Assembly: GCA_003602635.1 (NCBI GenBank) | Contig: QQSJ01000039.1 | Span: 1-46,060 of the forward strand | Direction: 5' to 3' | From: Candidatus Poseidoniales archaeon | Lineage (GTDB): Archaea; Thermoplasmatota; Poseidoniia; Poseidoniales; Poseidoniaceae | DNA: 46,060 bases | Shown here: positions 1 through 46,060 of the stretch, piece by piece | How the letters are laid out: each line of letters opens with the position of its first letter | Numbering within the stretch: position 1 is the stretch's first letter | Notes under the pieces: model-generated | What the model was told of the DNA's origin: nothing | Databases searched by the model: none | The model's input: only the letters and a program-made list of their open reading frames with translations | Program-made: the position numbers and the translations under genes

Positions 1-1922
1 TTTCGCGCGGCACGAGCAGCGGCGCCTGAGGGGACCGGACGAGAGGTGCGCGGGGAGACCAAGGCAGTCACGGACCAAATGAACGCAGAGGAACCTGCAG
101 CGCCCAACACAAACACGGACGGATAGGCAAAGAGGAAGATGGCCAACACGATGATGGAGAGAAGGACCACTTCGGTCATCAGCAGGGCTCGACGACGCTG
201 CCGAGAGACACGCCACCCAAGCGCGATGCCCCCGATCAGCACGGCCATGGTTCCAAGCAGGACCACCAACGGTGCATAGAGCGGTGCGCTCGTGGGTGCA
301 GCGATCAATTCGAAGGTCAATCCTTGGTCGAGGTCTTCACCGCTGAGCACCGCGACTTCGCCCATCGGCATACGCCGATGATTGAGGCTCAGCCCATCGG
401 CGTCACCCAAATCCAAGCCAGCCAGTGAGGTCAAGCCAGACGTGCGAAGGGTGAGATCAATCGACCATTCCGACCAGAAGGGAACCGGCTGGACGACGAT
501 GAAATCCCTGACCAAATCGATGAGCGTCCCGTCCGCCACGCGTTCTCGGGAACGGATGGTGATGGTCACGGGATGGCTGATGACGCGCTCTTCCCCATGG
601 AGGTCCAGCGCGACACCGACCGTGTCAAAGTCACCCGAATCGCCGATGAGTTCGTCGGGTTTGAGACCAAGGCCATTCGACAGGAAGGAAACGTGCAGTT
701 TCCCCATTTGTTGCTCGAATTCTTGCCGTTCGACCGATTCAATCATGCGGCTTTCCCGCTCTTCGTCGCCGACGCCTCCCGCGCGGAAAGACCGAATGGT
801 GGGGGAGAGCGCGAGATCCTCGCTTCCAAGGTGATCGAGGGACCACCGCATCCAGAACGACATTTCACCGTCCAACGTGATGGAAGTCTCGCGTTCAAAG
901 ACAAGTTCGCCCCTGTCCTGAGACACGTCCAACGTTCCAACGATCGACAACGACGAGCCCGCACCGGTCGTACGAAGCGGCTCTTCTGATGGGTAGTACG
1001 TGCCACCACCGCCTTCGCCTCCTTCGGTGACGAAGGTCACTTGGGTGGTCTCGCTGGTGATCGTGGCGCCGCCGCTTTGCAAACGCAACGTGACTTCGAG
1101 GTTCATCGTTCGCTCCCCTGGTTCGTCGTCGGTGTAGGTCCATGTGACACGGATGCCATCCGCGGATTGGGTTTCGACCGGGTCGCCTGAAATCGCATTC
1201 CCATCGAGTCGAAGGGTCAAGTCGTTGCTGAACGCGAGAAGGTCTGTGCCAAAGGGTGATGCAAGGACGACACCGATGTATGCATCCGCGCCGTCCGTTT
1301 CCACGTCCAGCAGACTCATCTCGACCGCTGACAGTTCGCCTGAGATCGACGCATCAGCATCCTCTGCGCCCCACTGAACCGAAAGTTGGGAGCCGCTTTG
1401 TGGAACGGAGAAAATCACGGAACGAGCGAGCAGGACCACTTCGAGGTCCCATCCGTCCCCAACGGTGGTTTCGTCCACTTGAACGTCGAAACTGACCGTG
1501 CTCGACCCTTGCCCGACAAAGGTCGACGGCGCTGGAAGCTCACCGACAAAGACGTTGGAACCGATGGCCACTTCCACCGAGAAATTCACTTGCGCGCCGC
1601 CGGCATTTTCGACGAGCACCGGCAATCGAATCGACCACGTTGAATCCGGGACGGTGCCCGCGTAGAGGTCTTGGAGCCGCCACGTGGCCACCACTTCTTC
1701 TGATGTGACGGCGTTAGCGATGACCGCACTTTCTGGATCATCGCCAAGGCGCTCAGAAAATGGGCTGAGTGCCCCGTTGTCCGCTGAACCCAGCATGAAG
1801 AGTTCAAGGTCCACGGCCGGGCAACAGATGACCTCTGAGGAAGATCGACCTTCAACGGCCGTAGCGGACGGAACGAAGACCAACGGCGCCAACATCAGCA
1901 ACGCCACGAGGACTTGCCGCAC
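1..1922 (-). CDS. Hypothetical secreted/membrane-anchored protein; 3' end runs off the window (partial)
   Basis: I translated the minus frame from GTG at 1922 (9 nt after the upstream stop) down to position 1 and found no stop. It is absent from the ORF track because it is unterminated in the window, and no other ORF is listed in that frame. The N-terminus (M)RQVLVALLMLAPLVFVPSATA looks like a signal peptide. Two hydrophobic helices lie near the window edge (LVVLLGTMAVLIGGIALGW; VVLLSIIVLAIFLFAYPSVFVLGAAG). No family recognised. Confidence 0.6.
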   Translation of the reverse strand, partial: MRQVLVALLMLAPLVFVPSATAVEGRSSSEVICCPAVDLELFMLGSADNGALSPFSERLGDDPESAVIANAVTSEEVVATWRLQDLYAGTVPDSTWSIRLPVLVENAGGAQVNFSVEVAIGSNVFVGELPAPSTFVGQGSSTVSFDVQVDETTVGDGWDLEVVLLARSVIFSVPQSGSQLSVQWGAEDADASISGELSAVEMSLLDVETDGADAYIGVVLASPFGTDLLAFSNDLTLRLDGNAISGDPVETQSADGIRVTWTYTDDEPGERTMNLEVTLRLQSGGATITSETTQVTFVTEGGEGGGGTYYPSEEPLRTTGAGSSLSIVGTLDVSQDRGELVFERETSITLDGEMSFWMRWSLDHLGSEDLALSPTIRSFRAGGVGDEERESRMIESVERQEFEQQMGKLHVSFLSNGLGLKPDELIGDSGDFDTVGVALDLHGEERVISHPVTITIRSRERVADGTLIDLVRDFIVVQPVPFWSEWSIDLTLRTSGLTSLAGLDLGDADGLSLNHRRMPMGEVAVLSGEDLDQGLTFELIAAPTSAPLYAPLVVLLGTMAVLIGGIALGWRVSRQRRRALLMTEVVLLSIIVLAIFLFAYPSVFVLGAAGSSAFIWSVTALVSPRTSRPVPSGAAARAAR

Positions 1923-1931
1923 AGAATCACC

Positions 1932-2315
1932 TCAAAGCGCACGTTCGAGGAGGGTTCCAAGTTCTTTCTCAAACAGACCAACGAGGGCCGTTCCAATCTC
2001 CCCTTGAAGTTCATCGGGGAGCATGCGAAGACCGAGACGCGTCGCGGCTCGGCTGGCTTTCAGTTCGGCGTACACCGACCGTGCCTTGGCTTGGAAGTAG
2101 TAGCCCACAGCCTCCTTGATTTCTTCCTTGAGTTCGGGGTCGTCGTCGATGACGTTCCTGATGTGGGCCTTGAGTTCGTCCTTGACCAGATCACGGAAGG
2201 TCTCGAGGACGAGGTCCTCGGTGGCCATCAGGTCTTGAATCTGGTCGCGGATGCCGCCCGTCAACAAACGCTCGATGGCCATGGTCTTCCATTGGCAGGA
2301 GTTCCTTGAAGGCAT
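1932..2315 (-). CDS. Small acidic helical hypothetical protein (116-127 aa)
   Basis: ORF with ATG at 2315 (6 nt after the upstream stop) or ATG at 2282 (MAIERLL...). Its stop lies 9 nt before the next gene start, which looks operon-like. Codon usage resembles the neighbours. No recognisable motif. Confidence 0.5.
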   Translation of the reverse strand: MPSRNSCQWKTMAIERLLTGGIRDQIQDLMATEDLVLETFRDLVKDELKAHIRNVIDDDPELKEEIKEAVGYYFQAKARSVYAELKASRAATRLGLRMLPDELQGEIGTALVGLFEKELGTLLERAL

Positions 2316-2321
2316 TGGTGT

Positions 2322-3233
2322 TCAGTTTGGCTCCACCAAGGTCCCGGTGGTCAAGAGCGCATCCATTCGACGGCTCATCGAAACGCGACCTTGAGCGCTG
2401 TCCGAAGGAGGTTCTGCGGCCAGTCGTGCGGCCTGCTCCAACACGTCGAGCGGATCCCCCGGCAGGACAGGACGATGCCAAACGACCTCTTCCAACCGGG
2501 CGGAGGCCATGTCGGTGTGCCGTAAAGCAGGAAGGACGGCTTCGGAAAGACCCCGCGATCGCGCTTCATGATCCATCCGAGGCCATGCCCGTCGAAGCCG
2601 GTTCAGCAAGGTCGGTGACAGACCTTCGGGCAACTCGCTCGGCAGGGTGTCCACCTCAGCAAGGTTTGCGACCCGCATGGTCCCTTCCTCGCAGAGATGA
2701 TCACGCAAGACGGTGTACCATGGATCGTAACTGGCGTCCAGGGCCCCACGTCCCCACTGAGCGAGCAGGACCCACGGTCGAACGCGTCGGACCCGAGGAC
2801 CTGAGGGAGCCATGTGCTCCGCAACCAAGGCACACAAGAGCGCAGGACTCAACGCTCCAGTTCTGGAACGTTGCTCGTGGCCCATGTCAACGGAAGCGCC
2901 CACAGGGACGAAGGAGATGTGCGGCCCTTCCGAAGCCGGCAAGGCAGGATGCGCGTCGTGTTCTTCGACGACCGTGCAATGGATCTCGCCAGCCTTGATC
3001 TTCGGTGCTTCGCGTTCCGAAGCAGGAAGGAAATGGGTCGAGGGTGAAAGCGCACGACGGTACGGCAGGCCGCGGTCAAGCAGCGCGGCTTCCAATTGCA
3101 CCAAGCCAAGAACGACGTTGAGTTCCGCAGCGCCGTCCAGCACCACGGTAGGTCCAGCAGTCAATGAGGACGCAACGTGTTCTGCCCAAGACGCGGCCTC
3201 GGCGAGGCCATCGATGGAAGACAGGGGCGACAT
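2322..3233 (-). CDS. Hypothetical protein (303 aa); weak resemblance to a degenerate DHH/RecJ-like N-terminal domain
   Basis: ATG at 3233, immediately downstream of rps15 on the same strand. The segment TVVLDGAAELNVVLGLVQLEAALLDRG has the strand-loop-helix pattern of DHH motif I, but the Asp/His residues are replaced. The family call is tentative. Confidence 0.55.
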   Translation of the reverse strand: MSPLSSIDGLAEAASWAEHVASSLTAGPTVVLDGAAELNVVLGLVQLEAALLDRGLPYRRALSPSTHFLPASEREAPKIKAGEIHCTVVEEHDAHPALPASEGPHISFVPVGASVDMGHEQRSRTGALSPALLCALVAEHMAPSGPRVRRVRPWVLLAQWGRGALDASYDPWYTVLRDHLCEEGTMRVANLAEVDTLPSELPEGLSPTLLNRLRRAWPRMDHEARSRGLSEAVLPALRHTDMASARLEEVVWHRPVLPGDPLDVLEQAARLAAEPPSDSAQGRVSMSRRMDALLTTGTLVEPN

Positions 3234-3276
3234 CGTCCCGCCTCAGCAGCGGGGACACATCAACCTGCGCCAGCGT

Positions 3277-3732
3277 TCACTCCACCATGAGGCGGAGTTG
3301 GTCACGCTTGTAGCGCCATTCGGTGTCGAGGCGCCCTTCACCGATGTAGTAGGTCGCCAATCGGCGGATTTTTGCTTCCGTGAGCTCCAAAGCACGACGG
3401 TTGTGGAGGTCCTTGTGGTTGCTTCCCATGTGGTCGATGAGGCCGGCAGCGCGGCGCATGAGGTTCATCATGTCCTCTGGGTAGGTGCCGCTCAAATCGG
3501 CTTCAGCGAGCACCGCACCGATGCGGCGGCCAAGCACGAGGCGAGCGTTGGGGACCGCGTGGCGGTCACGGAGGAAGGTCCCGATCTGGGCGGTGGAATG
3601 GCCGGCCTTGGCGTAGTCCAGAATGAGGGCTTCAACGGCCGCCTTGTCCGTGTTGGACCAAGCGGGCGCTTCGCTCACGTACGGCTTGGACGAGCCACTG
3701 ACACCTTTGCGGGACGAGTACATCCTTGCCAT
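3277..3732 (-). CDS. rps15: 30S ribosomal protein uS15 (archaeal S15P/S13e type)
   Basis: This is the C-terminal 151 aa of the 233-aa ORF, starting at ATG 3732 (verified). It begins MARMYSSRKGVSGSSKPY... (S13e-type N-terminal extension) and contains the S15 core ...HKDLHNRRALELTEAKIRRLATYY... The upstream 82 codons are Arg/Pro-rich junk. Confidence 0.9.
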   Translation of the reverse strand: MARMYSSRKGVSGSSKPYVSEAPAWSNTDKAAVEALILDYAKAGHSTAQIGTFLRDRHAVPNARLVLGRRIGAVLAEADLSGTYPEDMMNLMRRAAGLIDHMGSNHKDLHNRRALELTEAKIRRLATYYIGEGRLDTEWRYKRDQLRLMVE

Positions 3733-3800
3733 GCATGGACCTCCGAACGGTCCGGCGACCTGCTCTCCCCTCTTAACCGCATCGCCGCGGGCCTCCAATC

Positions 3801-5585
3801 TCAAAGGCGCTGATGCGCTTTGGCGAGACGCCCTGGAGTGCCGGCCCATTCCCATCCGGGGGCAAGGGCTCGTGCAAGACCGACGGGGCGTCCGTCTTGC
3901 ATCACCAAGAGGTCTGAACCAACGCGGATGTCCCCTTCGACACGTTCCACGATGCCCACGTGGATGTCGCCTTTCCAAGCGATTCCAGCGACCAGATGAA
4001 CCGTCGGCAGCGCTGCTCCATCGGCCAAGCGCAGCACGGAGGCCTTTGACAACGCAAATCCACCACGGTCAGGCGACCATTGTCCAATTTGATCTCCTCC
4101 GACCATGATGCGGAAGCGCGGAGGGCGTCCACGGACCTCAACACCGTCCAACCAACCGTCCCCGCCCAACAAGCGTCGTGAAGCGCTTCGCCATTCATCG
4201 AGATGCATGGTGTCCCGCGAACGGCGACGAGCGCCATGGGTGCGGATTGCCTCGCGAACCGCCTCGCCCAACCGGTCGAGGGCTGCGCGAGAGCCCGCGG
4301 AGTCGCCTTGGCGTGTCTCCACACGAGGCAAGCCCATGTAGCAAGATTCTGGAAGGGCCAAGCCGGAATGATCCACGATGCATTGGTAATCATGTGCTGC
4401 GATGAGCGCAGACAGCATGCGACCAATGCGACCCACTTCGTCGGCGCTCCATCGCCCGGTGACCGCCAAATCGTAATGCCGCGCAGGCCACGTTTGCTCC
4501 ACGTCGCGGGGCACCAAACCGAGGGGCGAGGTCACCATCACTTCGTGCACTGCGTTGGTCCCAATGGCCTCAATGAACCTTCGATGTGATTTCGATGTAC
4601 GGTACGGCTTCCGGGCCGAGCAGGGCAGAAGAACAAGCACGCGGTCGAGGCCTTCGGGAGCACGGTAGTCCGTGCTCATCCATCGCACCCAATCGGCCAC
4701 GGCCGGCTCATGCAGCGTGGTTTCTGACATGCACATCAAGCGCCGCTCCCGTGGAACATGACGTTCCAAGAGGCCCTCCATCGATGCACAGGCCGTGTCG
4801 TGGTGGCGAAGTTGAGCCACGGTCGATGGGGCGACGAGGGCTTGACGGTCCACGACTTGACGAAGCGTGCCTGCGCGAAGGTGTTCACGAACTTCCGCAA
4901 TGGCCGCGGTCCACGCCTCGACTTGCTGCTCCATGGCCGCGGATTCACCGAGGTCTTCAGCGGGTGTTCGTGGGCCTCCACGGTCGAGGAGCATCCCCGA
5001 GGCCGAGGCTTGACGGGACCGTGTCAAGTCAAACAAATCGACACCAAGCCAAGTGAGCAACGCAAGGTTGTCGGGACCACCGATGCCGGGTGCCCATAGC
5101 AAGGCCCCGGGGAACCGACGCTTGACGGCCACGAGCGCGTCGATGAAGCGTGCTGGCGCACTGGTCAGCGCCAGAGCATCGGTCAACACGACCACCTGAG
5201 GTGCCAGTGCTGGATCCATCAGTTCCGGATCGTGGCGCATCCGTTGCCATGAGACAGGCAGCAATGGACCGGTCCCTGCTGCTTCTCCCGCGTCTGCTTC
5301 TTCCATCTCGGGTGGCAAGACGTGACCGAGGCTGACGGACCATGAGGGCCCCGGCGCATCGAAGGCTGGCACCTCAAAGGCACCTCGTCCTGACAAGGTC
5401 AACGTAGCAGGGAGCGTTCGCGTCGTATGCGCTTCGAAAGGAGCGAGCGCGACCTCGACGGAAGGATCCCCCTCGATCAGCACCAGGCCCGGCGTCCTCG
5501 CACCGGGGGCGGCTCGGTCACCAAGACCCCAGCTCCTCGCGAACCGGTCGCGCGTCTGGACGGTTCGCCCAAGCACGCCGTCCAT
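3801..5585 (-). CDS. arcS: Archaeosine synthase ArcS (TgtA2; TGT-like N-domain, DUF5591-type domain, C-terminal PUA)
   Basis: Exact ArcS signature PCSARKPYRTSKSH (PC-x3-KPY-x2-S-x2-H) at 4584..4625, verified on the DNA. There is a TGT-like N-terminus (...TVQTRDRFARSWGL...) and a PUA-like C-terminus (...IRVGSDLLVMQDGRPVGLARAL...). I prefer the ATG at 5585. The ORF-track start at 5639 is a TTG that would leave only 3 nt to the divergent gene. Confidence 0.85.
   Translation of the reverse strand: MDGVLGRTVQTRDRFARSWGLGDRAAPGARTPGLVLIEGDPSVEVALAPFEAHTTRTLPATLTLSGRGAFEVPAFDAPGPSWSVSLGHVLPPEMEEADAGEAAGTGPLLPVSWQRMRHDPELMDPALAPQVVVLTDALALTSAPARFIDALVAVKRRFPGALLWAPGIGGPDNLALLTWLGVDLFDLTRSRQASASGMLLDRGGPRTPAEDLGESAAMEQQVEAWTAAIAEVREHLRAGTLRQVVDRQALVAPSTVAQLRHHDTACASMEGLLERHVPRERRLMCMSETTLHEPAVADWVRWMSTDYRAPEGLDRVLVLLPCSARKPYRTSKSHRRFIEAIGTNAVHEVMVTSPLGLVPRDVEQTWPARHYDLAVTGRWSADEVGRIGRMLSALIAAHDYQCIVDHSGLALPESCYMGLPRVETRQGDSAGSRAALDRLGEAVREAIRTHGARRRSRDTMHLDEWRSASRRLLGGDGWLDGVEVRGRPPRFRIMVGGDQIGQWSPDRGGFALSKASVLRLADGAALPTVHLVAGIAWKGDIHVGIVERVEGDIRVGSDLLVMQDGRPVGLARALAPGWEWAGTPGRLAKAHQRL
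4584..4625 (-). other. ArcS signature motif PC-x3-KPY-x2-S-x2-H
   Basis: The reverse complement reads CCC TGC TCG GCC CGG AAG CCG TAC CGT ACA TCG AAA TCA CAT, which is PCSARKPYRTSKSH. Confidence 0.9.
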
Positions 5586-5642
5586 GCCGGTCGGCAGCCG
5601 GACCTGCACTTCAAAGCGCGGCCAAGACGAGGGCTTCAAACG

Positions 5643-7838
5643 ATGTTGGCGAACCGCACGTGCATGGCGAAGCGAGGTGCGGCCGCCCTCCTCATGCTGC
5701 TCCTCTGCAGCCTGACCGTTGCCTCAGGTTCGGCCAGCACCACCGAAATCGCACGCGAAGAAGCGTGGTACAGCGTCCACGGCGAGGCTGGCTCGTCGTG
5801 GTCCACCACGTTGGACCTTGACGTGGACCAGCGTGGCCTCTTTGCCGTCACGTGCACGTCCTGCGAAGCCCGCGTGACCGACGACGCGGGAAGCACCGTG
5901 GCCTCCGCCGTCGGAGGGCTCCATCTGATTCACGTCGCTGAGGCCAGCTCAACTTTCAATCTCGCTGTGGACTTCGTGGTTGAAGAGCAAGCCAGGGCCA
6001 TGACCCTCGCCTCCACGTTGGTCGACCTTGAACAACGGCCGCCTCCGGGTGCATCGGTGGAAGCTGCTGTGCTTTCGTTGTCCACCGCAGGAGACCTTTG
6101 GTGGGTTGATGCCGATCACGTCCGTCTTGATGCGGGTTGGGAAGGGGCCGAAACCGCCGTGCTGAACGTCTCCGACGATGCGGCTGGGTATCTTTTGGCC
6201 AACGCAACTGGAAACGCGTGGGTCGATGTGGCGGTGCAGCATGCATCGAGCGAAATCAACCTCAGGCTCATCGTCCAAAATGCGACCACAGAAGCCACCC
6301 ATTCGACCCACACGCTGGACGAAGACGACCTGCCGTTCAGCCATCGGTTGATGCTCGGCGAAGACGAACGGCTCCTGGCCTTGGTCGAAGGAACCGCTCC
6401 AAACACCGGCGTGGCCATGGCCATGGCCGCGCATCCCACCATGGGAGCCATGCACCACGATCTCAACAACAACGAAGGGTACGTGGTTGGTCATGGTGGC
6501 CAAATCATGGTCCTTGACGTCAACGACACCGACGCGTTGCATCTTGAGCCCGCAGCAGAGACCGACGTGCTGGTCCAGCACCTCGTCCAAGGAACATGGG
6601 TTTCCACGTCAAGTGCTTCCGTGACCAACGCCACCGTCGTTTGGCCCCTGCCCGGGGCCGAAGCCCTGCGCTTGACCTGCTCAAGCCCTGCATGTTTTGC
6701 GACCTTGCGGCACACGATGGCCTCTGACCTCGCAAGCGGAAAGGACGCACCAGGATACGTTGACATCACAGACCAAGCCCTGTTGGACGGTGAACTCATC
6801 GGCCACCTTCCGCTGAACGGAAGCGCAAACGGGCATCTGATTCGAGCCACGCATGACGTGGCGGACGTGTTCCCCCTCCACATCGACGCGTGGGAAGATT
6901 CGATTCACCTGGTCAAGGTCACCTTGTGGACCGATGAACCTGTTCGCGTCGAACTGTTTCCCATCAATCCACTGACGGGTGAACTCGACGACGACGAACT
7001 GAAGGACGAGATTTTGAACGGGCAAGGTGACAGCATCAGCGCACAATTTGGACGAGGGACGCACCTGATTCGAATCAGCCTGTTGGATCAGGACGCCGTG
7101 CTCAACACCACGTGGGGTCAGGATCTCCCGGTCCTGAATTACACCGTTGAAATGGCCCATGGTGTGGTCGATGAAGGCGATGAGCCTTGGTTTGAACCCG
7201 ACGAGGCTTCCCAAATTTGGGGTGAACGTGTTCGGTGGTTCCTCGGGTTCTGTTTCCTGCTCCCGGTGGCGTATTTGGCTCGAATGCAACGCCGTCGTAC
7301 GCGCTTGGCCAACACGATGAAGGCCCAACGCGAACGCCTGCGCCGCATCGTACAACGGCTGGATGAAGGTCGTCCTGTTGAACAAGAACGGCGCGATCTC
7401 AACCTCGCCTTGGACGCCGTGGCCACCTTGGATTTCGAAGATGCATGCCGAAGTTGGGGCAATCCAGACCTTCGGCACCGCACCGATGAACTCGCCATGG
7501 CCGCGTGGAGGCTTGACCCAAGGCTTGCTCGTCAAGGCAAGCATGTGGTTCTGGTTGGGCTTGCAGCTGGACCCCGAACGTGGGAAGCCACGGCGCTGCG
7601 TTTCGATGCGCCCATCGGCGCCTCGTGTTCGGTCTGCGCGGTGGAACCCCGCTTCATGCACCACGGTGAAGACGTGTTCCTCGACACCATCCGCGCAGGG
7701 AGCGTCGTCTTCCTGACCGTGGAACTCGACGGAGAGGCCACGATGGTGGACGTGGAAGTCAACGGCTTGGTCGAGGCCGAACCAAGGGCAGCTCGGGCGC
7801 CCGTGTCGCTTCTGCTTGAGGACCTCGAAGAAGCGTGA
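5643..7838 (+). CDS. Single-pass membrane protein with large extracellular domain and ~190-aa cytoplasmic domain (hypothetical)
   Basis: ATG at 5643 (alternative 5664). Signal-peptide-like MAKRGAAALLMLLLCSLTVASGSAS. TM helix VRWFLGFCFLLPVAYLA is followed by RMQRRRTR (positive-inside). The part of the 803-aa ORF upstream of 5643 overlaps arcS and is rejected. Confidence 0.6.
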   Translation: MLANRTCMAKRGAAALLMLLLCSLTVASGSASTTEIAREEAWYSVHGEAGSSWSTTLDLDVDQRGLFAVTCTSCEARVTDDAGSTVASAVGGLHLIHVAEASSTFNLAVDFVVEEQARAMTLASTLVDLEQRPPPGASVEAAVLSLSTAGDLWWVDADHVRLDAGWEGAETAVLNVSDDAAGYLLANATGNAWVDVAVQHASSEINLRLIVQNATTEATHSTHTLDEDDLPFSHRLMLGEDERLLALVEGTAPNTGVAMAMAAHPTMGAMHHDLNNNEGYVVGHGGQIMVLDVNDTDALHLEPAAETDVLVQHLVQGTWVSTSSASVTNATVVWPLPGAEALRLTCSSPACFATLRHTMASDLASGKDAPGYVDITDQALLDGELIGHLPLNGSANGHLIRATHDVADVFPLHIDAWEDSIHLVKVTLWTDEPVRVELFPINPLTGELDDDELKDEILNGQGDSISAQFGRGTHLIRISLLDQDAVLNTTWGQDLPVLNYTVEMAHGVVDEGDEPWFEPDEASQIWGERVRWFLGFCFLLPVAYLARMQRRRTRLANTMKAQRERLRRIVQRLDEGRPVEQERRDLNLALDAVATLDFEDACRSWGNPDLRHRTDELAMAAWRLDPRLARQGKHVVLVGLAAGPRTWEATALRFDAPIGASCSVCAVEPRFMHHGEDVFLDTIRAGSVVFLTVELDGEATMVDVEVNGLVEAEPRAARAPVSLLLEDLEEA

Positions 7839-8966
7839 TCAGCCACCGCGCCTGCGAACGTCGGCTTCCTCACGGATCCGCTCCTCAAGGTCGCTCGGCG
7901 CCATGTCTTCGCGCAACTCTTCCAACGACGAGCGAACGCTACGAGAGAATTTCTTCGGCATGTGGAGTTTGAGCAACACCACAACATCCCCCCGGCCTCC
8001 GCCGCGAAGCCGTGGGAATCCACGCCGCGGGATGTCGATCGTGTCGCCAGCCGTGGACCCTTTCGGCACTCGGATTTCCAAGGGCTTGCCGTCGAGGTGG
8101 TCCAGTGTGATCGTCGTACCAAGGGCGAGGTCTGCGTAGCCGATTGGGAGCGACATGATGAGGTCGCTTCGGCTTCGCTCGAAGTATGGATGCGGCGAAA
8201 CTTCGAGTTCCACCAAGAGATCACCCGCGGACTGACCGTCCCGGCCGGGTTCGCCCTTTCCGCGCAGACGAAGCCGTGTGCCGTCTTCGGCCCCTGCTGG
8301 GACGCTGAATCGAAGGGTGGTGGTCTGCTCCACACGACCGCGCCCTCGGCATTCTTTGCAGACGGTTTTCGGAATTTTTCCGCGGCCGTTGCACTCCGAA
8401 CACGTGCGGTCTTGGCGAGTTTGGAACGGACCCATTTGGACCATACGAGAGAGGACACCGCGGCCGGAGCATGTGGCACAGGTCTCGAGGGCACCGCCTT
8501 CAGCCCCTGTGCCCGAGCAGGAGGTACACGGTGCGGGGAGGTCCAACTCAACCTCTTCGTCGGCCCCGTTCATCACGTCTTCACTTGAGACGGTATGACG
8601 GTACAGGATGTCGCTCCCACGGCTGCTCCGTTGTCCACCGCCTCCACCGCCTCCGAAGAAAGCTGAGAAAATGTCGGAGCCGCCAAAGAGGTCACTGAGG
8701 TCGACGTTGAAGCCACCGCCGAATCCACCACCGAATCCACCACCCGGGCCATCATGGCCGAAGCGGTCGTACTGGTTCCGCTTGGATGGGTCTGAAAGCA
8801 CAGCATATGCTTCTTGGATTTCCTTGAACCGGTCTTCAGCGTCTGGCTCATCGCTGCGGTCGGGGTGGTACTTTCGTGCAAGACGGCGAAAGGCGTTCTT
8901 GAGCGCCTTCTCATCCGCGTCGCGATCGAGGCCCAGGACCTCGTAGTAATCGCGCTTCCCGCTCAT
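7839..8966 (-). CDS. dnaJ: Molecular chaperone DnaJ (type I: J domain, G/F region, 4x CxxCxGxG zinc finger, C-terminal domain)
   Basis: Starts MSGKRDYYEVLGLDRDADEKALKNAFRRLARKYHPDRS (HPD motif). Gly/Phe-rich linker GGGFGGGFGGGF. Zinc-finger repeats CTSCSGTG, CATCSGRG, CSECNGRG and CKECRGRG. ATG at 8966 verified. Confidence 0.95.
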   Translation of the reverse strand: MSGKRDYYEVLGLDRDADEKALKNAFRRLARKYHPDRSDEPDAEDRFKEIQEAYAVLSDPSKRNQYDRFGHDGPGGGFGGGFGGGFNVDLSDLFGGSDIFSAFFGGGGGGGQRSSRGSDILYRHTVSSEDVMNGADEEVELDLPAPCTSCSGTGAEGGALETCATCSGRGVLSRMVQMGPFQTRQDRTCSECNGRGKIPKTVCKECRGRGRVEQTTTLRFSVPAGAEDGTRLRLRGKGEPGRDGQSAGDLLVELEVSPHPYFERSRSDLIMSLPIGYADLALGTTITLDHLDGKPLEIRVPKGSTAGDTIDIPRRGFPRLRGGGRGDVVVLLKLHMPKKFSRSVRSSLEELREDMAPSDLEERIREEADVRRRGG

Positions 8967-9022
8967 CTCGGCCCCAAGGTGTCGGCTCAGGGGGCCGTCT
9001 TCAACCCAACGCCCGAAGCCGT

Positions 9023-9784
9023 TCACGCATTTGGAAGCGGAAGCGCCGTTCCGCATTCAGGACAGAACCGGTCATCTGGCTCGTGACGAGCACCGCAAGC
9101 AGCGCACGCATAAACGGGAGCGGGCGGCGGTGCTGGAGGAGCGGATGCGAGGAAATCTGCGCCGGCGCTGACGTCCGATTCGTAGGCGATTGGGGCCACA
9201 GGTCGCGACGCCACCAGCGGGTCTTGCTCCGCACGTTGGGTCAAGGCCTCGCGACGCCGTTGCTCCCTGGAGGCAGCATGGTCATCGCCTCGGCGGAAGA
9301 AGCGCCCAATGGCATCCAGCATGCGGTCCATGGACGATGTACCCCCGGTTGCACCGACGGTGCGCTGGACGGCGTCCGTGGGCTGAATCCTCATGCCGTG
9401 CACGGTTTCGACGTCCACCTCGGTCTCGATGTTGAGTTCGCTTCCCTCCCGTGTTAGGCCACCCACCCTGGCTCCCGCCTCGATGTTGAGCGCTTGTGCA
9501 GCGGGCGTCGCATGGTTTTGGTCCCAGAGGCCTTGTTCTTCGGCCTTGAACACCCCACTGAGGCCTTTGAGCGAGGCCGAGCGGCGATGTTCATGGTCAC
9601 GTTCCACGCGAGCCCGTCGAAAGAGGAGGAAACCGATGCCGGCAAACCCACCGTAGTAGACCCAGCGAAACCATGGGGCCACGTCGAGCATGGCGTTCAA
9701 GGGCGTCACTGTGACGTCCATCCCTAGGGCGATGATGACCGGAGCCGCCAGCAGCCCTTGGGAGATGCCGCTGCGGGCTGCCAT
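9023..9784 (-). CDS. Membrane protein with C-terminal zinc-ribbon (hypothetical)
   Basis: Two N-terminal hydrophobic helices (LLAAPVIIALGMDVTV; WVYYGGFAGIGFLLF). Pro-rich linker, then CAACGARHEPDDRFCPECG (CxxC-x10-CxxC). ATG at 9784. Confidence 0.55.
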   Translation of the reverse strand: MAARSGISQGLLAAPVIIALGMDVTVTPLNAMLDVAPWFRWVYYGGFAGIGFLLFRRARVERDHEHRRSASLKGLSGVFKAEEQGLWDQNHATPAAQALNIEAGARVGGLTREGSELNIETEVDVETVHGMRIQPTDAVQRTVGATGGTSSMDRMLDAIGRFFRRGDDHAASREQRRREALTQRAEQDPLVASRPVAPIAYESDVSAGADFLASAPPAPPPAPVYACAACGARHEPDDRFCPECGTALPLPNA

Positions 9785-9832
9785 AACCCACTTACCACGA
9801 CGCTTCAGGCATAGAGGTTCGTTCGGACTGTG

Positions 9833-10831
9833 TCATCGGTCACGCTTCCTTGGGGGGCCAAAGAAAAGCGAACGCAACATCCCCAAGGTGAATCCTGTGT
9901 GAAGCATGACCAGGCAGATCGGTACACCGACCAAGCCCGTGATGCGACCGGATTGAACCATGGACCCCAATCCTGCGGCAAGCAACACCGCAAGGTATGC
10001 GAGCACCGGATAGGTCACGTAGCCAGGAGCGGTCAGAGCAAGCACCCCACAAAGGATCGCTCCGAACAATGGGGCAAACTCGCGGGGGTCGGCTCGACCG
10101 GGGTGAGCACGAAGCAAACGGCCGCGCCAATACCCGTACCGCACCGCCATACGCCAATGCCCCACCAAGGAGGTCCTCCGATGCATTCGGACCGTGACCG
10201 TCGGGTCGCGTTCAATGATGCCACCTGCGTCGAGCAACCGCATGGACAAGTCGCTGTCTTGGCTGGTCACGAAATCCGTGTCCCAACCCCCAACGGCCTC
10301 CACCGATGTTCGGCGATGGGTTGCGAAGGCCGGAACCTTGGTGCGTCCTGTTTCAGAGAAGGATGCGAATTGGCCGCCGCCCCGTCCGATCCGTGATCTC
10401 AACGCCCCGTCGACCCAACCTTCCACGGCGGACGACGGTGTGGATGGCCCAAGCACACGGACGCCCATGGCCACCAACGCCTCTGCATGACGGTCGACTC
10501 CGGAGGCCCAGGCGCGACGCCGTGAGGACAAGTGCTCGGCTTCGATCCGAACGTGTCCGATGAGTTCCACCAGCAGTTCAACGTCGTCGCTGAGATGCTT
10601 CATCGCCAGATTTCTCGCGTGTGGAACGGTGCGCTCTGGGTTGTCGATGACACGAAACGCATGACCGTTGTTTGGTCGATGCGCATCGAGCAGCGCACGG
10701 GTACCGTCGGTGGAGCCACCGTCGAGGACGATGACGTCGTAATCAGACGCGGGCAAGTCTTGGCTTTCCAAATCTGCAAGCAGACCGGGCAGGTGAGCCG
10801 CCTCGTCAAGGACGGGGATGACGACCGCCAT
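9833..10831 (-). CDS. Family 2 glycosyltransferase with C-terminal TM helices
   Basis: Starts MAVVIPVLDEAAHLPGLLADL...YDVIVLDGGSTDGT..., the typical GT2 N-terminus, followed by a DSD motif (SQDSDLSMRL) and C-terminal hydrophobic helices. ATG at 10831 verified (alternative GTG at 10855). The 178-codon upstream extension of the 511-aa ORF is rejected. Confidence 0.8.
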   Translation of the reverse strand: MAVVIPVLDEAAHLPGLLADLESQDLPASDYDVIVLDGGSTDGTRALLDAHRPNNGHAFRVIDNPERTVPHARNLAMKHLSDDVELLVELIGHVRIEAEHLSSRRRAWASGVDRHAEALVAMGVRVLGPSTPSSAVEGWVDGALRSRIGRGGGQFASFSETGRTKVPAFATHRRTSVEAVGGWDTDFVTSQDSDLSMRLLDAGGIIERDPTVTVRMHRRTSLVGHWRMAVRYGYWRGRLLRAHPGRADPREFAPLFGAILCGVLALTAPGYVTYPVLAYLAVLLAAGLGSMVQSGRITGLVGVPICLVMLHTGFTLGMLRSLFFGPPRKRDR

Positions 10832-10940
10832 CCTTGGGCCCTGCAGGTTGGTCACGCGCTGTGGTCTTCCCCGTCGGACTTGATGCTGTCCCCCTCGCAA
10901 GGCCCGATGGCTTGAGAACCGGGACCCTCTCGTCGGCACG

Positions 10941-11462
10941 ATGACCGCGCCTCGTGTTCGCCTTACCGGCGTCGACGAAGGGCTTGAGGTCATCGTCCGA
11001 ACCAGGATCAAAGGGGGAGAAGACGGGGCACGAATTGCCGAGGCATTTGCCGCCCTTTTTCCCAACGCTCCACCGGTGGAGTGGCCGGCATCTCCGACCT
11101 TTCCAACCGAGCAAGACGTCATGATCGAAATCACGCAGGTGCCCCTTGACACCTTGCTGACAAAATTGCACGAGCAGCGCATCCTCGACACGGCCTTGGA
11201 CGCCATGGGCGCAGCCTTGGACGGCCATGTGGCCGTGTTCTCCATCGAGCGGGTGGCTGCCCTGGCAGGGAAAGTGACCTTTGGACTGCCGGACCATTCC
11301 CCACTCGGTGGCGTCTTCGACGTGGAAGTGTCCGGTGAAGGCGTGGAAGATTGGTTGCTGGCCGCCACCCATCACGCAGGTCGAGCGCGCGTCCCACGGC
11401 ATCTTGGTGACGAACGCGCCATGGCCGAGGACGGGGAAGCCGTGACCTGGTTTGAGCGATGA
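10941..11462 (+). CDS. UPF0201/COG1931-like predicted RNA-binding protein
   Basis: ATG at 10941. The pattern EVIVRTRIKGGEDGARIAEAFAALFPNA ... EQRILDTALDAM ... FSIERVAALAGKVTFGLPDHSPLGGVFDVEV matches my memory of the archaeal UPF0201 family (..PTED..kV..Ai.nlFp ... R..L ... KQaA..GkvsF....pLGpI.v.i). No HMM was run. Confidence 0.5.
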   Translation: MTAPRVRLTGVDEGLEVIVRTRIKGGEDGARIAEAFAALFPNAPPVEWPASPTFPTEQDVMIEITQVPLDTLLTKLHEQRILDTALDAMGAALDGHVAVFSIERVAALAGKVTFGLPDHSPLGGVFDVEVSGEGVEDWLLAATHHAGRARVPRHLGDERAMAEDGEAVTWFER

Positions 11463-12455
11463 TCAGCCCTGCGGAATCAAGGCCATGATGACGTCTCGAT
11501 CTGGACCCAGCCAAGCGTATTCGTCCACGTCGTCACTTGGACCGAACCACCGAATTTCGTCGTGTGCGTTTGAAGTGAAGGTCTCAGGCCTTGGCCCAAC
11601 CGCGTGCACGGTGATGACGTTGATGCGGTACCGAAGCCAAGGCTGCCGCCCCCACCAGTGGCCATGACAGGCGCCCGCTTCCACCGCAAAGCCCAGCTCT
11701 TCCATCCACTCCCGAACCACGGCCTGCTGCAGCGATTCGCCGGGTTCGAACTTCCCCCCCGGGAGTTCCCATTGACCCGCGGCCGCTTCGGTTGGGCCAC
11801 GACGGGCGACCAACACCGCATCCCCTTCGAAGAGGGCGCCAGCGGCGACGTCGATGACCGGTGGGAAGAGCATCCGTGCCAGCACGGCTTGGGCCATGGA
11901 ACCGCTTCGCTCCAAACTCCAATGCTCCTCCGAGGGGACATGGAGAAACAGCACCGGCGGTGGGGATTCCATGCGTGCGCATGCGGCGAGGGTCTGGTGC
12001 AGCGTTTCGTTGCACACATAGCCACCCGCATCATCGGACCACGTGGCCTCAGGATCGCATTCCATCAGATGAAAGCGGTCCTTGTCGACGCCCGCAGCAA
12101 GGTCGCCCGCACCGGTGATTGGAGCATCAGCGACGTGCCGGCCTGCGTTGTCGGGTTCTCGCATCGTCAAGCGGTCACGGCCCATCCATTCGAGACGCGC
12201 ATGGGTGCATGACCCACAGAGACCGAGGTGCAGCACGGCATCCCATCGTGATCCATTCATCAGCCTCTGTCCAGTTTCAGCAGCACCGGTTGCGTCGACG
12301 GAAAGGAGCCGTGCCTCGACGTTCACCGTCTCCGATGCCCCGGTCCATGGGTCGTGAACTTCCATGGTGGCAGGCCATGCTCGCACCAACGACTCGGTCG
12401 GATTGACGGCGTGGTCCGAGAAGGCTCCGAAGCCCGTGATGAGGACCCGCCGCAT
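11463..12455 (-). CDS. Fusion protein: pyroglutamyl peptidase I (peptidase C15) domain + NUDIX hydrolase domain
   Basis: N-terminal ~195 aa: VLITGFGAFSDHAVNPTE, HLGL, LEWMG (catalytic Glu position), SDDAGGYVCN (catalytic Cys), FLHVP (catalytic His). C-terminal ~130 aa: complete Nudix box GQWELPGGKFEPGESLQQAVVREWMEELG. It is one uninterrupted ORF with ATG at 12455 verified. Confidence 0.8.
   Translation of the reverse strand: MRRVLITGFGAFSDHAVNPTESLVRAWPATMEVHDPWTGASETVNVEARLLSVDATGAAETGQRLMNGSRWDAVLHLGLCGSCTHARLEWMGRDRLTMREPDNAGRHVADAPITGAGDLAAGVDKDRFHLMECDPEATWSDDAGGYVCNETLHQTLAACARMESPPPVLFLHVPSEEHWSLERSGSMAQAVLARMLFPPVIDVAAGALFEGDAVLVARRGPTEAAAGQWELPGGKFEPGESLQQAVVREWMEELGFAVEAGACHGHWWGRQPWLRYRINVITVHAVGPRPETFTSNAHDEIRWFGPSDDVDEYAWLGPDRDVIMALIPQG
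11691..11777 (-). other. Nudix box (Gx5Ex7REUxEExGU) inside the Pcp-NUDIX fusion
   Basis: Residues 227-255, GQWELPGGKFEPGESLQQAVVREWMEELG. The first codons were verified on the DNA (GGT CAA TGG GAA CTC). Confidence 0.85.
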
Positions 12456-12538
12456 GACCGTGGGTTCCGTCCAAGGACCATGAGGTCGTCGCTCATGACG
12501 CCAACACGTTGAGAAAGCATCAGGTCTTCATTGAGGGC

Positions 12539-12871
12539 ATGGGAGAGGAACTCGTCGTCTCCCTGCCGGTTGAGGCGCCCCGCCGTGTCGGGCCGCTGAC
12601 GCTGCTTCGCGAGATTTGGCGCGAGGTCACCTTTGGCATTGGCGTGTGGGGATCCGCACGTCCCTTGTTCACGGTGCTTCTTGCTGCCGTGCCCTTCCTC
12701 TTTCTCGGACAACACATCAACCGAGAGCACCGCAAAGGCATCGATTTTGGTTTGCTCCAAATTCCGTTGGCTCTCACGGTCATCCTCTGGGTGGCCTTGT
12801 ACCTCTGGTCCATCTTTGACGCCTGGAGAGCGGCCACGGCCATCGTTGCACGTGGCGGTTTGACCGACTAA
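12539..12871 (+). CDS. Small membrane protein (110 aa, hypothetical)
   Basis: ATG at 12539 (the ORF-track start at 12509 is TTG). Two or three hydrophobic helices (LFTVLLAAVPFLFLG; LQIPLALTVILWVALYLWSIF). Codon usage resembles the neighbours. Its 3' end overlaps the convergent metalloprotease gene by 4 nt. Preferred over the antisense ORF 12323..12760. Confidence 0.45.
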   Translation: MGEELVVSLPVEAPRRVGPLTLLREIWREVTFGIGVWGSARPLFTVLLAAVPFLFLGQHINREHRKGIDFGLLQIPLALTVILWVALYLWSIFDAWRAATAIVARGGLTD

Positions 12872-13656
12872 GGTCGCCAGAGTTGCTGCTCGGCTTCGAG
12901 GTCACCCGATGCCAAATCCGTCAGGTCAGCACGGTCGTCGTCATCGAAGTCGTCGGGCAGCTGACCGCTGAAGATGGCACCCAAGGAAGAGGATTCAACG
13001 GCCCAATACATCACGGAATCCTCGTTTGAGGAGTGGCCTGGATGGTCGGCGTCTTCGTGGTCTCGGGGGGACGTGTAGACCAAGTTCACCAGCCCAAGCA
13101 AGTGACCCACTTCGTGGAGCGCCACGCTGTTCTCAATGTCCTCCGCACTCGGCCTTTGTAGGATGTTTTCGGCATCGTCAATGCTGTCACGAAACACGGC
13201 GACGTCCGCGGCGTTGACGGCCACGCCGAGCACGTTGTCGTCGTCATAGCTGCCTGAGGGGAACAGGACATGCCAACGTAGCGTGGTTTCGTCCATGGGC
13301 GGCGCCTCACGGTGTTCCAAAGCCTGAGCACGAACGTCATCGGCGCTCCATGCGCCGTCCTGATCAAACGAAGTTTCGGTGATGACGGCCTTGACGCCTT
13401 CTGGTTTGTCGCAGACGTCGCTCAGGCGGTCGATCAGCAACTCGACCGTGGTGGCCTCAGGAGCGTAGCCAGGAGCGTGATCGATTTCGATCACCATGTC
13501 CGTGAATTGGGCGGATGAGAGGCACGCCAACGTGAGGCCTCCTGGAACGCCACGCTGTTCGGGCAAGGCATCGGTGACCGTGTCTCGAAGCCCACCGAGG
13601 CAGCCTTGCAGCAGCACAAGGCTTGCCAGCATCAACGCCAGCATGACCCGCTGCAT
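12868..13656 (-). CDS. Predicted secreted Zn-metallopeptidase lipoprotein (HExxH)
   Basis: Signal peptide with lipobox-like MLALMLASLVLLQGC. HEVGHLLGL at 13102..13116 (verified), followed by DHEDADHPGH and a Met-turn-like SVMYW. The third zinc ligand is not the canonical metzincin His (HEVGHLLGLVN), so the clan is uncertain. Confidence 0.7.
   Translation of the reverse strand: MQRVMLALMLASLVLLQGCLGGLRDTVTDALPEQRGVPGGLTLACLSSAQFTDMVIEIDHAPGYAPEATTVELLIDRLSDVCDKPEGVKAVITETSFDQDGAWSADDVRAQALEHREAPPMDETTLRWHVLFPSGSYDDDNVLGVAVNAADVAVFRDSIDDAENILQRPSAEDIENSVALHEVGHLLGLVNLVYTSPRDHEDADHPGHSSNEDSVMYWAVESSSLGAIFSGQLPDDFDDDDRADLTDLASGDLEAEQQLWRP
13102..13116 (-). other. HExxH zinc-binding motif
   Basis: The reverse complement reads CAC GAA GTG GGT CAC, which is HEVGH. 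Confidence 0.9.
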
Positions 13657-13692
13657 GATGTGCGGTCGCCGGCGCCAAATTTGAACCCGCGC

Positions 13693-14136
13693 TCAGAAGT
13701 CATCAGGAATGTCCAACGGAGAAAACAAGCGGCCTGGCCCGTCTGCTGCAGCCAATTGTGAGCGCACCATGTGTTCCCAAGGCCGCAGCGCAAGGAGCCC
13801 ATGGATAAGGTCGGCGTCCACTTCTTGCAAGGTCACACGAATCAGCGTGTCCAGAATGTCCATTCGGTCGGCATCAACGTGGTCGAGCAAGCGGTCAAGC
13901 GTGAAGGCTGAATCCGCCCCAGACCCTGCCTCTTCGTCAAGTGGCCAAGGTGACCTGACGCGTGCGTCAAGCTCGTGTCCCTGTTGCTCTGCCCACGCCT
14001 CAAGCGGCTCAAGCATCGAGGTGATGCGCCGCTGAAGCACGATGGCGACTTCCACGATGGGCATGCCAAGTTGCCCGATGAGATGGACCATCCGTTCGGT
14101 CAACGTCACCATGCCATCAACGTCGTCGGAAGCCAT
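13693..14136 (-). CDS. Small acidic cytoplasmic hypothetical protein (147 aa)
   Basis: The ATG lies 9 nt after the stop of the upstream giant gene, and the stop lies 36 nt before the metalloprotease start. No signal peptide or TM helix. Asp/Glu-rich, ending ...SPLDIPDDF. No family recognised. Confidence 0.5.
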   Translation of the reverse strand: MASDDVDGMVTLTERMVHLIGQLGMPIVEVAIVLQRRITSMLEPLEAWAEQQGHELDARVRSPWPLDEEAGSGADSAFTLDRLLDHVDADRMDILDTLIRVTLQEVDADLIHGLLALRPWEHMVRSQLAAADGPGRLFSPLDIPDDF

Positions 14137-14145
14137 CGCCAGGCC

Positions 14146-17100
14146 TCACAACGCGTCGAGGAACGACCAACCGTAGTGCGCCCACTGTTCCTCGGTCCAA
14201 CCGGCTGGAAGGCCGGTGGGTGGCTTTGGAGGAAGACCACGCGGGTCGTCGGTCGTCAACGGAGCAGGGGCCGGTTCTGGAGCGGCCATCAGCTCAGGCT
14301 CGCTGGTCGGCATCACCAACCCAGGAGGCAAGGGCGTTGCAGATTCCACGTTCAGTCCTGACGGCGGTGGAAGGTCTGCCAAGGCTGGAAGGGCCTTCGG
14401 GGCCGTGTCCATCGTGGCGATGACGGCCTTGGTCTGATCTTCGCTTCCGACCTCTTCGTCGCCGTACTTCATGCGGCGGTACATCACCAACATCCACACG
14501 GCCGCCGACACGGAAATCATCGTGATGACGTAGAGGAAGAGACTGAACCGCTGCTCACCCAAGTCTTCGCGTAGGGCATCCCCGTCCCGGGCGACGTCCT
14601 CGGTCAACAAGAGCGGAGCCACAGGCATCCGGTCGGCCTCAACGCCGTCCACCAAGAGGAGCAAGCGGTGTTCGAGACGATCGCCGACTTCTCCGTCGGC
14701 CATGACCTCGAGTTGAACCTGAACGTCAGCGTTCGCGGCAGCGGTCAGATCCTCGCGCGCAATTTCAGCCCAGAAGCCTGCGTCTTGACGACGTTGAAGC
14801 ACAAAGGACACCTCGCCGGTGCCGCCTTCGTTGGAAGCCTGGACGTCCAAGACGGCCGCCTGGTTGGGTGCGGGGCTGGGGTTGTCCCACAAGGCTGCGG
14901 CCGAAGGCAGGTCGATGGACGGACCGATCAAGGAAAGCGGCCATGTCGCGAAAGGCGTCTCCACGGTGTTCGACGAGGTGTCGAAGGGGTTCCCTGCAGC
15001 GTCGCTTCCGGAGACCCAAACGTCCACCATGTACGTGGGAAGGAGCGTTGTCGCTCCACCGTCGGTCAAATCCAAATTGCCGCTCCAGAAGAATTGCTCG
15101 CCGAAGGGCGTGGTGTCCGGCAATTCCAGCGCACCTCGCGAAATTTCGGCTTCGCCTGCCCTCACACGGTAGTGAAGCACGGCAGACTCGTCGGTGTCAA
15201 ACCCGTGGTCGTCAAGGGTCTCAAGTTGGACCAGCAAATCGTGGGCTTGCCCAATCGGTAAATCTTGACCGGCTTCGATTCTTGAGAGCGAAACCGCCGC
15301 CAAACTCGGTGGCGTGCTGTCGACGATGAACCGAACACGTGGGACCAATTCCGTCTGGTCTTCTGCCAATCCGGGCAGGTCGTCCAGCCCCAACTTCAGA
15401 TCAAGGTAGCCCGAGCGGATGCCGGGCACCAGCAAATCGAGCGAGAATTCGCCGTCGGTTCGTGGGCTGGTGACCCAGATGTGGTCGTAGTCGCCGAAGG
15501 TGACGTCGAAGGCACCGGCGGGCGCGGGCGTCTCGTCTTCGGAAAACAGCACACGACCGGTGACGCGCAAGGCTTGACCTGCACCGATGATGCTCTCATC
15601 AAACTCGTCGTTGTAGTGGTTCGTGCCGTCGCGCAATTCCACGGCGCGGATGTGGCCACGTTCGGTGTCAAAGCGGAAATCGTTGTCCAGACTCCACCAG
15701 TTGTCGCCCAAGCTGGCGTCCACCTCGTAACATGGAACGTCAGGCTCGAGGCCACAGGGCTGGTCGGTGACCTGCAATTTGGGCCGGATGAAGGACTCAC
15801 CGTCGGTGTCAAAGGACTCTGGGAAGGACCACGTCAGTTGGAACAAGGCGCTGATGATGATCCGGTTTGGATCCTCAGCATCGAGTTGCACGCTTGAGTA
15901 GAGGTTGCTGACCGCGAGGAATTCCCCACCGGTGCTCATCTCAGCGACGGGCAGCCCGTCGGCGTCAGGAGCCAAGGAGATGAAGATGGACGTGTCGTCG
16001 TCGTCGAAGTCGCCACCAAGGGCGAATTGAACCTGTTGGATGTCCTGCCAGCCGTTGCCGTCGGACAGGGTGATTTGCGCCGTGTAGGGCACGCCGGGGT
16101 GCAGCGGTGACTCGTCGTCATGGCCAACGATGGTGGAATTCGCCGCGTCAAGTTCGGGTTGGAACTCCTCGCGCACGGTGTACGTCACCAAGTCAGCGTT
16201 CCAATCTGGGGGCACCTCAGAGGCTCCCCTGGTGCCGCAGTTCTGAGCACCAAGGTCCTCGGGACAGACGGGGCCGCCACCCATGGCCACCACGTTGTCC
16301 TGAGGGTCTTTCCCGGTGATGTAGTAGGAGACGCGCTGTCCGTGGACGAGCATGGAGTCGTCGATGCTGGTCTCGAAGATGTTCAGGCCGCCGGCCCTGA
16401 TTTCAGGGGAAGAGACGGTCTTGAGTTCGTATTCCTCTGCCTGCGGAAGGCCGTCGAAATTGTAGTCCGTGCAGCCAATCGCTTGGCTGGCCTTGCATCC
16501 AAGCCAGTAGTGAAGGCTGATTTGGTTGGGCGGGTCCACCGAGTCTTGGATGACGATGCTGATCGGTTGCGCGGTCGCAGCGTGCAGTTCGACGCCGTCC
16601 ATGGGGTCGGAGGAGAGCACCAACGGCGAGTTGCCGTCAAGCGTCAAGCGGATCGTGTTGTAGCCCGGGTTGGTGAAGGTGGAACCGTTGGCCAAGTTGA
16701 CCGCTTCCACGTAGAAGACCATCCCGCCGGGGGCACTCTCAATCGGGGATTGGAGGGTGATGTTGTACTCACCAAAGGCCGGGTTCGTGGTCGTGGCGAG
16801 CACCACTGGTTCACCGATGGCATCGCCGTCATAGGTGACGTTTTGACCGAGCACACGGAGGTCGAATTCGCCTCCCAAGGGGCTCAATTGGCTGCCTTGG
16901 AAGTAGATCTTCCCGGCGAAACTCAAGTTGTAACCTCCGCGAACCCAATCCAATGGGTAGAGTTCTCGACCGGTTTCGTCGTAGACGCGTAGTCCGTCGA
17001 GTTGAACGTCGTTCTCGACGCGAACGTCGAGGTTGGACGTGGTCCAGTCCGTCACCTGTTCACCGATTGGATCAATGACGGTGATGTTGGCCTCCATCGA

Positions 17101-19590
17101 AGATTCATCGTCCCATGACCAGTTCACGAGGGTGGGAATCCTGATGCGGGTGATGCTGTCTGAGACCGCGGTGGAGGTGCAGTTGCCGGCATCGAAATGG
17201 ACGATGCCTCCGGCGTCGTTGAGGACGCTGCATTGATCGCCACGTTCCCATCGGACGGTCGGATCTTCGCCGTGGGAATGCTGGAGGGCCACGTCCACGC
17301 GCGTGACGCGGGTCACGTCGTCACCGCGAGCCACGTCCACAACCAGGTCACGATGGGCGCCGTCGGGAGCCAACATGCCGCCCTCCACCGACGCACCGAT
17401 GGCGCGTGTTTGCATGACGTAAGAGACGTCAAGGTTGGAGATCTTGATGCGACCCGGCGAGGCGGCCTTCACCGCGATGGTGACGTCCACTGTTCCATCG
17501 CCGTTGTCGGGCACGGCATCGTTGAAGGCTGAAACAAGGGTCGGGACGTCCTTGACTTCCGTGCCGACCAAACTGTCGTCGCTGGCATCGACGGACGATT
17601 CGTTGAGGAAGAGCAACGATTCCCAATCGTAAGCACCGTCGTCTCCGATGTCGATGCGCGGGCGGTCTGGATAGCCCTCCTCGTATTCGAGCGTGAAGGT
17701 CGAGACGGCAGGGGTCACCGTCACGTCATCCGTCTTCAGCTCGATGAAATACCGGAGTGCGGAACCTGCGGCTTCCGTGGGGAATCCAATTTCTTGACCG
17801 TTGTTCGCCTCGTACCAGTCCGTGCCGTTGTTGTTCGAAACGTACACCGTGATGCTGGTGCCAACGGGCTCGTCGGCGACCCACGTGGGACGAACCTTGC
17901 CGACCTTGGTTCCGGTCGGAATGGGCGGCGAGGTCCAAGAGCCCAGGCTTGTGTATTCGGTGTCGTGTTCGAGTTCAACCCACCATGACACGGCAGAAGA
18001 GCCGATCATCTGGGCTTTCCACACCAGTTCCTTGCCTGGGTGGGCGAAGTGAATGGTCTCGTTCTCGGTGACCGCAGACCAATGCGTCCCGTTGTCGGCA
18101 GAAACCCAGTGATCCACACGGTCGCCAATGGAGGCAGCCGACCAGCCAGAGCGCGTGTTCACAGAGAGCACGTCGTCAGCGGACGTTGTGACCGGGCCGT
18201 ACCACGTCGTGGTCCCCGGTGCAGCGATGGTGTCGTAGGTCCAACCGGTTCCGAATTCTCGGTAGTAAAGCGATTTGCTGCTCCACGTGGAATACCCGCT
18301 GTCCACCGTAACGAATCGGGTTCCGTCCCATTGCAGGCCGTAGCCAAGGCTGGAGATCTCACGGATGCCTGATTGCACCACGAGCGAGGTCGATGTCCCG
18401 CTGATGGACCATGCCTCAAGCGTGTCACGGTCGTTGTAGTAGCTGTCCTTCTGGCAACGCATGTAGAAGGTGTTGCCGTTGACTTCGAGGCCACGGACCA
18501 TTTGGCCTGTCGTCCCGCACTGACCGGTGGTTTGAGCAGAGGACGTGAAGGAATACTTGTCCTCGTTCCTGCTCCAACTGCCGTCTTCGATGTTGTATTC
18601 CACCACACGGCGCTGGCTGTTGTGCACGACCCAGAAAGTGTCGTCTTCACGGTCGTACGCAATCCCCGTGTAATCGCCAAATTGAGGCGACAGGTCGTAG
18701 GACGCCGTGCAGACCCAAACGTCGTCGCGGGACACGTCCAGTTCGAGCAAACGGTGGTATTGCGTGGGTGCCGTCGATCCGGACACCTGCTTGTACCCTG
18801 AGAGGATGGCCAGCAAGCGCTCGTCGTCGGCGAGCGCCCAATCGCGGAAGCCGTACTGTCCGTAGTACGAACTGCTGTGCGTTTGCGGCACCACGCAGGC
18901 CGACGCAGTGGAGTCGATGGAGACGCCCCATGCGCGGGTGAGGTTGTTGGGATAATGGGCCTTCACGACGTTGTTGAGGTTGTTCGAATTCCATGTGGAC
19001 ACAAAGAGCCAGTCGTGGTGCTTCAGCACAGCACCTTGGCCTTGCGCGGTCAGCGTGGTGCTGGTGCGCTGGACCTGTTGTGAGAACCGGGTCTCCGTGG
19101 AGTTCGACGTGTGGGGTTGACGCACGGCGTAGGAGCCGTTGTCGTGCCAAGCCGTCGAAGAGGAATCGATGATCGTGTCAAGGCCGTGCGGGAAGAATTC
19201 CGTGGTCGGGGTCGCCTGTTGCAAGGCGAGGACGGGCGAACGAGCATCGACGCCAGCCCCCTCACCGGCCAGCCATTGTTCCGTGGTGCTGGTCGAGGTC
19301 GAGGACCAGCCGGTGGAACTTGCACCGGACAAGGTCATGCTCACGTCCACCACTTCGGCACCGACGGGCAAGCGAACGCTTGCGCCGGTGTCGGGGTTTG
19401 CGCCCTGGTAGAGGGCGACATATTCGGTGGAACCGTCGCTGAAACCGTAGGCGTGGCGGGCCACGCCGGACGCTTCAGCGTTGGGCGCCATGGACGTCAA
19501 CAACGGCGATGCGGACATCAGCATCATGAGCAGCGTCAACATCATCGCAGGCGCGAATGATTTGCGTGACGTCATGCGAACATCCACCAT
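14146..19590 (-). CDS. Giant cell-surface protein (~1814 aa), N-terminal signal peptide, C-terminal TM anchor and Pro-rich cytoplasmic tail
   Basis: Uninterrupted ORF. The track start at 19620 is TTG; ATG candidates are 19590 (MVDVRMTSRK...) and 19575. Signal-like FAPAMMLTLLMMLMSASPLLTSMAPNAEA. Possible beta-propeller-like N-terminal region, then Ig-like modules with many N-x-S/T sequons. TM helix FSLFLYVITMISVSAAVWMLVMY (about 14479..14547), then a 110-aa Pro-rich tail ending LPAGWTEEQWAHYGWSFLDAL. Confidence 0.8.
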   Translation of the reverse strand: MVDVRMTSRKSFAPAMMLTLLMMLMSASPLLTSMAPNAEASGVARHAYGFSDGSTEYVALYQGANPDTGASVRLPVGAEVVDVSMTLSGASSTGWSSTSTSTTEQWLAGEGAGVDARSPVLALQQATPTTEFFPHGLDTIIDSSSTAWHDNGSYAVRQPHTSNSTETRFSQQVQRTSTTLTAQGQGAVLKHHDWLFVSTWNSNNLNNVVKAHYPNNLTRAWGVSIDSTASACVVPQTHSSSYYGQYGFRDWALADDERLLAILSGYKQVSGSTAPTQYHRLLELDVSRDDVWVCTASYDLSPQFGDYTGIAYDREDDTFWVVHNSQRRVVEYNIEDGSWSRNEDKYSFTSSAQTTGQCGTTGQMVRGLEVNGNTFYMRCQKDSYYNDRDTLEAWSISGTSTSLVVQSGIREISSLGYGLQWDGTRFVTVDSGYSTWSSKSLYYREFGTGWTYDTIAAPGTTTWYGPVTTSADDVLSVNTRSGWSAASIGDRVDHWVSADNGTHWSAVTENETIHFAHPGKELVWKAQMIGSSAVSWWVELEHDTEYTSLGSWTSPPIPTGTKVGKVRPTWVADEPVGTSITVYVSNNNGTDWYEANNGQEIGFPTEAAGSALRYFIELKTDDVTVTPAVSTFTLEYEEGYPDRPRIDIGDDGAYDWESLLFLNESSVDASDDSLVGTEVKDVPTLVSAFNDAVPDNGDGTVDVTIAVKAASPGRIKISNLDVSYVMQTRAIGASVEGGMLAPDGAHRDLVVDVARGDDVTRVTRVDVALQHSHGEDPTVRWERGDQCSVLNDAGGIVHFDAGNCTSTAVSDSITRIRIPTLVNWSWDDESSMEANITVIDPIGEQVTDWTTSNLDVRVENDVQLDGLRVYDETGRELYPLDWVRGGYNLSFAGKIYFQGSQLSPLGGEFDLRVLGQNVTYDGDAIGEPVVLATTTNPAFGEYNITLQSPIESAPGGMVFYVEAVNLANGSTFTNPGYNTIRLTLDGNSPLVLSSDPMDGVELHAATAQPISIVIQDSVDPPNQISLHYWLGCKASQAIGCTDYNFDGLPQAEEYELKTVSSPEIRAGGLNIFETSIDDSMLVHGQRVSYYITGKDPQDNVVAMGGGPVCPEDLGAQNCGTRGASEVPPDWNADLVTYTVREEFQPELDAANSTIVGHDDESPLHPGVPYTAQITLSDGNGWQDIQQVQFALGGDFDDDDTSIFISLAPDADGLPVAEMSTGGEFLAVSNLYSSVQLDAEDPNRIIISALFQLTWSFPESFDTDGESFIRPKLQVTDQPCGLEPDVPCYEVDASLGDNWWSLDNDFRFDTERGHIRAVELRDGTNHYNDEFDESIIGAGQALRVTGRVLFSEDETPAPAGAFDVTFGDYDHIWVTSPRTDGEFSLDLLVPGIRSGYLDLKLGLDDLPGLAEDQTELVPRVRFIVDSTPPSLAAVSLSRIEAGQDLPIGQAHDLLVQLETLDDHGFDTDESAVLHYRVRAGEAEISRGALELPDTTPFGEQFFWSGNLDLTDGGATTLLPTYMVDVWVSGSDAAGNPFDTSSNTVETPFATWPLSLIGPSIDLPSAAALWDNPSPAPNQAAVLDVQASNEGGTGEVSFVLQRRQDAGFWAEIAREDLTAAANADVQVQLEVMADGEVGDRLEHRLLLLVDGVEADRMPVAPLLLTEDVARDGDALREDLGEQRFSLFLYVITMISVSAAVWMLVMYRRMKYGDEEVGSEDQTKAVIATMDTAPKALPALADLPPPSGLNVESATPLPPGLVMPTSEPELMAAPEPAPAPLTTDDPRGLPPKPPTGLPAGWTEEQWAHYGWSFLDAL

Positions 19591-19639
19591 GCGCCGAAGA
19601 CGTTTGGCTGAGCATTTCAATGATGCCCTGTCATGGGCT

Positions 19640-22600
19640 TCAAGAGGTCAAACGGGAGTCGTAGCGGAGCGGGGAAGAATCGCCCCTGACGCCGTCCCGT
19701 TCGTCGTCGTTGACCTCGAACCAGTCCACAACCCAGTCACCGTCGGTGTCCCAATTCATCGGATCCGTGCCTTCTGCCACGTGATCGTCATCGAAATCGA
19801 CCATGTACCAGCCCAATTCGTGTTCACCAACGCTCCGAACGGGGCTGGTTTGGGGCGACCCAGTGTAGAAAATATCCCATGCGTCCGTCCGGTTTCCAGC
19901 GGCCAGCACCTCGTCGTCCGTTTCGTCAATGATCAGGAAGTCCTGGTCCTTGTCGTCGAGGATCCACACGAAGCGTTGGTCGGACGTGCCAAGTTGGTCC
20001 ATTTTCAGGTAGTTTCGGACGTTCTCATCCCATGACCCGAGGCCCAACAGGTGGGCGCGAAGTTGCCACCCCTCGGTGATGCCTTCGCCGTTGTGCACCA
20101 ACCCTGCAAGCCGCGCTGCATTGGGTGATGACAGCAACGGATCGGTGATGGCGAAAAATTCCTGGAAGGCCGTGTAGGCGGTGTAAACGCAACCTGCACC
20201 GGAGCAGTCCCAATTGCCGTCTTGATCGTGGTCTTCGTTGGCGTCCGTGGCGTCGCGCGGATCCATGGTGAACCACGTGAACGCGAGGTTTGGTCGTGCC
20301 AGAGAACCGCTGTCGATGGACAGCGGCCGGCATGAATTGGTGTCGGTGGTGCAGGACCCACCGGTGGTGGTGTCGATCCACTGCACACGAATCTGCAACC
20401 AAGAGGAGTAGTTGTCGTTGGTCTCGTTCCACCCCTTGGCGTGTTCGTACCAGTCAGGGATCATGTCACCGTCGGTGTCGTTGTCCATCGGATTCGTGCC
20501 GTACTTGAACACCTCACGGCCGTCGGTCAAGTTGTAATCTCGCTCATGCGCAACCACTTGGCCGTTTTCGACCGTCGTCTTGTAGGCGATGCTGTCGCCG
20601 TCGGTGTCGTTGAGATCTGGGCGTGTTCCGTTTTCGTACTCCATCCAATTCGTGAACGGAAGATCGCCAACCCCTTGCTGAATCGTGTCGCCTGTGGCAG
20701 AGAAGGTTCTGCTCGACCACGAGCCGAGCGGGGCTGGTACATCGAAGAACGTTCGGTCGTACCAACCGTCGCTGTCACCGTCATGGTTGACGTCGTAGGG
20801 ATTGAGCGGATTCGCCGCCCAGCGGAGAGCAGTTGACGGGTCCGGCATGTCGTAGCGCGCGTAGCAGTATTCCCATCCGTCGGGAATCCCGTCGCTGTCG
20901 GAGTCGGGGTGCGTTGGGTCAGCCACGCCGAGCAAGGTTCGGTTGAAATTGTTGGAATCAAGGCCGTTGATCGCCAACATCCGGTCCGCGCTTTCCGGCC
21001 CTTTCGCGACGAAATCATCGTACAGCGCAGCCCGAGCAAAGAAGGCCGACAAGCCCGCCTCGCTCATGTACGCTGACATGGCGTCTTCGCCGAAGGAAAC
21101 CACACCGACCTCGACGGGCACGGTGAATCTGGCGATGTATTTGCCCCACGTTCTGGCTTCCCATTCCCGGAGATTGCTGAAGGTTTCATTGGCGTCGATT
21201 TGGCCGTCACCGTTGCAGTCCCAGCTGTCGCCGTCCGAGTCGAGGTTGACGTCTGAATCAATGAGTGGGTTCATGCCCCATCGGTTCTCTTCCAAGTCCC
21301 ATGACGTGAACCAGTACTCGAATCCGTCGTTCATGCCGTCGTCGTCGGTGTCCTCGTTGGTAGGATCGCTGAGACCCATCAAGAAGGTGATGAACTCCGA
21401 AGCAACTTCTCCTTGCTGCCAGCTGTTGAAATCCGCCAAGTAGCGCTTCCCACGGGTGTCTTTGTCGATGAGGATGCGGAAGATGCGTTGCGCCTTTTCG
21501 TTGGGCTGTTGGTTGTCCCCGTCGATGGAGAAGAGGGGCGCATCGGCCGGGTGCACCTCGCCGTTGTCGGGTTGTTCGAAGGCCAAGGCCAATTCCTGCC
21601 GATCGAGCAAACCGTCGCCGTCGGCGTCGAAATCTCCGTCACCGGCGACCAACGGATTGAGGGTCCACGTTTGGGCGGATTCGTTCCAGGCCGTGAAGAG
21701 GACTTCCATGCCGTCGATGATGCCATCACCGTCGGTGTCAGGGTTGTTGGGATCTGCGGTTGGACCGCTGCTGTTCAAGACGGCCTCGGACACAAAGGAG
21801 CCGAAGGATTCGCTGACCAGGATGGTGGGCCATTGCTGCAAGGTCGGTGCCGTTCCAATGGTGGTCACGAAGAATTGGGGGCTGGACTGGACGTTGGCCA
21901 AGACGTTCAGCGCCGGGTCAATCGCGTTGTATTCTTCCCAGTTGGTCATGCCGTCGTTGTCGGCGTCGAGGAAGCGGTCGGTGCGGTCGATGGGGTTGAG
22001 CGTCCAACGGTCCTCAAGCACCGCCCAGCGTGCGAAGTGGATTTCCCAACCGTCGGGCATCCCATCGCTGTCGCTGTCCGGGTCGAGCGGGTCCGTAGAT
22101 CCAACAGCGGTTGGCACCGCCGTGGCCAAGGTGGCCAAATCCGCGTCGTCGATGAAGCCGTGCGCTGGTTCATCGCCGAGCAACATGCCTTGGAAGAGGG
22201 TCAAATCGAGGCCTTCTGGAAGTTCATAGGGCGCGAAACTGACGGCACCGTCCACGACATCGAGGTCCTTGAGGTGGAACTCAAGCCAGTTCACGTAGGC
22301 CTCGCCTGGGGCGAGTTCGCCGTCGAGGTTGACGTCAAACCCGTCACCGTCGGGATTGCCGAGGGCGTCGCTGCCGTTCAGGGGATTGACGCCAACGCGC
22401 ATCGGGTCGTAGGAACACAATCCGCCGGCTTCCCAACCGTCGGTCATCGTGTCGCCGTCGGAGTCGGGGTTGTTGGGGTCGGCTTCGACCCACAACGCTG
22501 CAGCGTCGGGCGATTCACCGTGGGTGTCGAACAGATCGCCCTTCATGGCCAGACCTTGCATCACGCTCCACTGGTATTCACAGATGTTCGCAAGACCGTC

Positions 22601-25393
22601 GCGGTCTGCGTCCCACAAGGCGTCGTCTGCGCGCATTGGATCGAGGGTCCAATTGTTGCCACCGTCGAAACTGGTGCCGACCCAACGGCGATGCTCGAGC
22701 TCCCAACCGTCGGGCATGCCGTCTCCGTCAGAGTCAGGATTGGTGGGGTCCGTGGCCGTGTCCGTGGGCGCGTTGTCGAGGTAGGTTTGGTTGGCAGCCG
22801 CCCCAACGGCGCTGTCACAGATGTAGGTCATTTGGAAGTCGTAGTAGCACCAGAGCGTGCTCGTGGAAAGGTGGAACGCGTGGACTTCAGCGCCGTCCGT
22901 GGCCCCGTCCATGTCGGTGTCCGGGTTAGAGGGATCCGTGCTGTCGTATCCGCCTGATGTGATGGCGATGTACCGGTATTCGTCGAGGTTGCTCCACAGA
23001 CGGTCGTCGGCGAACCCATCGAGGTCCTTGTCCAAACCATCACCATCAGGATCCAAGACGGCATCCCAAGGGTCGGTTGGGTCCAAACCGTGAATCAATT
23101 CCCAGCCGTCGGTCATGCCGTCGAAGTCTGAATCATTGCTCACGGGCGACATCAGCGCCTGATTGGCAAATCGGCCAGGCGCTGCCCCGCCGAGGACACG
23201 GAGCACACCGTCCACTTCGACGGTGGCCAGCGAGGCCAGTTCACCGGGAAGAAGGGCTTGTTCTCGAGCGCCATAGGTGGCCTCTCGACCACCGTCAACC
23301 GCCCAGAGACCCCAGGCGCTCCCAACCAGAAGCGCGTCGTCCAGGACCAGCATGCTGTGAACGTCGTCGGCCCCAACAATGGAGCGTCCGTCTTGACCGG
23401 GATGGACCAAATCCCCGCCGTGTGAAATGGTCAGCGTGCGGAGGTCCATGCGGTGCACACCCGATGGCATCGCCATCCAGAGGGTGTCAAGCTGGTCTGC
23501 ACCCGCGCCGTCAAGCACCAGATCGCGAACCTCTGCAGGTGCATCACCGACGTTCGCGCCAATGGGGCGCAGGGGGTCGAGGTTGCGGTCGATGACCGTC
23601 GTTTCGAACGCGAAGTGGAAAAGCCACGTGCCGTTGAGGCTGAGGTCACGGGCCGAGGCGGTTTCGAAGACCACCAAGCCCCTGTCCGTGCCGACGAAGA
23701 GCGTGGGGATTCCGTCGACGCCGGGGGCATGCGCCAGAGCGGTCACCGTGGCGTTGGTCTCGTCGAGCGCATCACGGATTCCGACGCTGAGGTCACCGAT
23801 GACGTCGCCGGTGGGCTGAAGATCGGCTCCGAGGGTCCACACGCCACCCTGTCCGTTGGCGCCCAGCGCGAGGACGTGGAGGCTTGAGCCATCGAGGTTC
23901 AACACGACGGCGCGTTCCAACGACGGAGCCTCAAGATGACTCCACGTTTCCATCGGCGCGAGCATCCCATCGTCAAGCAAGGGGATGATTTGAAGTCCGC
24001 TTGTGGAGGTCACTGCGAAGCCTTCGAAGGATCCATCGACGTTCAACGGCACCATGTCCGTGAGCCGCGTTGCATGCGGCCACCACACGTCGGTGCTGCT
24101 GTCTTCGGCCGCGTCCCAGTGGGTGATGCCGTGGCGGGTCATGACGTACACGTCTTGGTCATGCACATGCAGATCACGCACGTCGTGATGAAGGGTGGCG
24201 ACATTGGCGGTGGGCGATGCCATCCGTACGGGAACTTCGACCCATGTGTCGTTCGCGCCAAAGGCCACGTGCTTCAGACCAGAGCGGACCACGTTGCCCA
24301 TGTCGTCGTGCACGAGGTACTCTTCGTAGGACGACAAGGCTTCGCCGAGCGAAACACCGGTTTCCGTCGTCACCGGGTCACCGGTGACGTAGCCGTCACG
24401 GTCCTCGTCCCATCCGTCTTGATCCACGTCGATGAGGGCGTTGGATCGGTTCAGAGGGTCAAGGCCGAAGTGGACCTCCCAACCGTCAGGAAGTCCGTCA
24501 CCGAAGGAAGGGAACGTGCGCCCAAGGCTGACGCCGTTCCACGCGCGATGATCGCTGTCGGAGTTGAGTGGATTGGTTCCGAGCCACAGGTCTTCGTCGA
24601 AGGTGCCCGTGCTGTTCGTGGTGCAGGCAGCGAGCAGGTTGGCGAAGGTCATGTTGGCCGAGGTGGAAATGTAGGGCCAGTCGTCAAATGGCCCACCATC
24701 GGGGAGGCTGGCCACGCACCACAAGCCGTCCAACTCGTCCACGTGGAAGGGAGGCATGCCGTGCCGGTATTCCTCTGCAGAGGTGTACATCTCGTTCGCA
24801 TCAATGATGCCGTTGCGGTCGACGTCGAACCCGTCTTCGTCTGGGTCCTCTGCTCCCTCGCTGGCGTTCAGCGGGTCGAAGCGTGGGCACCGAAAGACCA
24901 TGTCCACGGCGTTGTACCCGCCCGACTGCAGGCACATCCACGCCTCGAAACCGTCTGGGAGGCCGTCACCGTCGGTGTCCGAAACACGAGGATCGAGGTA
25001 ACTGCGTTCCCCGTCTTCATCGAGCAAACCGGTCAGTCCGCGTGGGAAGCCGGGCGAGGTGCAGTTGGCGGGATACGGCCAGCAGTATTCCTCCGTGGCG
25101 TTGAGACCGTCCCGGTCAAGGTCGTATTTGGCGTCCCGGGCGTCGTCGCGGTCGAGGCCAGGGATGACGATCATCCGTCCGTCGGCCGTGGTTTGGTTCA
25201 CCCAGTCCTCGAACAAATTCTCGTGCACGTCTGGGATGAGGTCCCCGTCGCTGTCGGTGACGGGGGGCGCTTCCCCGGTCGCTTCGTTCGGGTTGTTGGA
25301 CGCCACCGGAGACAGCGCAGGGAACTGCGACATGAACAGGAGACCTGCCACGACGGCCAAGGTGATGAGCAGGGTGCTCTGACTTCGGCGCAT
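19640..25393 (-). CDS. Giant secreted Ca-binding protein (~1917 aa) with many thrombospondin type-3-like Asp-rich repeats and a central propeller-like region
   Basis: ATG at 25393 (MRRSQSTLLITLAVVAGLLFMSQFPALSPVASN, signal peptide); the track start at 25414 is GTG. There are at least 12 copies of D-x-D-x-D-G-x-x-D-G-[WF]-E units (NPDSDGDGMPDGWELE, DPDSDSDGMPDGWEIHF, NPDTDGDGIIDGMEV, HPDSDSDGIPDGWEY, DNDTDGDMIPDWYE ...). The central segment has Reg_prop-like blades (LFVGTDRGLVVFE, LWMAMPSGVHRMD, LLVGSAWGLWAVD). There is no C-terminal TM helix. Confidence 0.85.
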   Translation of the reverse strand: MRRSQSTLLITLAVVAGLLFMSQFPALSPVASNNPNEATGEAPPVTDSDGDLIPDVHENLFEDWVNQTTADGRMIVIPGLDRDDARDAKYDLDRDGLNATEEYCWPYPANCTSPGFPRGLTGLLDEDGERSYLDPRVSDTDGDGLPDGFEAWMCLQSGGYNAVDMVFRCPRFDPLNASEGAEDPDEDGFDVDRNGIIDANEMYTSAEEYRHGMPPFHVDELDGLWCVASLPDGGPFDDWPYISTSANMTFANLLAACTTNSTGTFDEDLWLGTNPLNSDSDHRAWNGVSLGRTFPSFGDGLPDGWEVHFGLDPLNRSNALIDVDQDGWDEDRDGYVTGDPVTTETGVSLGEALSSYEEYLVHDDMGNVVRSGLKHVAFGANDTWVEVPVRMASPTANVATLHHDVRDLHVHDQDVYVMTRHGITHWDAAEDSSTDVWWPHATRLTDMVPLNVDGSFEGFAVTSTSGLQIIPLLDDGMLAPMETWSHLEAPSLERAVVLNLDGSSLHVLALGANGQGGVWTLGADLQPTGDVIGDLSVGIRDALDETNATVTALAHAPGVDGIPTLFVGTDRGLVVFETASARDLSLNGTWLFHFAFETTVIDRNLDPLRPIGANVGDAPAEVRDLVLDGAGADQLDTLWMAMPSGVHRMDLRTLTISHGGDLVHPGQDGRSIVGADDVHSMLVLDDALLVGSAWGLWAVDGGREATYGAREQALLPGELASLATVEVDGVLRVLGGAAPGRFANQALMSPVSNDSDFDGMTDGWELIHGLDPTDPWDAVLDPDGDGLDKDLDGFADDRLWSNLDEYRYIAITSGGYDSTDPSNPDTDMDGATDGAEVHAFHLSTSTLWCYYDFQMTYICDSAVGAAANQTYLDNAPTDTATDPTNPDSDGDGMPDGWELEHRRWVGTSFDGGNNWTLDPMRADDALWDADRDGLANICEYQWSVMQGLAMKGDLFDTHGESPDAAALWVEADPNNPDSDGDTMTDGWEAGGLCSYDPMRVGVNPLNGSDALGNPDGDGFDVNLDGELAPGEAYVNWLEFHLKDLDVVDGAVSFAPYELPEGLDLTLFQGMLLGDEPAHGFIDDADLATLATAVPTAVGSTDPLDPDSDSDGMPDGWEIHFARWAVLEDRWTLNPIDRTDRFLDADNDGMTNWEEYNAIDPALNVLANVQSSPQFFVTTIGTAPTLQQWPTILVSESFGSFVSEAVLNSSGPTADPNNPDTDGDGIIDGMEVLFTAWNESAQTWTLNPLVAGDGDFDADGDGLLDRQELALAFEQPDNGEVHPADAPLFSIDGDNQQPNEKAQRIFRILIDKDTRGKRYLADFNSWQQGEVASEFITFLMGLSDPTNEDTDDDGMNDGFEYWFTSWDLEENRWGMNPLIDSDVNLDSDGDSWDCNGDGQIDANETFSNLREWEARTWGKYIARFTVPVEVGVVSFGEDAMSAYMSEAGLSAFFARAALYDDFVAKGPESADRMLAINGLDSNNFNRTLLGVADPTHPDSDSDGIPDGWEYCYARYDMPDPSTALRWAANPLNPYDVNHDGDSDGWYDRTFFDVPAPLGSWSSRTFSATGDTIQQGVGDLPFTNWMEYENGTRPDLNDTDGDSIAYKTTVENGQVVAHERDYNLTDGREVFKYGTNPMDNDTDGDMIPDWYEHAKGWNETNDNYSSWLQIRVQWIDTTTGGSCTTDTNSCRPLSIDSGSLARPNLAFTWFTMDPRDATDANEDHDQDGNWDCSGAGCVYTAYTAFQEFFAITDPLLSSPNAARLAGLVHNGEGITEGWQLRAHLLGLGSWDENVRNYLKMDQLGTSDQRFVWILDDKDQDFLIIDETDDEVLAAGNRTDAWDIFYTGSPQTSPVRSVGEHELGWYMVDFDDDHVAEGTDPMNWDTDGDWVVDWFEVNDDERDGVRGDSSPLRYDSRLTS
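19715..25261 (-). repeat. Dispersed ~40-nt coding repeats (TSP3-like Asp-rich units) within the giant gene
   Basis: Plus-strand copies include tcccaaccgtcgggcatcccatcgctgtcgctgtccggg (from ~22044), tcccaaccgtcggtcatcgtgtcgccgtcggagtcgggg (22431), tcccaaccgtcgggcatgccgtctccgtcagagtcagg (22701) and tcccatccgtcgggaatcccgtcgctgtcggagtcgggg (20871). More diverged copies lie near 19715, 20447, 21310, 21700, 23098, 24477, 24945 and 25223. Confidence 0.75.
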
Positions 25394-25524
25394 GGATGAC
25401 CCTCTGCCGAGCACCCTCGACGCTTTCTTTGCCCTCTGCGACGCTTAAGAGGGTGGTGGAGCGGTGTTCCGACGATGATTCGACCGCGAGGTTCATTGAC
25501 GCTCGCCGACGGCGCAATCAAGGC

Positions 25525-26361
25525 ATGAGCCTGCGCATCACGCATCTTGGTTCGGGAAGCAAGGGCAACGCCACCTTGCTGGAGACCGAGCAGGTGCGTG
25601 TTTTGGTGGACCAAGGGTTCAGCGGCGCTTCCCTTGAGCGCCGCCTCAAGCTTCTCGACCTCCATCCAAGTGACTTGGACGCCATCCTGATCACCCATCA
25701 TCACGGCGACCACGGTGGTGGCGCCTTGATCGCTCAACGGCGATGGGGGCTGTGCGTCCATGCCAACGCCCGCACGGCAGAAGAATTGGGGTTGATTACG
25801 GAGCTGTGGCGGCCGTTTGTGTCGCTCGAAGCCATCCAACTCGGTCCAGATTTGGCGATGTTGCCCGTTCCTGTCCCCCACAGTGGAGCAGACAACGTAG
25901 CCTTCATTGCCAGTCATCAAGGGCGCAGGGCCGCCTTCATCACCGATCTTGGTTCGTGGACCGACGAACTGGCCCGCCACGTGCGCGGTTGTGAACACAT
26001 TTCGGTCGAAGCCAACTACGACAGTCGCCTGCTCGAACAAGGCCCATACCCCCGTTCGCTCAAGGAGCGGATCAGCGGACGAGGCGGCCACTTGTCGAAC
26101 GAACAAACCGGCGCCTTCCTGGCTGAAGTCGTCACGGATGCAACGGCCTCCATCACCCTCACCCACCTTTCCGACATGAACAACCGACCCCACTTGGCAG
26201 AGTCGACCGTGCTCTACTACCTTGACGAACGCTTCCAGGGTGACATCCACTTGTCCATGCAAGACGGCCCCGAATTCAGCGTTTTTTTGGGCGACCCGGC
26301 GGACGTGCAAAAGGCTCCAGAAGACCACGCAGCCCTCAGCCTCCAACGTGAAGGCTCATAG
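25525..26361 (+). CDS. Metallo-beta-lactamase-fold hydrolase (YycJ/PhnP-like)
   Basis: ATG at 25525 verified. Starts MSLRITHLGSGSKGNATLLE..., contains ILITHHHGDHGGG (HxHxDH motif), then later H/D ligands and HLS near the C-terminus. The upstream 43 codons of the track ORF are rejected. Confidence 0.8.
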   Translation: MSLRITHLGSGSKGNATLLETEQVRVLVDQGFSGASLERRLKLLDLHPSDLDAILITHHHGDHGGGALIAQRRWGLCVHANARTAEELGLITELWRPFVSLEAIQLGPDLAMLPVPVPHSGADNVAFIASHQGRRAAFITDLGSWTDELARHVRGCEHISVEANYDSRLLEQGPYPRSLKERISGRGGHLSNEQTGAFLAEVVTDATASITLTHLSDMNNRPHLAESTVLYYLDERFQGDIHLSMQDGPEFSVFLGDPADVQKAPEDHAALSLQREGS

Positions 26362-26384
26362 ACGGATGCAGCGGTCCTCGACCC

Positions 26385-27437
26385 ATGGACGCCCGCATGC
26401 AACGCGCGGACCGTCCTTGCCGGGACGAGCAAGCCGTCAGCGAAGTGCTCGGCGTCATCATGCTTCTCGCCATGGTGATGACCATCATGGCCGGCGTCAT
26501 CGCCTTCCTGCAACCGTACCTCACGGACTTTGAGGACAACGTCAACTGGAAGAGCGCGAACGGCATTGCGGACCGGCTTGATGACCGGTTGGCCGTGGCA
26601 GGTGCTTCCCCCGAGGACGTGGGCGTACGGACGACCTTTGCGATTCAGTCCACAGAAATTCAGCCTCTGGACTTCATTGAAACCTGGAAGATCGAGGCTG
26701 ACCTGTCGCCCAATGACGCCATCGTGGTGGATCGCGTCGATGAATCGTCCTTCACGGTGAGCATGACCAACGGCACGGCGCGTTCCGCCAGCATCACCAC
26801 ACCGCTCGGGACGGAAACCCACGTCGTGGGCTTGGCGAACGCCACAGAACCCATTGAGCACGACGTCGGTTCCGAACATTGGTCGATCATCACGGTCTAC
26901 GATGCAGACGATCAAGCGATTCACCGCTCGGTGTCTTGGGTCCTGTCCGGCCTTGAGGTCAGCACAGAACTTGGCCAAGGCGACCACAGGATCGCCATGG
27001 TGAACCACGGGCGTGCTGAACGCTTTGGCGACGAGACATGGGACCTGCAACAGACCCCGTTGGTCCACCTTGACACGCTTGTCAACGGTGAAGTGCGGCT
27101 GACCATGGCGCTGAGGGACGTGACCACGACCGGCAGCATTGGGAGCGGACGCGTCCCGTTGGATTTCGTGTCCCTTGGCGGCCTGACCGTCTTTTCAGAA
27201 GAGGTCTGGAACCTGAGGTTCACCATGCGCAACGTCGTGGACCAGATCGTCACGCCCCAAATCCACGACGCGTGGCTGACCGACTACACGCTCAACCGTG
27301 CCGCAGGCACGCTTGACGAGCACGTGGGCATCAGTCCATGGCAGCGCGCCTCTGGAACCGACGGGTTCACGGTCCAAACGGCCGGCGCCCCCCTGCACTT
27401 CGAACTCGACGTGGCACGGATTGAGGTGAGGCGTTGA
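26385..27437 (+). CDS. Archaeal type IV pilin-like protein 1 (Pilin_N/DUF1628-type N-terminus), 350 aa
   Basis: Short charged leader MDARMQRADRPCRDEQ, then AVSEVLGVIMLLAMVMTIMAGVIAFL (compare canonical AVSPVIGVILMVAITVI). It starts 23 nt after the MBL stop, and its stop overlaps the next start (GTTGA). Confidence 0.65.
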   Translation: MDARMQRADRPCRDEQAVSEVLGVIMLLAMVMTIMAGVIAFLQPYLTDFEDNVNWKSANGIADRLDDRLAVAGASPEDVGVRTTFAIQSTEIQPLDFIETWKIEADLSPNDAIVVDRVDESSFTVSMTNGTARSASITTPLGTETHVVGLANATEPIEHDVGSEHWSIITVYDADDQAIHRSVSWVLSGLEVSTELGQGDHRIAMVNHGRAERFGDETWDLQQTPLVHLDTLVNGEVRLTMALRDVTTTGSIGSGRVPLDFVSLGGLTVFSEEVWNLRFTMRNVVDQIVTPQIHDAWLTDYTLNRAAGTLDEHVGISPWQRASGTDGFTVQTAGAPLHFELDVARIEVRR

Positions 27438-29608
27438 ACCTTCAACGTGAAGACGAGGCCGTGTCCTCGACCATCGCCACCGTGCTGCTGTTTGGAGGCG
27501 TGGTCAGCATCATTGGCATGATGATGGCGTCGATGATGCCCGTCATCATGGAGATGCAGGGCTCCATCGAGCGCAACGACATGGCCGCCCAGATGGGCCT
27601 CTTGGCCCAGCGTGCCGACGCCTTGGCAGAAACGGGCATGCCGGGGGACGCGGCCCACGTCGAAATCCGACCGATCGATGGACAACTTCGCTGGGACGAA
27701 ACCGCCAGTGGCATGTGGTATGCCGCCACATGGGCGGAATCTCACACCCTCCGTTCGCGCGGCCTGCTCGATTTCGACGCCGAATTTGACGTCCGTCATC
27801 AGGAATCGGAAACAACGGCGGTCTGCTTGGACGACCTGCGCCTGGGCGCGGATCGGCCCTTCCACTACACCACACCCGCTTGGGTGGAATCCATGATGAT
27901 CAGCGTCACACCCGGCGTGGCTGAAACGTTGGGACCTGTGAAGGTCAAACCCTCCAACGGTGGAGAAGACTTGGCGTTGCGCGCCGGCGATGTGGTCACG
28001 CTCGACCCTGCTCCGAGTGCCCTCAGTTCTGATGCGGCCCTGACGGTGGTCTACCTTCGCGGTGACGGAGGAGCCTTCCTCGCCTCACCAAGCGACGAAG
28101 ACCCAGTGGACGGAACCGGACGCGCTTGGACCGTCCCGTTGCCTGCTGGCCTTCATCGGATTCACCTGACCTCGGCCGACCGCGCCATGGTGGATTGGAA
28201 CCTTGGCGAAACACGTGACCGCGTCATCATGAACGCGACCTCGCAGGCCGAGGTGGCCTACGGCGTGAGCTTGGACCTCAACGTGTCCGCCCCTTCGCTT
28301 TTCCACGTGACCAGCAGTGCACCCGCCGACATGGTCGTCCACCTCGACCATGAGGAAGACCACGGGCGTGTGGCCCTCAACGCACACCGAGGACCAATGA
28401 TGGGGACCCGCTTCCTTCCACCTGACGCCCAAGGTCATCTGATTCTGACGAACCCCGGCTCAGAATCCGTCACCGTCACTTGGCGTGGAGACGGACGAAC
28501 CGTGGCTCCAGGAAGCCATGTGGACGTCGCATGGCCTCCGGCCGGAGCACAGGGCCCTGCATGGCTCACCGCCCAAGGGCGGCTTGGGGCGACGTGGGTT
28601 GCAGGCAACGGAACCGCCGACGGCGTGCGCCTGCTCCCCGCTGGCGACACGGGAGCAGCCTCCGGGCTCGTGTTTGACGTTCGTGACAGCGCCTTCACAA
28701 CCCACGAGGTGGTCTTGTCAGGGGTTCGAAGTGCCGTCGACGTGGACAACACAAGCATCCAACTGGACGCTGAGGGCAACACAAGTTTCGTTGTCGACAC
28801 CCTGCAGTACACGAGGATCAACGTCACAGGACACGGCGCACGGGTGACGGAAGTCGTTGGCGACCATGGCGCCACGACCGCGCTTCATGACGGCGAAGCA
28901 CGCTGCTTGGCCGTCGGCATCGAAGCCAGCGGCTGGGTCAGGCTTGACCTGCCATGGAGCCCAACCCTCGGGTTTGAACCTCAAGATCAAGCCACGGCAT
29001 GGCGCTCTGGCGTGCACCCCTCTGGCCTGGAGATGCGCGTTTACGGCGACGTGAACGGTGACGATCTTCATCCGATTGGAAGCGTGTACGCCGTCCACCT
29101 CTCTCGGCTGCAATACGCGTTTCAATCCTCCATCATCGGCATGGAAGTCGCCTATTCAGGTGGAGCGGTGATGACAAACCATCCTGAATTCGACCCGCTT
29201 GTGCTCAGATCTCCGACCGACCGAGGCGGCCCAGGGCCGCGCTTCGCGGCCACGATTCCTGCCTTGCATCCAAGCGTCAACAGCCCGGAAGGTTCCGGTG
29301 CGATGGACCTCACCCTCACGCTTCAATCGCGGGACGTGATGGCCTCCGCGCCGGCGCATGAAGTCCGGCGTGGATGGACCGGACCCTACGGTGGAGCCGT
29401 GGCGGAAACGGGTGCATATGCCCTCGAGGGAAGCGCAGATTGGACGGTCTATCCCGGGCGGCTCGACCTGCTTGACGACTACGTGGGATGGGTTCCTGAC
29501 CCGGCCTTGGGCACCTCCGAATCCGTGTGGCACACCGGCGGAGAGGTGGTCCAATTCTCACTGCAAATCGCCCTACTCGAAGTCAGCATGCGGGAGGTGA
29601 ACGTATGA
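27434..29608 (+). CDS. Large pilin-like protein 2 (class III signal-peptide-like N-terminus), 724 aa
   Basis: TTG start at 27434 overlaps the upstream TGA. Leader MNLQREDE, then AVSSTIATVLLFGGVVSIIGMMMASMMPVIM. The remainder is predicted extracellular and beta-rich. No family recognised beyond the N-terminus. Confidence 0.6.
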   Translation: MNLQREDEAVSSTIATVLLFGGVVSIIGMMMASMMPVIMEMQGSIERNDMAAQMGLLAQRADALAETGMPGDAAHVEIRPIDGQLRWDETASGMWYAATWAESHTLRSRGLLDFDAEFDVRHQESETTAVCLDDLRLGADRPFHYTTPAWVESMMISVTPGVAETLGPVKVKPSNGGEDLALRAGDVVTLDPAPSALSSDAALTVVYLRGDGGAFLASPSDEDPVDGTGRAWTVPLPAGLHRIHLTSADRAMVDWNLGETRDRVIMNATSQAEVAYGVSLDLNVSAPSLFHVTSSAPADMVVHLDHEEDHGRVALNAHRGPMMGTRFLPPDAQGHLILTNPGSESVTVTWRGDGRTVAPGSHVDVAWPPAGAQGPAWLTAQGRLGATWVAGNGTADGVRLLPAGDTGAASGLVFDVRDSAFTTHEVVLSGVRSAVDVDNTSIQLDAEGNTSFVVDTLQYTRINVTGHGARVTEVVGDHGATTALHDGEARCLAVGIEASGWVRLDLPWSPTLGFEPQDQATAWRSGVHPSGLEMRVYGDVNGDDLHPIGSVYAVHLSRLQYAFQSSIIGMEVAYSGGAVMTNHPEFDPLVLRSPTDRGGPGPRFAATIPALHPSVNSPEGSGAMDLTLTLQSRDVMASAPAHEVRRGWTGPYGGAVAETGAYALEGSADWTVYPGRLDLLDDYVGWVPDPALGTSESVWHTGGEVVQFSLQIALLEVSMREVNV

Positions 29609-30087
29609 GCCGTCTTCGCAAAAACGAGGAAGGTGCTGCCACAGAGCTGGGCTACGTCTTCACCTTCCTCTTGGGCGTCGTGCTCCTCAGCGTCTTCGGC
29701 GTGTGGGCGTACAGCATCGAAACGGCCACCCGTGAACGCTGGAACAACGCCGCGATTCAAGCGAACCTCGACGATGTGGCGGAAGCCGTGGAGCGCGCGG
29801 ACGACGCTGCCCGCCTTGATGCGGGCTTGCGGTACGTGGAGCGCGTCGATTGGCGTCCTTCGGAGGCCGATGAAACCACGATGACGCTCGTGCTTCAGCA
29901 GGACGTGTTGCGGTTGGACCACGGCGCCGGTGATTTGGACGCAGAGGTGCTGCTGTCAGGCCTCGGCCCGGCCGCGCACGAAGGAGAAGTGGTGTTGGCT
30001 GGCGTCGAAGCGGTGTGGGTCATCTACGACCAAGGCGTCACGCGAATCGCCCTTATTCCCCCGTTGGACACGCTCAGCGGTTCATGA
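29605..30087 (+). CDS. Small pilin-like protein 3 (160 aa)
   Basis: ATG at 29605 overlaps the upstream stop (ATGA). Leader MSRLRKNEEG, then AATELGYVFTFLLGVVLLSVFGVWAY (pilin/TadE-like G-A-x-x-E-hydrophobic pattern). The 26 upstream codons of the track ORF are rejected. Confidence 0.55.
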   Translation: MSRLRKNEEGAATELGYVFTFLLGVVLLSVFGVWAYSIETATRERWNNAAIQANLDDVAEAVERADDAARLDAGLRYVERVDWRPSEADETTMTLVLQQDVLRLDHGAGDLDAEVLLSGLGPAAHEGEVVLAGVEAVWVIYDQGVTRIALIPPLDTLSGS

Positions 30088-32602
30088 CCGCGGCATGGAC
30101 TTGGGCCTGCACGTCACGCATGCGAGATTTGGCGCCCAATTCACGGAACACCGTCAACGCACGCTGCAGGTATTCCATCCGACGTTGCTTGTCGGGTGTG
30201 ACCCCACCAAGTTTGGACAACAACTCGCCGATTTGCATTCGGAGGTCGTTGGCCTCGGCGATCACCAGGGCCTGGCGGTATTGCTCCGTGGCCTCTTCGA
30301 CTCGGCCTCCGTCTTCGTGGACTTCCCCAAGCAAGATGCTGATCTCGACGGTCGCCAGCACGTCGCCGCCCTGTGAGAGGGCTTCAACCGCGCTCGAATA
30401 GTGGTGGAGGGCCAATTCCGTGTCCTTCTCCTTCGCGTAATAGCGCCCCAAGACCGCTTGTGCACGTGCATGGAGCATGGCCTCATCGCCACCGTCTGTG
30501 CTTTCGAAGGCCGCGATGGCGTGGTCGCGCGCACGGTCGATCTCGCCCAGATCAAGGAACGCACGGGCGAGGCTGATGCGCGATCCGACCAAGGCCTTGG
30601 GCGTCCCGCTGGTGCTGAGGATGGTTTCGACCTGAGCGTAGGCCTCCAAAGCTCCCTTCTGGTCGTTCTTACGGCGCAAAAGGTAGCCCATGTTGTTGTA
30701 AGTCCGCGTGGCGCCTTGTTCGTCTTCAAGCGCAATGAAGCCCTCAAGGGCCTCCCTGTGAAGCGACAACGCCTCGTCTGGGCGACCCTGTTTCAGGGCA
30801 ACGTCCGCCAAGGTGGAACGCACTTCAGAGGCCGTACGTCGGTCGCCAGCATCCATGGCGCCTTCCAGCGCAGCGGCAAGGGCCTCGTGGGCTTCTTCCA
30901 ACCGACCCTGCAGGGCGAGCACCTCGCCTGACAATTGATGCAAACATGCGGCGTCGGACCGTTCAAGGTCCGCAAACGGGACACGTTCCAGCAAGGTCAG
31001 GACCTCCATGTGCCCCTTGCTGACCAAGCCTCGCCCTTCGTTGTTCAACAAATGGACGGCGTCCTCGAGCTCCTCGCATTCAATCAGGTGATGGATGTAT
31101 TCCACCAGTTGTTCAGCCGTGGCGTGATGGTCCGCGTACCAAGCGATGCATCGACGGTGAAGATCCTGACGTTGCTGCTGATCGAGGCTACGGAGAAGGA
31201 ACTCCCGAATGAGGTCGTGCACGTCGAACATGCTGCTGTCGGCTTGACGGGCCAATCCTTGGTCCACAAGCGAATCCAACACGTCCAAATCCAGGTCCTG
31301 TTGGCTGAGGGCATCGATGGAGACGGATTCCCGGAACACGGAGAGGGCCGCAAGCACGCGCTTTTCTTCGGCCGTCAACTTGGAGAAAATCTCGACGGAC
31401 ACGTAGGTTTCCAGCGACTCGTGGTATGCTCCTGCCGATGCACCTCGGTTGATGAGTTCCAAGACCAGCGGGTGACCGCGGGACAGGCCGTGAATGTGCA
31501 ACCATTGTTCGTCGGACAAATCCTCGAAACTGCTGAGCAGTTGCCGCGTGGCGTCCGGTTCCAATCCATCGAGGGGGAGCACGAAACTTGAGATTCGCCC
31601 CTCGGCGTCCTTGGCCGCGACCACGGGTTTGAACGAACGTGAAAACAAGACCAAGCCGACCAAATCCTCGGCCTCGATGAGGTTCAGAGCCATGGCCTGG
31701 ATGGTCTGGTGAAGGGTGGCGTCGGACACTTTGTGGTAGTCGTCCAAAATCAACAAGGAAGGCGTGCCCGAAAGGGCATCCACGATCAGCCGTGCGGCAT
31801 CCGACGGTTGAGCGACCGGGGTCGCAGCAAGGTAGTCTGCAAAGGACGCATCGCCCATGTTGGCGAGCCATTCTGCGATCGATTCCAAACACGCACGTGC
31901 GCTTTCCCAGTCCTGACAACGGTGGTAGAGCATGTTGCGGCGATGGGTGAAGCGTTCGACCAATTTCCCTGCCACAGTGGTCTTTCCAATGCCCGCAATG
32001 CCAGGAACGAGCAGGGTTGTCGCTCGGGCGTCAAGCAGGCTGACCACGTGGTCAAGTTCCCGTTCACGGCCGTAGAACTGGCGCACGCGAGGAAGATCGG
32101 CCAAGGATGTGACCAATTGCTTCTCCACGTGTTTCGAAAGATCACGGTCGACCAAATCTGGAGAGAGGCCTCGAACGTCCAGCACGCCGTTGTCGTCCAT
32201 GTAGCGGATCACGTCGACAGGGCGCATTGGGAACGGGAGGATCTCGTGCACCGAGCCAAGCTCACTCCGCTTGGACGAACCGTCCTCAAGCAGGCAATGC
32301 ACCGGATGCTCTCGCAAGCGGAGCCACGTCTCTTCCGCCGTGGTGATGCCACTGTCGGTCAGAAAGTACGCCTTTCGCTTGCGGGCAACGCCCGACACGT
32401 GGGCTTGACGTTCAACCAGAAGACCTGAGTCCTTCAACGATGCAATCGCCCTTGGAACGTTGGACCGCGCGATGGCCACTGCGTTCGCAATGCCCATCTG
32501 CGACAGAGCAAAGGGAACTTCCACGCTTGACTTGTAGTCCACGTAGTCCCTGAGGTGAAGCAGGATCCTCTCCTGCACACCGGGCTTCGGATTGCCGCTC
32601 AA
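30074..32602 (-). CDS. STAND-class ATPase with N-terminal winged-HTH and C-terminal TPR array (predicted signal-sensing transcription regulator)
   Basis: N-terminus ERILLHLRDY...GIANAVAIARSNVPRAIASLKDSGLLVE...KRKAYFLT (wHTH). FYGRERELDHVVSLL, then Walker A GIAGIGKTT (31976..32002, verified) and Walker B SLLILDDYH. The C-terminal ~320 aa are TPR-like (TRTYNNMGYLLRRKNDQKGALEAY..., AVLGRYYAKEKDTELALHHY...). The start is TTG at 32602 (9 nt after the upstream stop) or GTG at 32578; there is no nearby ATG. Confidence 0.8.
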   Translation of the reverse strand: MSGNPKPGVQERILLHLRDYVDYKSSVEVPFALSQMGIANAVAIARSNVPRAIASLKDSGLLVERQAHVSGVARKRKAYFLTDSGITTAEETWLRLREHPVHCLLEDGSSKRSELGSVHEILPFPMRPVDVIRYMDDNGVLDVRGLSPDLVDRDLSKHVEKQLVTSLADLPRVRQFYGRERELDHVVSLLDARATTLLVPGIAGIGKTTVAGKLVERFTHRRNMLYHRCQDWESARACLESIAEWLANMGDASFADYLAATPVAQPSDAARLIVDALSGTPSLLILDDYHKVSDATLHQTIQAMALNLIEAEDLVGLVLFSRSFKPVVAAKDAEGRISSFVLPLDGLEPDATRQLLSSFEDLSDEQWLHIHGLSRGHPLVLELINRGASAGAYHESLETYVSVEIFSKLTAEEKRVLAALSVFRESVSIDALSQQDLDLDVLDSLVDQGLARQADSSMFDVHDLIREFLLRSLDQQQRQDLHRRCIAWYADHHATAEQLVEYIHHLIECEELEDAVHLLNNEGRGLVSKGHMEVLTLLERVPFADLERSDAACLHQLSGEVLALQGRLEEAHEALAAALEGAMDAGDRRTASEVRSTLADVALKQGRPDEALSLHREALEGFIALEDEQGATRTYNNMGYLLRRKNDQKGALEAYAQVETILSTSGTPKALVGSRISLARAFLDLGEIDRARDHAIAAFESTDGGDEAMLHARAQAVLGRYYAKEKDTELALHHYSSAVEALSQGGDVLATVEISILLGEVHEDGGRVEEATEQYRQALVIAEANDLRMQIGELLSKLGGVTPDKQRRMEYLQRALTVFRELGAKSRMRDVQAQVHAAVMNR
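31976..32002 (-). other. Walker A / P-loop of the STAND ATPase
   Basis: The reverse complement reads GGC ATT GCG GGC ATT GGA AAG ACC ACT, which is GIAGIGKTT. Confidence 0.9.
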
Positions 32603-32611
32603 GATCCAACC

Positions 32612-35600
32612 TCACTCGGTGGGAGGGACGTAGTTGGGGTCGGGAACCCACTGGTTGGATTCTGCGTCCCACAACCAACCTGGATGTTGACCGTCGCCCG
32701 CTGCTGCCGGCGTGGCTGCTGCGTTCTGCTGGGCTGGGATGGCGGGTGCAGACTTCTTGGCCCAAGCATAGGGATCCTCCTCGACCTGGGCTTCTGCAGC
32801 CATGGCTTCCTCCTCAAAGTCCTCGTATTCGACGAAGAAGGTCAGGACCACACCGGCCAAGACCACCACGGCGAGCAAAGCGCCGACGATGATCCAAATC
32901 ATGGACACGCCACCTTCTGCCGCAGCCTTTGGTGTCAACTCATACATGTCGTTGCCCTGTTGCCCGTCCATCTCGAAGTACACGCTCGTCACGCTGTCGC
33001 TGTTCAGTTGGTTGATGGTCACGTCCATCGACCACGTACCGTCGGAAAGCACGCGCGTCGAGTTTAGGCGAAGACCACCTGCGTCACTGCGGACCGTCAC
33101 GGTGGAGCCCGGGAGGCCTGTTCCTGAGAAGGAAGCAGGGACGCCCGTGTCCAGGAAGGCTTCGTTGCTGTCCTTTTGGACGTCGAATTCAACGGCTCGG
33201 ACCAGGAAGTTGACGCGGAAAGAGTAGGCCACTGAGCCGTATTCGTCCTGCGCTTCGAACATCACTTGCTCCAACGACCACTCGCTGATCTCGGTGGTGG
33301 TTTGGGACATGCCGTCCATCGGGTTGTAGGTGGCAACGCCACGGGCGTTGATGGTGATGTAGGCAGGATAGTCGTCGTCTTCGAAGGTGGCCGGGTCATC
33401 GAACACGTCGTAGATGAGCAACGTCGAATCGACGTCTGCATCGCTGAAGAAGGCGGCAAGGTCGATGCTTTCACCGGCGCCGCAGCGGTCGATGCTGTTC
33501 GAGTACTTGTCACAGAAAATCGTCAGCGTTTGCGGCCAGTCGAGGCCGTTGAAGACGGGAGCGTTGTTCTCCTTGTCGACCGGGTTGTCAATGCGAACGC
33601 GCCGCGTCACTTCTTCGGAGTAATCCTCGCCGTCGTAGGCACGGGCGGTGATCTCGTATTGTTGGTCATGGATGTAATCCGAAGTGTCCCAAATCGCTTG
33701 CCAACCGCCGTTGTCGAGGAACTGGGTCACAATGATCTCTTCATCCGACATCAAAATGCCAGAAGCAAGGTCAAGGATTTGGACTTCGACACGCGTCACC
33801 TGACCGTCGTTGTCAAGGGCACCGCCCTGGAGGTAGGTGTTCTCGTCAGCACGGAGAATGCCACCGTCGATGACAAGGCTGCCACCGGCGTCGTAGGCGT
33901 CCACCGTCACGAACGGTGGCGTGTTGTCATTCTCAATGATCAGGGTCCGGCGTTCCACGTTGCAACCGTCTGGCCAGTCGATGCAGAAGTCGGAATCGGC
34001 CGCCCAGACCTCAAACGTGTATTCGCCGCTGGGCAAATCCTCGAAGTTCCACTGGTATTCCCAGGCCGTCTGTCCTTGGGTGTACAGGTGGGAGAAGTAG
34101 TCGTTGGGACCGGTGATGTTGAACCAAATCTGTTGGATGTCGGAACCTTGGACACCCACGTATGGGTCAGAGGCAGTTCCGGTGAACAGCACCTTGCCGT
34201 TGCGGTGCGTTGAACCATCAAGGGGCTCGTTCAAAATCAGGGTGGGAGCGACGAGGTTGAGCTTGTACTTCCGTGTCTCTTGCACGGAGTTGTCCAATCC
34301 ATCGAAGGAACGGACGCGGAACGTCACGTCGCTTTCGCCTTCAGGGTGACCCGAAAGGTCCCACTCAAAGGTCCAGGACTTGAACGGATGGTTGTCCTTG
34401 GTGATGACACCGTTTGCACCGGACGTGTCCGTCGCAGAGTACCACGACTGGCTGCCCGGCGGTTGAACTTCCACGCGCTTCACGATGCCGAATTGCTTCT
34501 CGTAGGCGATCTGGTCGAGTGCATACTCACCCGGGCTTCCACTTCCAGCGATGCCGTCCCACGCCGAGCCGGTCAACGTGACCGTCGTGGCGAAGGAGGA
34601 GCCATCGAGTTGATCGACGACGACGCTCGGGCGGAGGTTGTCGAGGTTGATGATGTCATCAACGCCGCCGGAGAGGGTGAACGAGAAGGTCTTCTCACCC
34701 TTGCCAAACTTGTAGGCTTCAACCGTGTAAAACGCCTGTTCACGGCCGTTTGTGCAGTCTTCGTCATCGGTGTCCACCTTGGTGTCGCCGTCGTTGTCGT
34801 AGCCGTCGGCGCAGGAGTTCTCGTCGATGGATTCCACGGTTGGCGTCCCGGGAACGTCAACGGCGGTGTCGCCGACCACGTGGTTCCAGTTGCGGTCAAT
34901 CAGGAAGTCGCTTGGGAGCGAGACAAAGTCAGTGAATCCGAATGGGTCGGTGTCCAATTCGTACAGCGGCAGACCAACGGAGTCACGGATGACGACGGTT
35001 GCATCGGCCACGTTCGAACCGGCCGCCTTGACTTGGTAGCGAACCAATTCGCCCTTGCGCACCTGCGTGCCCCACTCTGAGTTTTGATTTTGCACGAAAA
35101 TCTTCGACGTGTCGAAGTTCTGCAAGTCAGCGTAAGAGAACACGGTCGAGTTGGTCACCAGTTCGATCGCCAGAGGCATGTCACGCGGGGGCATCTCGGA
35201 GGACACGGGGAGTTGGAGGCATTCGTTGGTGACGTATGGGCACTCGGCACCCTCCCAAGCCAGCATCACAGGGTAGCCTGAGCTGACGTCGGGGATGAAC
35301 TCGGATTGAACGGTGATGCGCGACTCGGTCACGTTGTAGACTTGGGTGGCGTTGGTCCAGGTGTTGTCGGAGAAGTAACCGATGGACCCGTACTTGTTGC
35401 CGTAGTTGTCGTCAAATTGGGAGATGCGCACGGCGAAGTCGCCGGTTTCCATCGTGTTGCCTTGCACGTTGACGATGCCACCGTTGACGCGAATGGCGTC
35501 ACCTTGGTTGTTGCTCACCGTGTTGTCTTCGATGGTGGCGCTGGCCATGAACACGTGGATGGCGGGGCAGGGGAAATCACCACCATACATGTAGTTCGAG

Positions 35601-36937
35601 TTGCACGTACCCGAGTTGTTTTCGATGATGTTGTTGGCGAGGTACATCCGGTTGGCGCTGGGGGCGGGCACGCTCCAGCCTTGGTCCTTGTAGTGGTATT
35701 CGCCGAGCACCACTGGCTCACGCGCGGTGTCGTGAATGGTGTTGTTCTCGGCGATGACGTCAGACGAACCGTAGATCCACAGACCGTTGTAACCCTCAAT
35801 CGGGCCGATGTCGTTGTTGTACGCCTCGACGACGGAGGAACGAATGCCGAATCCGGAACCGCTGCTGGCTCCAGAAATGGAGTTCCCAGTGGCCGAGACG
35901 CGTGCGCCGTCGTAGGCCGTGATGCCGGCGCCTTCCTCGGTGAGGATGGTGTTGTCATCGATGTAGAGCGTGTGCTCAATGTCACCGGTTTGCTTGAACG
36001 AGTTGGTGTCGATCGCGTTGCACAGCGTCTCGACGCTGGAGTTGGTGAGCCAACCCGACGTGCCTCGCATGAAGACACCGTAGGCGTTGTCGCTGATGTC
36101 CAGGCGGTCCAAACGGATGTAGGAGTCCTCGGTGTAGATCATCGAGAATCCACCGCCTTGGTTGCCACACTGGGCTTCCGTGTCTCCGGTGAACGTGGAG
36201 TCAGAAACTTGCATCGTCGAGAGGATACCCAGCCCAGCACCGTAGGCTTGGATGGAGGCCGCCTTGTAGGACTGCTCGTCAACACCAAGCGTGAATGCAG
36301 AGTTGGTGATGGTCGGCGAGGCCGCGTTCAAGGCGATGATGTTGCTCGTGTTGATGTCCGTGAACGAAAGACCGTTCGCATCCATGCTCGCTCCGTCAAA
36401 GACCAAGGCTCCGAACAACCACTTCTGGGCGTTTGCAGAGTAAACCGGAATGCCGTAGGCCTTCTCAAAGTGAACAAAGTTGAGGCTGGTCAAGGCTTCG
36501 TCGATCGTGTCCCGCACGATCATTCCACCACCACAGGCAGCGTCTTGGTTGTAGAGGGGAGCCTGCCCGCCGGGAGAGTAGCACCATCCGTAGGCCGTGG
36601 CGTCCGCAGGCGTCCCCCAAAGGAAACGAACAGGAGAACTGGTGCTGCCTTGTGTTGCACCGCAATTGGCGTCACCTGCACAGATGGCGCCGCGAATTTG
36701 GAGGTATTTTCCAGCAGGCACGTTGACGGTTGTGCCGGCGTTGATGACCAACTTGGCACCTTCAGCCACGGTCACGTTTCCAGTCAAGGTGTGGGTCCCC
36801 GACCAGGTCTCTGTGCCGACCACGATGCCGGCCTTGGTCTCGTTGTTTGCAGAAACGGTTGGGACGGTGACCATCCCAACCATCAAAGACAGCAAGAGAA
36901 TGGTCACAAGGGAAAGGCTGCTGAAGGGTCGTGACAT
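32612..36937 (-). CDS. Giant surface protein (1441 aa): signal peptide, right-handed parallel beta-helix region, Ig-like modules, C-terminal TM anchor + acidic/Pro-rich tail
   Basis: ATG at 36937 verified (MSRPFSSLSLVTILLLSLMVGMVTVPTVSANN). PbH1-like repeats (ENNTIHDTAREPVVL, ANNIIENNSGT, IEDNTVSNNQGDAIRVNGGIVNVQGNTMETGDFAVRI). Cys-bounded Asp-rich motif CADGYDNDGDTKVDTDDEDC (34745..34822). TM helix MIWIIVGALLAVVVLAGVVLTFFV, then a 72-aa tail ending HPGWLWDAESNQWVPDPNYVPPTE. The 59 upstream codons of the track ORF are rejected. Confidence 0.8.
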   Translation of the reverse strand: MSRPFSSLSLVTILLLSLMVGMVTVPTVSANNETKAGIVVGTETWSGTHTLTGNVTVAEGAKLVINAGTTVNVPAGKYLQIRGAICAGDANCGATQGSTSSPVRFLWGTPADATAYGWCYSPGGQAPLYNQDAACGGGMIVRDTIDEALTSLNFVHFEKAYGIPVYSANAQKWLFGALVFDGASMDANGLSFTDINTSNIIALNAASPTITNSAFTLGVDEQSYKAASIQAYGAGLGILSTMQVSDSTFTGDTEAQCGNQGGGFSMIYTEDSYIRLDRLDISDNAYGVFMRGTSGWLTNSSVETLCNAIDTNSFKQTGDIEHTLYIDDNTILTEEGAGITAYDGARVSATGNSISGASSGSGFGIRSSVVEAYNNDIGPIEGYNGLWIYGSSDVIAENNTIHDTAREPVVLGEYHYKDQGWSVPAPSANRMYLANNIIENNSGTCNSNYMYGGDFPCPAIHVFMASATIEDNTVSNNQGDAIRVNGGIVNVQGNTMETGDFAVRISQFDDNYGNKYGSIGYFSDNTWTNATQVYNVTESRITVQSEFIPDVSSGYPVMLAWEGAECPYVTNECLQLPVSSEMPPRDMPLAIELVTNSTVFSYADLQNFDTSKIFVQNQNSEWGTQVRKGELVRYQVKAAGSNVADATVVIRDSVGLPLYELDTDPFGFTDFVSLPSDFLIDRNWNHVVGDTAVDVPGTPTVESIDENSCADGYDNDGDTKVDTDDEDCTNGREQAFYTVEAYKFGKGEKTFSFTLSGGVDDIINLDNLRPSVVVDQLDGSSFATTVTLTGSAWDGIAGSGSPGEYALDQIAYEKQFGIVKRVEVQPPGSQSWYSATDTSGANGVITKDNHPFKSWTFEWDLSGHPEGESDVTFRVRSFDGLDNSVQETRKYKLNLVAPTLILNEPLDGSTHRNGKVLFTGTASDPYVGVQGSDIQQIWFNITGPNDYFSHLYTQGQTAWEYQWNFEDLPSGEYTFEVWAADSDFCIDWPDGCNVERRTLIIENDNTPPFVTVDAYDAGGSLVIDGGILRADENTYLQGGALDNDGQVTRVEVQILDLASGILMSDEEIIVTQFLDNGGWQAIWDTSDYIHDQQYEITARAYDGEDYSEEVTRRVRIDNPVDKENNAPVFNGLDWPQTLTIFCDKYSNSIDRCGAGESIDLAAFFSDADVDSTLLIYDVFDDPATFEDDDYPAYITINARGVATYNPMDGMSQTTTEISEWSLEQVMFEAQDEYGSVAYSFRVNFLVRAVEFDVQKDSNEAFLDTGVPASFSGTGLPGSTVTVRSDAGGLRLNSTRVLSDGTWSMDVTINQLNSDSVTSVYFEMDGQQGNDMYELTPKAAAEGGVSMIWIIVGALLAVVVLAGVVLTFFVEYEDFEEEAMAAEAQVEEDPYAWAKKSAPAIPAQQNAAATPAAAGDGQHPGWLWDAESNQWVPDPNYVPPTE

Positions 36938-36973
36938 CGACACGGTATCCACCGTGCCTGCGTTGTCCAGACC

Positions 36974-36980
36974 GGATATA
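36974..36980 (-). promoter_or_regulatory. TATA-box-like element upstream of the beta-helix giant gene
   Basis: The minus strand reads TTATATC about 40 nt upstream of the ATG at 36937. This is one of very few AT-rich heptamers in the window, and the spacing fits an archaeal TATA box with a short 5' UTR. Not validated. Confidence 0.3.
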
Positions 36981-37027
36981 ACGCTGTGGGCCTTTTTGCG
37001 CCACGCAAGGTATCGGATTCTTCTGAT

Positions 37028-37046
37028 TGTATCATATTTTGATACA
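37028..37046. promoter_or_regulatory. Perfect 7-bp inverted repeat TGTATCA-TATTT-TGATACA in the largest intergenic gap
   Basis: Read directly from 37021 ttctgattgt atcatatttt gatacatcaa. It is the most AT-rich spot in the window, lying 26 nt downstream of the subtilase stop and ~95 nt upstream of the next ATG. On the minus strand a GGGCCGTTTTG tract (37047..37057) precedes it. It could be an operator, a second TATA/BRE region or a terminator. Confidence 0.35.
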
Positions 37047-37071
37047 TCAAAACGGCCCGCGACACAACGGC

Positions 37072-38265
37072 TCATTCGGCGGGAGGACAGGCCGGATCGA
37101 CCTGTTCGAACCATGCTTTTGCGTCCAACGTCCCGTACCCAGTGCGCGTGTCATGGTTGCTACCGAGGGCTTCGCGTAGCGCGAATTTGACGTGTTCGAT
37201 GCAACGGTCGTCGTCGACCATGAGTTCGGGATGTGCTTCCAAAATCATCGCAAGGGCTGAACTGACCAAGACGGTCGAGACCGACGTGCCGCTCGAAGCG
37301 TACCAAGCATCATCGGAACCTGTGGAGATGACGTTCACGCCGGGAGCGATGACCTCAGGCTTCTGGTTTGGAGATTCACCGCTGCCGTCACCCTGAGATG
37401 AATTGATCCAAATGGCGCCAGCCTCGTTGGATGCACCGACGGCGATGACGCGTGGGAGGAAGGCCGGTGAGGCCACCCGACCGTCGTCATCTTGGCCGCC
37501 GTCGTTGCCCGCAGCAGCCACCACGAACACGCCTTCGTCCAGGGCCCTTCGAACGGAGGAAACCACCACGTCACGTTCACCGTCCATCCGTTCTCCGCCA
37601 AGCGAGAGCGAAATCAAGTCTGCATTGAAACCGGTCCTGCACCAGTCAATGGCTTCAGCCACGATCACGTCATCACCGGTGTTGTCGCCGTCCACGTTCC
37701 CCGAGAGCGCAGCAGCTACGCCCAGGGTGACGCCCGGCACCGCACCCTTCTGGTGACCGTCGGACACCATGAGTCCGACCATCATGGTCCCGTGTGCAGT
37801 GGCTCCTCGGTCAAGAGGCTCAGAGGAAGACCCGACAAAGTCACGGAACTCAACGCGCTGACCCTCAAGCGCAGAGTGGGTGGTGTCAACACCTGTGTCC
37901 ACGACACACACACGCACCCCGGTCCCGTCATAGCCCTCATCAGCAAGTTCTCGCAAGCCCGAGTCCTCAAACGCCCATTCGGAATCTCCGAGCGGGATTT
38001 CCACGAGGAACCAACCCTGACTCGCGATGATGCCAACCAGAATCAGCAGGATGACCAGCCCAAGGGAGGATCGCGCCACATGACGTCGCCGCATGGGCAC
38101 CGAGGTGACCAGCGCCGGAGCCCAGCCCATGACTTCAGAGCGCCATTGGGCTTCATGCTGCACGGCAGAAGGGTCCACCGCGGTCAACATCCGGGGTTCC
38201 CCGGGTTCCGGGAGGAACTCCATTCCTTCCAACGCCGACGGCCTCACGGCTGTCATAAGCCCCAT
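37072..38265 (-). CDS. Membrane-anchored subtilisin-like serine protease (peptidase S8)
   Basis: Catalytic motifs VCVVDTGVD (Asp), HGTMMVGLM (His), AAAGNDG (oxyanion Asn) and SGTSVSTVLVSSALAMI (Ser). N-terminal TM helix LGLVILLILVGIIASQGWFLV follows RRRHVAR. I see no recognisable I9 propeptide. ATG at 38265 (25 nt after the AglB stop); internal ATGs are also possible. Confidence 0.9.
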   Translation of the reverse strand: MGLMTAVRPSALEGMEFLPEPGEPRMLTAVDPSAVQHEAQWRSEVMGWAPALVTSVPMRRRHVARSSLGLVILLILVGIIASQGWFLVEIPLGDSEWAFEDSGLRELADEGYDGTGVRVCVVDTGVDTTHSALEGQRVEFRDFVGSSSEPLDRGATAHGTMMVGLMVSDGHQKGAVPGVTLGVAAALSGNVDGDNTGDDVIVAEAIDWCRTGFNADLISLSLGGERMDGERDVVVSSVRRALDEGVFVVAAAGNDGGQDDDGRVASPAFLPRVIAVGASNEAGAIWINSSQGDGSGESPNQKPEVIAPGVNVISTGSDDAWYASSGTSVSTVLVSSALAMILEAHPELMVDDDRCIEHVKFALREALGSNHDTRTGYGTLDAKAWFEQVDPACPPAE

Positions 38266-38290
38266 CTCGCATTTGAAGGCGTGTTGACCT

Positions 38291-41200
38291 TCAGAAGCGA
38301 CGGCTACCGGAACGAGACATGCTCAAACCGCCCCACGTCACCAATCCAACGATGGCCACAACGATCACGGCCAAGATGGTTTGACCCATGCCGCTGTTGC
38401 TTGTCGTGGTCTCGATGTTGAAGCGGATCTGGAAGTCGACGGGCTCATCGCCCGATCCTTCGGTGTCCGACGCGATCGTCGCATAGTCTTCGTCGTCGCC
38501 GGTCACCTCGATGTAGAACTCGAACCGCTTGTTGCCGTTGGTCATCTTGCCAACATCGAAGGCTGCGTCCACGGTCTCACCCGCTGGCACGCTGATGGTA
38601 ACCTGCTGGTAGTCCTGGTCCGCGTCTTGCTGGCGCGCATAGACAATCACGGAGTCGATGGCGTCACGCTCACCGCTGTTGGTCACAGGGATGACGATGG
38701 TCGTCGACTCCTGCTCGGCCGTGTTGTCGGAACGTTGAACGGCGAGGGATTGGTTCACGCTCAGGGAAATCTGCGCGTACACGACGGTCAAGGTCAGGCT
38801 GTCGCTGCTGCCGCCCACTTCTGACACACCCACGGTGATTTCGAGTTCACCGGATTCAAACGCCTCGTCAGAACGGACGTTGAACGCTTGCGAACGGCTG
38901 TCACCGGCGGCCACCGTGATGGTGCTCGTCGCTGGCGTCACTTCCCACAGCGTTGCATCGTAGTTCTGGACCACTTCGAACGTGTAGGTGGCGTCGCCGT
39001 TGCCCGTGTTGGTGAGCATCGTGGTGAGCGTCTGAACGTCACCGCTGCCAATGCCGGCGCGGTCGTCCATCGCTTCAACGTCAAAGCCACGCACGATTGG
39101 AACGCGAACCGTCACGGAGCGCTCGGTGAATTCTCCCGTTTCAGTCGTCAGGAGGACGTTCACGCTGTGTCCATTTTGCAGGGACAAGGACGTGTTCTGA
39201 TCGGGGAGGTTCACACGGACCTTCAGCGTCGCTTCCATCGGAACGTCGTCCGTGGACGCGTCTTCACCGATGCCGAGGCGAACCTCGATGGAGGATTGCC
39301 AGGTCTCCCCGGTCTCGTTCCAGAATTCAACGCTCCAGTCAGCAGCGTCAGGTGCGTTGCCCGCGTTTCCAGTGGCGGTGAAGACGTCCTCGAACTCGGT
39401 GCCGTCGTAGGTCACGTCCACCGTGAACTCCACGGCGGTGTGCTCGTAGGCTCCGTCTTGCTTCGCTTGGATGTCGACGCCGCTTTCGTCGTTCGTGAAG
39501 GATTCCACGGTGTCTTGGTCCACGGTCCCGACATCGACCAACAGGTCACGGTCGGCACGGCGGTCGAGCGTCAGCGTCAATTCTTGGCGGTCCGCTGCCA
39601 CGTTGGTCACGGTGCTGCCTTCGTAGCTCATGTTGAGCGCCAAGGCGTGCTGCACCGTCACCATGTCAGCCGCGAAGGAAACGCGCCCAGAGGGCACGAG
39701 GAGGCTGATGGCACCGTCTGCACCCAAGGTCACGTCCCAGGCCACTTCACCGTCGAGGTCCACCGTCACGGTGGGGGCCTCGCTGATCATCGAAGCGCCA
39801 TCGGAGGCGCTGCCAAGGTGGTACTCCACCAAGTCAATGCCCGTCCATGAGGTTTGCAAGTCAATGAAGCCGCCAATGGTCATGGTTTGGTTGAGGTGCC
39901 CACCAGAGCCAACGCTCGCGTCGAGCAGGTCGATGGCGACGGCTCCGTCGTTTTCACCAAGGTTCGCTTGCTGAACGACGACGACCCATGCGCCTGGTTC
40001 AACTTCCGCGCTCCAGGTCAACGTGGTTCCATCGAACGCCGTGTTGGTCACGGTGATCGCATCACGCGCCAAGCCAGAAGCGGGCTGCAGCACGACGGTG
40101 GCACCGTCGAGGCGGGTCGAATCAACGTCATCGATGACAGCACCGCTGACGTCGACCAGACCAACAGAGACCTGCAGGTCCTCGGACATCGCACTGTCGT
40201 TGACCACGTAGGATCCGTTGCCGTCAAGGTCGTACGCAATGTCTGCGAATCCTTCCTTGCTTCCTTCGACCTCGTAGGAGGTACGCACTGGAACGAAGAG
40301 TTGCCAGACACCGTTGTCGTCGGAGGTCACGTTGGACACAAAGGTCGTGCCGTCGAGGCTGGTGATGTTCATCAGCACACCCGAAACGCCCTCATCGGCG
40401 TCAGGCGTGTTGTCGTCGTCGAGGTCCCAATAGAGGCGGCCGCCGATTTCGACTTCATGGGATGCCATGAGGTCGGTCACGTTGAGCGACTCACCCGCGG
40501 CAACCGTGAACGGCGTGGCCGAGGTGTCGAGGGTCCAGCGGTCCTGAACGTCCTGTCGCTCCATGTGGACGGACCACGTACCGGGCATCATCGGCTCGGT
40601 CACGAGGCCGTCGTCGTCGGTCAGGTCCAAGGACACGTTGCCAAGACCGTGGGCCGAAACCAACGTCATCCGGAAGCCGGACAGGTTGCGTTCGCTGAGG
40701 GCCTCGCGCAGGTGCAGTTGCACCTCTGCAGACACGACGGTCGCCAAGGCAAGATCAACGCGAGCACTGTTCTCGCTGACCTGCACGGTTTGACGGAGGA
40801 GTTCCGTGCCGAGGTCGCCTTCGTAGGCGCCAATGACGGCGATCCAATCGCCGCTTGGGACGTAGTCGGCGAAGGTTCCGTTTTCGTCCACGTCGAGGCT
40901 GCGGTAGTCTTCTCCGTCGGAGGACACCAGCAACATGCTGTCGCCTTGCGGACGGAGTTCAGAGCCGTTGGCGTCGACGATTGAACCGTTCACACGCCAT
41001 TCGTCAACCAACGCCACATCGATGGCATCGCCGGGCAAGGGAAGGCCAACGACGATCGCTGACAGCGCCTGAGAGGGCGCCAGAGCGTAATCGCTGGCGT
41101 TTTCTGAAGCAGCGTCTTGCGCCTCGAATTCAAGGACGTAGGTGCCGATTGGCATGTCAACAGACAAGGTGCCGTTCGCTGCATACATGTCAGCGGTCAC

Positions 41201-44200
41201 GTTGATTCGCTCGCCATGCTCCGTGCTGGGCACGATCGCGAAGGCGGGGGTCACCATGCTTCCGTTGGACACGTTGCCGTCGCCGGCCACGTCTTGGAAG
41301 ACGTTGAACATCAGCGTGTGACCGCCGGGGTTCAGGTAGAGGCTGGCAGGTTCGTTGACCTGCTCGGGGCCGCGCGTCACGACGACATCGTCGTCGGACG
41401 TGGCGTTGTAGGTCACATCTTCCACGACGCTGATGTCGTAAACGCCAACTGGAAGGTGGTAGAGGAAACTGCCGTCCTCGTTGGACGTCGCTTGCCAGAC
41501 CACACCCTCAGCGCTGGTCGCGGTCATCTCAACCGGGACCCAACCTGGAATTTGGCTGTTCCACGTGGTGGAGTTGTCAATGTGGTAAAGGGCGCCAGTG
41601 ATCAGTTCGGTTGGCTCGATGATGATGTCGAGATCTTCCATACCGTCGGTGACGTTGACGAGGCTACCGTGTCCGTAGCTGGTGCTGATGGAATACATCG
41701 TCAGCGAGTAGGTCGCATCCGTTGGCACACGCATCGAGAACTGGCCTTGGTTGTCCGAGTTTGCATCGCCCGTGATGGCGGTGAAGGTCAAACCGTCCGC
41801 GCTTGTGGCCGTGACTTCCAATTGAGTCACGGCTTCGGTCTCACGCTCGGACTCCAACCACGCGTCGTAATCGACGCCAGCCATCGGTGCAGAGACCGTG
41901 CCGTTCAGCCACGTGGACGCCGCATACGTCATGGTGACGCCAAAGTCCTCCTCGCCGACATCAAGCCGAGCCAGAAGCAATTGGTCCGCGTCACCGTCGT
42001 CGGAGACGGTGTACATTCCAATGGGGACTTCCGCGTAGACAACGCCGTTCTCGTCGCTGACCACCACGTAGGGGTCGAGCTCCGGCGCGTCGTTGGTCAG
42101 CGTCACCGTACGGTTGGCCACGTCGAGGGTGGGTTGACCGTCGCCGCCGAAGGGCGCCTCAAGCTGGATGGTGACGTCGGTCATCGGCGGCACGGGGTAG
42201 GCCAGCGTGATGTTCTGAGGTTCGTCTTGAACGCTGAACGTCGCGTTGACTTCGTACCATCCGTCTTGATCGACGTCGACACGGTAGTAGTACTCACCAG
42301 AAGGAATCGGTCCTTGCGTGAAACTGCCGTTCTCATCGGTCACGATGGTGACGGCCGCGTCCAAACCGAGGCCGGTGTCCACCATTTCGATGATCGTGTT
42401 GGGCAGGATGTTGCCGTCCATGTCCTCAAGCACGTCAGCAAAGACGGCTCCGGGCATGGTCATTTCAAGGTCGTAGGAGGCCTCGATGCCCACTTCAACA
42501 GGGTCAGGCAGCAGGACGTTCCTGCCGTTCGGGAGAACAGCCACCATGTTGTAGACACCGGGGAGCAGGCCGGTCTTGTAGAAGGAACCGGGCTGGACCA
42601 TTGGACCCGAGAAGTCGCCTTGACCGGCGAACAGACCCGTTCCGTTGAGCGTCCCGACGCCTTCGAAGACGCCTGCGCCCTCAAAGGTCTGTCCAACCAC
42701 GTCCCTCACGACCACGGTGGGCGAGAGGGTCTCCACACGACCGCTGGCTTCGACCGTGCCTTCGAAGAGGTACTTCGTGGCGTTGTCCTCGCCGGTCATG
42801 GTGCACACAGAAGTGTTGTCAGGCGTGCGGGCGTTGTTGTCCAGACAGTCGCTGGCGTTGACGAGATCGGCTTCGCTGACCCAACCGTCAATGATGCCGC
42901 GACCGGTCCACGTTCCGTTTGCGGTGTGGATGCGGTCACCGGTCAACTGACGCGTGTAGGTTCCCGTGAATCCACGGGCCACGGCCACACCGTCGGACTC
43001 GAAGGTGCCGTTTTCGGTGAACGTGACTTCACCCGTGCCCTGGAGGATACGGGTTTCGTCGGTGGTGAACGAACCGTTGTTGGTGACGACCGTGTGGTTT
43101 TCGGTGTAGGACCAGATGTCACGGAGGATGAACGTCGTGTCGACCAGAGGCTCACCGGCAAAGGATTCGTCGCCGATCCACGTGACCACGCCGCTCACAC
43201 CGCTCGATGCCACGGAGACGTCGGCCGTGCGGTCGAGGGCAACCACCCGGTTGGCTTCGTCGGCGCTGACGTTGAGGTGAGACTCGCCCACCCAGGTCAT
43301 GTTGGCCACTTCGCCGAGGATGGCGGTGATGTCGTTGACGGTGCGGTCGTCGTTGTATTCAGCGAGGATGTCACCGAGGTTCTCGGTGAACGAACCGTCT
43401 TGAATCGCATTGCGCGCGGCCGTCGGCTCGTATTCGCCGATGAAGGCGCTCACACGGATGTGGCCAGCAGGCGCCATGAAACTGTAGCGCCCTTCAGCGT
43501 CCGTGTCAACGAAGCCAATGGGGATCCAGTAGGTGTCCTCGTCGAGGTCCTCGCCGGATTCTCCGGAGAAGGCGTCACGCTCGATGAGCAGACGCACGTT
43601 TTCCAACGGCTGCCCGTCGTCGGCGAAGGTGACCTGACCGGTCATCTCAGCACCTGGGTAGAACTTGAGGATCTTGACCATGGAGTTGGCTTGTCCGTAG
43701 GAGTTCTCGACCGTGGTGTCGTCGTTGTAATTGGCGAGCACGAAGTGGTTCATCATGGCACCAGGCAGAGGCAACGCTTGGGACATGAAGGTCCCAGGAG
43801 ACCCGCTTTGTCCGAAGTGCTGAGCCGGCTGTGGGTTGGAACCGTCGCTGGCCACGCCAAGCGTGGAGGCACCGTAACCGACGTAAGCACGTGCGACCAT
43901 GGTGTCGAAGAATTCGGCGGTGTGGTCGGCGCGCACGTCAATGATCTGCACCGGGTCAATCTCTGCACCGGCTTGCTGGTTGAGCACGTCCTGACGGATG
44001 GCTTCGTCTACTTCTTCGCGCGTCATCTCATCGGAGAACGCACCGCGTTGGGTTTCGTAGACTTCCGTGAGGAAAGTCGTCGGGTCCTGTCCAGAAAGGA
44101 TGGTCGGGGCTGCGAAGATGCCCATCGGTTGCCCGCCGTTGTACTGTGCGTCCGCAGTGTAGCGACCCGCACGGGGGTAGAGGCGGTTGTCCACGGCAAA

Positions 44201-46060
44201 GTAGCGGATTTCGTGGTCGCGGTCCACGGTCTGACCGGGTGCGCCTTCGTAATCCTGAACGGTGTATTGGCCTTCGAGACCAATCACGCTGGTGTAGAGC
44301 TCCATCATGTTCGCCTCAGACAGGCCCTGAACGAGCAACTGCACGGTCATGGCCAGACGAGCGTTTGAACGGTGGATGTGGGTCGACACGGAGTTGAACT
44401 CTTCAGCGAGGTCGGCCGTGTACCAGTAGTCGCCAAACACATAGTGCGTGACTTCGAAGGTGGTGTCGGTCTGCAAGCGCACGTTGTTGTTGAAGGTCCG
44501 GTTCGCGTCCTCTTGGGACAGGAAATCCGTGCCGTCACAGGAACTGGCCAGGCTCTCGGCGCAGGCGAGAATCTCGCCGTCCTTCCAAAGACGCCATCGG
44601 TCATCGGAACTGCTCGTTCCGTCGTCGTTGAGCTTGTGACCCTGGGTCATCACGGTGTCACGGTTGGTCTGCACCACGGAGAAGGACGCGTCAAGCACCT
44701 CGACGGGGAGGCTGAGGTCGCGCTCTTCGCCCTCAATGAGGCGGGTGACGTCGGTGAATTCGGTGCCGTCGTTGATGTCCAAGAGGGCATCGTACTGTGC
44801 ATCGGTGAGGTGTTCCTGCAGAATGGCGTCGAACGCAGGCGTGAAGATCGTCTCATGGCCACGGTCCGAGGCATACATACGGTCAGCCTCAGCGAGTTGC
44901 CAGAACCACATGGCCGCCAAGTCGGCTTCGCCACGTGCGAGGAGCATGTTTCCTGTGGCGGGGATACCCGACTGGAAGTTGTCAGAAACGGAGGGGTGGT
45001 CGCCAGAGGTCAAGGCTTGGAAACCGTAGTCCCACCACGACACGAAGGCGGGCTTCTCAGAATACGGTTGTTCGGCGTCTTGTTCAGCGAGCCATGCATA
45101 CGCATCGTTCCATCCCTGTTGGTTGAAACTGCTGCCGAAGGAACCGAGGTAGCGCATGCCACCGTCCTCGTACCCGGTCGGGTTCAGGAAGGAGAAGCCT
45201 GCAACGTCCCAGCGGAGGATGTCGGGCATGATGTTGAACAACGTCTCGTCGATGTCATCCTCGGCTGGAGAAGAGCCGGGGATACCTGCGTCAAGACCGT
45301 AGGTCATGTGCTGGCCACCAAGCATGATCAGAACGAGCATGATGGCGCTGAACTGAGGCGTGCGCCAAACGGCCTTGCGCGTGGCCGTGATCCGGTCAGC
45401 AGGCGTACGAACACCCATGCGCCGCATCTTTCGGGACATTTCCTTGGTGCCAGACCAGCCCCAGAGACCCACGGCGCCCCACGCGCCAAGCACGGCCAAA
45501 GCCGGAGTGGCGTTGAAGATGAAACGGGCAGCTGTCCAGGACATGAAGATGGCCAGAAGGACCCACGTGGCCATGAAGATGTGCTCATGGCGTCGCTGGC
45601 GCGTTCCGCGCCACAGCGCGATGATGCCCATGCTGAGGGCCAAGATGAACACGATTGGTCCAAACGATGCAAAGAGCAGTCCACGGTCCGGAGCGTTGGC
45701 TTCGGCGACCGTGCCGAAAATCTTGGTCTTGGTGAAGTATCCAGCGCCCGTGAACAACACGTTGAACGCGTTGGATTGCTCGAAGTACTGGAGCACCCAA
45801 ATCACGACCACGAAGACGACGGCGGCTCCGGTCAGGGAACCGAGCACGAGCAACCACGGCTTGTCTCGGAAGCCCGTGGTCACGTAAGCGATGGCCGTCG
45901 TGAATCCGAGCACGAAGAGCAAGGGCTGGAGGCCCGTACCGCTGAAGACCAAGTCCATGCCAGGGTAGGCGTAGAACGGCATGGCGAGCAGCAACGTCGT
46001 GCACAGCATGGTCAACATGAGCATGTTGAGCGTCGTGCTGTCCTTGTTGCGGAACATGTT
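38291..46060 (-). CDS. aglB: Oligosaccharyltransferase AglB/STT3 fused to a ~1900-aa extracellular repeat array with a C-terminal TM anchor; 5' end probably beyond window
   Basis: At least 2589 codons are open to the window edge. A polytopic TM region is followed by FVSWWDYGFQ (WWDYG at 45023..45037, verified). Then come many CarboxypepD_reg/Cna-B-like modules (e.g. VLEDMDGNILPNTIIEMVD...IVTDENGSFTQGPIPSGEYYYRV; SNEDGSFLYHLPVGVYDISV; SDDNGVWQLFVPVRTSYEVE) and CARDB-like modules (LTNTGNGDATYTFEV; IPVTNSGERDAIDSVIVYA). The C-terminus has a Thr/Ser linker and a TM helix ILAVIVVAIVGLVTWGG plus a basic tail. Confidence 0.85.
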   Translation of the reverse strand, partial: NMFRNKDSTTLNMLMLTMLCTTLLLAMPFYAYPGMDLVFSGTGLQPLLFVLGFTTAIAYVTTGFRDKPWLLVLGSLTGAAVVFVVVIWVLQYFEQSNAFNVLFTGAGYFTKTKIFGTVAEANAPDRGLLFASFGPIVFILALSMGIIALWRGTRQRRHEHIFMATWVLLAIFMSWTAARFIFNATPALAVLGAWGAVGLWGWSGTKEMSRKMRRMGVRTPADRITATRKAVWRTPQFSAIMLVLIMLGGQHMTYGLDAGIPGSSPAEDDIDETLFNIMPDILRWDVAGFSFLNPTGYEDGGMRYLGSFGSSFNQQGWNDAYAWLAEQDAEQPYSEKPAFVSWWDYGFQALTSGDHPSVSDNFQSGIPATGNMLLARGEADLAAMWFWQLAEADRMYASDRGHETIFTPAFDAILQEHLTDAQYDALLDINDGTEFTDVTRLIEGEERDLSLPVEVLDASFSVVQTNRDTVMTQGHKLNDDGTSSSDDRWRLWKDGEILACAESLASSCDGTDFLSQEDANRTFNNNVRLQTDTTFEVTHYVFGDYWYTADLAEEFNSVSTHIHRSNARLAMTVQLLVQGLSEANMMELYTSVIGLEGQYTVQDYEGAPGQTVDRDHEIRYFAVDNRLYPRAGRYTADAQYNGGQPMGIFAAPTILSGQDPTTFLTEVYETQRGAFSDEMTREEVDEAIRQDVLNQQAGAEIDPVQIIDVRADHTAEFFDTMVARAYVGYGASTLGVASDGSNPQPAQHFGQSGSPGTFMSQALPLPGAMMNHFVLANYNDDTTVENSYGQANSMVKILKFYPGAEMTGQVTFADDGQPLENVRLLIERDAFSGESGEDLDEDTYWIPIGFVDTDAEGRYSFMAPAGHIRVSAFIGEYEPTAARNAIQDGSFTENLGDILAEYNDDRTVNDITAILGEVANMTWVGESHLNVSADEANRVVALDRTADVSVASSGVSGVVTWIGDESFAGEPLVDTTFILRDIWSYTENHTVVTNNGSFTTDETRILQGTGEVTFTENGTFESDGVAVARGFTGTYTRQLTGDRIHTANGTWTGRGIIDGWVSEADLVNASDCLDNNARTPDNTSVCTMTGEDNATKYLFEGTVEASGRVETLSPTVVVRDVVGQTFEGAGVFEGVGTLNGTGLFAGQGDFSGPMVQPGSFYKTGLLPGVYNMVAVLPNGRNVLLPDPVEVGIEASYDLEMTMPGAVFADVLEDMDGNILPNTIIEMVDTGLGLDAAVTIVTDENGSFTQGPIPSGEYYYRVDVDQDGWYEVNATFSVQDEPQNITLAYPVPPMTDVTIQLEAPFGGDGQPTLDVANRTVTLTNDAPELDPYVVVSDENGVVYAEVPIGMYTVSDDGDADQLLLARLDVGEEDFGVTMTYAASTWLNGTVSAPMAGVDYDAWLESERETEAVTQLEVTATSADGLTFTAITGDANSDNQGQFSMRVPTDATYSLTMYSISTSYGHGSLVNVTDGMEDLDIIIEPTELITGALYHIDNSTTWNSQIPGWVPVEMTATSAEGVVWQATSNEDGSFLYHLPVGVYDISVVEDVTYNATSDDDVVVTRGPEQVNEPASLYLNPGGHTLMFNVFQDVAGDGNVSNGSMVTPAFAIVPSTEHGERINVTADMYAANGTLSVDMPIGTYVLEFEAQDAASENASDYALAPSQALSAIVVGLPLPGDAIDVALVDEWRVNGSIVDANGSELRPQGDSMLLVSSDGEDYRSLDVDENGTFADYVPSGDWIAVIGAYEGDLGTELLRQTVQVSENSARVDLALATVVSAEVQLHLREALSERNLSGFRMTLVSAHGLGNVSLDLTDDDGLVTEPMMPGTWSVHMERQDVQDRWTLDTSATPFTVAAGESLNVTDLMASHEVEIGGRLYWDLDDDNTPDADEGVSGVLMNITSLDGTTFVSNVTSDDNGVWQLFVPVRTSYEVEGSKEGFADIAYDLDGNGSYVVNDSAMSEDLQVSVGLVDVSGAVIDDVDSTRLDGATVVLQPASGLARDAITVTNTAFDGTTLTWSAEVEPGAWVVVVQQANLGENDGAVAIDLLDASVGSGGHLNQTMTIGGFIDLQTSWTGIDLVEYHLGSASDGASMISEAPTVTVDLDGEVAWDVTLGADGAISLLVPSGRVSFAADMVTVQHALALNMSYEGSTVTNVAADRQELTLTLDRRADRDLLVDVGTVDQDTVESFTNDESGVDIQAKQDGAYEHTAVEFTVDVTYDGTEFEDVFTATGNAGNAPDAADWSVEFWNETGETWQSSIEVRLGIGEDASTDDVPMEATLKVRVNLPDQNTSLSLQNGHSVNVLLTTETGEFTERSVTVRVPIVRGFDVEAMDDRAGIGSGDVQTLTTMLTNTGNGDATYTFEVVQNYDATLWEVTPATSTITVAAGDSRSQAFNVRSDEAFESGELEITVGVSEVGGSSDSLTLTVVYAQISLSVNQSLAVQRSDNTAEQESTTIVIPVTNSGERDAIDSVIVYARQQDADQDYQQVTISVPAGETVDAAFDVGKMTNGNKRFEFYIEVTGDDEDYATIASDTEGSGDEPVDFQIRFNIETTTSNSGMGQTILAVIVVAIVGLVTWGGLSMSRSGSRRF
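45023..45037 (-). other. WWDYG catalytic motif of STT3/AglB
   Basis: The plus strand reads acc gta gtc cca cca. The reverse complement is TGG TGG GAC TAC GGT, which is WWDYG, in frame with the giant ORF. Confidence 0.9.

What the first reader, a model, noticed from the sequence alone, without database searches (positions are those of the whole stretch)
12868..46060. 33-kb cell-envelope island: two protease-coupled giant-protein operons flanking a pilin-like operon, with a dedicated OST and STAND regulator
Seen: 12 consecutive genes, all envelope-related apart from the cytoplasmic MBL-fold hydrolase, the small acidic p147 and the STAND regulator. Operon A (minus strand, gaps of 49, 9 and 36 nt) encodes the secreted TSP3-repeat giant, the TM-anchored giant, a 147-aa acidic protein and a Zn-metalloprotease lipoprotein. 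The central plus-strand operon encodes the MBL hydrolase and three pilin-like proteins with 4-nt overlaps. Operon B (minus strand, gaps of 25, 134 and 9 nt) encodes the AglB giant, a TM-anchored S8 protease, the beta-helix giant and the wHTH-STAND-TPR ATPase. Four ORFs total about 7760 codons, roughly half the window. Each giant-protein operon contains exactly one membrane-tethered protease of a different catalytic class. Inference: this resembles in logic, not in sequence, bacterial adhesin-retention/release modules such as the LapA adhesin with the LapG protease. The surface-tethered proteases could mature or shed the giant adhesins, AglB could glycosylate them, and the STAND regulator could set expression. 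No mobility genes flank the island within the window.
Basis: inference. Interest (0 to 1): 0.68.

Follow-up and report, generated by a model that had tools for sequence, protein, structure and literature searches.

The report
Conserved Poseidoniales giant surface-protein gene cluster
This is not an acquired island but a roughly 35-kb block of cell-surface genes, including four giant proteins, two membrane-tethered proteases, three pilin-like proteins, a huge glycosylation enzyme and a regulator, kept in the same order in both families of the abundant, uncultured ocean archaea Poseidoniales (Marine Group II).

Summary
The twelve genes, their spacings and their domain calls are real. The AglB gene runs off the window end; full-length orthologues are about 3170 aa, so roughly 610 N-terminal residues are missing.

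The organism is a Poseidoniales archaeon. The order g1 to g12 is kept in every informative relative, about 60 loci with GC 0.34-0.61 and g7 identity down to 27%, including Thalassarchaeaceae. One lineage lacks giant g3. Composition is flat, and the housekeeping genes on the left flank are syntenic too. This is therefore a vertically inherited core cluster, not an island.

The proteases are single, locus-specific orthologues: an S8 with an invariant D/H/S triad, and a lipoprotein with a metzincin fold.

Two order-wide cis elements were found. One is a 30-nt element in the g4/g5 divergent promoter. The other is a one-directional array of TGATAY repeats, mostly 19-20 nt apart, upstream of g10. 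So "operon B" is at least two transcription units. The PH0952/MalT-like wHTH-STAND regulator is the obvious candidate binder, but this is inference.

Best reading: a cluster that builds and regulates the glycoprotein cell surface. The LapA/LapG analogy fails every membership feature tested and remains untested as a mechanism.

The parts
12868..13656 (-). g1: 262-aa Zn-metalloprotease-like lipoprotein with a metzincin fold, a lipobox LLQGC and the motif HEVGHLLGLVN...H...SVMYW
   Evidence: Pfam M10 scores just under its cutoff, 22.9 against 24 bits. In 40 orthologues H181, E182, H185, N191, H200, H208 and S214-V-M-Y-W218 are invariant. The AF2 model has pLDDT 85.5. The top Foldseek matches are archaemetzincin 2x7m, fragilysin and ADAM/adamalysins.
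13693..14136 (-). g2: 147-aa acidic protein with no signal peptide and no family match
   Evidence: No Pfam, NCBIfam or PADLOC hit. It lies next to g1 in all relatives at 38-51% identity, including the lineage that lacks g3.
14146..19590 (-). g3: 1814-aa giant with an N-terminal signal-like segment, a C-terminal TM helix and a Pro-rich cytoplasmic tail ending GWTxxQWxxYGW
   Evidence: Hydropathy, gene calls of 1780-1814 aa in relatives, no Pfam or PDB match, and tail motif conservation. It is absent from L034-L036.
19640..25393 (-). g4: 1917-aa secreted or N-terminally anchored giant with TSP3-type Ca-binding repeats
   Evidence: NCBIfam CglD 1.7e-15 and nine DxDxDGxxDGxE motifs. N-x-S/T sequons are enriched, z = 4.2. 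Length stays at 1911-1924 aa across the order.
25443..25473 (.). Order-wide conserved non-coding element in the g4/g5 divergent promoter region. The consensus is CTTATGATGCTGATGGAGCGNNGTTCGGAC; the window version is GCTTAAGAGGGTGGTGGAGCGGTGTTCCGAC.
   Evidence: Visible in all 54 non-redundant upstream sequences inspected, at a constant 59-69 nt from the g4 start and a variable distance from g5. It occurs once in the window. No Rfam family matches.
25525..26361 (+). g5: MBL-fold hydrolase, the most conserved protein of the cluster. The ORF opens at 25396, but the conserved start is M44.
   Evidence: Pfam Lactamase_B_2 7.3e-15. Identity across the order is 52-64%. No equivalog-level NCBIfam assignment.
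26385..27437 (+). g6: 350-aa prepilin-like protein with a class III signal-peptide-like N-terminus, ...A/G-VSE[IV][IL]GVxMLLAMV
   Evidence: Pfam Pilin_N 6e-4 and DUF7289 1.4e-3, both below cutoff. The N-terminal motif is conserved order-wide.
27434..29608 (+). g7: 724-aa prepilin-like protein with N-terminus DEEAVSxxxATVLLFxGV, a beta-rich middle region and a very conserved C-terminal 170 aa
   Evidence: DUF7289 at 28.5 bits, above its cutoff of 27. The family is tiny: 98 clusters among 1.84 billion representatives. In the AF2 model residues 105-555 are confident and 556-724 are not. There is no meaningful fold match. Sequon enrichment z = 3.3.
29605..30087 (+). g8: 160-aa prepilin-like protein with N-terminus [DE]xAAATE[LI]GYVFTFLLG
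   Evidence: The N-terminal motif is conserved order-wide. There is a weak DUF7266 hit, E = 0.011.
30074..32602 (-). g9: 842-aa wHTH-NOD(AAA_16)-TPR STAND ATPase, a predicted transcription factor of the PH0952/MalT type
   Evidence: Pfam AAA_16, TPR_12, TPR_MalT and HTH_Crp_2. NCBIfam MalT 9.7e-14. The best PDB match is 6mfv, the PH0952 TPR sensor, at 5.5e-22. [quoted passage not shown] Identity across the order is 46-60%.
32612..36937 (-). g10: about 1441-aa giant with a right-handed beta-helix and Ig-like domains, a C-terminal TM helix and a conserved cytoplasmic tail (FFVEFEE..DPYAWAK..YPGWxWDxxxxQWVPD)
   Evidence: Pfam Beta_helix 2.3e-11 and Big_7 2.9e-9, hydropathy, and tail conservation in most lineages (L035/L036 differ). 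Sequons are not enriched, z = -0.9.
36940..37071 (-). g10 promoter region: a one-directional array of (T)GATAY repeats followed by a TATA-like box (GCGTTATATCC) about 40 nt upstream of the g10 ATG
   Evidence: There are 4.5 copies per locus in 33 loci against 0.2-0.9 expected (mean z 5.3). Forward copies average 4.5 and reverse copies 0.42. The commonest spacing is 19-20 nt. The only two TGATAC hexamers in the 46-kb window are here. TGATAY-N13-14-TGATAY hits cluster at this intergenic position across the 112 loci, with one clear exception (positions checked by coordinate, not hit by hit).
37072..38265 (-). g11: 394/397-aa S8 subtilase with a conserved ~50-aa cytoplasmic N-terminus, one TM helix and an external catalytic domain
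   Evidence: Pfam S8 2.8e-33. D123, H158, S328 and N254 are invariant in 24 orthologues. The closest NCBIfam model is T7SS mycosin at 108 bits, below its cutoff of 278.75. TM helix at residues 70-88.
38291..46060 (-). g12: AglB/STT3 oligosaccharyltransferase fused to a ~2200-aa extracytoplasmic extension ending in a TM anchor. It is 5'-truncated by the window end.
   Evidence: WWDYG motif. AglB core hits in Pfam and in PDB 3vgp. The ORF runs off the window. Orthologues of 3166-3177 aa carry Pfam STT3 and TIGR04154 at residues 371-994. The window fragment corresponds to residues 614-3177. Sequon enrichment z = 5.9.

Best explanation
The region is a vertically inherited, order-wide core gene cluster of Poseidoniales (Marine Group II archaea). 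It most likely builds and regulates the cell's glycoprotein surface.

Shown:
- Twelve genes keep the same order, orientation and nearly the same protein lengths in both families of the order.
- The cluster encodes an AglB oligosaccharyltransferase of about 3170 aa with a giant external extension.
- It encodes three further giants: two anchored by a C-terminal TM helix and one Ca-binding TSP3 protein.
- It encodes a TM-anchored S8 protease with an intact catalytic triad and a metzincin-fold lipoprotein.
- It encodes three proteins with prepilin-like N-termini, an MBL hydrolase, and a wHTH-STAND-TPR protein of the PH0952/MalT type.
- Two cis elements are conserved order-wide, at the g4/g5 divergent promoter and upstream of g10.

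Inferred:
- The giants are exported by the Sec pathway and displayed on the membrane.
- g4, g7 and the AglB extension itself are N-glycosylated by AglB, because their sequons are enriched.
- The two surface-tethered proteases mature or trim these proteins. The g1-g2 pair goes with g4, since they stay adjacent even where g3 is lost.
- The three pilin-like proteins form a short membrane-anchored, pseudopilus-like assembly.
- On sensing a ligand, the STAND protein multimerises and binds the TGATAY repeat array, and possibly the 30-nt element, to drive g10-g9 and the divergent g4/g5 units. This is how MalT works on its MalT boxes.
For: Synteny:
- GTDB genomes L019-L032 show identical order.
- About 45 metagenome loci of at least 12 kb show identical order, with GC 0.34-0.61 and g7 identity 27-39%.
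- Source names include Ca. Poseidoniaceae and Ca. Thalassarchaeaceae.
- Protein lengths are conserved: g4 1911-1924 aa, g10 about 1450-1500, g7 715-768, g9 835-842.

The components are locus-specific. The S8 and g1 homologues that were looked up all lie in this same context, and the g7 family has only 98 clusters at 50% identity among 1.84 billion representatives.

Enzyme integrity:
- The S8 catalytic triad is invariant.
- g1 has a metzincin fold and invariant HExxH and Met-turn motifs.
- AglB has WWDYG, and the orthologues have the STT3 domain.

Surface topology comes from hydropathy. Sequon enrichment is z = 5.9 for g12, 4.2 for g4 and 3.3 for g7. Prepilin-like N-termini are conserved order-wide.

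Regulation:
- The 30-nt element appears in all 54 non-redundant upstream sequences inspected.
- The TGATAY array has mean z = 5.3, is one-directional and is mostly spaced 19-20 nt.
- The paired motif clusters at this one intergenic position across all loci held.
- g9 matches PH0952 at 5.5e-22, and PH0952 is described as a predicted transcription factor.

An "oligosaccharyltransferase" is listed among the genes more highly transcribed in samples where MGII genus O1 was active (PMC9723583).
Against: - No experiment, expression data or structure of a complex links any two components. Every substrate, partner and DNA-binding assignment is inference.
- The housekeeping genes left of g1 (PCP-NUDIX, GT2, DnaJ, ArcS, S15) are also syntenic at comparable divergence. 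Part of the conservation may therefore reflect generally slow rearrangement rather than functional coupling.
- g10 is not sequon-enriched.
- No prepilin peptidase, assembly ATPase or platform protein lies in the cluster.
- g3, g2 and most of g7 have no recognisable fold or family.
- MBL g5, the most conserved member, has no evident link to the envelope.
- AglB copy number per genome was not determined.
Confidence: 0.5

Rival explanations
1. Adhesin retention and release module. The giants are adhesins held at the surface, and the S8 and metzincin proteases cleave their juxtamembrane regions to shed them on a signal, as LapG does to LapA.
For: Each group of giant genes has one membrane-tethered protease with intact catalytic residues. 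Two giants have a single C-terminal TM anchor that one cut would release. g4 carries TSP3 repeats of the kind the MGII literature has linked to adhesion. A regulator and regulated promoters are present.
Against: No defining LapA/LapG/LapD component is present. The giants keep their length, are about as conserved as the enzymes, and are not hypervariable, which is unusual for adhesins. The cluster is universal in the order, including lineages the literature reports as mostly free-living. No cleavage motif was identified.
Confidence: 0.15
2. Inherited gene order without a common function. Several unrelated units (general AglB, a housekeeping MBL hydrolase, surface proteins, a regulator) simply sit together in a chromosome segment that rearranges slowly in this order.
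For: Synteny continues into clearly unrelated housekeeping genes on the left flank, and PCP-NUDIX still flanks g1 in the most divergent lineage. The cluster holds at least four promoters or transcription units. One lineage has genes inserted between AglB and S8, and another has lost g3.
Against: Ten to twelve genes keep order and orientation while protein identity falls to 27-45% and GC shifts from 0.34 to 0.61. Translational coupling of g6, g7 and g8 is retained. Most products share one cellular compartment.
Confidence: 0.2
3. A pseudopilus-driven export or assembly machine. The three prepilin-like proteins form a piston or scaffold that, with the S8 protease, exports or assembles the giant proteins. 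S8 would act as mycosin does in type VII secretion, or as pseudopilins do in type II secretion.
For: Three translationally coupled prepilin-like genes have N-termini conserved order-wide. The closest curated model for S8 is T7SS mycosin. S8 has a conserved cytoplasmic N-terminal segment, and g3 and g10 have conserved cytoplasmic tail motifs that could dock partners.
Against: The cluster has no secretion ATPase, platform protein or prepilin peptidase. The mycosin score is far below its cutoff (108 against 278.75 bits). There are no ESX or type II secretion (T2SS) components.
Confidence: 0.1
4. An anti-virus defence system of the STAND (Avs-like) type, with protease and MBL nuclease effectors.
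For: A STAND ATPase, an MBL-fold protein and a subtilase occur together. There are weak PADLOC/NCBIfam hits to Avs1a (E 0.0015-0.009) and a PADLOC "subtilase" model hit.
Against: The hits are generic domain matches far below family level. The cluster is universal, single-copy in context, syntenic and compositionally native, the opposite of defence islands. g9 has a DNA-binding wHTH and resembles the transcription-factor STAND PH0952.
Confidence: 0.02

Closest known systems
Archaeal AglB (STT3) oligosaccharyltransferase and agl N-glycosylation gene clusters
   Same: g12 has the WWDYG catalytic motif and an AglB core-like domain. Its orthologues have the STT3 multi-span domain. A GT2 glycosyltransferase with C-terminal TM helices lies about 2 kb left of the cluster.
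   Different: The orthologue is about 3170 aa. It has an extra ~370-aa multi-TM N-terminal extension and a ~2200-aa sequon-rich external extension ending in a TM anchor. To my knowledge, characterised AglBs are about 600-1000 aa. Its neighbours are giant surface proteins and proteases rather than sugar-pathway genes.
PH0952 / MalT clade of STAND transcription factors with a TPR sensor
   Same: g9 has the same architecture as PH0952: an N-terminal winged-helix DNA-binding domain, a NOD and a TPR sensor. A one-directional array of short repeats upstream of the adjacent promoter resembles the multiple MalT boxes bound by multimerised MalT. The MalT-box comparison rests on established knowledge.
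   Different: Sequence similarity is limited to the NOD-arm and TPR regions. Binding to the TGATAY array has not been tested. The inducer is unknown. The regulated genes encode surface proteins, not sugar catabolism.
LapA / LapG / LapD adhesin retention-release system of Pseudomonas
   Same: Only the logic is shared: a giant surface protein encoded next to a protease that could release it, under regulatory control.
   Different: There is no LapG-type cysteine protease, no T1SS, no RTX adhesin with an N-terminal retention module, no c-di-GMP receptor and no outer membrane. The proteases here are S8 and metzincin, and the giants are anchored by TM helices.
Mycosin (MycP), the membrane-anchored subtilase of type VII secretion clusters
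   Same: It is the best-scoring curated S8 subfamily. It is also a single-pass membrane-tethered subtilase encoded inside a cluster for exported proteins.
   Different: The score is well below the family cutoff. The anchor here is N-terminal with a conserved cytoplasmic head, whereas mycosins are C-terminally anchored (own knowledge). No ESX genes are present.
Archaeal type IV pilin-like proteins (Pilin_N, haloarchaeal DUF7289/DUF7266 families)
   Same: g6-g8 have short charged N-termini followed by [AG]-[VA]-[ST] and a hydrophobic helix, which fits the class III signal peptide pattern. They also give Pfam hits to Pilin_N, DUF7289 and DUF7266.
   Different: The globular parts are large (350 and 724 aa), strongly conserved and specific to the order. 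No assembly ATPase, PilC or peptidase is adjacent. Only g7 passes a Pfam cutoff.
Metzincin metalloproteases (archaemetzincin, fragilysin, adamalysin/ADAM)
   Same: The predicted fold matches these families, and HExxHxxG and a Met-turn (SVMYW) are invariant.
   Different: The position of the third zinc ligand holds an invariant Asn (HEVGHLLGLVN). Further invariant His residues lie downstream (H200, H208). The protein is a lipobox lipoprotein. Pfam M10 is just under its cutoff.

Membership tests
AglB/STT3 oligosaccharyltransferase | WWDYG catalytic motif | tested here: met
   The sequence AFVSWWDYGFQ is in the window translation. It lies at residue 956 of the full-length orthologue.
AglB/STT3 oligosaccharyltransferase | Multi-span STT3 membrane domain (Pfam PF02516) | tested here: met
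   The domain is not detectable in the truncated window copy. It is present in the 3166-3177-aa orthologues at the same locus, and TIGR04154 matches at 9.5e-53 over residues 371-994.
AglB/STT3 oligosaccharyltransferase | Transfers a lipid-linked glycan to Asn in N-x-S/T | not testable with these tools
   The only evidence is indirect: sequon enrichment in g12, g4 and g7.
Subtilase (peptidase S8) | Asp-His-Ser catalytic triad in the S8 fold | tested here: met
   Pfam scores 115.9 bits against a cutoff of 21.8. D123 (DTG), H158 (HGT), S328 (GTS) and N254 are invariant in 24 orthologues.
Type VII secretion mycosin | Score above the TIGR03921 cutoff and an ESX gene context | tested here: not met
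   The score is 108.1 bits against a cutoff of 278.75. No ESX components are in the window or in related loci.
Metzincin metalloprotease | HExxHxxGxx(H/D) zinc site plus a Met-turn, on the metzincin fold | tested here: inconclusive
   HExxHxxG and the SVMYW Met-turn are invariant, and the fold matches archaemetzincin, fragilysin and ADAM. However, the third-ligand position holds an invariant Asn, and Pfam M10 scores 22.9 against a cutoff of 24.
Archaeal type IV pilin-like proteins | Class III signal peptide: a short charged N-terminus, G/A at -1, then a hydrophobic helix | tested here: met
   The motifs are conserved across the order in g6, g7 and g8. DUF7289 is above its cutoff for g7. Pilin_N, DUF7289 and DUF7266 score below cutoff for g6 and g8.
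Archaeal type IV pilin-like proteins | Processing by a prepilin peptidase and assembly by a PilB/PilC-type ATPase and platform | not tested
   None of these genes is in the window or in the 10-kb flanks of related loci. The rest of the genome could not be searched.
STAND transcription factor (PH0952/MalT type) | NOD ATPase plus a TPR sensor plus a DNA-binding effector domain | tested here: met
   Pfam finds AAA_16, TPR_12/TPR_MalT and a weak HTH_Crp_2. NCBIfam MalT scores 9.7e-14. PDB 6mfv (PH0952) matches at 5.5e-22. The architecture is as described in PMC6468293.
STAND transcription factor (PH0952/MalT type) | Sequence-specific binding to repeated operator sites | not testable with these tools
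   Candidate sites exist, but binding is inferred only.
LapA/LapG/LapD adhesin release system | LapG-type periplasmic cysteine protease, an RTX adhesin exported by a T1SS, and the LapD c-di-GMP receptor | tested here: not met
   No such domain appears in any of the twelve proteins in the Pfam or NCBIfam scans.
Horizontally acquired genomic island | Atypical composition, mobility genes or a tRNA at the borders, and patchy distribution | tested here: not met
   GC is 0.58-0.64 throughout. Tetranucleotide correlation of every 5-kb chunk to the rest is 0.91-0.97. No tRNA or integrase is present. The cluster is present in all informative relatives, with syntenic left flanks.
PGF-CTERM / archaeosortase-anchored surface glycoproteins | C-terminal PGF motif, TM helix and basic tail; archaeosortase nearby | tested here: not met
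   There is no PGF motif in the last 60 residues of any giant. No archaeosortase is in the cluster. The AglB orthologue hits the "archaeosortase A system-associated" STT3 model only below its cutoff (179.7 against 450 bits).

The most novel reading that the evidence does not exclude
The cluster encodes one physically integrated, order-specific envelope machine that has not been described. A 3170-aa AglB would be built into a membrane complex with two TM-anchored giants, a Ca-binding TSP3 giant, a three-subunit pseudopilus-like stalk and two tethered proteases. The conserved cytoplasmic motifs of S8, g3 and g10 would couple the complex to cytoplasmic partners (g2, or the STAND TPR domain). A PH0952-type STAND would switch it on by binding a TGATAY repeat array. 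In effect this would be the Poseidoniales substitute for an S-layer, and it would take up about 2% of the genome.
Probability: 0.25. Interest if true: 0.8.

Novelty: new variant of a known kind. Interest (0 to 1): 0.6.

Why it matters
Poseidoniales are the most abundant planktonic archaea in ocean surface waters, and none has been cultured (PMC6461757). Nothing is known directly about their cell envelope.

A 35-kb cluster conserved across the whole order gives concrete candidates for the envelope's main components. These include four giant surface proteins and an AglB about three times the usual size. The same proteins are candidates for virus receptors and for the particle attachment discussed in the MGII literature.

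The two cis elements and the adjacent STAND regulator form a small regulatory hypothesis that can be tested in vitro without a culture.

The result also corrects the "island" label. This is core genome, so it could serve as a marker of synteny and phylogeny for MGII metagenome-assembled genomes (MAGs).

Tried and rejected
- **Acquired island.** Rejected on flat GC and tetranucleotide profiles and on universal synteny.
- **Defence system.** PADLOC gave only generic domain hits.
- **Hypervariable adhesin alleles.** An apparent drop of g4 identity in L023 and L032 came from internal-repeat HSPs and one probable frameshift. It is not divergence.
- **Small RNA in the g4/g5 spacer.** No Rfam family matches, even at E up to 5. 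Only about 30 nt are conserved and no D box follows, so a C/D-box sRNA is unlikely.
- **Conserved hairpin in the g4 5' leader.** Stems with different sequences occur in many lineages, but folding z-scores are modest (mean -0.9, with 41% below -1). I report it only in passing.
- **Fold assignment of g7.** The AF2 model is confident only for residues 105-555, and Foldseek gave no meaningful match (TM at most 0.12).
- **PDB sequence searches of g3, g4 and g10.** Nothing useful came back.
- **Literature.** No paper was found that describes this cluster or the DUF7289/DUF7266 families.
- **PGF-CTERM anchors.** Absent.
- **Word-index homology search with g7.** It returned only 55 hits of at least 40% identity. 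The full HMMER scan was needed to reach 30% identity.

Full report
**Observation.** The ORF map and translations confirm twelve consecutive genes between 12868 and the window end.

The four giants sum to 7760 codons.

The domain calls hold:
- g11: S8.
- g9: AAA_16/TPR/HTH.
- g10: beta-helix and Ig-like domains.
- g5: MBL.
- g6/g7: Pilin_N/DUF7289.
- g4: TSP3-type repeats, from NCBIfam CglD at 1.7e-15 and nine strict DxDxDGxxDGxE motifs.
- g1: HEVGH.
- g12: the AglB motif WWDYG.

One factual correction is needed. g12 has no start codon in the window, because the reading frame is open to base 46060. The fragment aligns from residue 614 of a 3177-aa orthologue.

**Whose genome.** Homologues of the S8 protease, of g1 and of g7 carry source names such as Candidatus Poseidoniales, Poseidoniaceae and Thalassarchaeaceae archaeon. 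The left 12 kb encodes archaeal housekeeping genes: ArcS, DnaJ, a GT2 glycosyltransferase and a pyroglutamyl-peptidase/NUDIX fusion. The window therefore comes from a high-GC Marine Group II archaeon.

**Not an island.**
- GC is 0.58-0.64 across the whole window.
- Every 5-kb chunk correlates at 0.91-0.97 with the rest in tetranucleotide use. The left 12.8 kb correlates at 0.94 with the right 33 kb.
- There are no tRNAs or mobility genes.
- GC3 is somewhat higher in the giants (0.76 against 0.65-0.69). That looks like codon bias rather than foreign origin.

**Synteny.** I looked up the genomic contexts of S8 homologues at 51-62% identity and of g1 homologues at about 56-59%. I then fetched loci around g7 relatives from species-representative genomes. 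After a full HMMER scan to find the most distant g7 relatives, I also fetched loci from metagenomes. tblastn of all window proteins against the 112 loci gives one answer.

Every locus long enough to be informative has g3-g4-g5-g6-g7-g8-g9-g10-g11-g12 in the same order and orientation. This holds over a GC range of 0.34-0.61 and down to 27% identity for g7.

Protein lengths hardly change: g4 1911-1924 aa, g9 835-842, g7 715-768, AglB 3166-3177.

The exceptions are minor:
- One low-GC lineage (L034-L036) lacks g3. There g1-g2 lies directly beside g4.
- One lineage (L011/L012) has about 2.3 kb inserted between AglB and S8, holding two small membrane-protein genes.

There is a caveat. The housekeeping genes left of g1 are syntenic as well. 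Gene order alone therefore cannot prove functional coupling in this order.

**The components.**

The S8 protease has an invariant D123/H158/S328 triad and N254. It has a single TM helix preceded by a conserved ~50-residue cytoplasmic segment. Its closest curated model is T7SS mycosin, well below the cutoff.

g1 has a lipobox. With a 40-sequence alignment it gives a confident AF2 model, pLDDT 85.5. The best structural matches are archaemetzincin, fragilysin and ADAM proteases. HExxHxxG and an SVMYW Met-turn are invariant, but the canonical third-ligand position holds an invariant Asn. Membership of the metzincins is likely but not clean.

g9 matches the crystallised STAND PH0952 at 5.5e-22. [quoted passage not shown]

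g6, g7 and g8 have N-termini conserved across the order that fit the class III (prepilin-like) signal pattern. The g7 family is tiny, with 98 clusters at 50% identity among 1.84 billion representatives. The beta-rich middle of g7 is modelled confidently, but its most conserved C-terminal 170 residues are not. No fold match was found.

g3 and g2 match nothing.

N-x-S/T sequons exceed shuffled expectation in the AglB extension (z = 5.9), g4 (4.2) and g7 (3.3). They do not in g10.

PADLOC shows nothing beyond generic domains.

**Regulatory DNA (new).**

Aligning the g4/g5 divergent spacer across relatives revealed a ~30-nt element. Its consensus is CTTATGATGCTGATGGAGCGNNGTTCGGAC, at window 25443-25473. 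It is visible in all 54 non-redundant upstream sequences inspected. It lies at a fixed 59-69 nt from the g4 start codon and at a variable distance from g5. It occurs once in the window and matches no Rfam family.

It holds a one-directional array of (T)GATAY repeats:
- 4.5 copies per locus in 33 loci, against 0.2-0.9 expected (mean z 5.3).
- 4.5 forward against 0.42 reverse copies.
- A commonest spacing of 19-20 nt.
- A TATA-like box follows, about 40 nt before the g10 ATG.

The hexamer TGATAC occurs only twice in the 46-kb window, both times here. The pattern TGATAY-N13-14-TGATAY, searched in all 112 loci, clusters at this intergenic position, with one clear exception.

Hence g10, probably together with g9, has its own regulated promoter, and "operon B" is at least two units. 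An oligomerising wHTH-STAND encoded just downstream is the natural candidate binder, by analogy with MalT and its boxes. This is inference.

**Interpretation.** The best-supported reading is a core, vertically inherited cluster that makes and regulates the glycoprotein surface of Poseidoniales. Its parts are a giant AglB, membrane-anchored and secreted giants, two tethered maturation proteases, a pilin-like trio and a STAND regulator. I put confidence at about 0.5.

The LapA/LapG analogy fails every membership feature tested. It survives only as an untested "works like" idea, at about 0.15. The strong length and sequence conservation of the giants argues against typical fast-evolving adhesins.

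Pure inherited synteny remains a serious rival, at about 0.2.

Whether AglB is "dedicated" cannot be decided here. Its universal presence at this spot suggests it is the general OST.

**Literature.** Searches found only general remarks: that thrombospondin-type genes are widespread in Poseidoniales (PMC6461757), and that an oligosaccharyltransferase is among the genes more highly transcribed in samples where MGII genus O1 was active (PMC9723583). No description of this cluster was found.

Noticed in passing
window 25443-25473 (g4/g5 divergent spacer): A ~30-nt non-coding element is conserved across the whole order, more strongly than any coding DNA around it. Its consensus is CTTATGATGCTGATGGAGCGNNGTTCGGAC. 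It lies at a fixed distance from the g4 start and a variable distance from g5, and is probably a TATA box plus an operator.
   Followed up: yes
window 36940-37071 (between g11 and g10): A one-directional array of (T)GATAY repeats, mostly 19-20 nt apart, lies upstream of a TATA-like box. It is conserved in architecture across the order. The only two TGATAC hexamers in the 46-kb window lie here.
   Followed up: yes
window about 25397-25440 (g4 5' leader, minus strand): Many lineages have a hairpin just upstream of a GGTGA Shine-Dalgarno-like motif. The stem sequences differ but stay complementary, for example CTGTGGGT/ACCCACAG and ACAGCG/CGCTGT. Folding z-scores are only modest (mean -0.9), and no formal covariation test was done.
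   Followed up: partly
window 32612-32830 (g10 C-terminus) and 14146-14400 (g3 C-terminus): The cytoplasmic tails after the C-terminal TM helices carry conserved short motifs. In most lineages g10 has FFVEFEE, DPYAWAK and YPGWxWDxxxxQWVPD (L035/L036 differ). g3 has PPTGLPxGWTxxQWxxYGW. These W-rich motifs look like docking sites for a cytoplasmic partner.
   Followed up: partly
window 38100-38256 (g11 N-terminus): The S8 protease has a conserved ~50-residue cytoplasmic head before its TM helix (LPEP..ILSAVDPS..WRSEV.GWAP, with eight invariant residues). This is unexpected for a simple secreted protease.
   Followed up: partly
L013 425-9958 (full-length AglB orthologue): The orthologue has an extra ~370-residue N-terminal extension with about nine predicted TM helices ahead of the STT3 domain. 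This is in addition to the ~2200-residue C-terminal extension, giving about 22 TM segments in all.
   Followed up: partly
L034, L035, L036 (GC 0.35 lineage): The TM-anchored giant g3 is absent, and g1-g2 lie directly next to g4. All other cluster genes are kept. The g10 tail motif also differs in L035 and L036.
   Followed up: partly
L011/L012 about 7580-10000: About 2.3 kb is inserted between AglB and S8. It holds a 225-aa multi-TM protein and a 96-aa ORF with two hydrophobic segments, so the AglB-S8 adjacency is not strict.
   Followed up: no
window 5427-7838 (+): An 803-aa protein of unknown family lies outside the finding. It has a signal-like N-terminus and sequon enrichment (z = 4.3), and it is syntenic in relatives at about 30% identity. 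It may be another surface glycoprotein, so the boundary at 12868 is not sharp. A GT2 with C-terminal TM helices lies at 9833-10831.
   Followed up: partly
window 27434-29608 (g7), residues 556-724: The most conserved part of g7 has long invariant runs such as DRGGPGPRFAAT, RRGW.GPYG and YVGWVPDP. AF2 models it at pLDDT below 35, while the less conserved middle reaches 80-93. This part may fold only in a complex.
   Followed up: no
window 12539-12871 (+): A 110-aa hydrophobic ORF on the opposite strand overlaps the g1 stop by 4 nt. It is called as a gene of 110-115 aa in the relatives whose gene calls were seen. No family was assigned (DUF6336, E = 0.005).
   Followed up: no
window 11463-12455 (-): A single 330-aa protein fuses a pyroglutamyl peptidase (C15) domain with a NUDIX domain. 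It is conserved next to g1 even in the most divergent lineage.
   Followed up: no

What the first reader, a model, noticed from the sequence alone, without database searches (positions are those of the whole stretch)
38291..46060. AglB/STT3 oligosaccharyltransferase fused in one ORF to a ~1900-aa surface repeat array with a second membrane anchor
Seen: one uninterrupted minus-strand ORF of at least 2589 codons. Its N-terminal ~340 aa are polytopic TM helices ending in the STT3 catalytic motif WWDYG. The external part then continues through roughly 15-20 Ig-like modules (CarboxypepD_reg/Cna-B-like, then CARDB-like). It ends in a Thr/Ser linker, a TM helix and the basic tail SRSGSRRF, so the protein would be anchored at both ends. 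Established: characterised archaeal AglB enzymes are roughly 600-1000 aa with a compact C-terminal globular domain. Also seen: the extension carries more than 30 N-x-S/T sequons (NVSADE, NHTVVT, NGSFTT, NGTWTG, NITLAY, NRTVTL, NVTDGM, NITSLD ...). Inference: the enzyme's own tail is probably a major glycosylation substrate, and the protein may double as an envelope or S-layer-like scaffold that places the OST within the cell wall. I do not know of a described OST with this architecture.
Basis: partly seen in the sequence, partly recalled or inferred. Interest (0 to 1): 0.72.

Follow-up and report, generated by a model that had tools for sequence, protein, structure and literature searches.

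The report
Giant double-anchored archaeal N-glycosylation enzyme
The window holds most of a ~3,200-residue version of the archaeal N-glycosylation enzyme AglB, whose outer end is a long, sugar-site-rich chain of about 17 beta-sandwich modules tied back to the membrane; this form is real, is the normal one in Marine Group II archaea and many relatives, and I found no paper that describes it.

Summary
Window 38291-46060 (-) is one uninterrupted frame of 2589 codons with the STT3 motifs TVAE and WWDYG. After a periplasmic domain comes an all-beta ectodomain of about 1,750 aa, then a C-terminal TM helix and a basic tail.

The ORF is cut by the window edge. Full-length homologues are 3,150-3,230 aa, so about 611 N-terminal residues are missing. 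These include an extra ~8-TM domain and the first STT3 helices with the catalytic Asp and DxH.

It is not an assembly artefact. More than 120 protein clusters from independent assemblies are collinear, synteny is conserved, and dN/dS is 0.03-0.14 in every region.

The host is Marine Group II (Ca. Poseidoniales). Shorter giant AglBs (2,000-2,800 aa, same C-terminal anchor) occur widely in other Thermoplasmatota, including cultured Aciduliprofundum. The fusion is therefore ancient and is the normal form in this lineage. Ten literature searches found no description of it.

Sequons in the ectodomain are twice the expected number (39 vs 16.7, z = 6.1). Nineteen positions are conserved, and they cluster in the middle of the tail.

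It is not a sequence repeat array, and no archaeosortase signal was found. An envelope or coat role for the tail is plausible but untested.

The parts
45161..46060 (-). C-terminal part of the STT3 transmembrane domain (window aa 1-~300). The ORF continues beyond the window edge; about 611 residues are missing.
   Evidence: NCBIfam TIGR04154 aligns aa 2-379 to model positions 230-574 of 831. The same residues within the P0001 STT3-core query lie in the stretch that aligns to A. fulgidus AglB-L 3WAJ (E = 4.7e-12). Hydropathy of P0001.
45701..45712 (-). TVAE, the TIXE-type catalytic motif of external loop 5.
   Evidence: Aligned to TIAE of 3WAJ. T and E are invariant in 117 homologues. Coordinates.
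45023..45037 (-). WWDYG motif.
   Evidence: Invariant in 117 of 117 MGII homologues and present in 203 of 203 group-2 proteins. Aligned to WWDYG of 3WAJ, 3VU0 and 3VGP.
43679..45073 (-). AglB periplasmic (catalytic-associated) domain, aa 330-794. It has a mixed alpha/beta fold with a lineage-specific insert (aa ~430-566). It contains the conserved RYFAVDNRLYP...MGIFAAP segment, which is a candidate for the DK/MI position. It ends in a conserved, poorly structured stretch (aa 730-794).
   Evidence: AF2 model 1. Conservation profile. Weak Pfam AglB_core-like match (17.4 bits). Almost no sequons.
38417..43678 (-). Ectodomain chain of about 17-18 divergent beta-sandwich modules (aa 795-2548).
   Evidence: AF2 models, pLDDT 79 and 86, all-beta. 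Foldseek finds CnaB-type pilins, SdrD B domains, the TIE protein, the H. volcanii S-layer protein 7PTP, and MG-domain arrays of alpha-2-macroglobulins, all at low TM-score. No internal BLAST repeats. dN/dS 0.05-0.14.
42227..42424 (-). Best CarboxypepD_reg (transthyretin-like) module, aa 1213-1278. It contains the invariant DVDQDGWY, a DxDxDG-type putative Ca-binding loop.
   Evidence: Pfam PF13620, 44.6 bits. Invariant columns. Coordinates.
42608..43072 (-). Highly conserved module built of very long beta-strands (aa 997-1151), with an invariant Cys pair (C1072, C1086) and several conserved sequons.
   Evidence: DSSP of model 1 shows strands of 14-26 residues. Invariant C743/C757 in the alignment. 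Cys positions. Sequon conservation.
38813..39037 (-). E-set / CARDB-like Ig module, aa 2342-2416.
   Evidence: Pfam PLipase_C_C 24.9 bits and FixG_C. CARDB or NPCBM_assoc in the precomputed Pfam of homologues and in group-2 proteins.
38294..38386 (-). C-terminal TM helix (aa ~2559-2583) and basic cytoplasmic tail ending in a Phe that is invariant in the 13-sequence alignment and >=90% conserved in the 39-sequence one. The stop codon is at 38291-38293.
   Evidence: Helix 1120-1144 in model 2. Hydropathy. F1150, G1138, G1139 and R1144 are invariant; F1150 is nearly invariant. All MGII-clade representatives end in F.
37072..38265 (-). Co-oriented gene 25 nt downstream. It encodes an S8 subtilase with an N-terminal signal-anchor helix, so the catalytic domain should be extracellular. 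The adjacency is conserved in MGII.
   Evidence: Pfam Peptidase_S8, E = 2.8e-33. Sequence with TM segment. Same neighbour in L008 (85% identity) and L016 (45% identity).
32612..37114 (-). Next gene in the conserved cluster: a 1500-aa type I membrane protein with a beta-helix, Big domains, a signal peptide and a C-terminal TM helix.
   Evidence: Pfam Beta_helix, Big_7. TM segments and a conserved cytoplasmic tail. Synteny.

Best explanation
This is the lineage-typical oligosaccharyltransferase AglB of a Marine Group II (Ca. Poseidoniales, Poseidoniaceae-type) archaeon.

**Shown**
- A catalytically intact STT3-type membrane domain is followed, in one conserved polypeptide of about 3,200 aa, by the usual external WWDYG-bearing domain.
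- About 1,750 aa of divergent beta-sandwich modules follow, then a C-terminal TM helix.
- The whole protein is under strong purifying selection.
- The fusion is shared collinearly with 2.0-2.8 kaa AglBs of other Thermoplasmatota, so it is old.

**Inferred from established STT3 topology (C-terminal domain outside) and the positive-inside rule**
- The tail is extracellular and anchored at both ends. It forms a large loop or arch on the cell surface.

**Inferred from sequon statistics**
- The middle of that loop is N-glycosylated, by the same enzyme or by neighbouring copies.
- The catalytic domain and the membrane-proximal last ~300 aa stay bare.

**Most likely role (hypothesis)**
- The tail is a structural, glycan-bearing component of the cell's outer protein coat. 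It keeps the OST embedded in, and at a fixed distance under, that coat. One gene product would thus both make and carry surface N-glycans.

**How the confidence splits**
- Identity and architecture: about 0.9.
- Glycosylated external loop: about 0.7.
- Coat/scaffold role: about 0.35.
- The single figure given is for the statement as a whole.
For: **Identity**
- NCBIfam archaeo_STT3 match. PF02516 STT3 in full-length homologues and in the upstream part of L008. PDB 3WAJ at E = 4.7e-12.
- GGSDPWY, ADHD and TVAE align to D47, D161/H163 and TIXE of 3WAJ. D405, D520/H521, T728/E731 and WWDYG are invariant in 117 homologues.

**The fusion is real**
- More than 120 clusters of 3,150-3,230 aa from ENA, JGI, NCBI, TARA and Logan cover 97-100% of the query. 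20 GTDB loci match.
- The order purD - giantAglB - S8 - 1500 aa protein - STAND is conserved at 45% identity.
- dN/dS is 0.03-0.14 in all six regions against three relatives.

**The fusion is ancient**
- 248 representatives score E < 1e-30. Group-2 proteins of 2.0-2.8 kaa nearly all have a C-terminal TM helix and basic tail.
- Their extensions are weakly but collinearly similar to this one (P0139 E = 1e-5 over aa 1334-2440; P0170 E = 8e-8).
- They come from Aciduliprofundum sp. MAR08-339, Methanomassiliicoccales and Thermoplasmata MAGs.

**Glycosylation**
- 39 sequons against 16.7 +/- 3.7 in shuffles. The family mean is 44 against 21.6 outside, and 4.0 against 3.9 in the membrane part. 19 sequon columns are conserved in at least 80% of homologues.
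- Sequons are concentrated at P0001 aa 1500-2900.

**Fold**
- All-beta models resemble adhesin/pilin stalks, the H. volcanii S-layer protein and MG-domain arrays.

**Context**
- S-layer-less Thermoplasmatales have an unidentified ~20 nm outer protein layer (PMC12448462).
Against: - Nothing here measures expression level, glycan occupancy or envelope location.
- A coat protein made 1:1 with a 21-TM enzyme would be costly.
- dN/dS in the tail is nearly as low as in the catalytic core. This is unusual for exposed coat proteins and could point instead to a specific molecular function.
- Methanomassiliicoccales versions are not sequon-enriched (17 vs 13.3; 13 vs 12.8), so glycan display cannot be the universal reason for the tail.
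- No cultured Thermoplasmatales sensu stricto (Thermoplasma, Cuniculiplasma and others) appeared among named hits. The link to their outer layer is therefore only an analogy.
- The DK/MI Ser/Thr-pocket motif could not be identified.
- Whether this is the only OST in the genome was not tested.
Confidence: 0.55

Rival explanations
1. Precursor model. The ORF encodes a polyprotein-like precursor. After membrane insertion, an extracellular protease (for example the co-encoded membrane-anchored S8 subtilase) cuts between AglB's periplasmic domain and the beta-sandwich chain. This releases a normal-sized OST and a separate, C-terminally anchored, N-glycosylated surface (S-layer-like) protein. That protein would use the last STT3 TM helix in place of a signal peptide.
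For: - A membrane-anchored extracellular S8 gene lies 25 nt downstream, co-oriented. The adjacency is conserved in MGII at 45% identity.
- A conserved but poorly structured stretch (aa 730-794, pLDDT 47-70, many invariant residues) sits exactly at the junction.
- The tail has the hallmarks of archaeal S-layer glycoproteins: an Ig-like array, sequons, and a C-terminal TM helix with a basic tail. 7PTP is among the Foldseek hits.
Against: - The S8 gene is not adjacent in Aciduliprofundum, although the fusion is present there.
- No split (two-gene) versions were seen among 700 relatives. The shorter entries examined look like contig-end fragments.
- There is no direct evidence of cleavage.
- The junction may be poorly modelled only because the TM domain was left out of the model.
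Confidence: 0.15
2. Built-in accessory-module model. The tail and its C-terminal TM helix act like the non-catalytic, single-pass, beta-sandwich-rich subunits of eukaryotic OST (ribophorins, OST48) or like NOMO of the translocon-associated BOS complex. The last helix would pack against the STT3 domain. The beta-sandwich chain would hold or present nascent secreted proteins, or dock the enzyme to the Sec translocon.
For: - Purifying selection in the tail is almost as strong as in the core (dN/dS 0.05-0.14).
- Weak Pfam matches to NOMO1-like_9th and NOMO_5th appear here and in relatives.
- The MGII clade has a conserved GG and a C-terminal Phe (invariant in 13 sequences, >=90% in 39) in the last TM/tail, together with a clade-specific extra N-terminal 8-TM domain. 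This suggests intramolecular contacts.
- The catalytic domain and the membrane-proximal modules are free of sequons, as expected for interfaces.
Against: - No Foldseek hit to ribophorin, OST48 or NOMO structures appeared among the top 50.
- The NOMO matches reflect the generic transthyretin-like fold.
- About 17 modules is far more than a chaperone platform needs.
- The C-terminal TM helix is on the whole less conserved than the rest (0.51 majority fraction).
- Forms of 1.4 kaa without a second anchor exist.
Confidence: 0.15
3. Adhesin or particle-capture model. The tail is a stalk that binds polymers, particles or other cells. Its fusion to AglB would be incidental membrane anchoring.
For: The best structural matches are Gram-positive pilins, SdrD, large adhesin stalks and the TIE protein. 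There are DxDxDG-type Ca-binding motifs typical of rigid adhesin rods.
Against: - Both ends are membrane-anchored, so there is no free tip.
- No recognisable ligand-binding domain was found.
- There are no sequence repeats or length variation typical of adhesins. Length is fixed at 3,150-3,230 aa across the order.
- dN/dS is very low.
- The fusion is conserved across lineages with very different lifestyles.
Confidence: 0.07
4. Artefact model. A chimeric assembly or hidden frameshift joins an ordinary AglB gene to a neighbouring surface-protein gene.
For: None found. The window is 60% G+C, a composition in which long spurious ORFs do occur on other strands (for example 41117-44368 +).
Against: - Hundreds of independent assemblies give the same collinear 3.2 kaa protein.
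- A complete cultured genome has the 2,081-aa form.
- dN/dS is uniformly low across the junction.
- The junction region is among the best conserved parts.
Confidence: 0.01

Closest known systems
AglB-L of Archaeoglobus fulgidus (PDB 3WAJ/5GMY) and other characterised archaeal AglBs (GT66; 590-1,050 aa by my recollection)
   Same: The STT3 membrane domain is homologous (E = 4.7e-12). The catalytic Asp in EL1, the DxH motif, the TIXE-type motif and WWDYG are all present. An external C-terminal domain follows the last STT3 helix.
   Different: This protein is 3-4 times longer. It has an extra ~8-TM N-terminal domain (MGII clade only) and a ~220-aa insert in the periplasmic domain. About 1,750 aa of beta-sandwich modules and a second membrane anchor follow. 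No recognisable DK, variant-DK or MI motif was found.
2.0-2.8 kaa 'STT3 domain-containing / carboxypeptidase regulatory-like' proteins of Thermoplasmatota (e.g. Aciduliprofundum sp. MAR08-339, 2,081 aa; Methanomassiliicoccales; Thermoplasmata MAGs)
   Same: The architecture is the same: STT3, WWDYG, CarboxypepD_reg/SdrD_B/NOMO-like modules, a CARDB-like module, then a C-terminal TM helix and basic tail. Identity in the core is 29-38%, and the tail is weakly but collinearly similar.
   Different: They lack the N-terminal 8-TM domain, the periplasmic insert, about 500 aa of tail and the invariant terminal Phe. They have different gene neighbours. Sequon enrichment varies by lineage. None has been studied experimentally, as far as the searched literature shows.
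Archaeal S-layer glycoproteins such as Haloferax volcanii csg (PDB 7PTP)
   Same: Both have a chain of Ig-like domains, many N-glycosylation sites and a C-terminal membrane anchor. 7PTP is among the Foldseek matches.
   Different: Csg is a separate secreted protein with its own signal peptide and a PGF-CTERM/archaeosortase lipid anchor. Here there is no signal peptide and no PGF motif, and the N-terminal end stays attached to an enzyme. Lattice formation is unknown.
Eukaryotic OST accessory subunits (ribophorin I/II, OST48) and NOMO of the BOS complex
   Same: In concept, luminal or external beta-sandwich domains held by a single C-terminal TM helix next to a membrane machine for secretory proteins. 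Weak Pfam matches to NOMO-like transthyretin domains exist.
   Different: Those are separate polypeptides. No specific sequence or structural match was obtained. The resemblance is an analogy recalled from knowledge, not a tested homology.
MG-domain arrays of alpha-2-macroglobulins (E. coli ECAM 5A42, Salmonella 4U48)
   Same: They are the best Foldseek E-values for the C-terminal half (2e-17). Both are long chains of MG-like beta-sandwiches.
   Different: TM-scores are only 0.08-0.13. There is no helical thioester domain in the all-beta model and no CxEQ motif.

Membership tests
AglB / STT3 oligosaccharyltransferase (GT66) | Multi-pass N-terminal membrane domain homologous to STT3 (Pfam PF02516) | tested here: met
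   - The window part aligns to TIGR04154 positions 230-574 (60 bits; below the 450-bit subfamily cut-off, and the protein is truncated).
- PF02516 scores 62.8 bits in the upstream part of L008 and is precomputed in nearly all full-length homologues.
- 3WAJ matches at E = 4.7e-12.
AglB / STT3 oligosaccharyltransferase (GT66) | Catalytic acidic residue in external loop 1 and second DxD/DxH motif (metal site) | tested here: met
   Both lie outside the window, in the missing N-terminal part. In P0001 (94% identical) GGSD405PWY aligns to GGND47PWY, and AD520H521D aligns to ND161H163H of 3WAJ. They are invariant in 117 homologues. For the window's own gene this is inferred from relatives.
AglB / STT3 oligosaccharyltransferase (GT66) | TIXE/SVSE motif in external loop 5 | tested here: met
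   TVAE at window aa 117-120 aligns to TIAE of 3WAJ. T and E are invariant.
AglB / STT3 oligosaccharyltransferase (GT66) | WWDXG motif at the start of the external C-terminal domain | tested here: met
   WWDYG at aa 342-346. Invariant in 117 of 117 homologues. Aligned to 3WAJ, 3VU0 and 3VGP.
AglB / STT3 oligosaccharyltransferase (GT66) | DK (DxxKxxx[MI]), variant DK (E<>Kxxx[MIP]) or MI (MxxIxxx[IVW]) motif forming the Ser/Thr pocket (definitions from PMC3703281) | tested here: inconclusive
   No stretch fits any of the three consensus patterns. The conserved RYFAVDNRLYP...(M/L)GIFAAPTIL segment (aa 619-655) is a positional candidate, but it is poorly modelled (pLDDT < 50 at model residues 287-296 and 321-328). 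The profile search against PDB aligned only the WWDYG region.
AglB / STT3 oligosaccharyltransferase (GT66) | Oligosaccharyltransferase activity | not testable with these tools
   Activity is inferred only from invariant catalytic residues and dN/dS of 0.03-0.08 in the core.
Archaeosortase A substrates (PGF-CTERM) / TIGR04154 archaeosortase-associated STT3 subfamily | PGF tripeptide before a C-terminal TM helix and basic tail; full-length score above the subfamily cut-off | tested here: not met
   There is no PGF anywhere in the protein. No PGF-CTERM model was hit in NCBIfam at E <= 0.1. TIGR04154 scores 60 bits against a cut-off of 450.
Alpha-2-macroglobulin / thioester-containing proteins | Thioester domain with CxEQ and bait region among MG domains | tested here: not met
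   No CxEQ motif. Model 2 is all-beta with no helical toroid. Foldseek TM-scores are 0.08-0.13.
Archaeal S-layer protein | Forms the outer paracrystalline lattice; very high abundance | not testable with these tools
   Only fold-level resemblance (7PTP) and sequon richness were found.
Tandem-repeat surface adhesins | Recognisable sequence repeats and variable repeat number between strains | tested here: not met
   There are no self-hits at E <= 1. Length is fixed at 3,150-3,230 aa across more than 120 clusters.

The most novel reading that the evidence does not exclude
The giant AglB is itself a principal building block of the outer glycoprotein coat of Poseidoniales and other Thermoplasmatota. 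It would be a two-point-anchored arch of about 17 modules that the enzyme glycosylates on itself or on its neighbours. It would then explain the unidentified ~20 nm 'exterior protein layer' seen on S-layer-less relatives, and would be the first case of an oligosaccharyltransferase that is also the structural scaffold it decorates. A variant of this reading treats it as a fused prokaryotic counterpart of the accessory subunits of the eukaryotic OST complex.
Probability: 0.15. Interest if true: 0.8.

Novelty: new variant of a known kind. Interest (0 to 1): 0.55.

Why it matters
Marine Group II archaea are among the most abundant archaea in the surface ocean. They are uncultured and their cell envelope is unknown.

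All of them apparently make their N-glycosylation enzyme as a 3,200-residue, double-anchored, sugar-site-rich surface protein, and cultured relatives (Aciduliprofundum, Methanomassiliicoccales) carry a 2,000-residue version. That gives a concrete, testable candidate for an envelope component. It also extends the known range of OST architectures well beyond the 600-1,050 aa enzymes on which current models rest.

The gene has been sitting in databases under generic names, so pointing it out could redirect annotation. It could also prompt glycoproteomic and cryo-ET work in organisms that can already be grown.

Tried and rejected
- **Assembly or frameshift artefact:** rejected.
- **Recent tandem repeats:** rejected; no self-similarity by BLAST.
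- **Paralogy with the other giant ORFs of the window:** rejected; no BLAST hits to p1924, p1824, p1500, p803 or p724.
- **PGF-CTERM / archaeosortase sorting signal:** not found.
- **Alpha-2-macroglobulin identity for the C-terminal half:** rejected; no thioester motif or helical domain.
- **Identity of the MGII-specific N-terminal 8-TM domain:** Pfam at E <= 10 and PDB sequence search gave only noise.
- **Locating the DK/MI motif by profile search against PDB:** only the WWDYG region aligned.
- **Structure prediction with locus-derived alignment A1:** It was redone with database proteins (A3, A4).
- **Cultured Thermoplasmatales among named homologues of P0238 and P0338:** only MAGs, Aciduliprofundum and Methanomassiliicoccales appeared.
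- **Vinogradov 2012 paper on T. acidophilum glycoproteins:** not held.
- **tRNA and Rfam scans of the window:** nothing found.


Full report
**1. What is in the sequence**

The minus strand of 38294-46060 is a single frame of 2589 sense codons, closed by TGA at 38291-38293. It does not begin in the window. The 'ATG' listed at 46057 is simply the first Met after the window edge.

The closest database protein, P0001 (94% identity, 100% of the query covered), is 3200 aa. The window protein starts at its residue ~612.

- WWDYG is at aa 342-346, after polytopic hydrophobic helices.
- All eight quoted sequon strings are present.
- A C-terminal hydrophobic helix (aa ~2559-2583) is followed by SRSGSRRF.

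**2. It is a real gene, not an assembly product**

- More than 120 protein clusters (90% identity level) from ENA, JGI, NCBI, TARA and Logan assemblies are 3,150-3,230 aa long. They align over 97-100% of the query at 45-94% identity. 20 GTDB species-representative loci carry the gene.
- Gene order is the same in relatives at 85% (L008) and 45% (L016) identity: purD, then the giant gene, an S8 subtilase, a ~1,500-aa beta-helix protein and an 840-aa STAND ATPase.
- Nei-Gojobori dN/dS against three relatives is 0.03-0.14 in each of six regions, including the junction and the tail.
- A majority-residue profile over 117 full-length homologues shows conservation along the entire length. It is highest in the STT3 core and at P0001 1150-1650.

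**3. Organism and distribution**

Source names and GTDB record titles place the gene in Marine Group II / Ca. Poseidoniales; the closest named hit is a Ca. Poseidoniaceae archaeon.

An exhaustive HMMER search with the STT3 core plus periplasmic domain found 700 representatives at E < 1e-3 and 248 at E < 1e-30. They fall into two length classes:
- **Group 1:** about 3,150-3,230 aa, with STT3 beginning near residue 350-400 (the MGII clade).
- **Group 2:** about 2,000-2,800 aa, with STT3 beginning near the N-terminus and 29-38% identity.

Almost every complete member of both classes ends in a TM helix and a basic tail. Among proteins I hold that have WWDxG and a C-terminal TM helix, 188 are 2.0-2.2 kaa and 130 are 3.0-3.4 kaa.

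Named group-2 members come from several sources:
- Thermoplasmata and Thermoplasmatota MAGs;
- Methanomassiliicoccales and Methanomassiliicoccus sp.;
- the complete genome of cultured Aciduliprofundum sp. MAR08-339 (P0313, 2,081 aa, 'putative membrane protein, required for N-linked glycosylation').

Their Pfam content is STT3, three or four CarboxypepD_reg, SdrD_B, NOMO-like modules, and CARDB or NPCBM_assoc near the end.

BLAST shows three shared regions with the window protein: the TM core, the second half of the periplasmic domain, and weak but collinear similarity through the tail. The fusion is therefore old and orthologous, not a local accident.

The shorter entries I examined look like contig-end fragments. 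Two forms of ~1.4 kaa lack the second anchor.

**4. The enzyme part**

The TM core of P0001 aligns to A. fulgidus AglB-L (3WAJ) at E = 4.7e-12. Three motifs line up:

| This protein | 3WAJ |
|---|---|
| GGSD405PWY | GGND47PWY |
| AD520H521D | ND161H163H |
| T728VAE731 | TIAE |

These residues and WWDYG are invariant in all 117 MGII homologues. Of these motifs only TVAE and WWDYG lie inside the window.

The external domain after WWDYG (aa 330-794) is modelled as mixed alpha/beta. It has a poorly conserved insert (P0001 1001-1150) that group-2 proteins lack.

I could not place the DK/MI motif. None of the three consensus patterns given in PMC3703281 fits. A profile search against PDB aligned only the WWDYG region.

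The MGII clade has in addition about 350 N-terminal residues with ~8 predicted helices and no detectable relatives. This part lies outside the window.

**5. The tail**

Two AlphaFold2 models were built on 39-sequence alignments: aa 330-1489 (mean pLDDT 79.1) and aa 1440-2589 (mean pLDDT 86.4). From aa ~795 they show an unbroken succession of beta-sandwich modules, ending in a helix at aa 2559-2583.

Segmenting the strand lists by eye gives about 17-18 modules. This includes an unusual, highly conserved module of 14-26-residue strands (aa 997-1151) with an invariant Cys pair.

Foldseek against PDB returns two kinds of match:
- For the first half: CnaB-type pilins, SdrD B domains, the B. anthracis TIE protein, adhesin stalks and the H. 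volcanii S-layer protein.
- For the second half: MG-domain arrays of alpha-2-macroglobulins and complement proteins.

All have TM-scores of 0.05-0.18 (query-normalised; up to 0.28 normalised to short targets). This is similarity of domain type, not of the whole protein. There is no thioester motif and no helical domain.

The modules are not sequence repeats, and the tail is unrelated to the other giant ORFs of the window. Two invariant DxDxDG-type motifs (DVDQDGWY, YWDLDDDNTPDADEG) suggest Ca-stabilised modules. That is an inference from sequence.

**6. Sequons**

- The external part has 39 N-x-S/T. 2000 shuffles gave 16.7 +/- 3.7 with a maximum of 29.
- Across 117 homologues the external part averages 44 against 21.6 expected. 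The membrane part is at expectation (4.0 vs 3.9).
- 19 sequon columns are kept in at least 80% of sequences, although most are only ~47% identical to P0001.
- The sites are almost absent from AglB's own periplasmic domain and from the last ~300 aa. They are dense at P0001 1500-2900. This fits a loop whose two membrane-proximal feet are bare and whose middle is glycosylated.
- The enrichment is not unique to this protein. Other secreted proteins of the window show it, and Methanomassiliicoccales homologues do not.

**7. Topology and mechanism**

It is established that the STT3 C-terminal domain is extracytoplasmic. The final helix is followed by three Arg, so by the positive-inside rule the tail should cross back and end in the cytoplasm. 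The ~2,200 residues in between are therefore external and tethered at both ends (inference).

I consider it most likely that this is the working OST of the lineage, and that its tail is a glycosylated structural element of the outer protein coat. This keeps the enzyme within the coat.

Gaines et al. 2025 (PMC12448462) describe an unidentified, unordered ~20 nm 'exterior protein layer' on S-layer-less Thermoplasmatales. The giant AglB is a reasonable candidate type for such a layer. However, I could not show that those particular species carry it.

**8. Rivals**

- **(a) Precursor cleaved at the conserved, poorly structured junction (aa 730-794).** The membrane-anchored extracellular S8 subtilase is encoded 25 nt downstream. 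This adjacency is MGII-specific.
- **(b) Built-in analogue of eukaryotic OST accessory subunits or NOMO.** This fits the very low dN/dS of the tail and the clade-specific conserved GG...F end. It has no specific structural support.
- **(c) Adhesin.** This is disfavoured by the double anchoring, the fixed length and the absence of any binding domain.
- **(d) Artefact.** This is refuted.

**9. Novelty**

Ten full-text searches found no description of an AglB of this size or architecture. They combined AglB, STT3 or oligosaccharyltransferase with Marine Group II, Poseidoniales, Thermoplasmata, Aciduliprofundum, Methanomassiliicoccales and carboxypeptidase-regulatory. A 2024 review of archaeal N-glycosylation does not mention one. 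One metatranscriptome study lists an MGII 'oligosaccharyltransferase' among differentially transcribed genes without comment.

The library does not include most subscription journals, notably Nikolayev et al. 2020. Absence of a description is therefore not proven.

The proteins themselves are abundantly catalogued under generic names. I therefore class this as a new variant of a known kind: real, conserved and apparently unremarked, but the normal form in its lineage.

**10. Limits**

- No abundance, glycan-occupancy or localisation data were available.
- The copy number of STT3 genes per genome was not tested.
- Domain boundaries are approximate.
- The inter-domain arrangement is not predicted (pTM 0.46).
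- The catalytic N-terminal motifs are inferred from relatives, because they lie outside the window.

Noticed in passing
outside the window (P0001 aa 1-350; L008:8168-9220): The MGII-clade giant AglBs carry an extra N-terminal domain of ~350 aa with about 8 predicted TM helices ahead of STT3 TM1. Group-2 relatives lack it. It has no Pfam or PDB sequence match.
   Followed up: partly
window 38294-38386 (-): Every MGII-clade member I inspected ends in a C-terminal Phe (...RF or ...PF) after the TM helix and basic tail; in the 39-sequence alignment the column is >=90% conserved. A conserved GG sits at the cytoplasmic end of the helix. Group-2 proteins end in plain R/K runs. This may be a docking motif for a cytoplasmic partner or for the clade-specific N-terminal domain.
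   Followed up: partly
window 30074-38265 (-): A conserved MGII gene cluster lies downstream of the giant AglB. It comprises a membrane-anchored S8 subtilase (37072-38265) and a 1500-aa signal-peptide/beta-helix/Big protein (32612-37114). That protein has a C-terminal TM helix and a conserved cytoplasmic tail HPGW(L/I)WD...WVPDP(N/D)Y. The third gene is an HTH-AAA-TPR STAND ATPase (30074-32602). The same order is found at 45% identity, but not in Aciduliprofundum.
   Followed up: partly
window 42608-43072 (-): One module of the tail (aa 997-1151) is modelled as six very long beta-strands (14-26 residues). It is among the most conserved parts of the whole protein. It holds an invariant Cys pair and several invariant sequons. 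No specific structural match was obtained.
   Followed up: no
window 43679-43873 (-): A stretch at the junction between AglB's periplasmic domain and the first beta-sandwich (aa 730-794, including PQPAQHFGQSGSPG and LPLPGAMMNHF) is highly conserved. It is predicted with little secondary structure and low confidence. It may be an interface with the omitted TM domain or a processing site.
   Followed up: no
window 14146-19620 (-) and 19640-25414 (-): Two further giant ORFs (1824 and 1924 aa) have N-terminal signal-like helices and acidic composition. The second is sequon-enriched (25 vs 11.9). Almost no Pfam matches were found (only a weak TSP3_bac). They are unrelated to the AglB tail.
   Followed up: partly
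window 26385-29608 (+): Two adjacent genes with archaeal type IV pilin-like N-termini (Pilin_N weak; DUF7289 at 28.5 bits) lie between the giant surface-protein genes.
   Followed up: no
window 9833-11368 (-): A 511-aa family-2 glycosyltransferase with C-terminal membrane segments lies about 27 kb from aglB. It is a possible N-glycan assembly enzyme. No compact agl gene cluster flanks aglB; upstream in relatives are purD and CDP-archaeol synthase.
   Followed up: no
L005 (CAXRAI010000019.1): A contig carrying this archaeal gene at 84% identity belongs to a MAG labelled 'Salinimicrobium sp.' (a bacterium). This is probably a mis-binned contig or a mislabelled MAG.
   Followed up: no
P0353, P0355, P0432, P0436 (relatives): Methanomassiliicoccales giant AglBs are not sequon-enriched (17 vs 13.3; 13 vs 12.8). 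Two ~1.4 kaa Thermoplasmatota forms have a shorter tail and no second anchor. These may be intermediates in the evolution of the architecture.
   Followed up: partly
window 41117-44368 (+) and other long opposite-strand ORFs: Long ORFs (up to 1083 aa) lie on the strand opposite the AglB gene. They are most likely shadow ORFs of a 60% G+C coding region and not genes.
   Followed up: no
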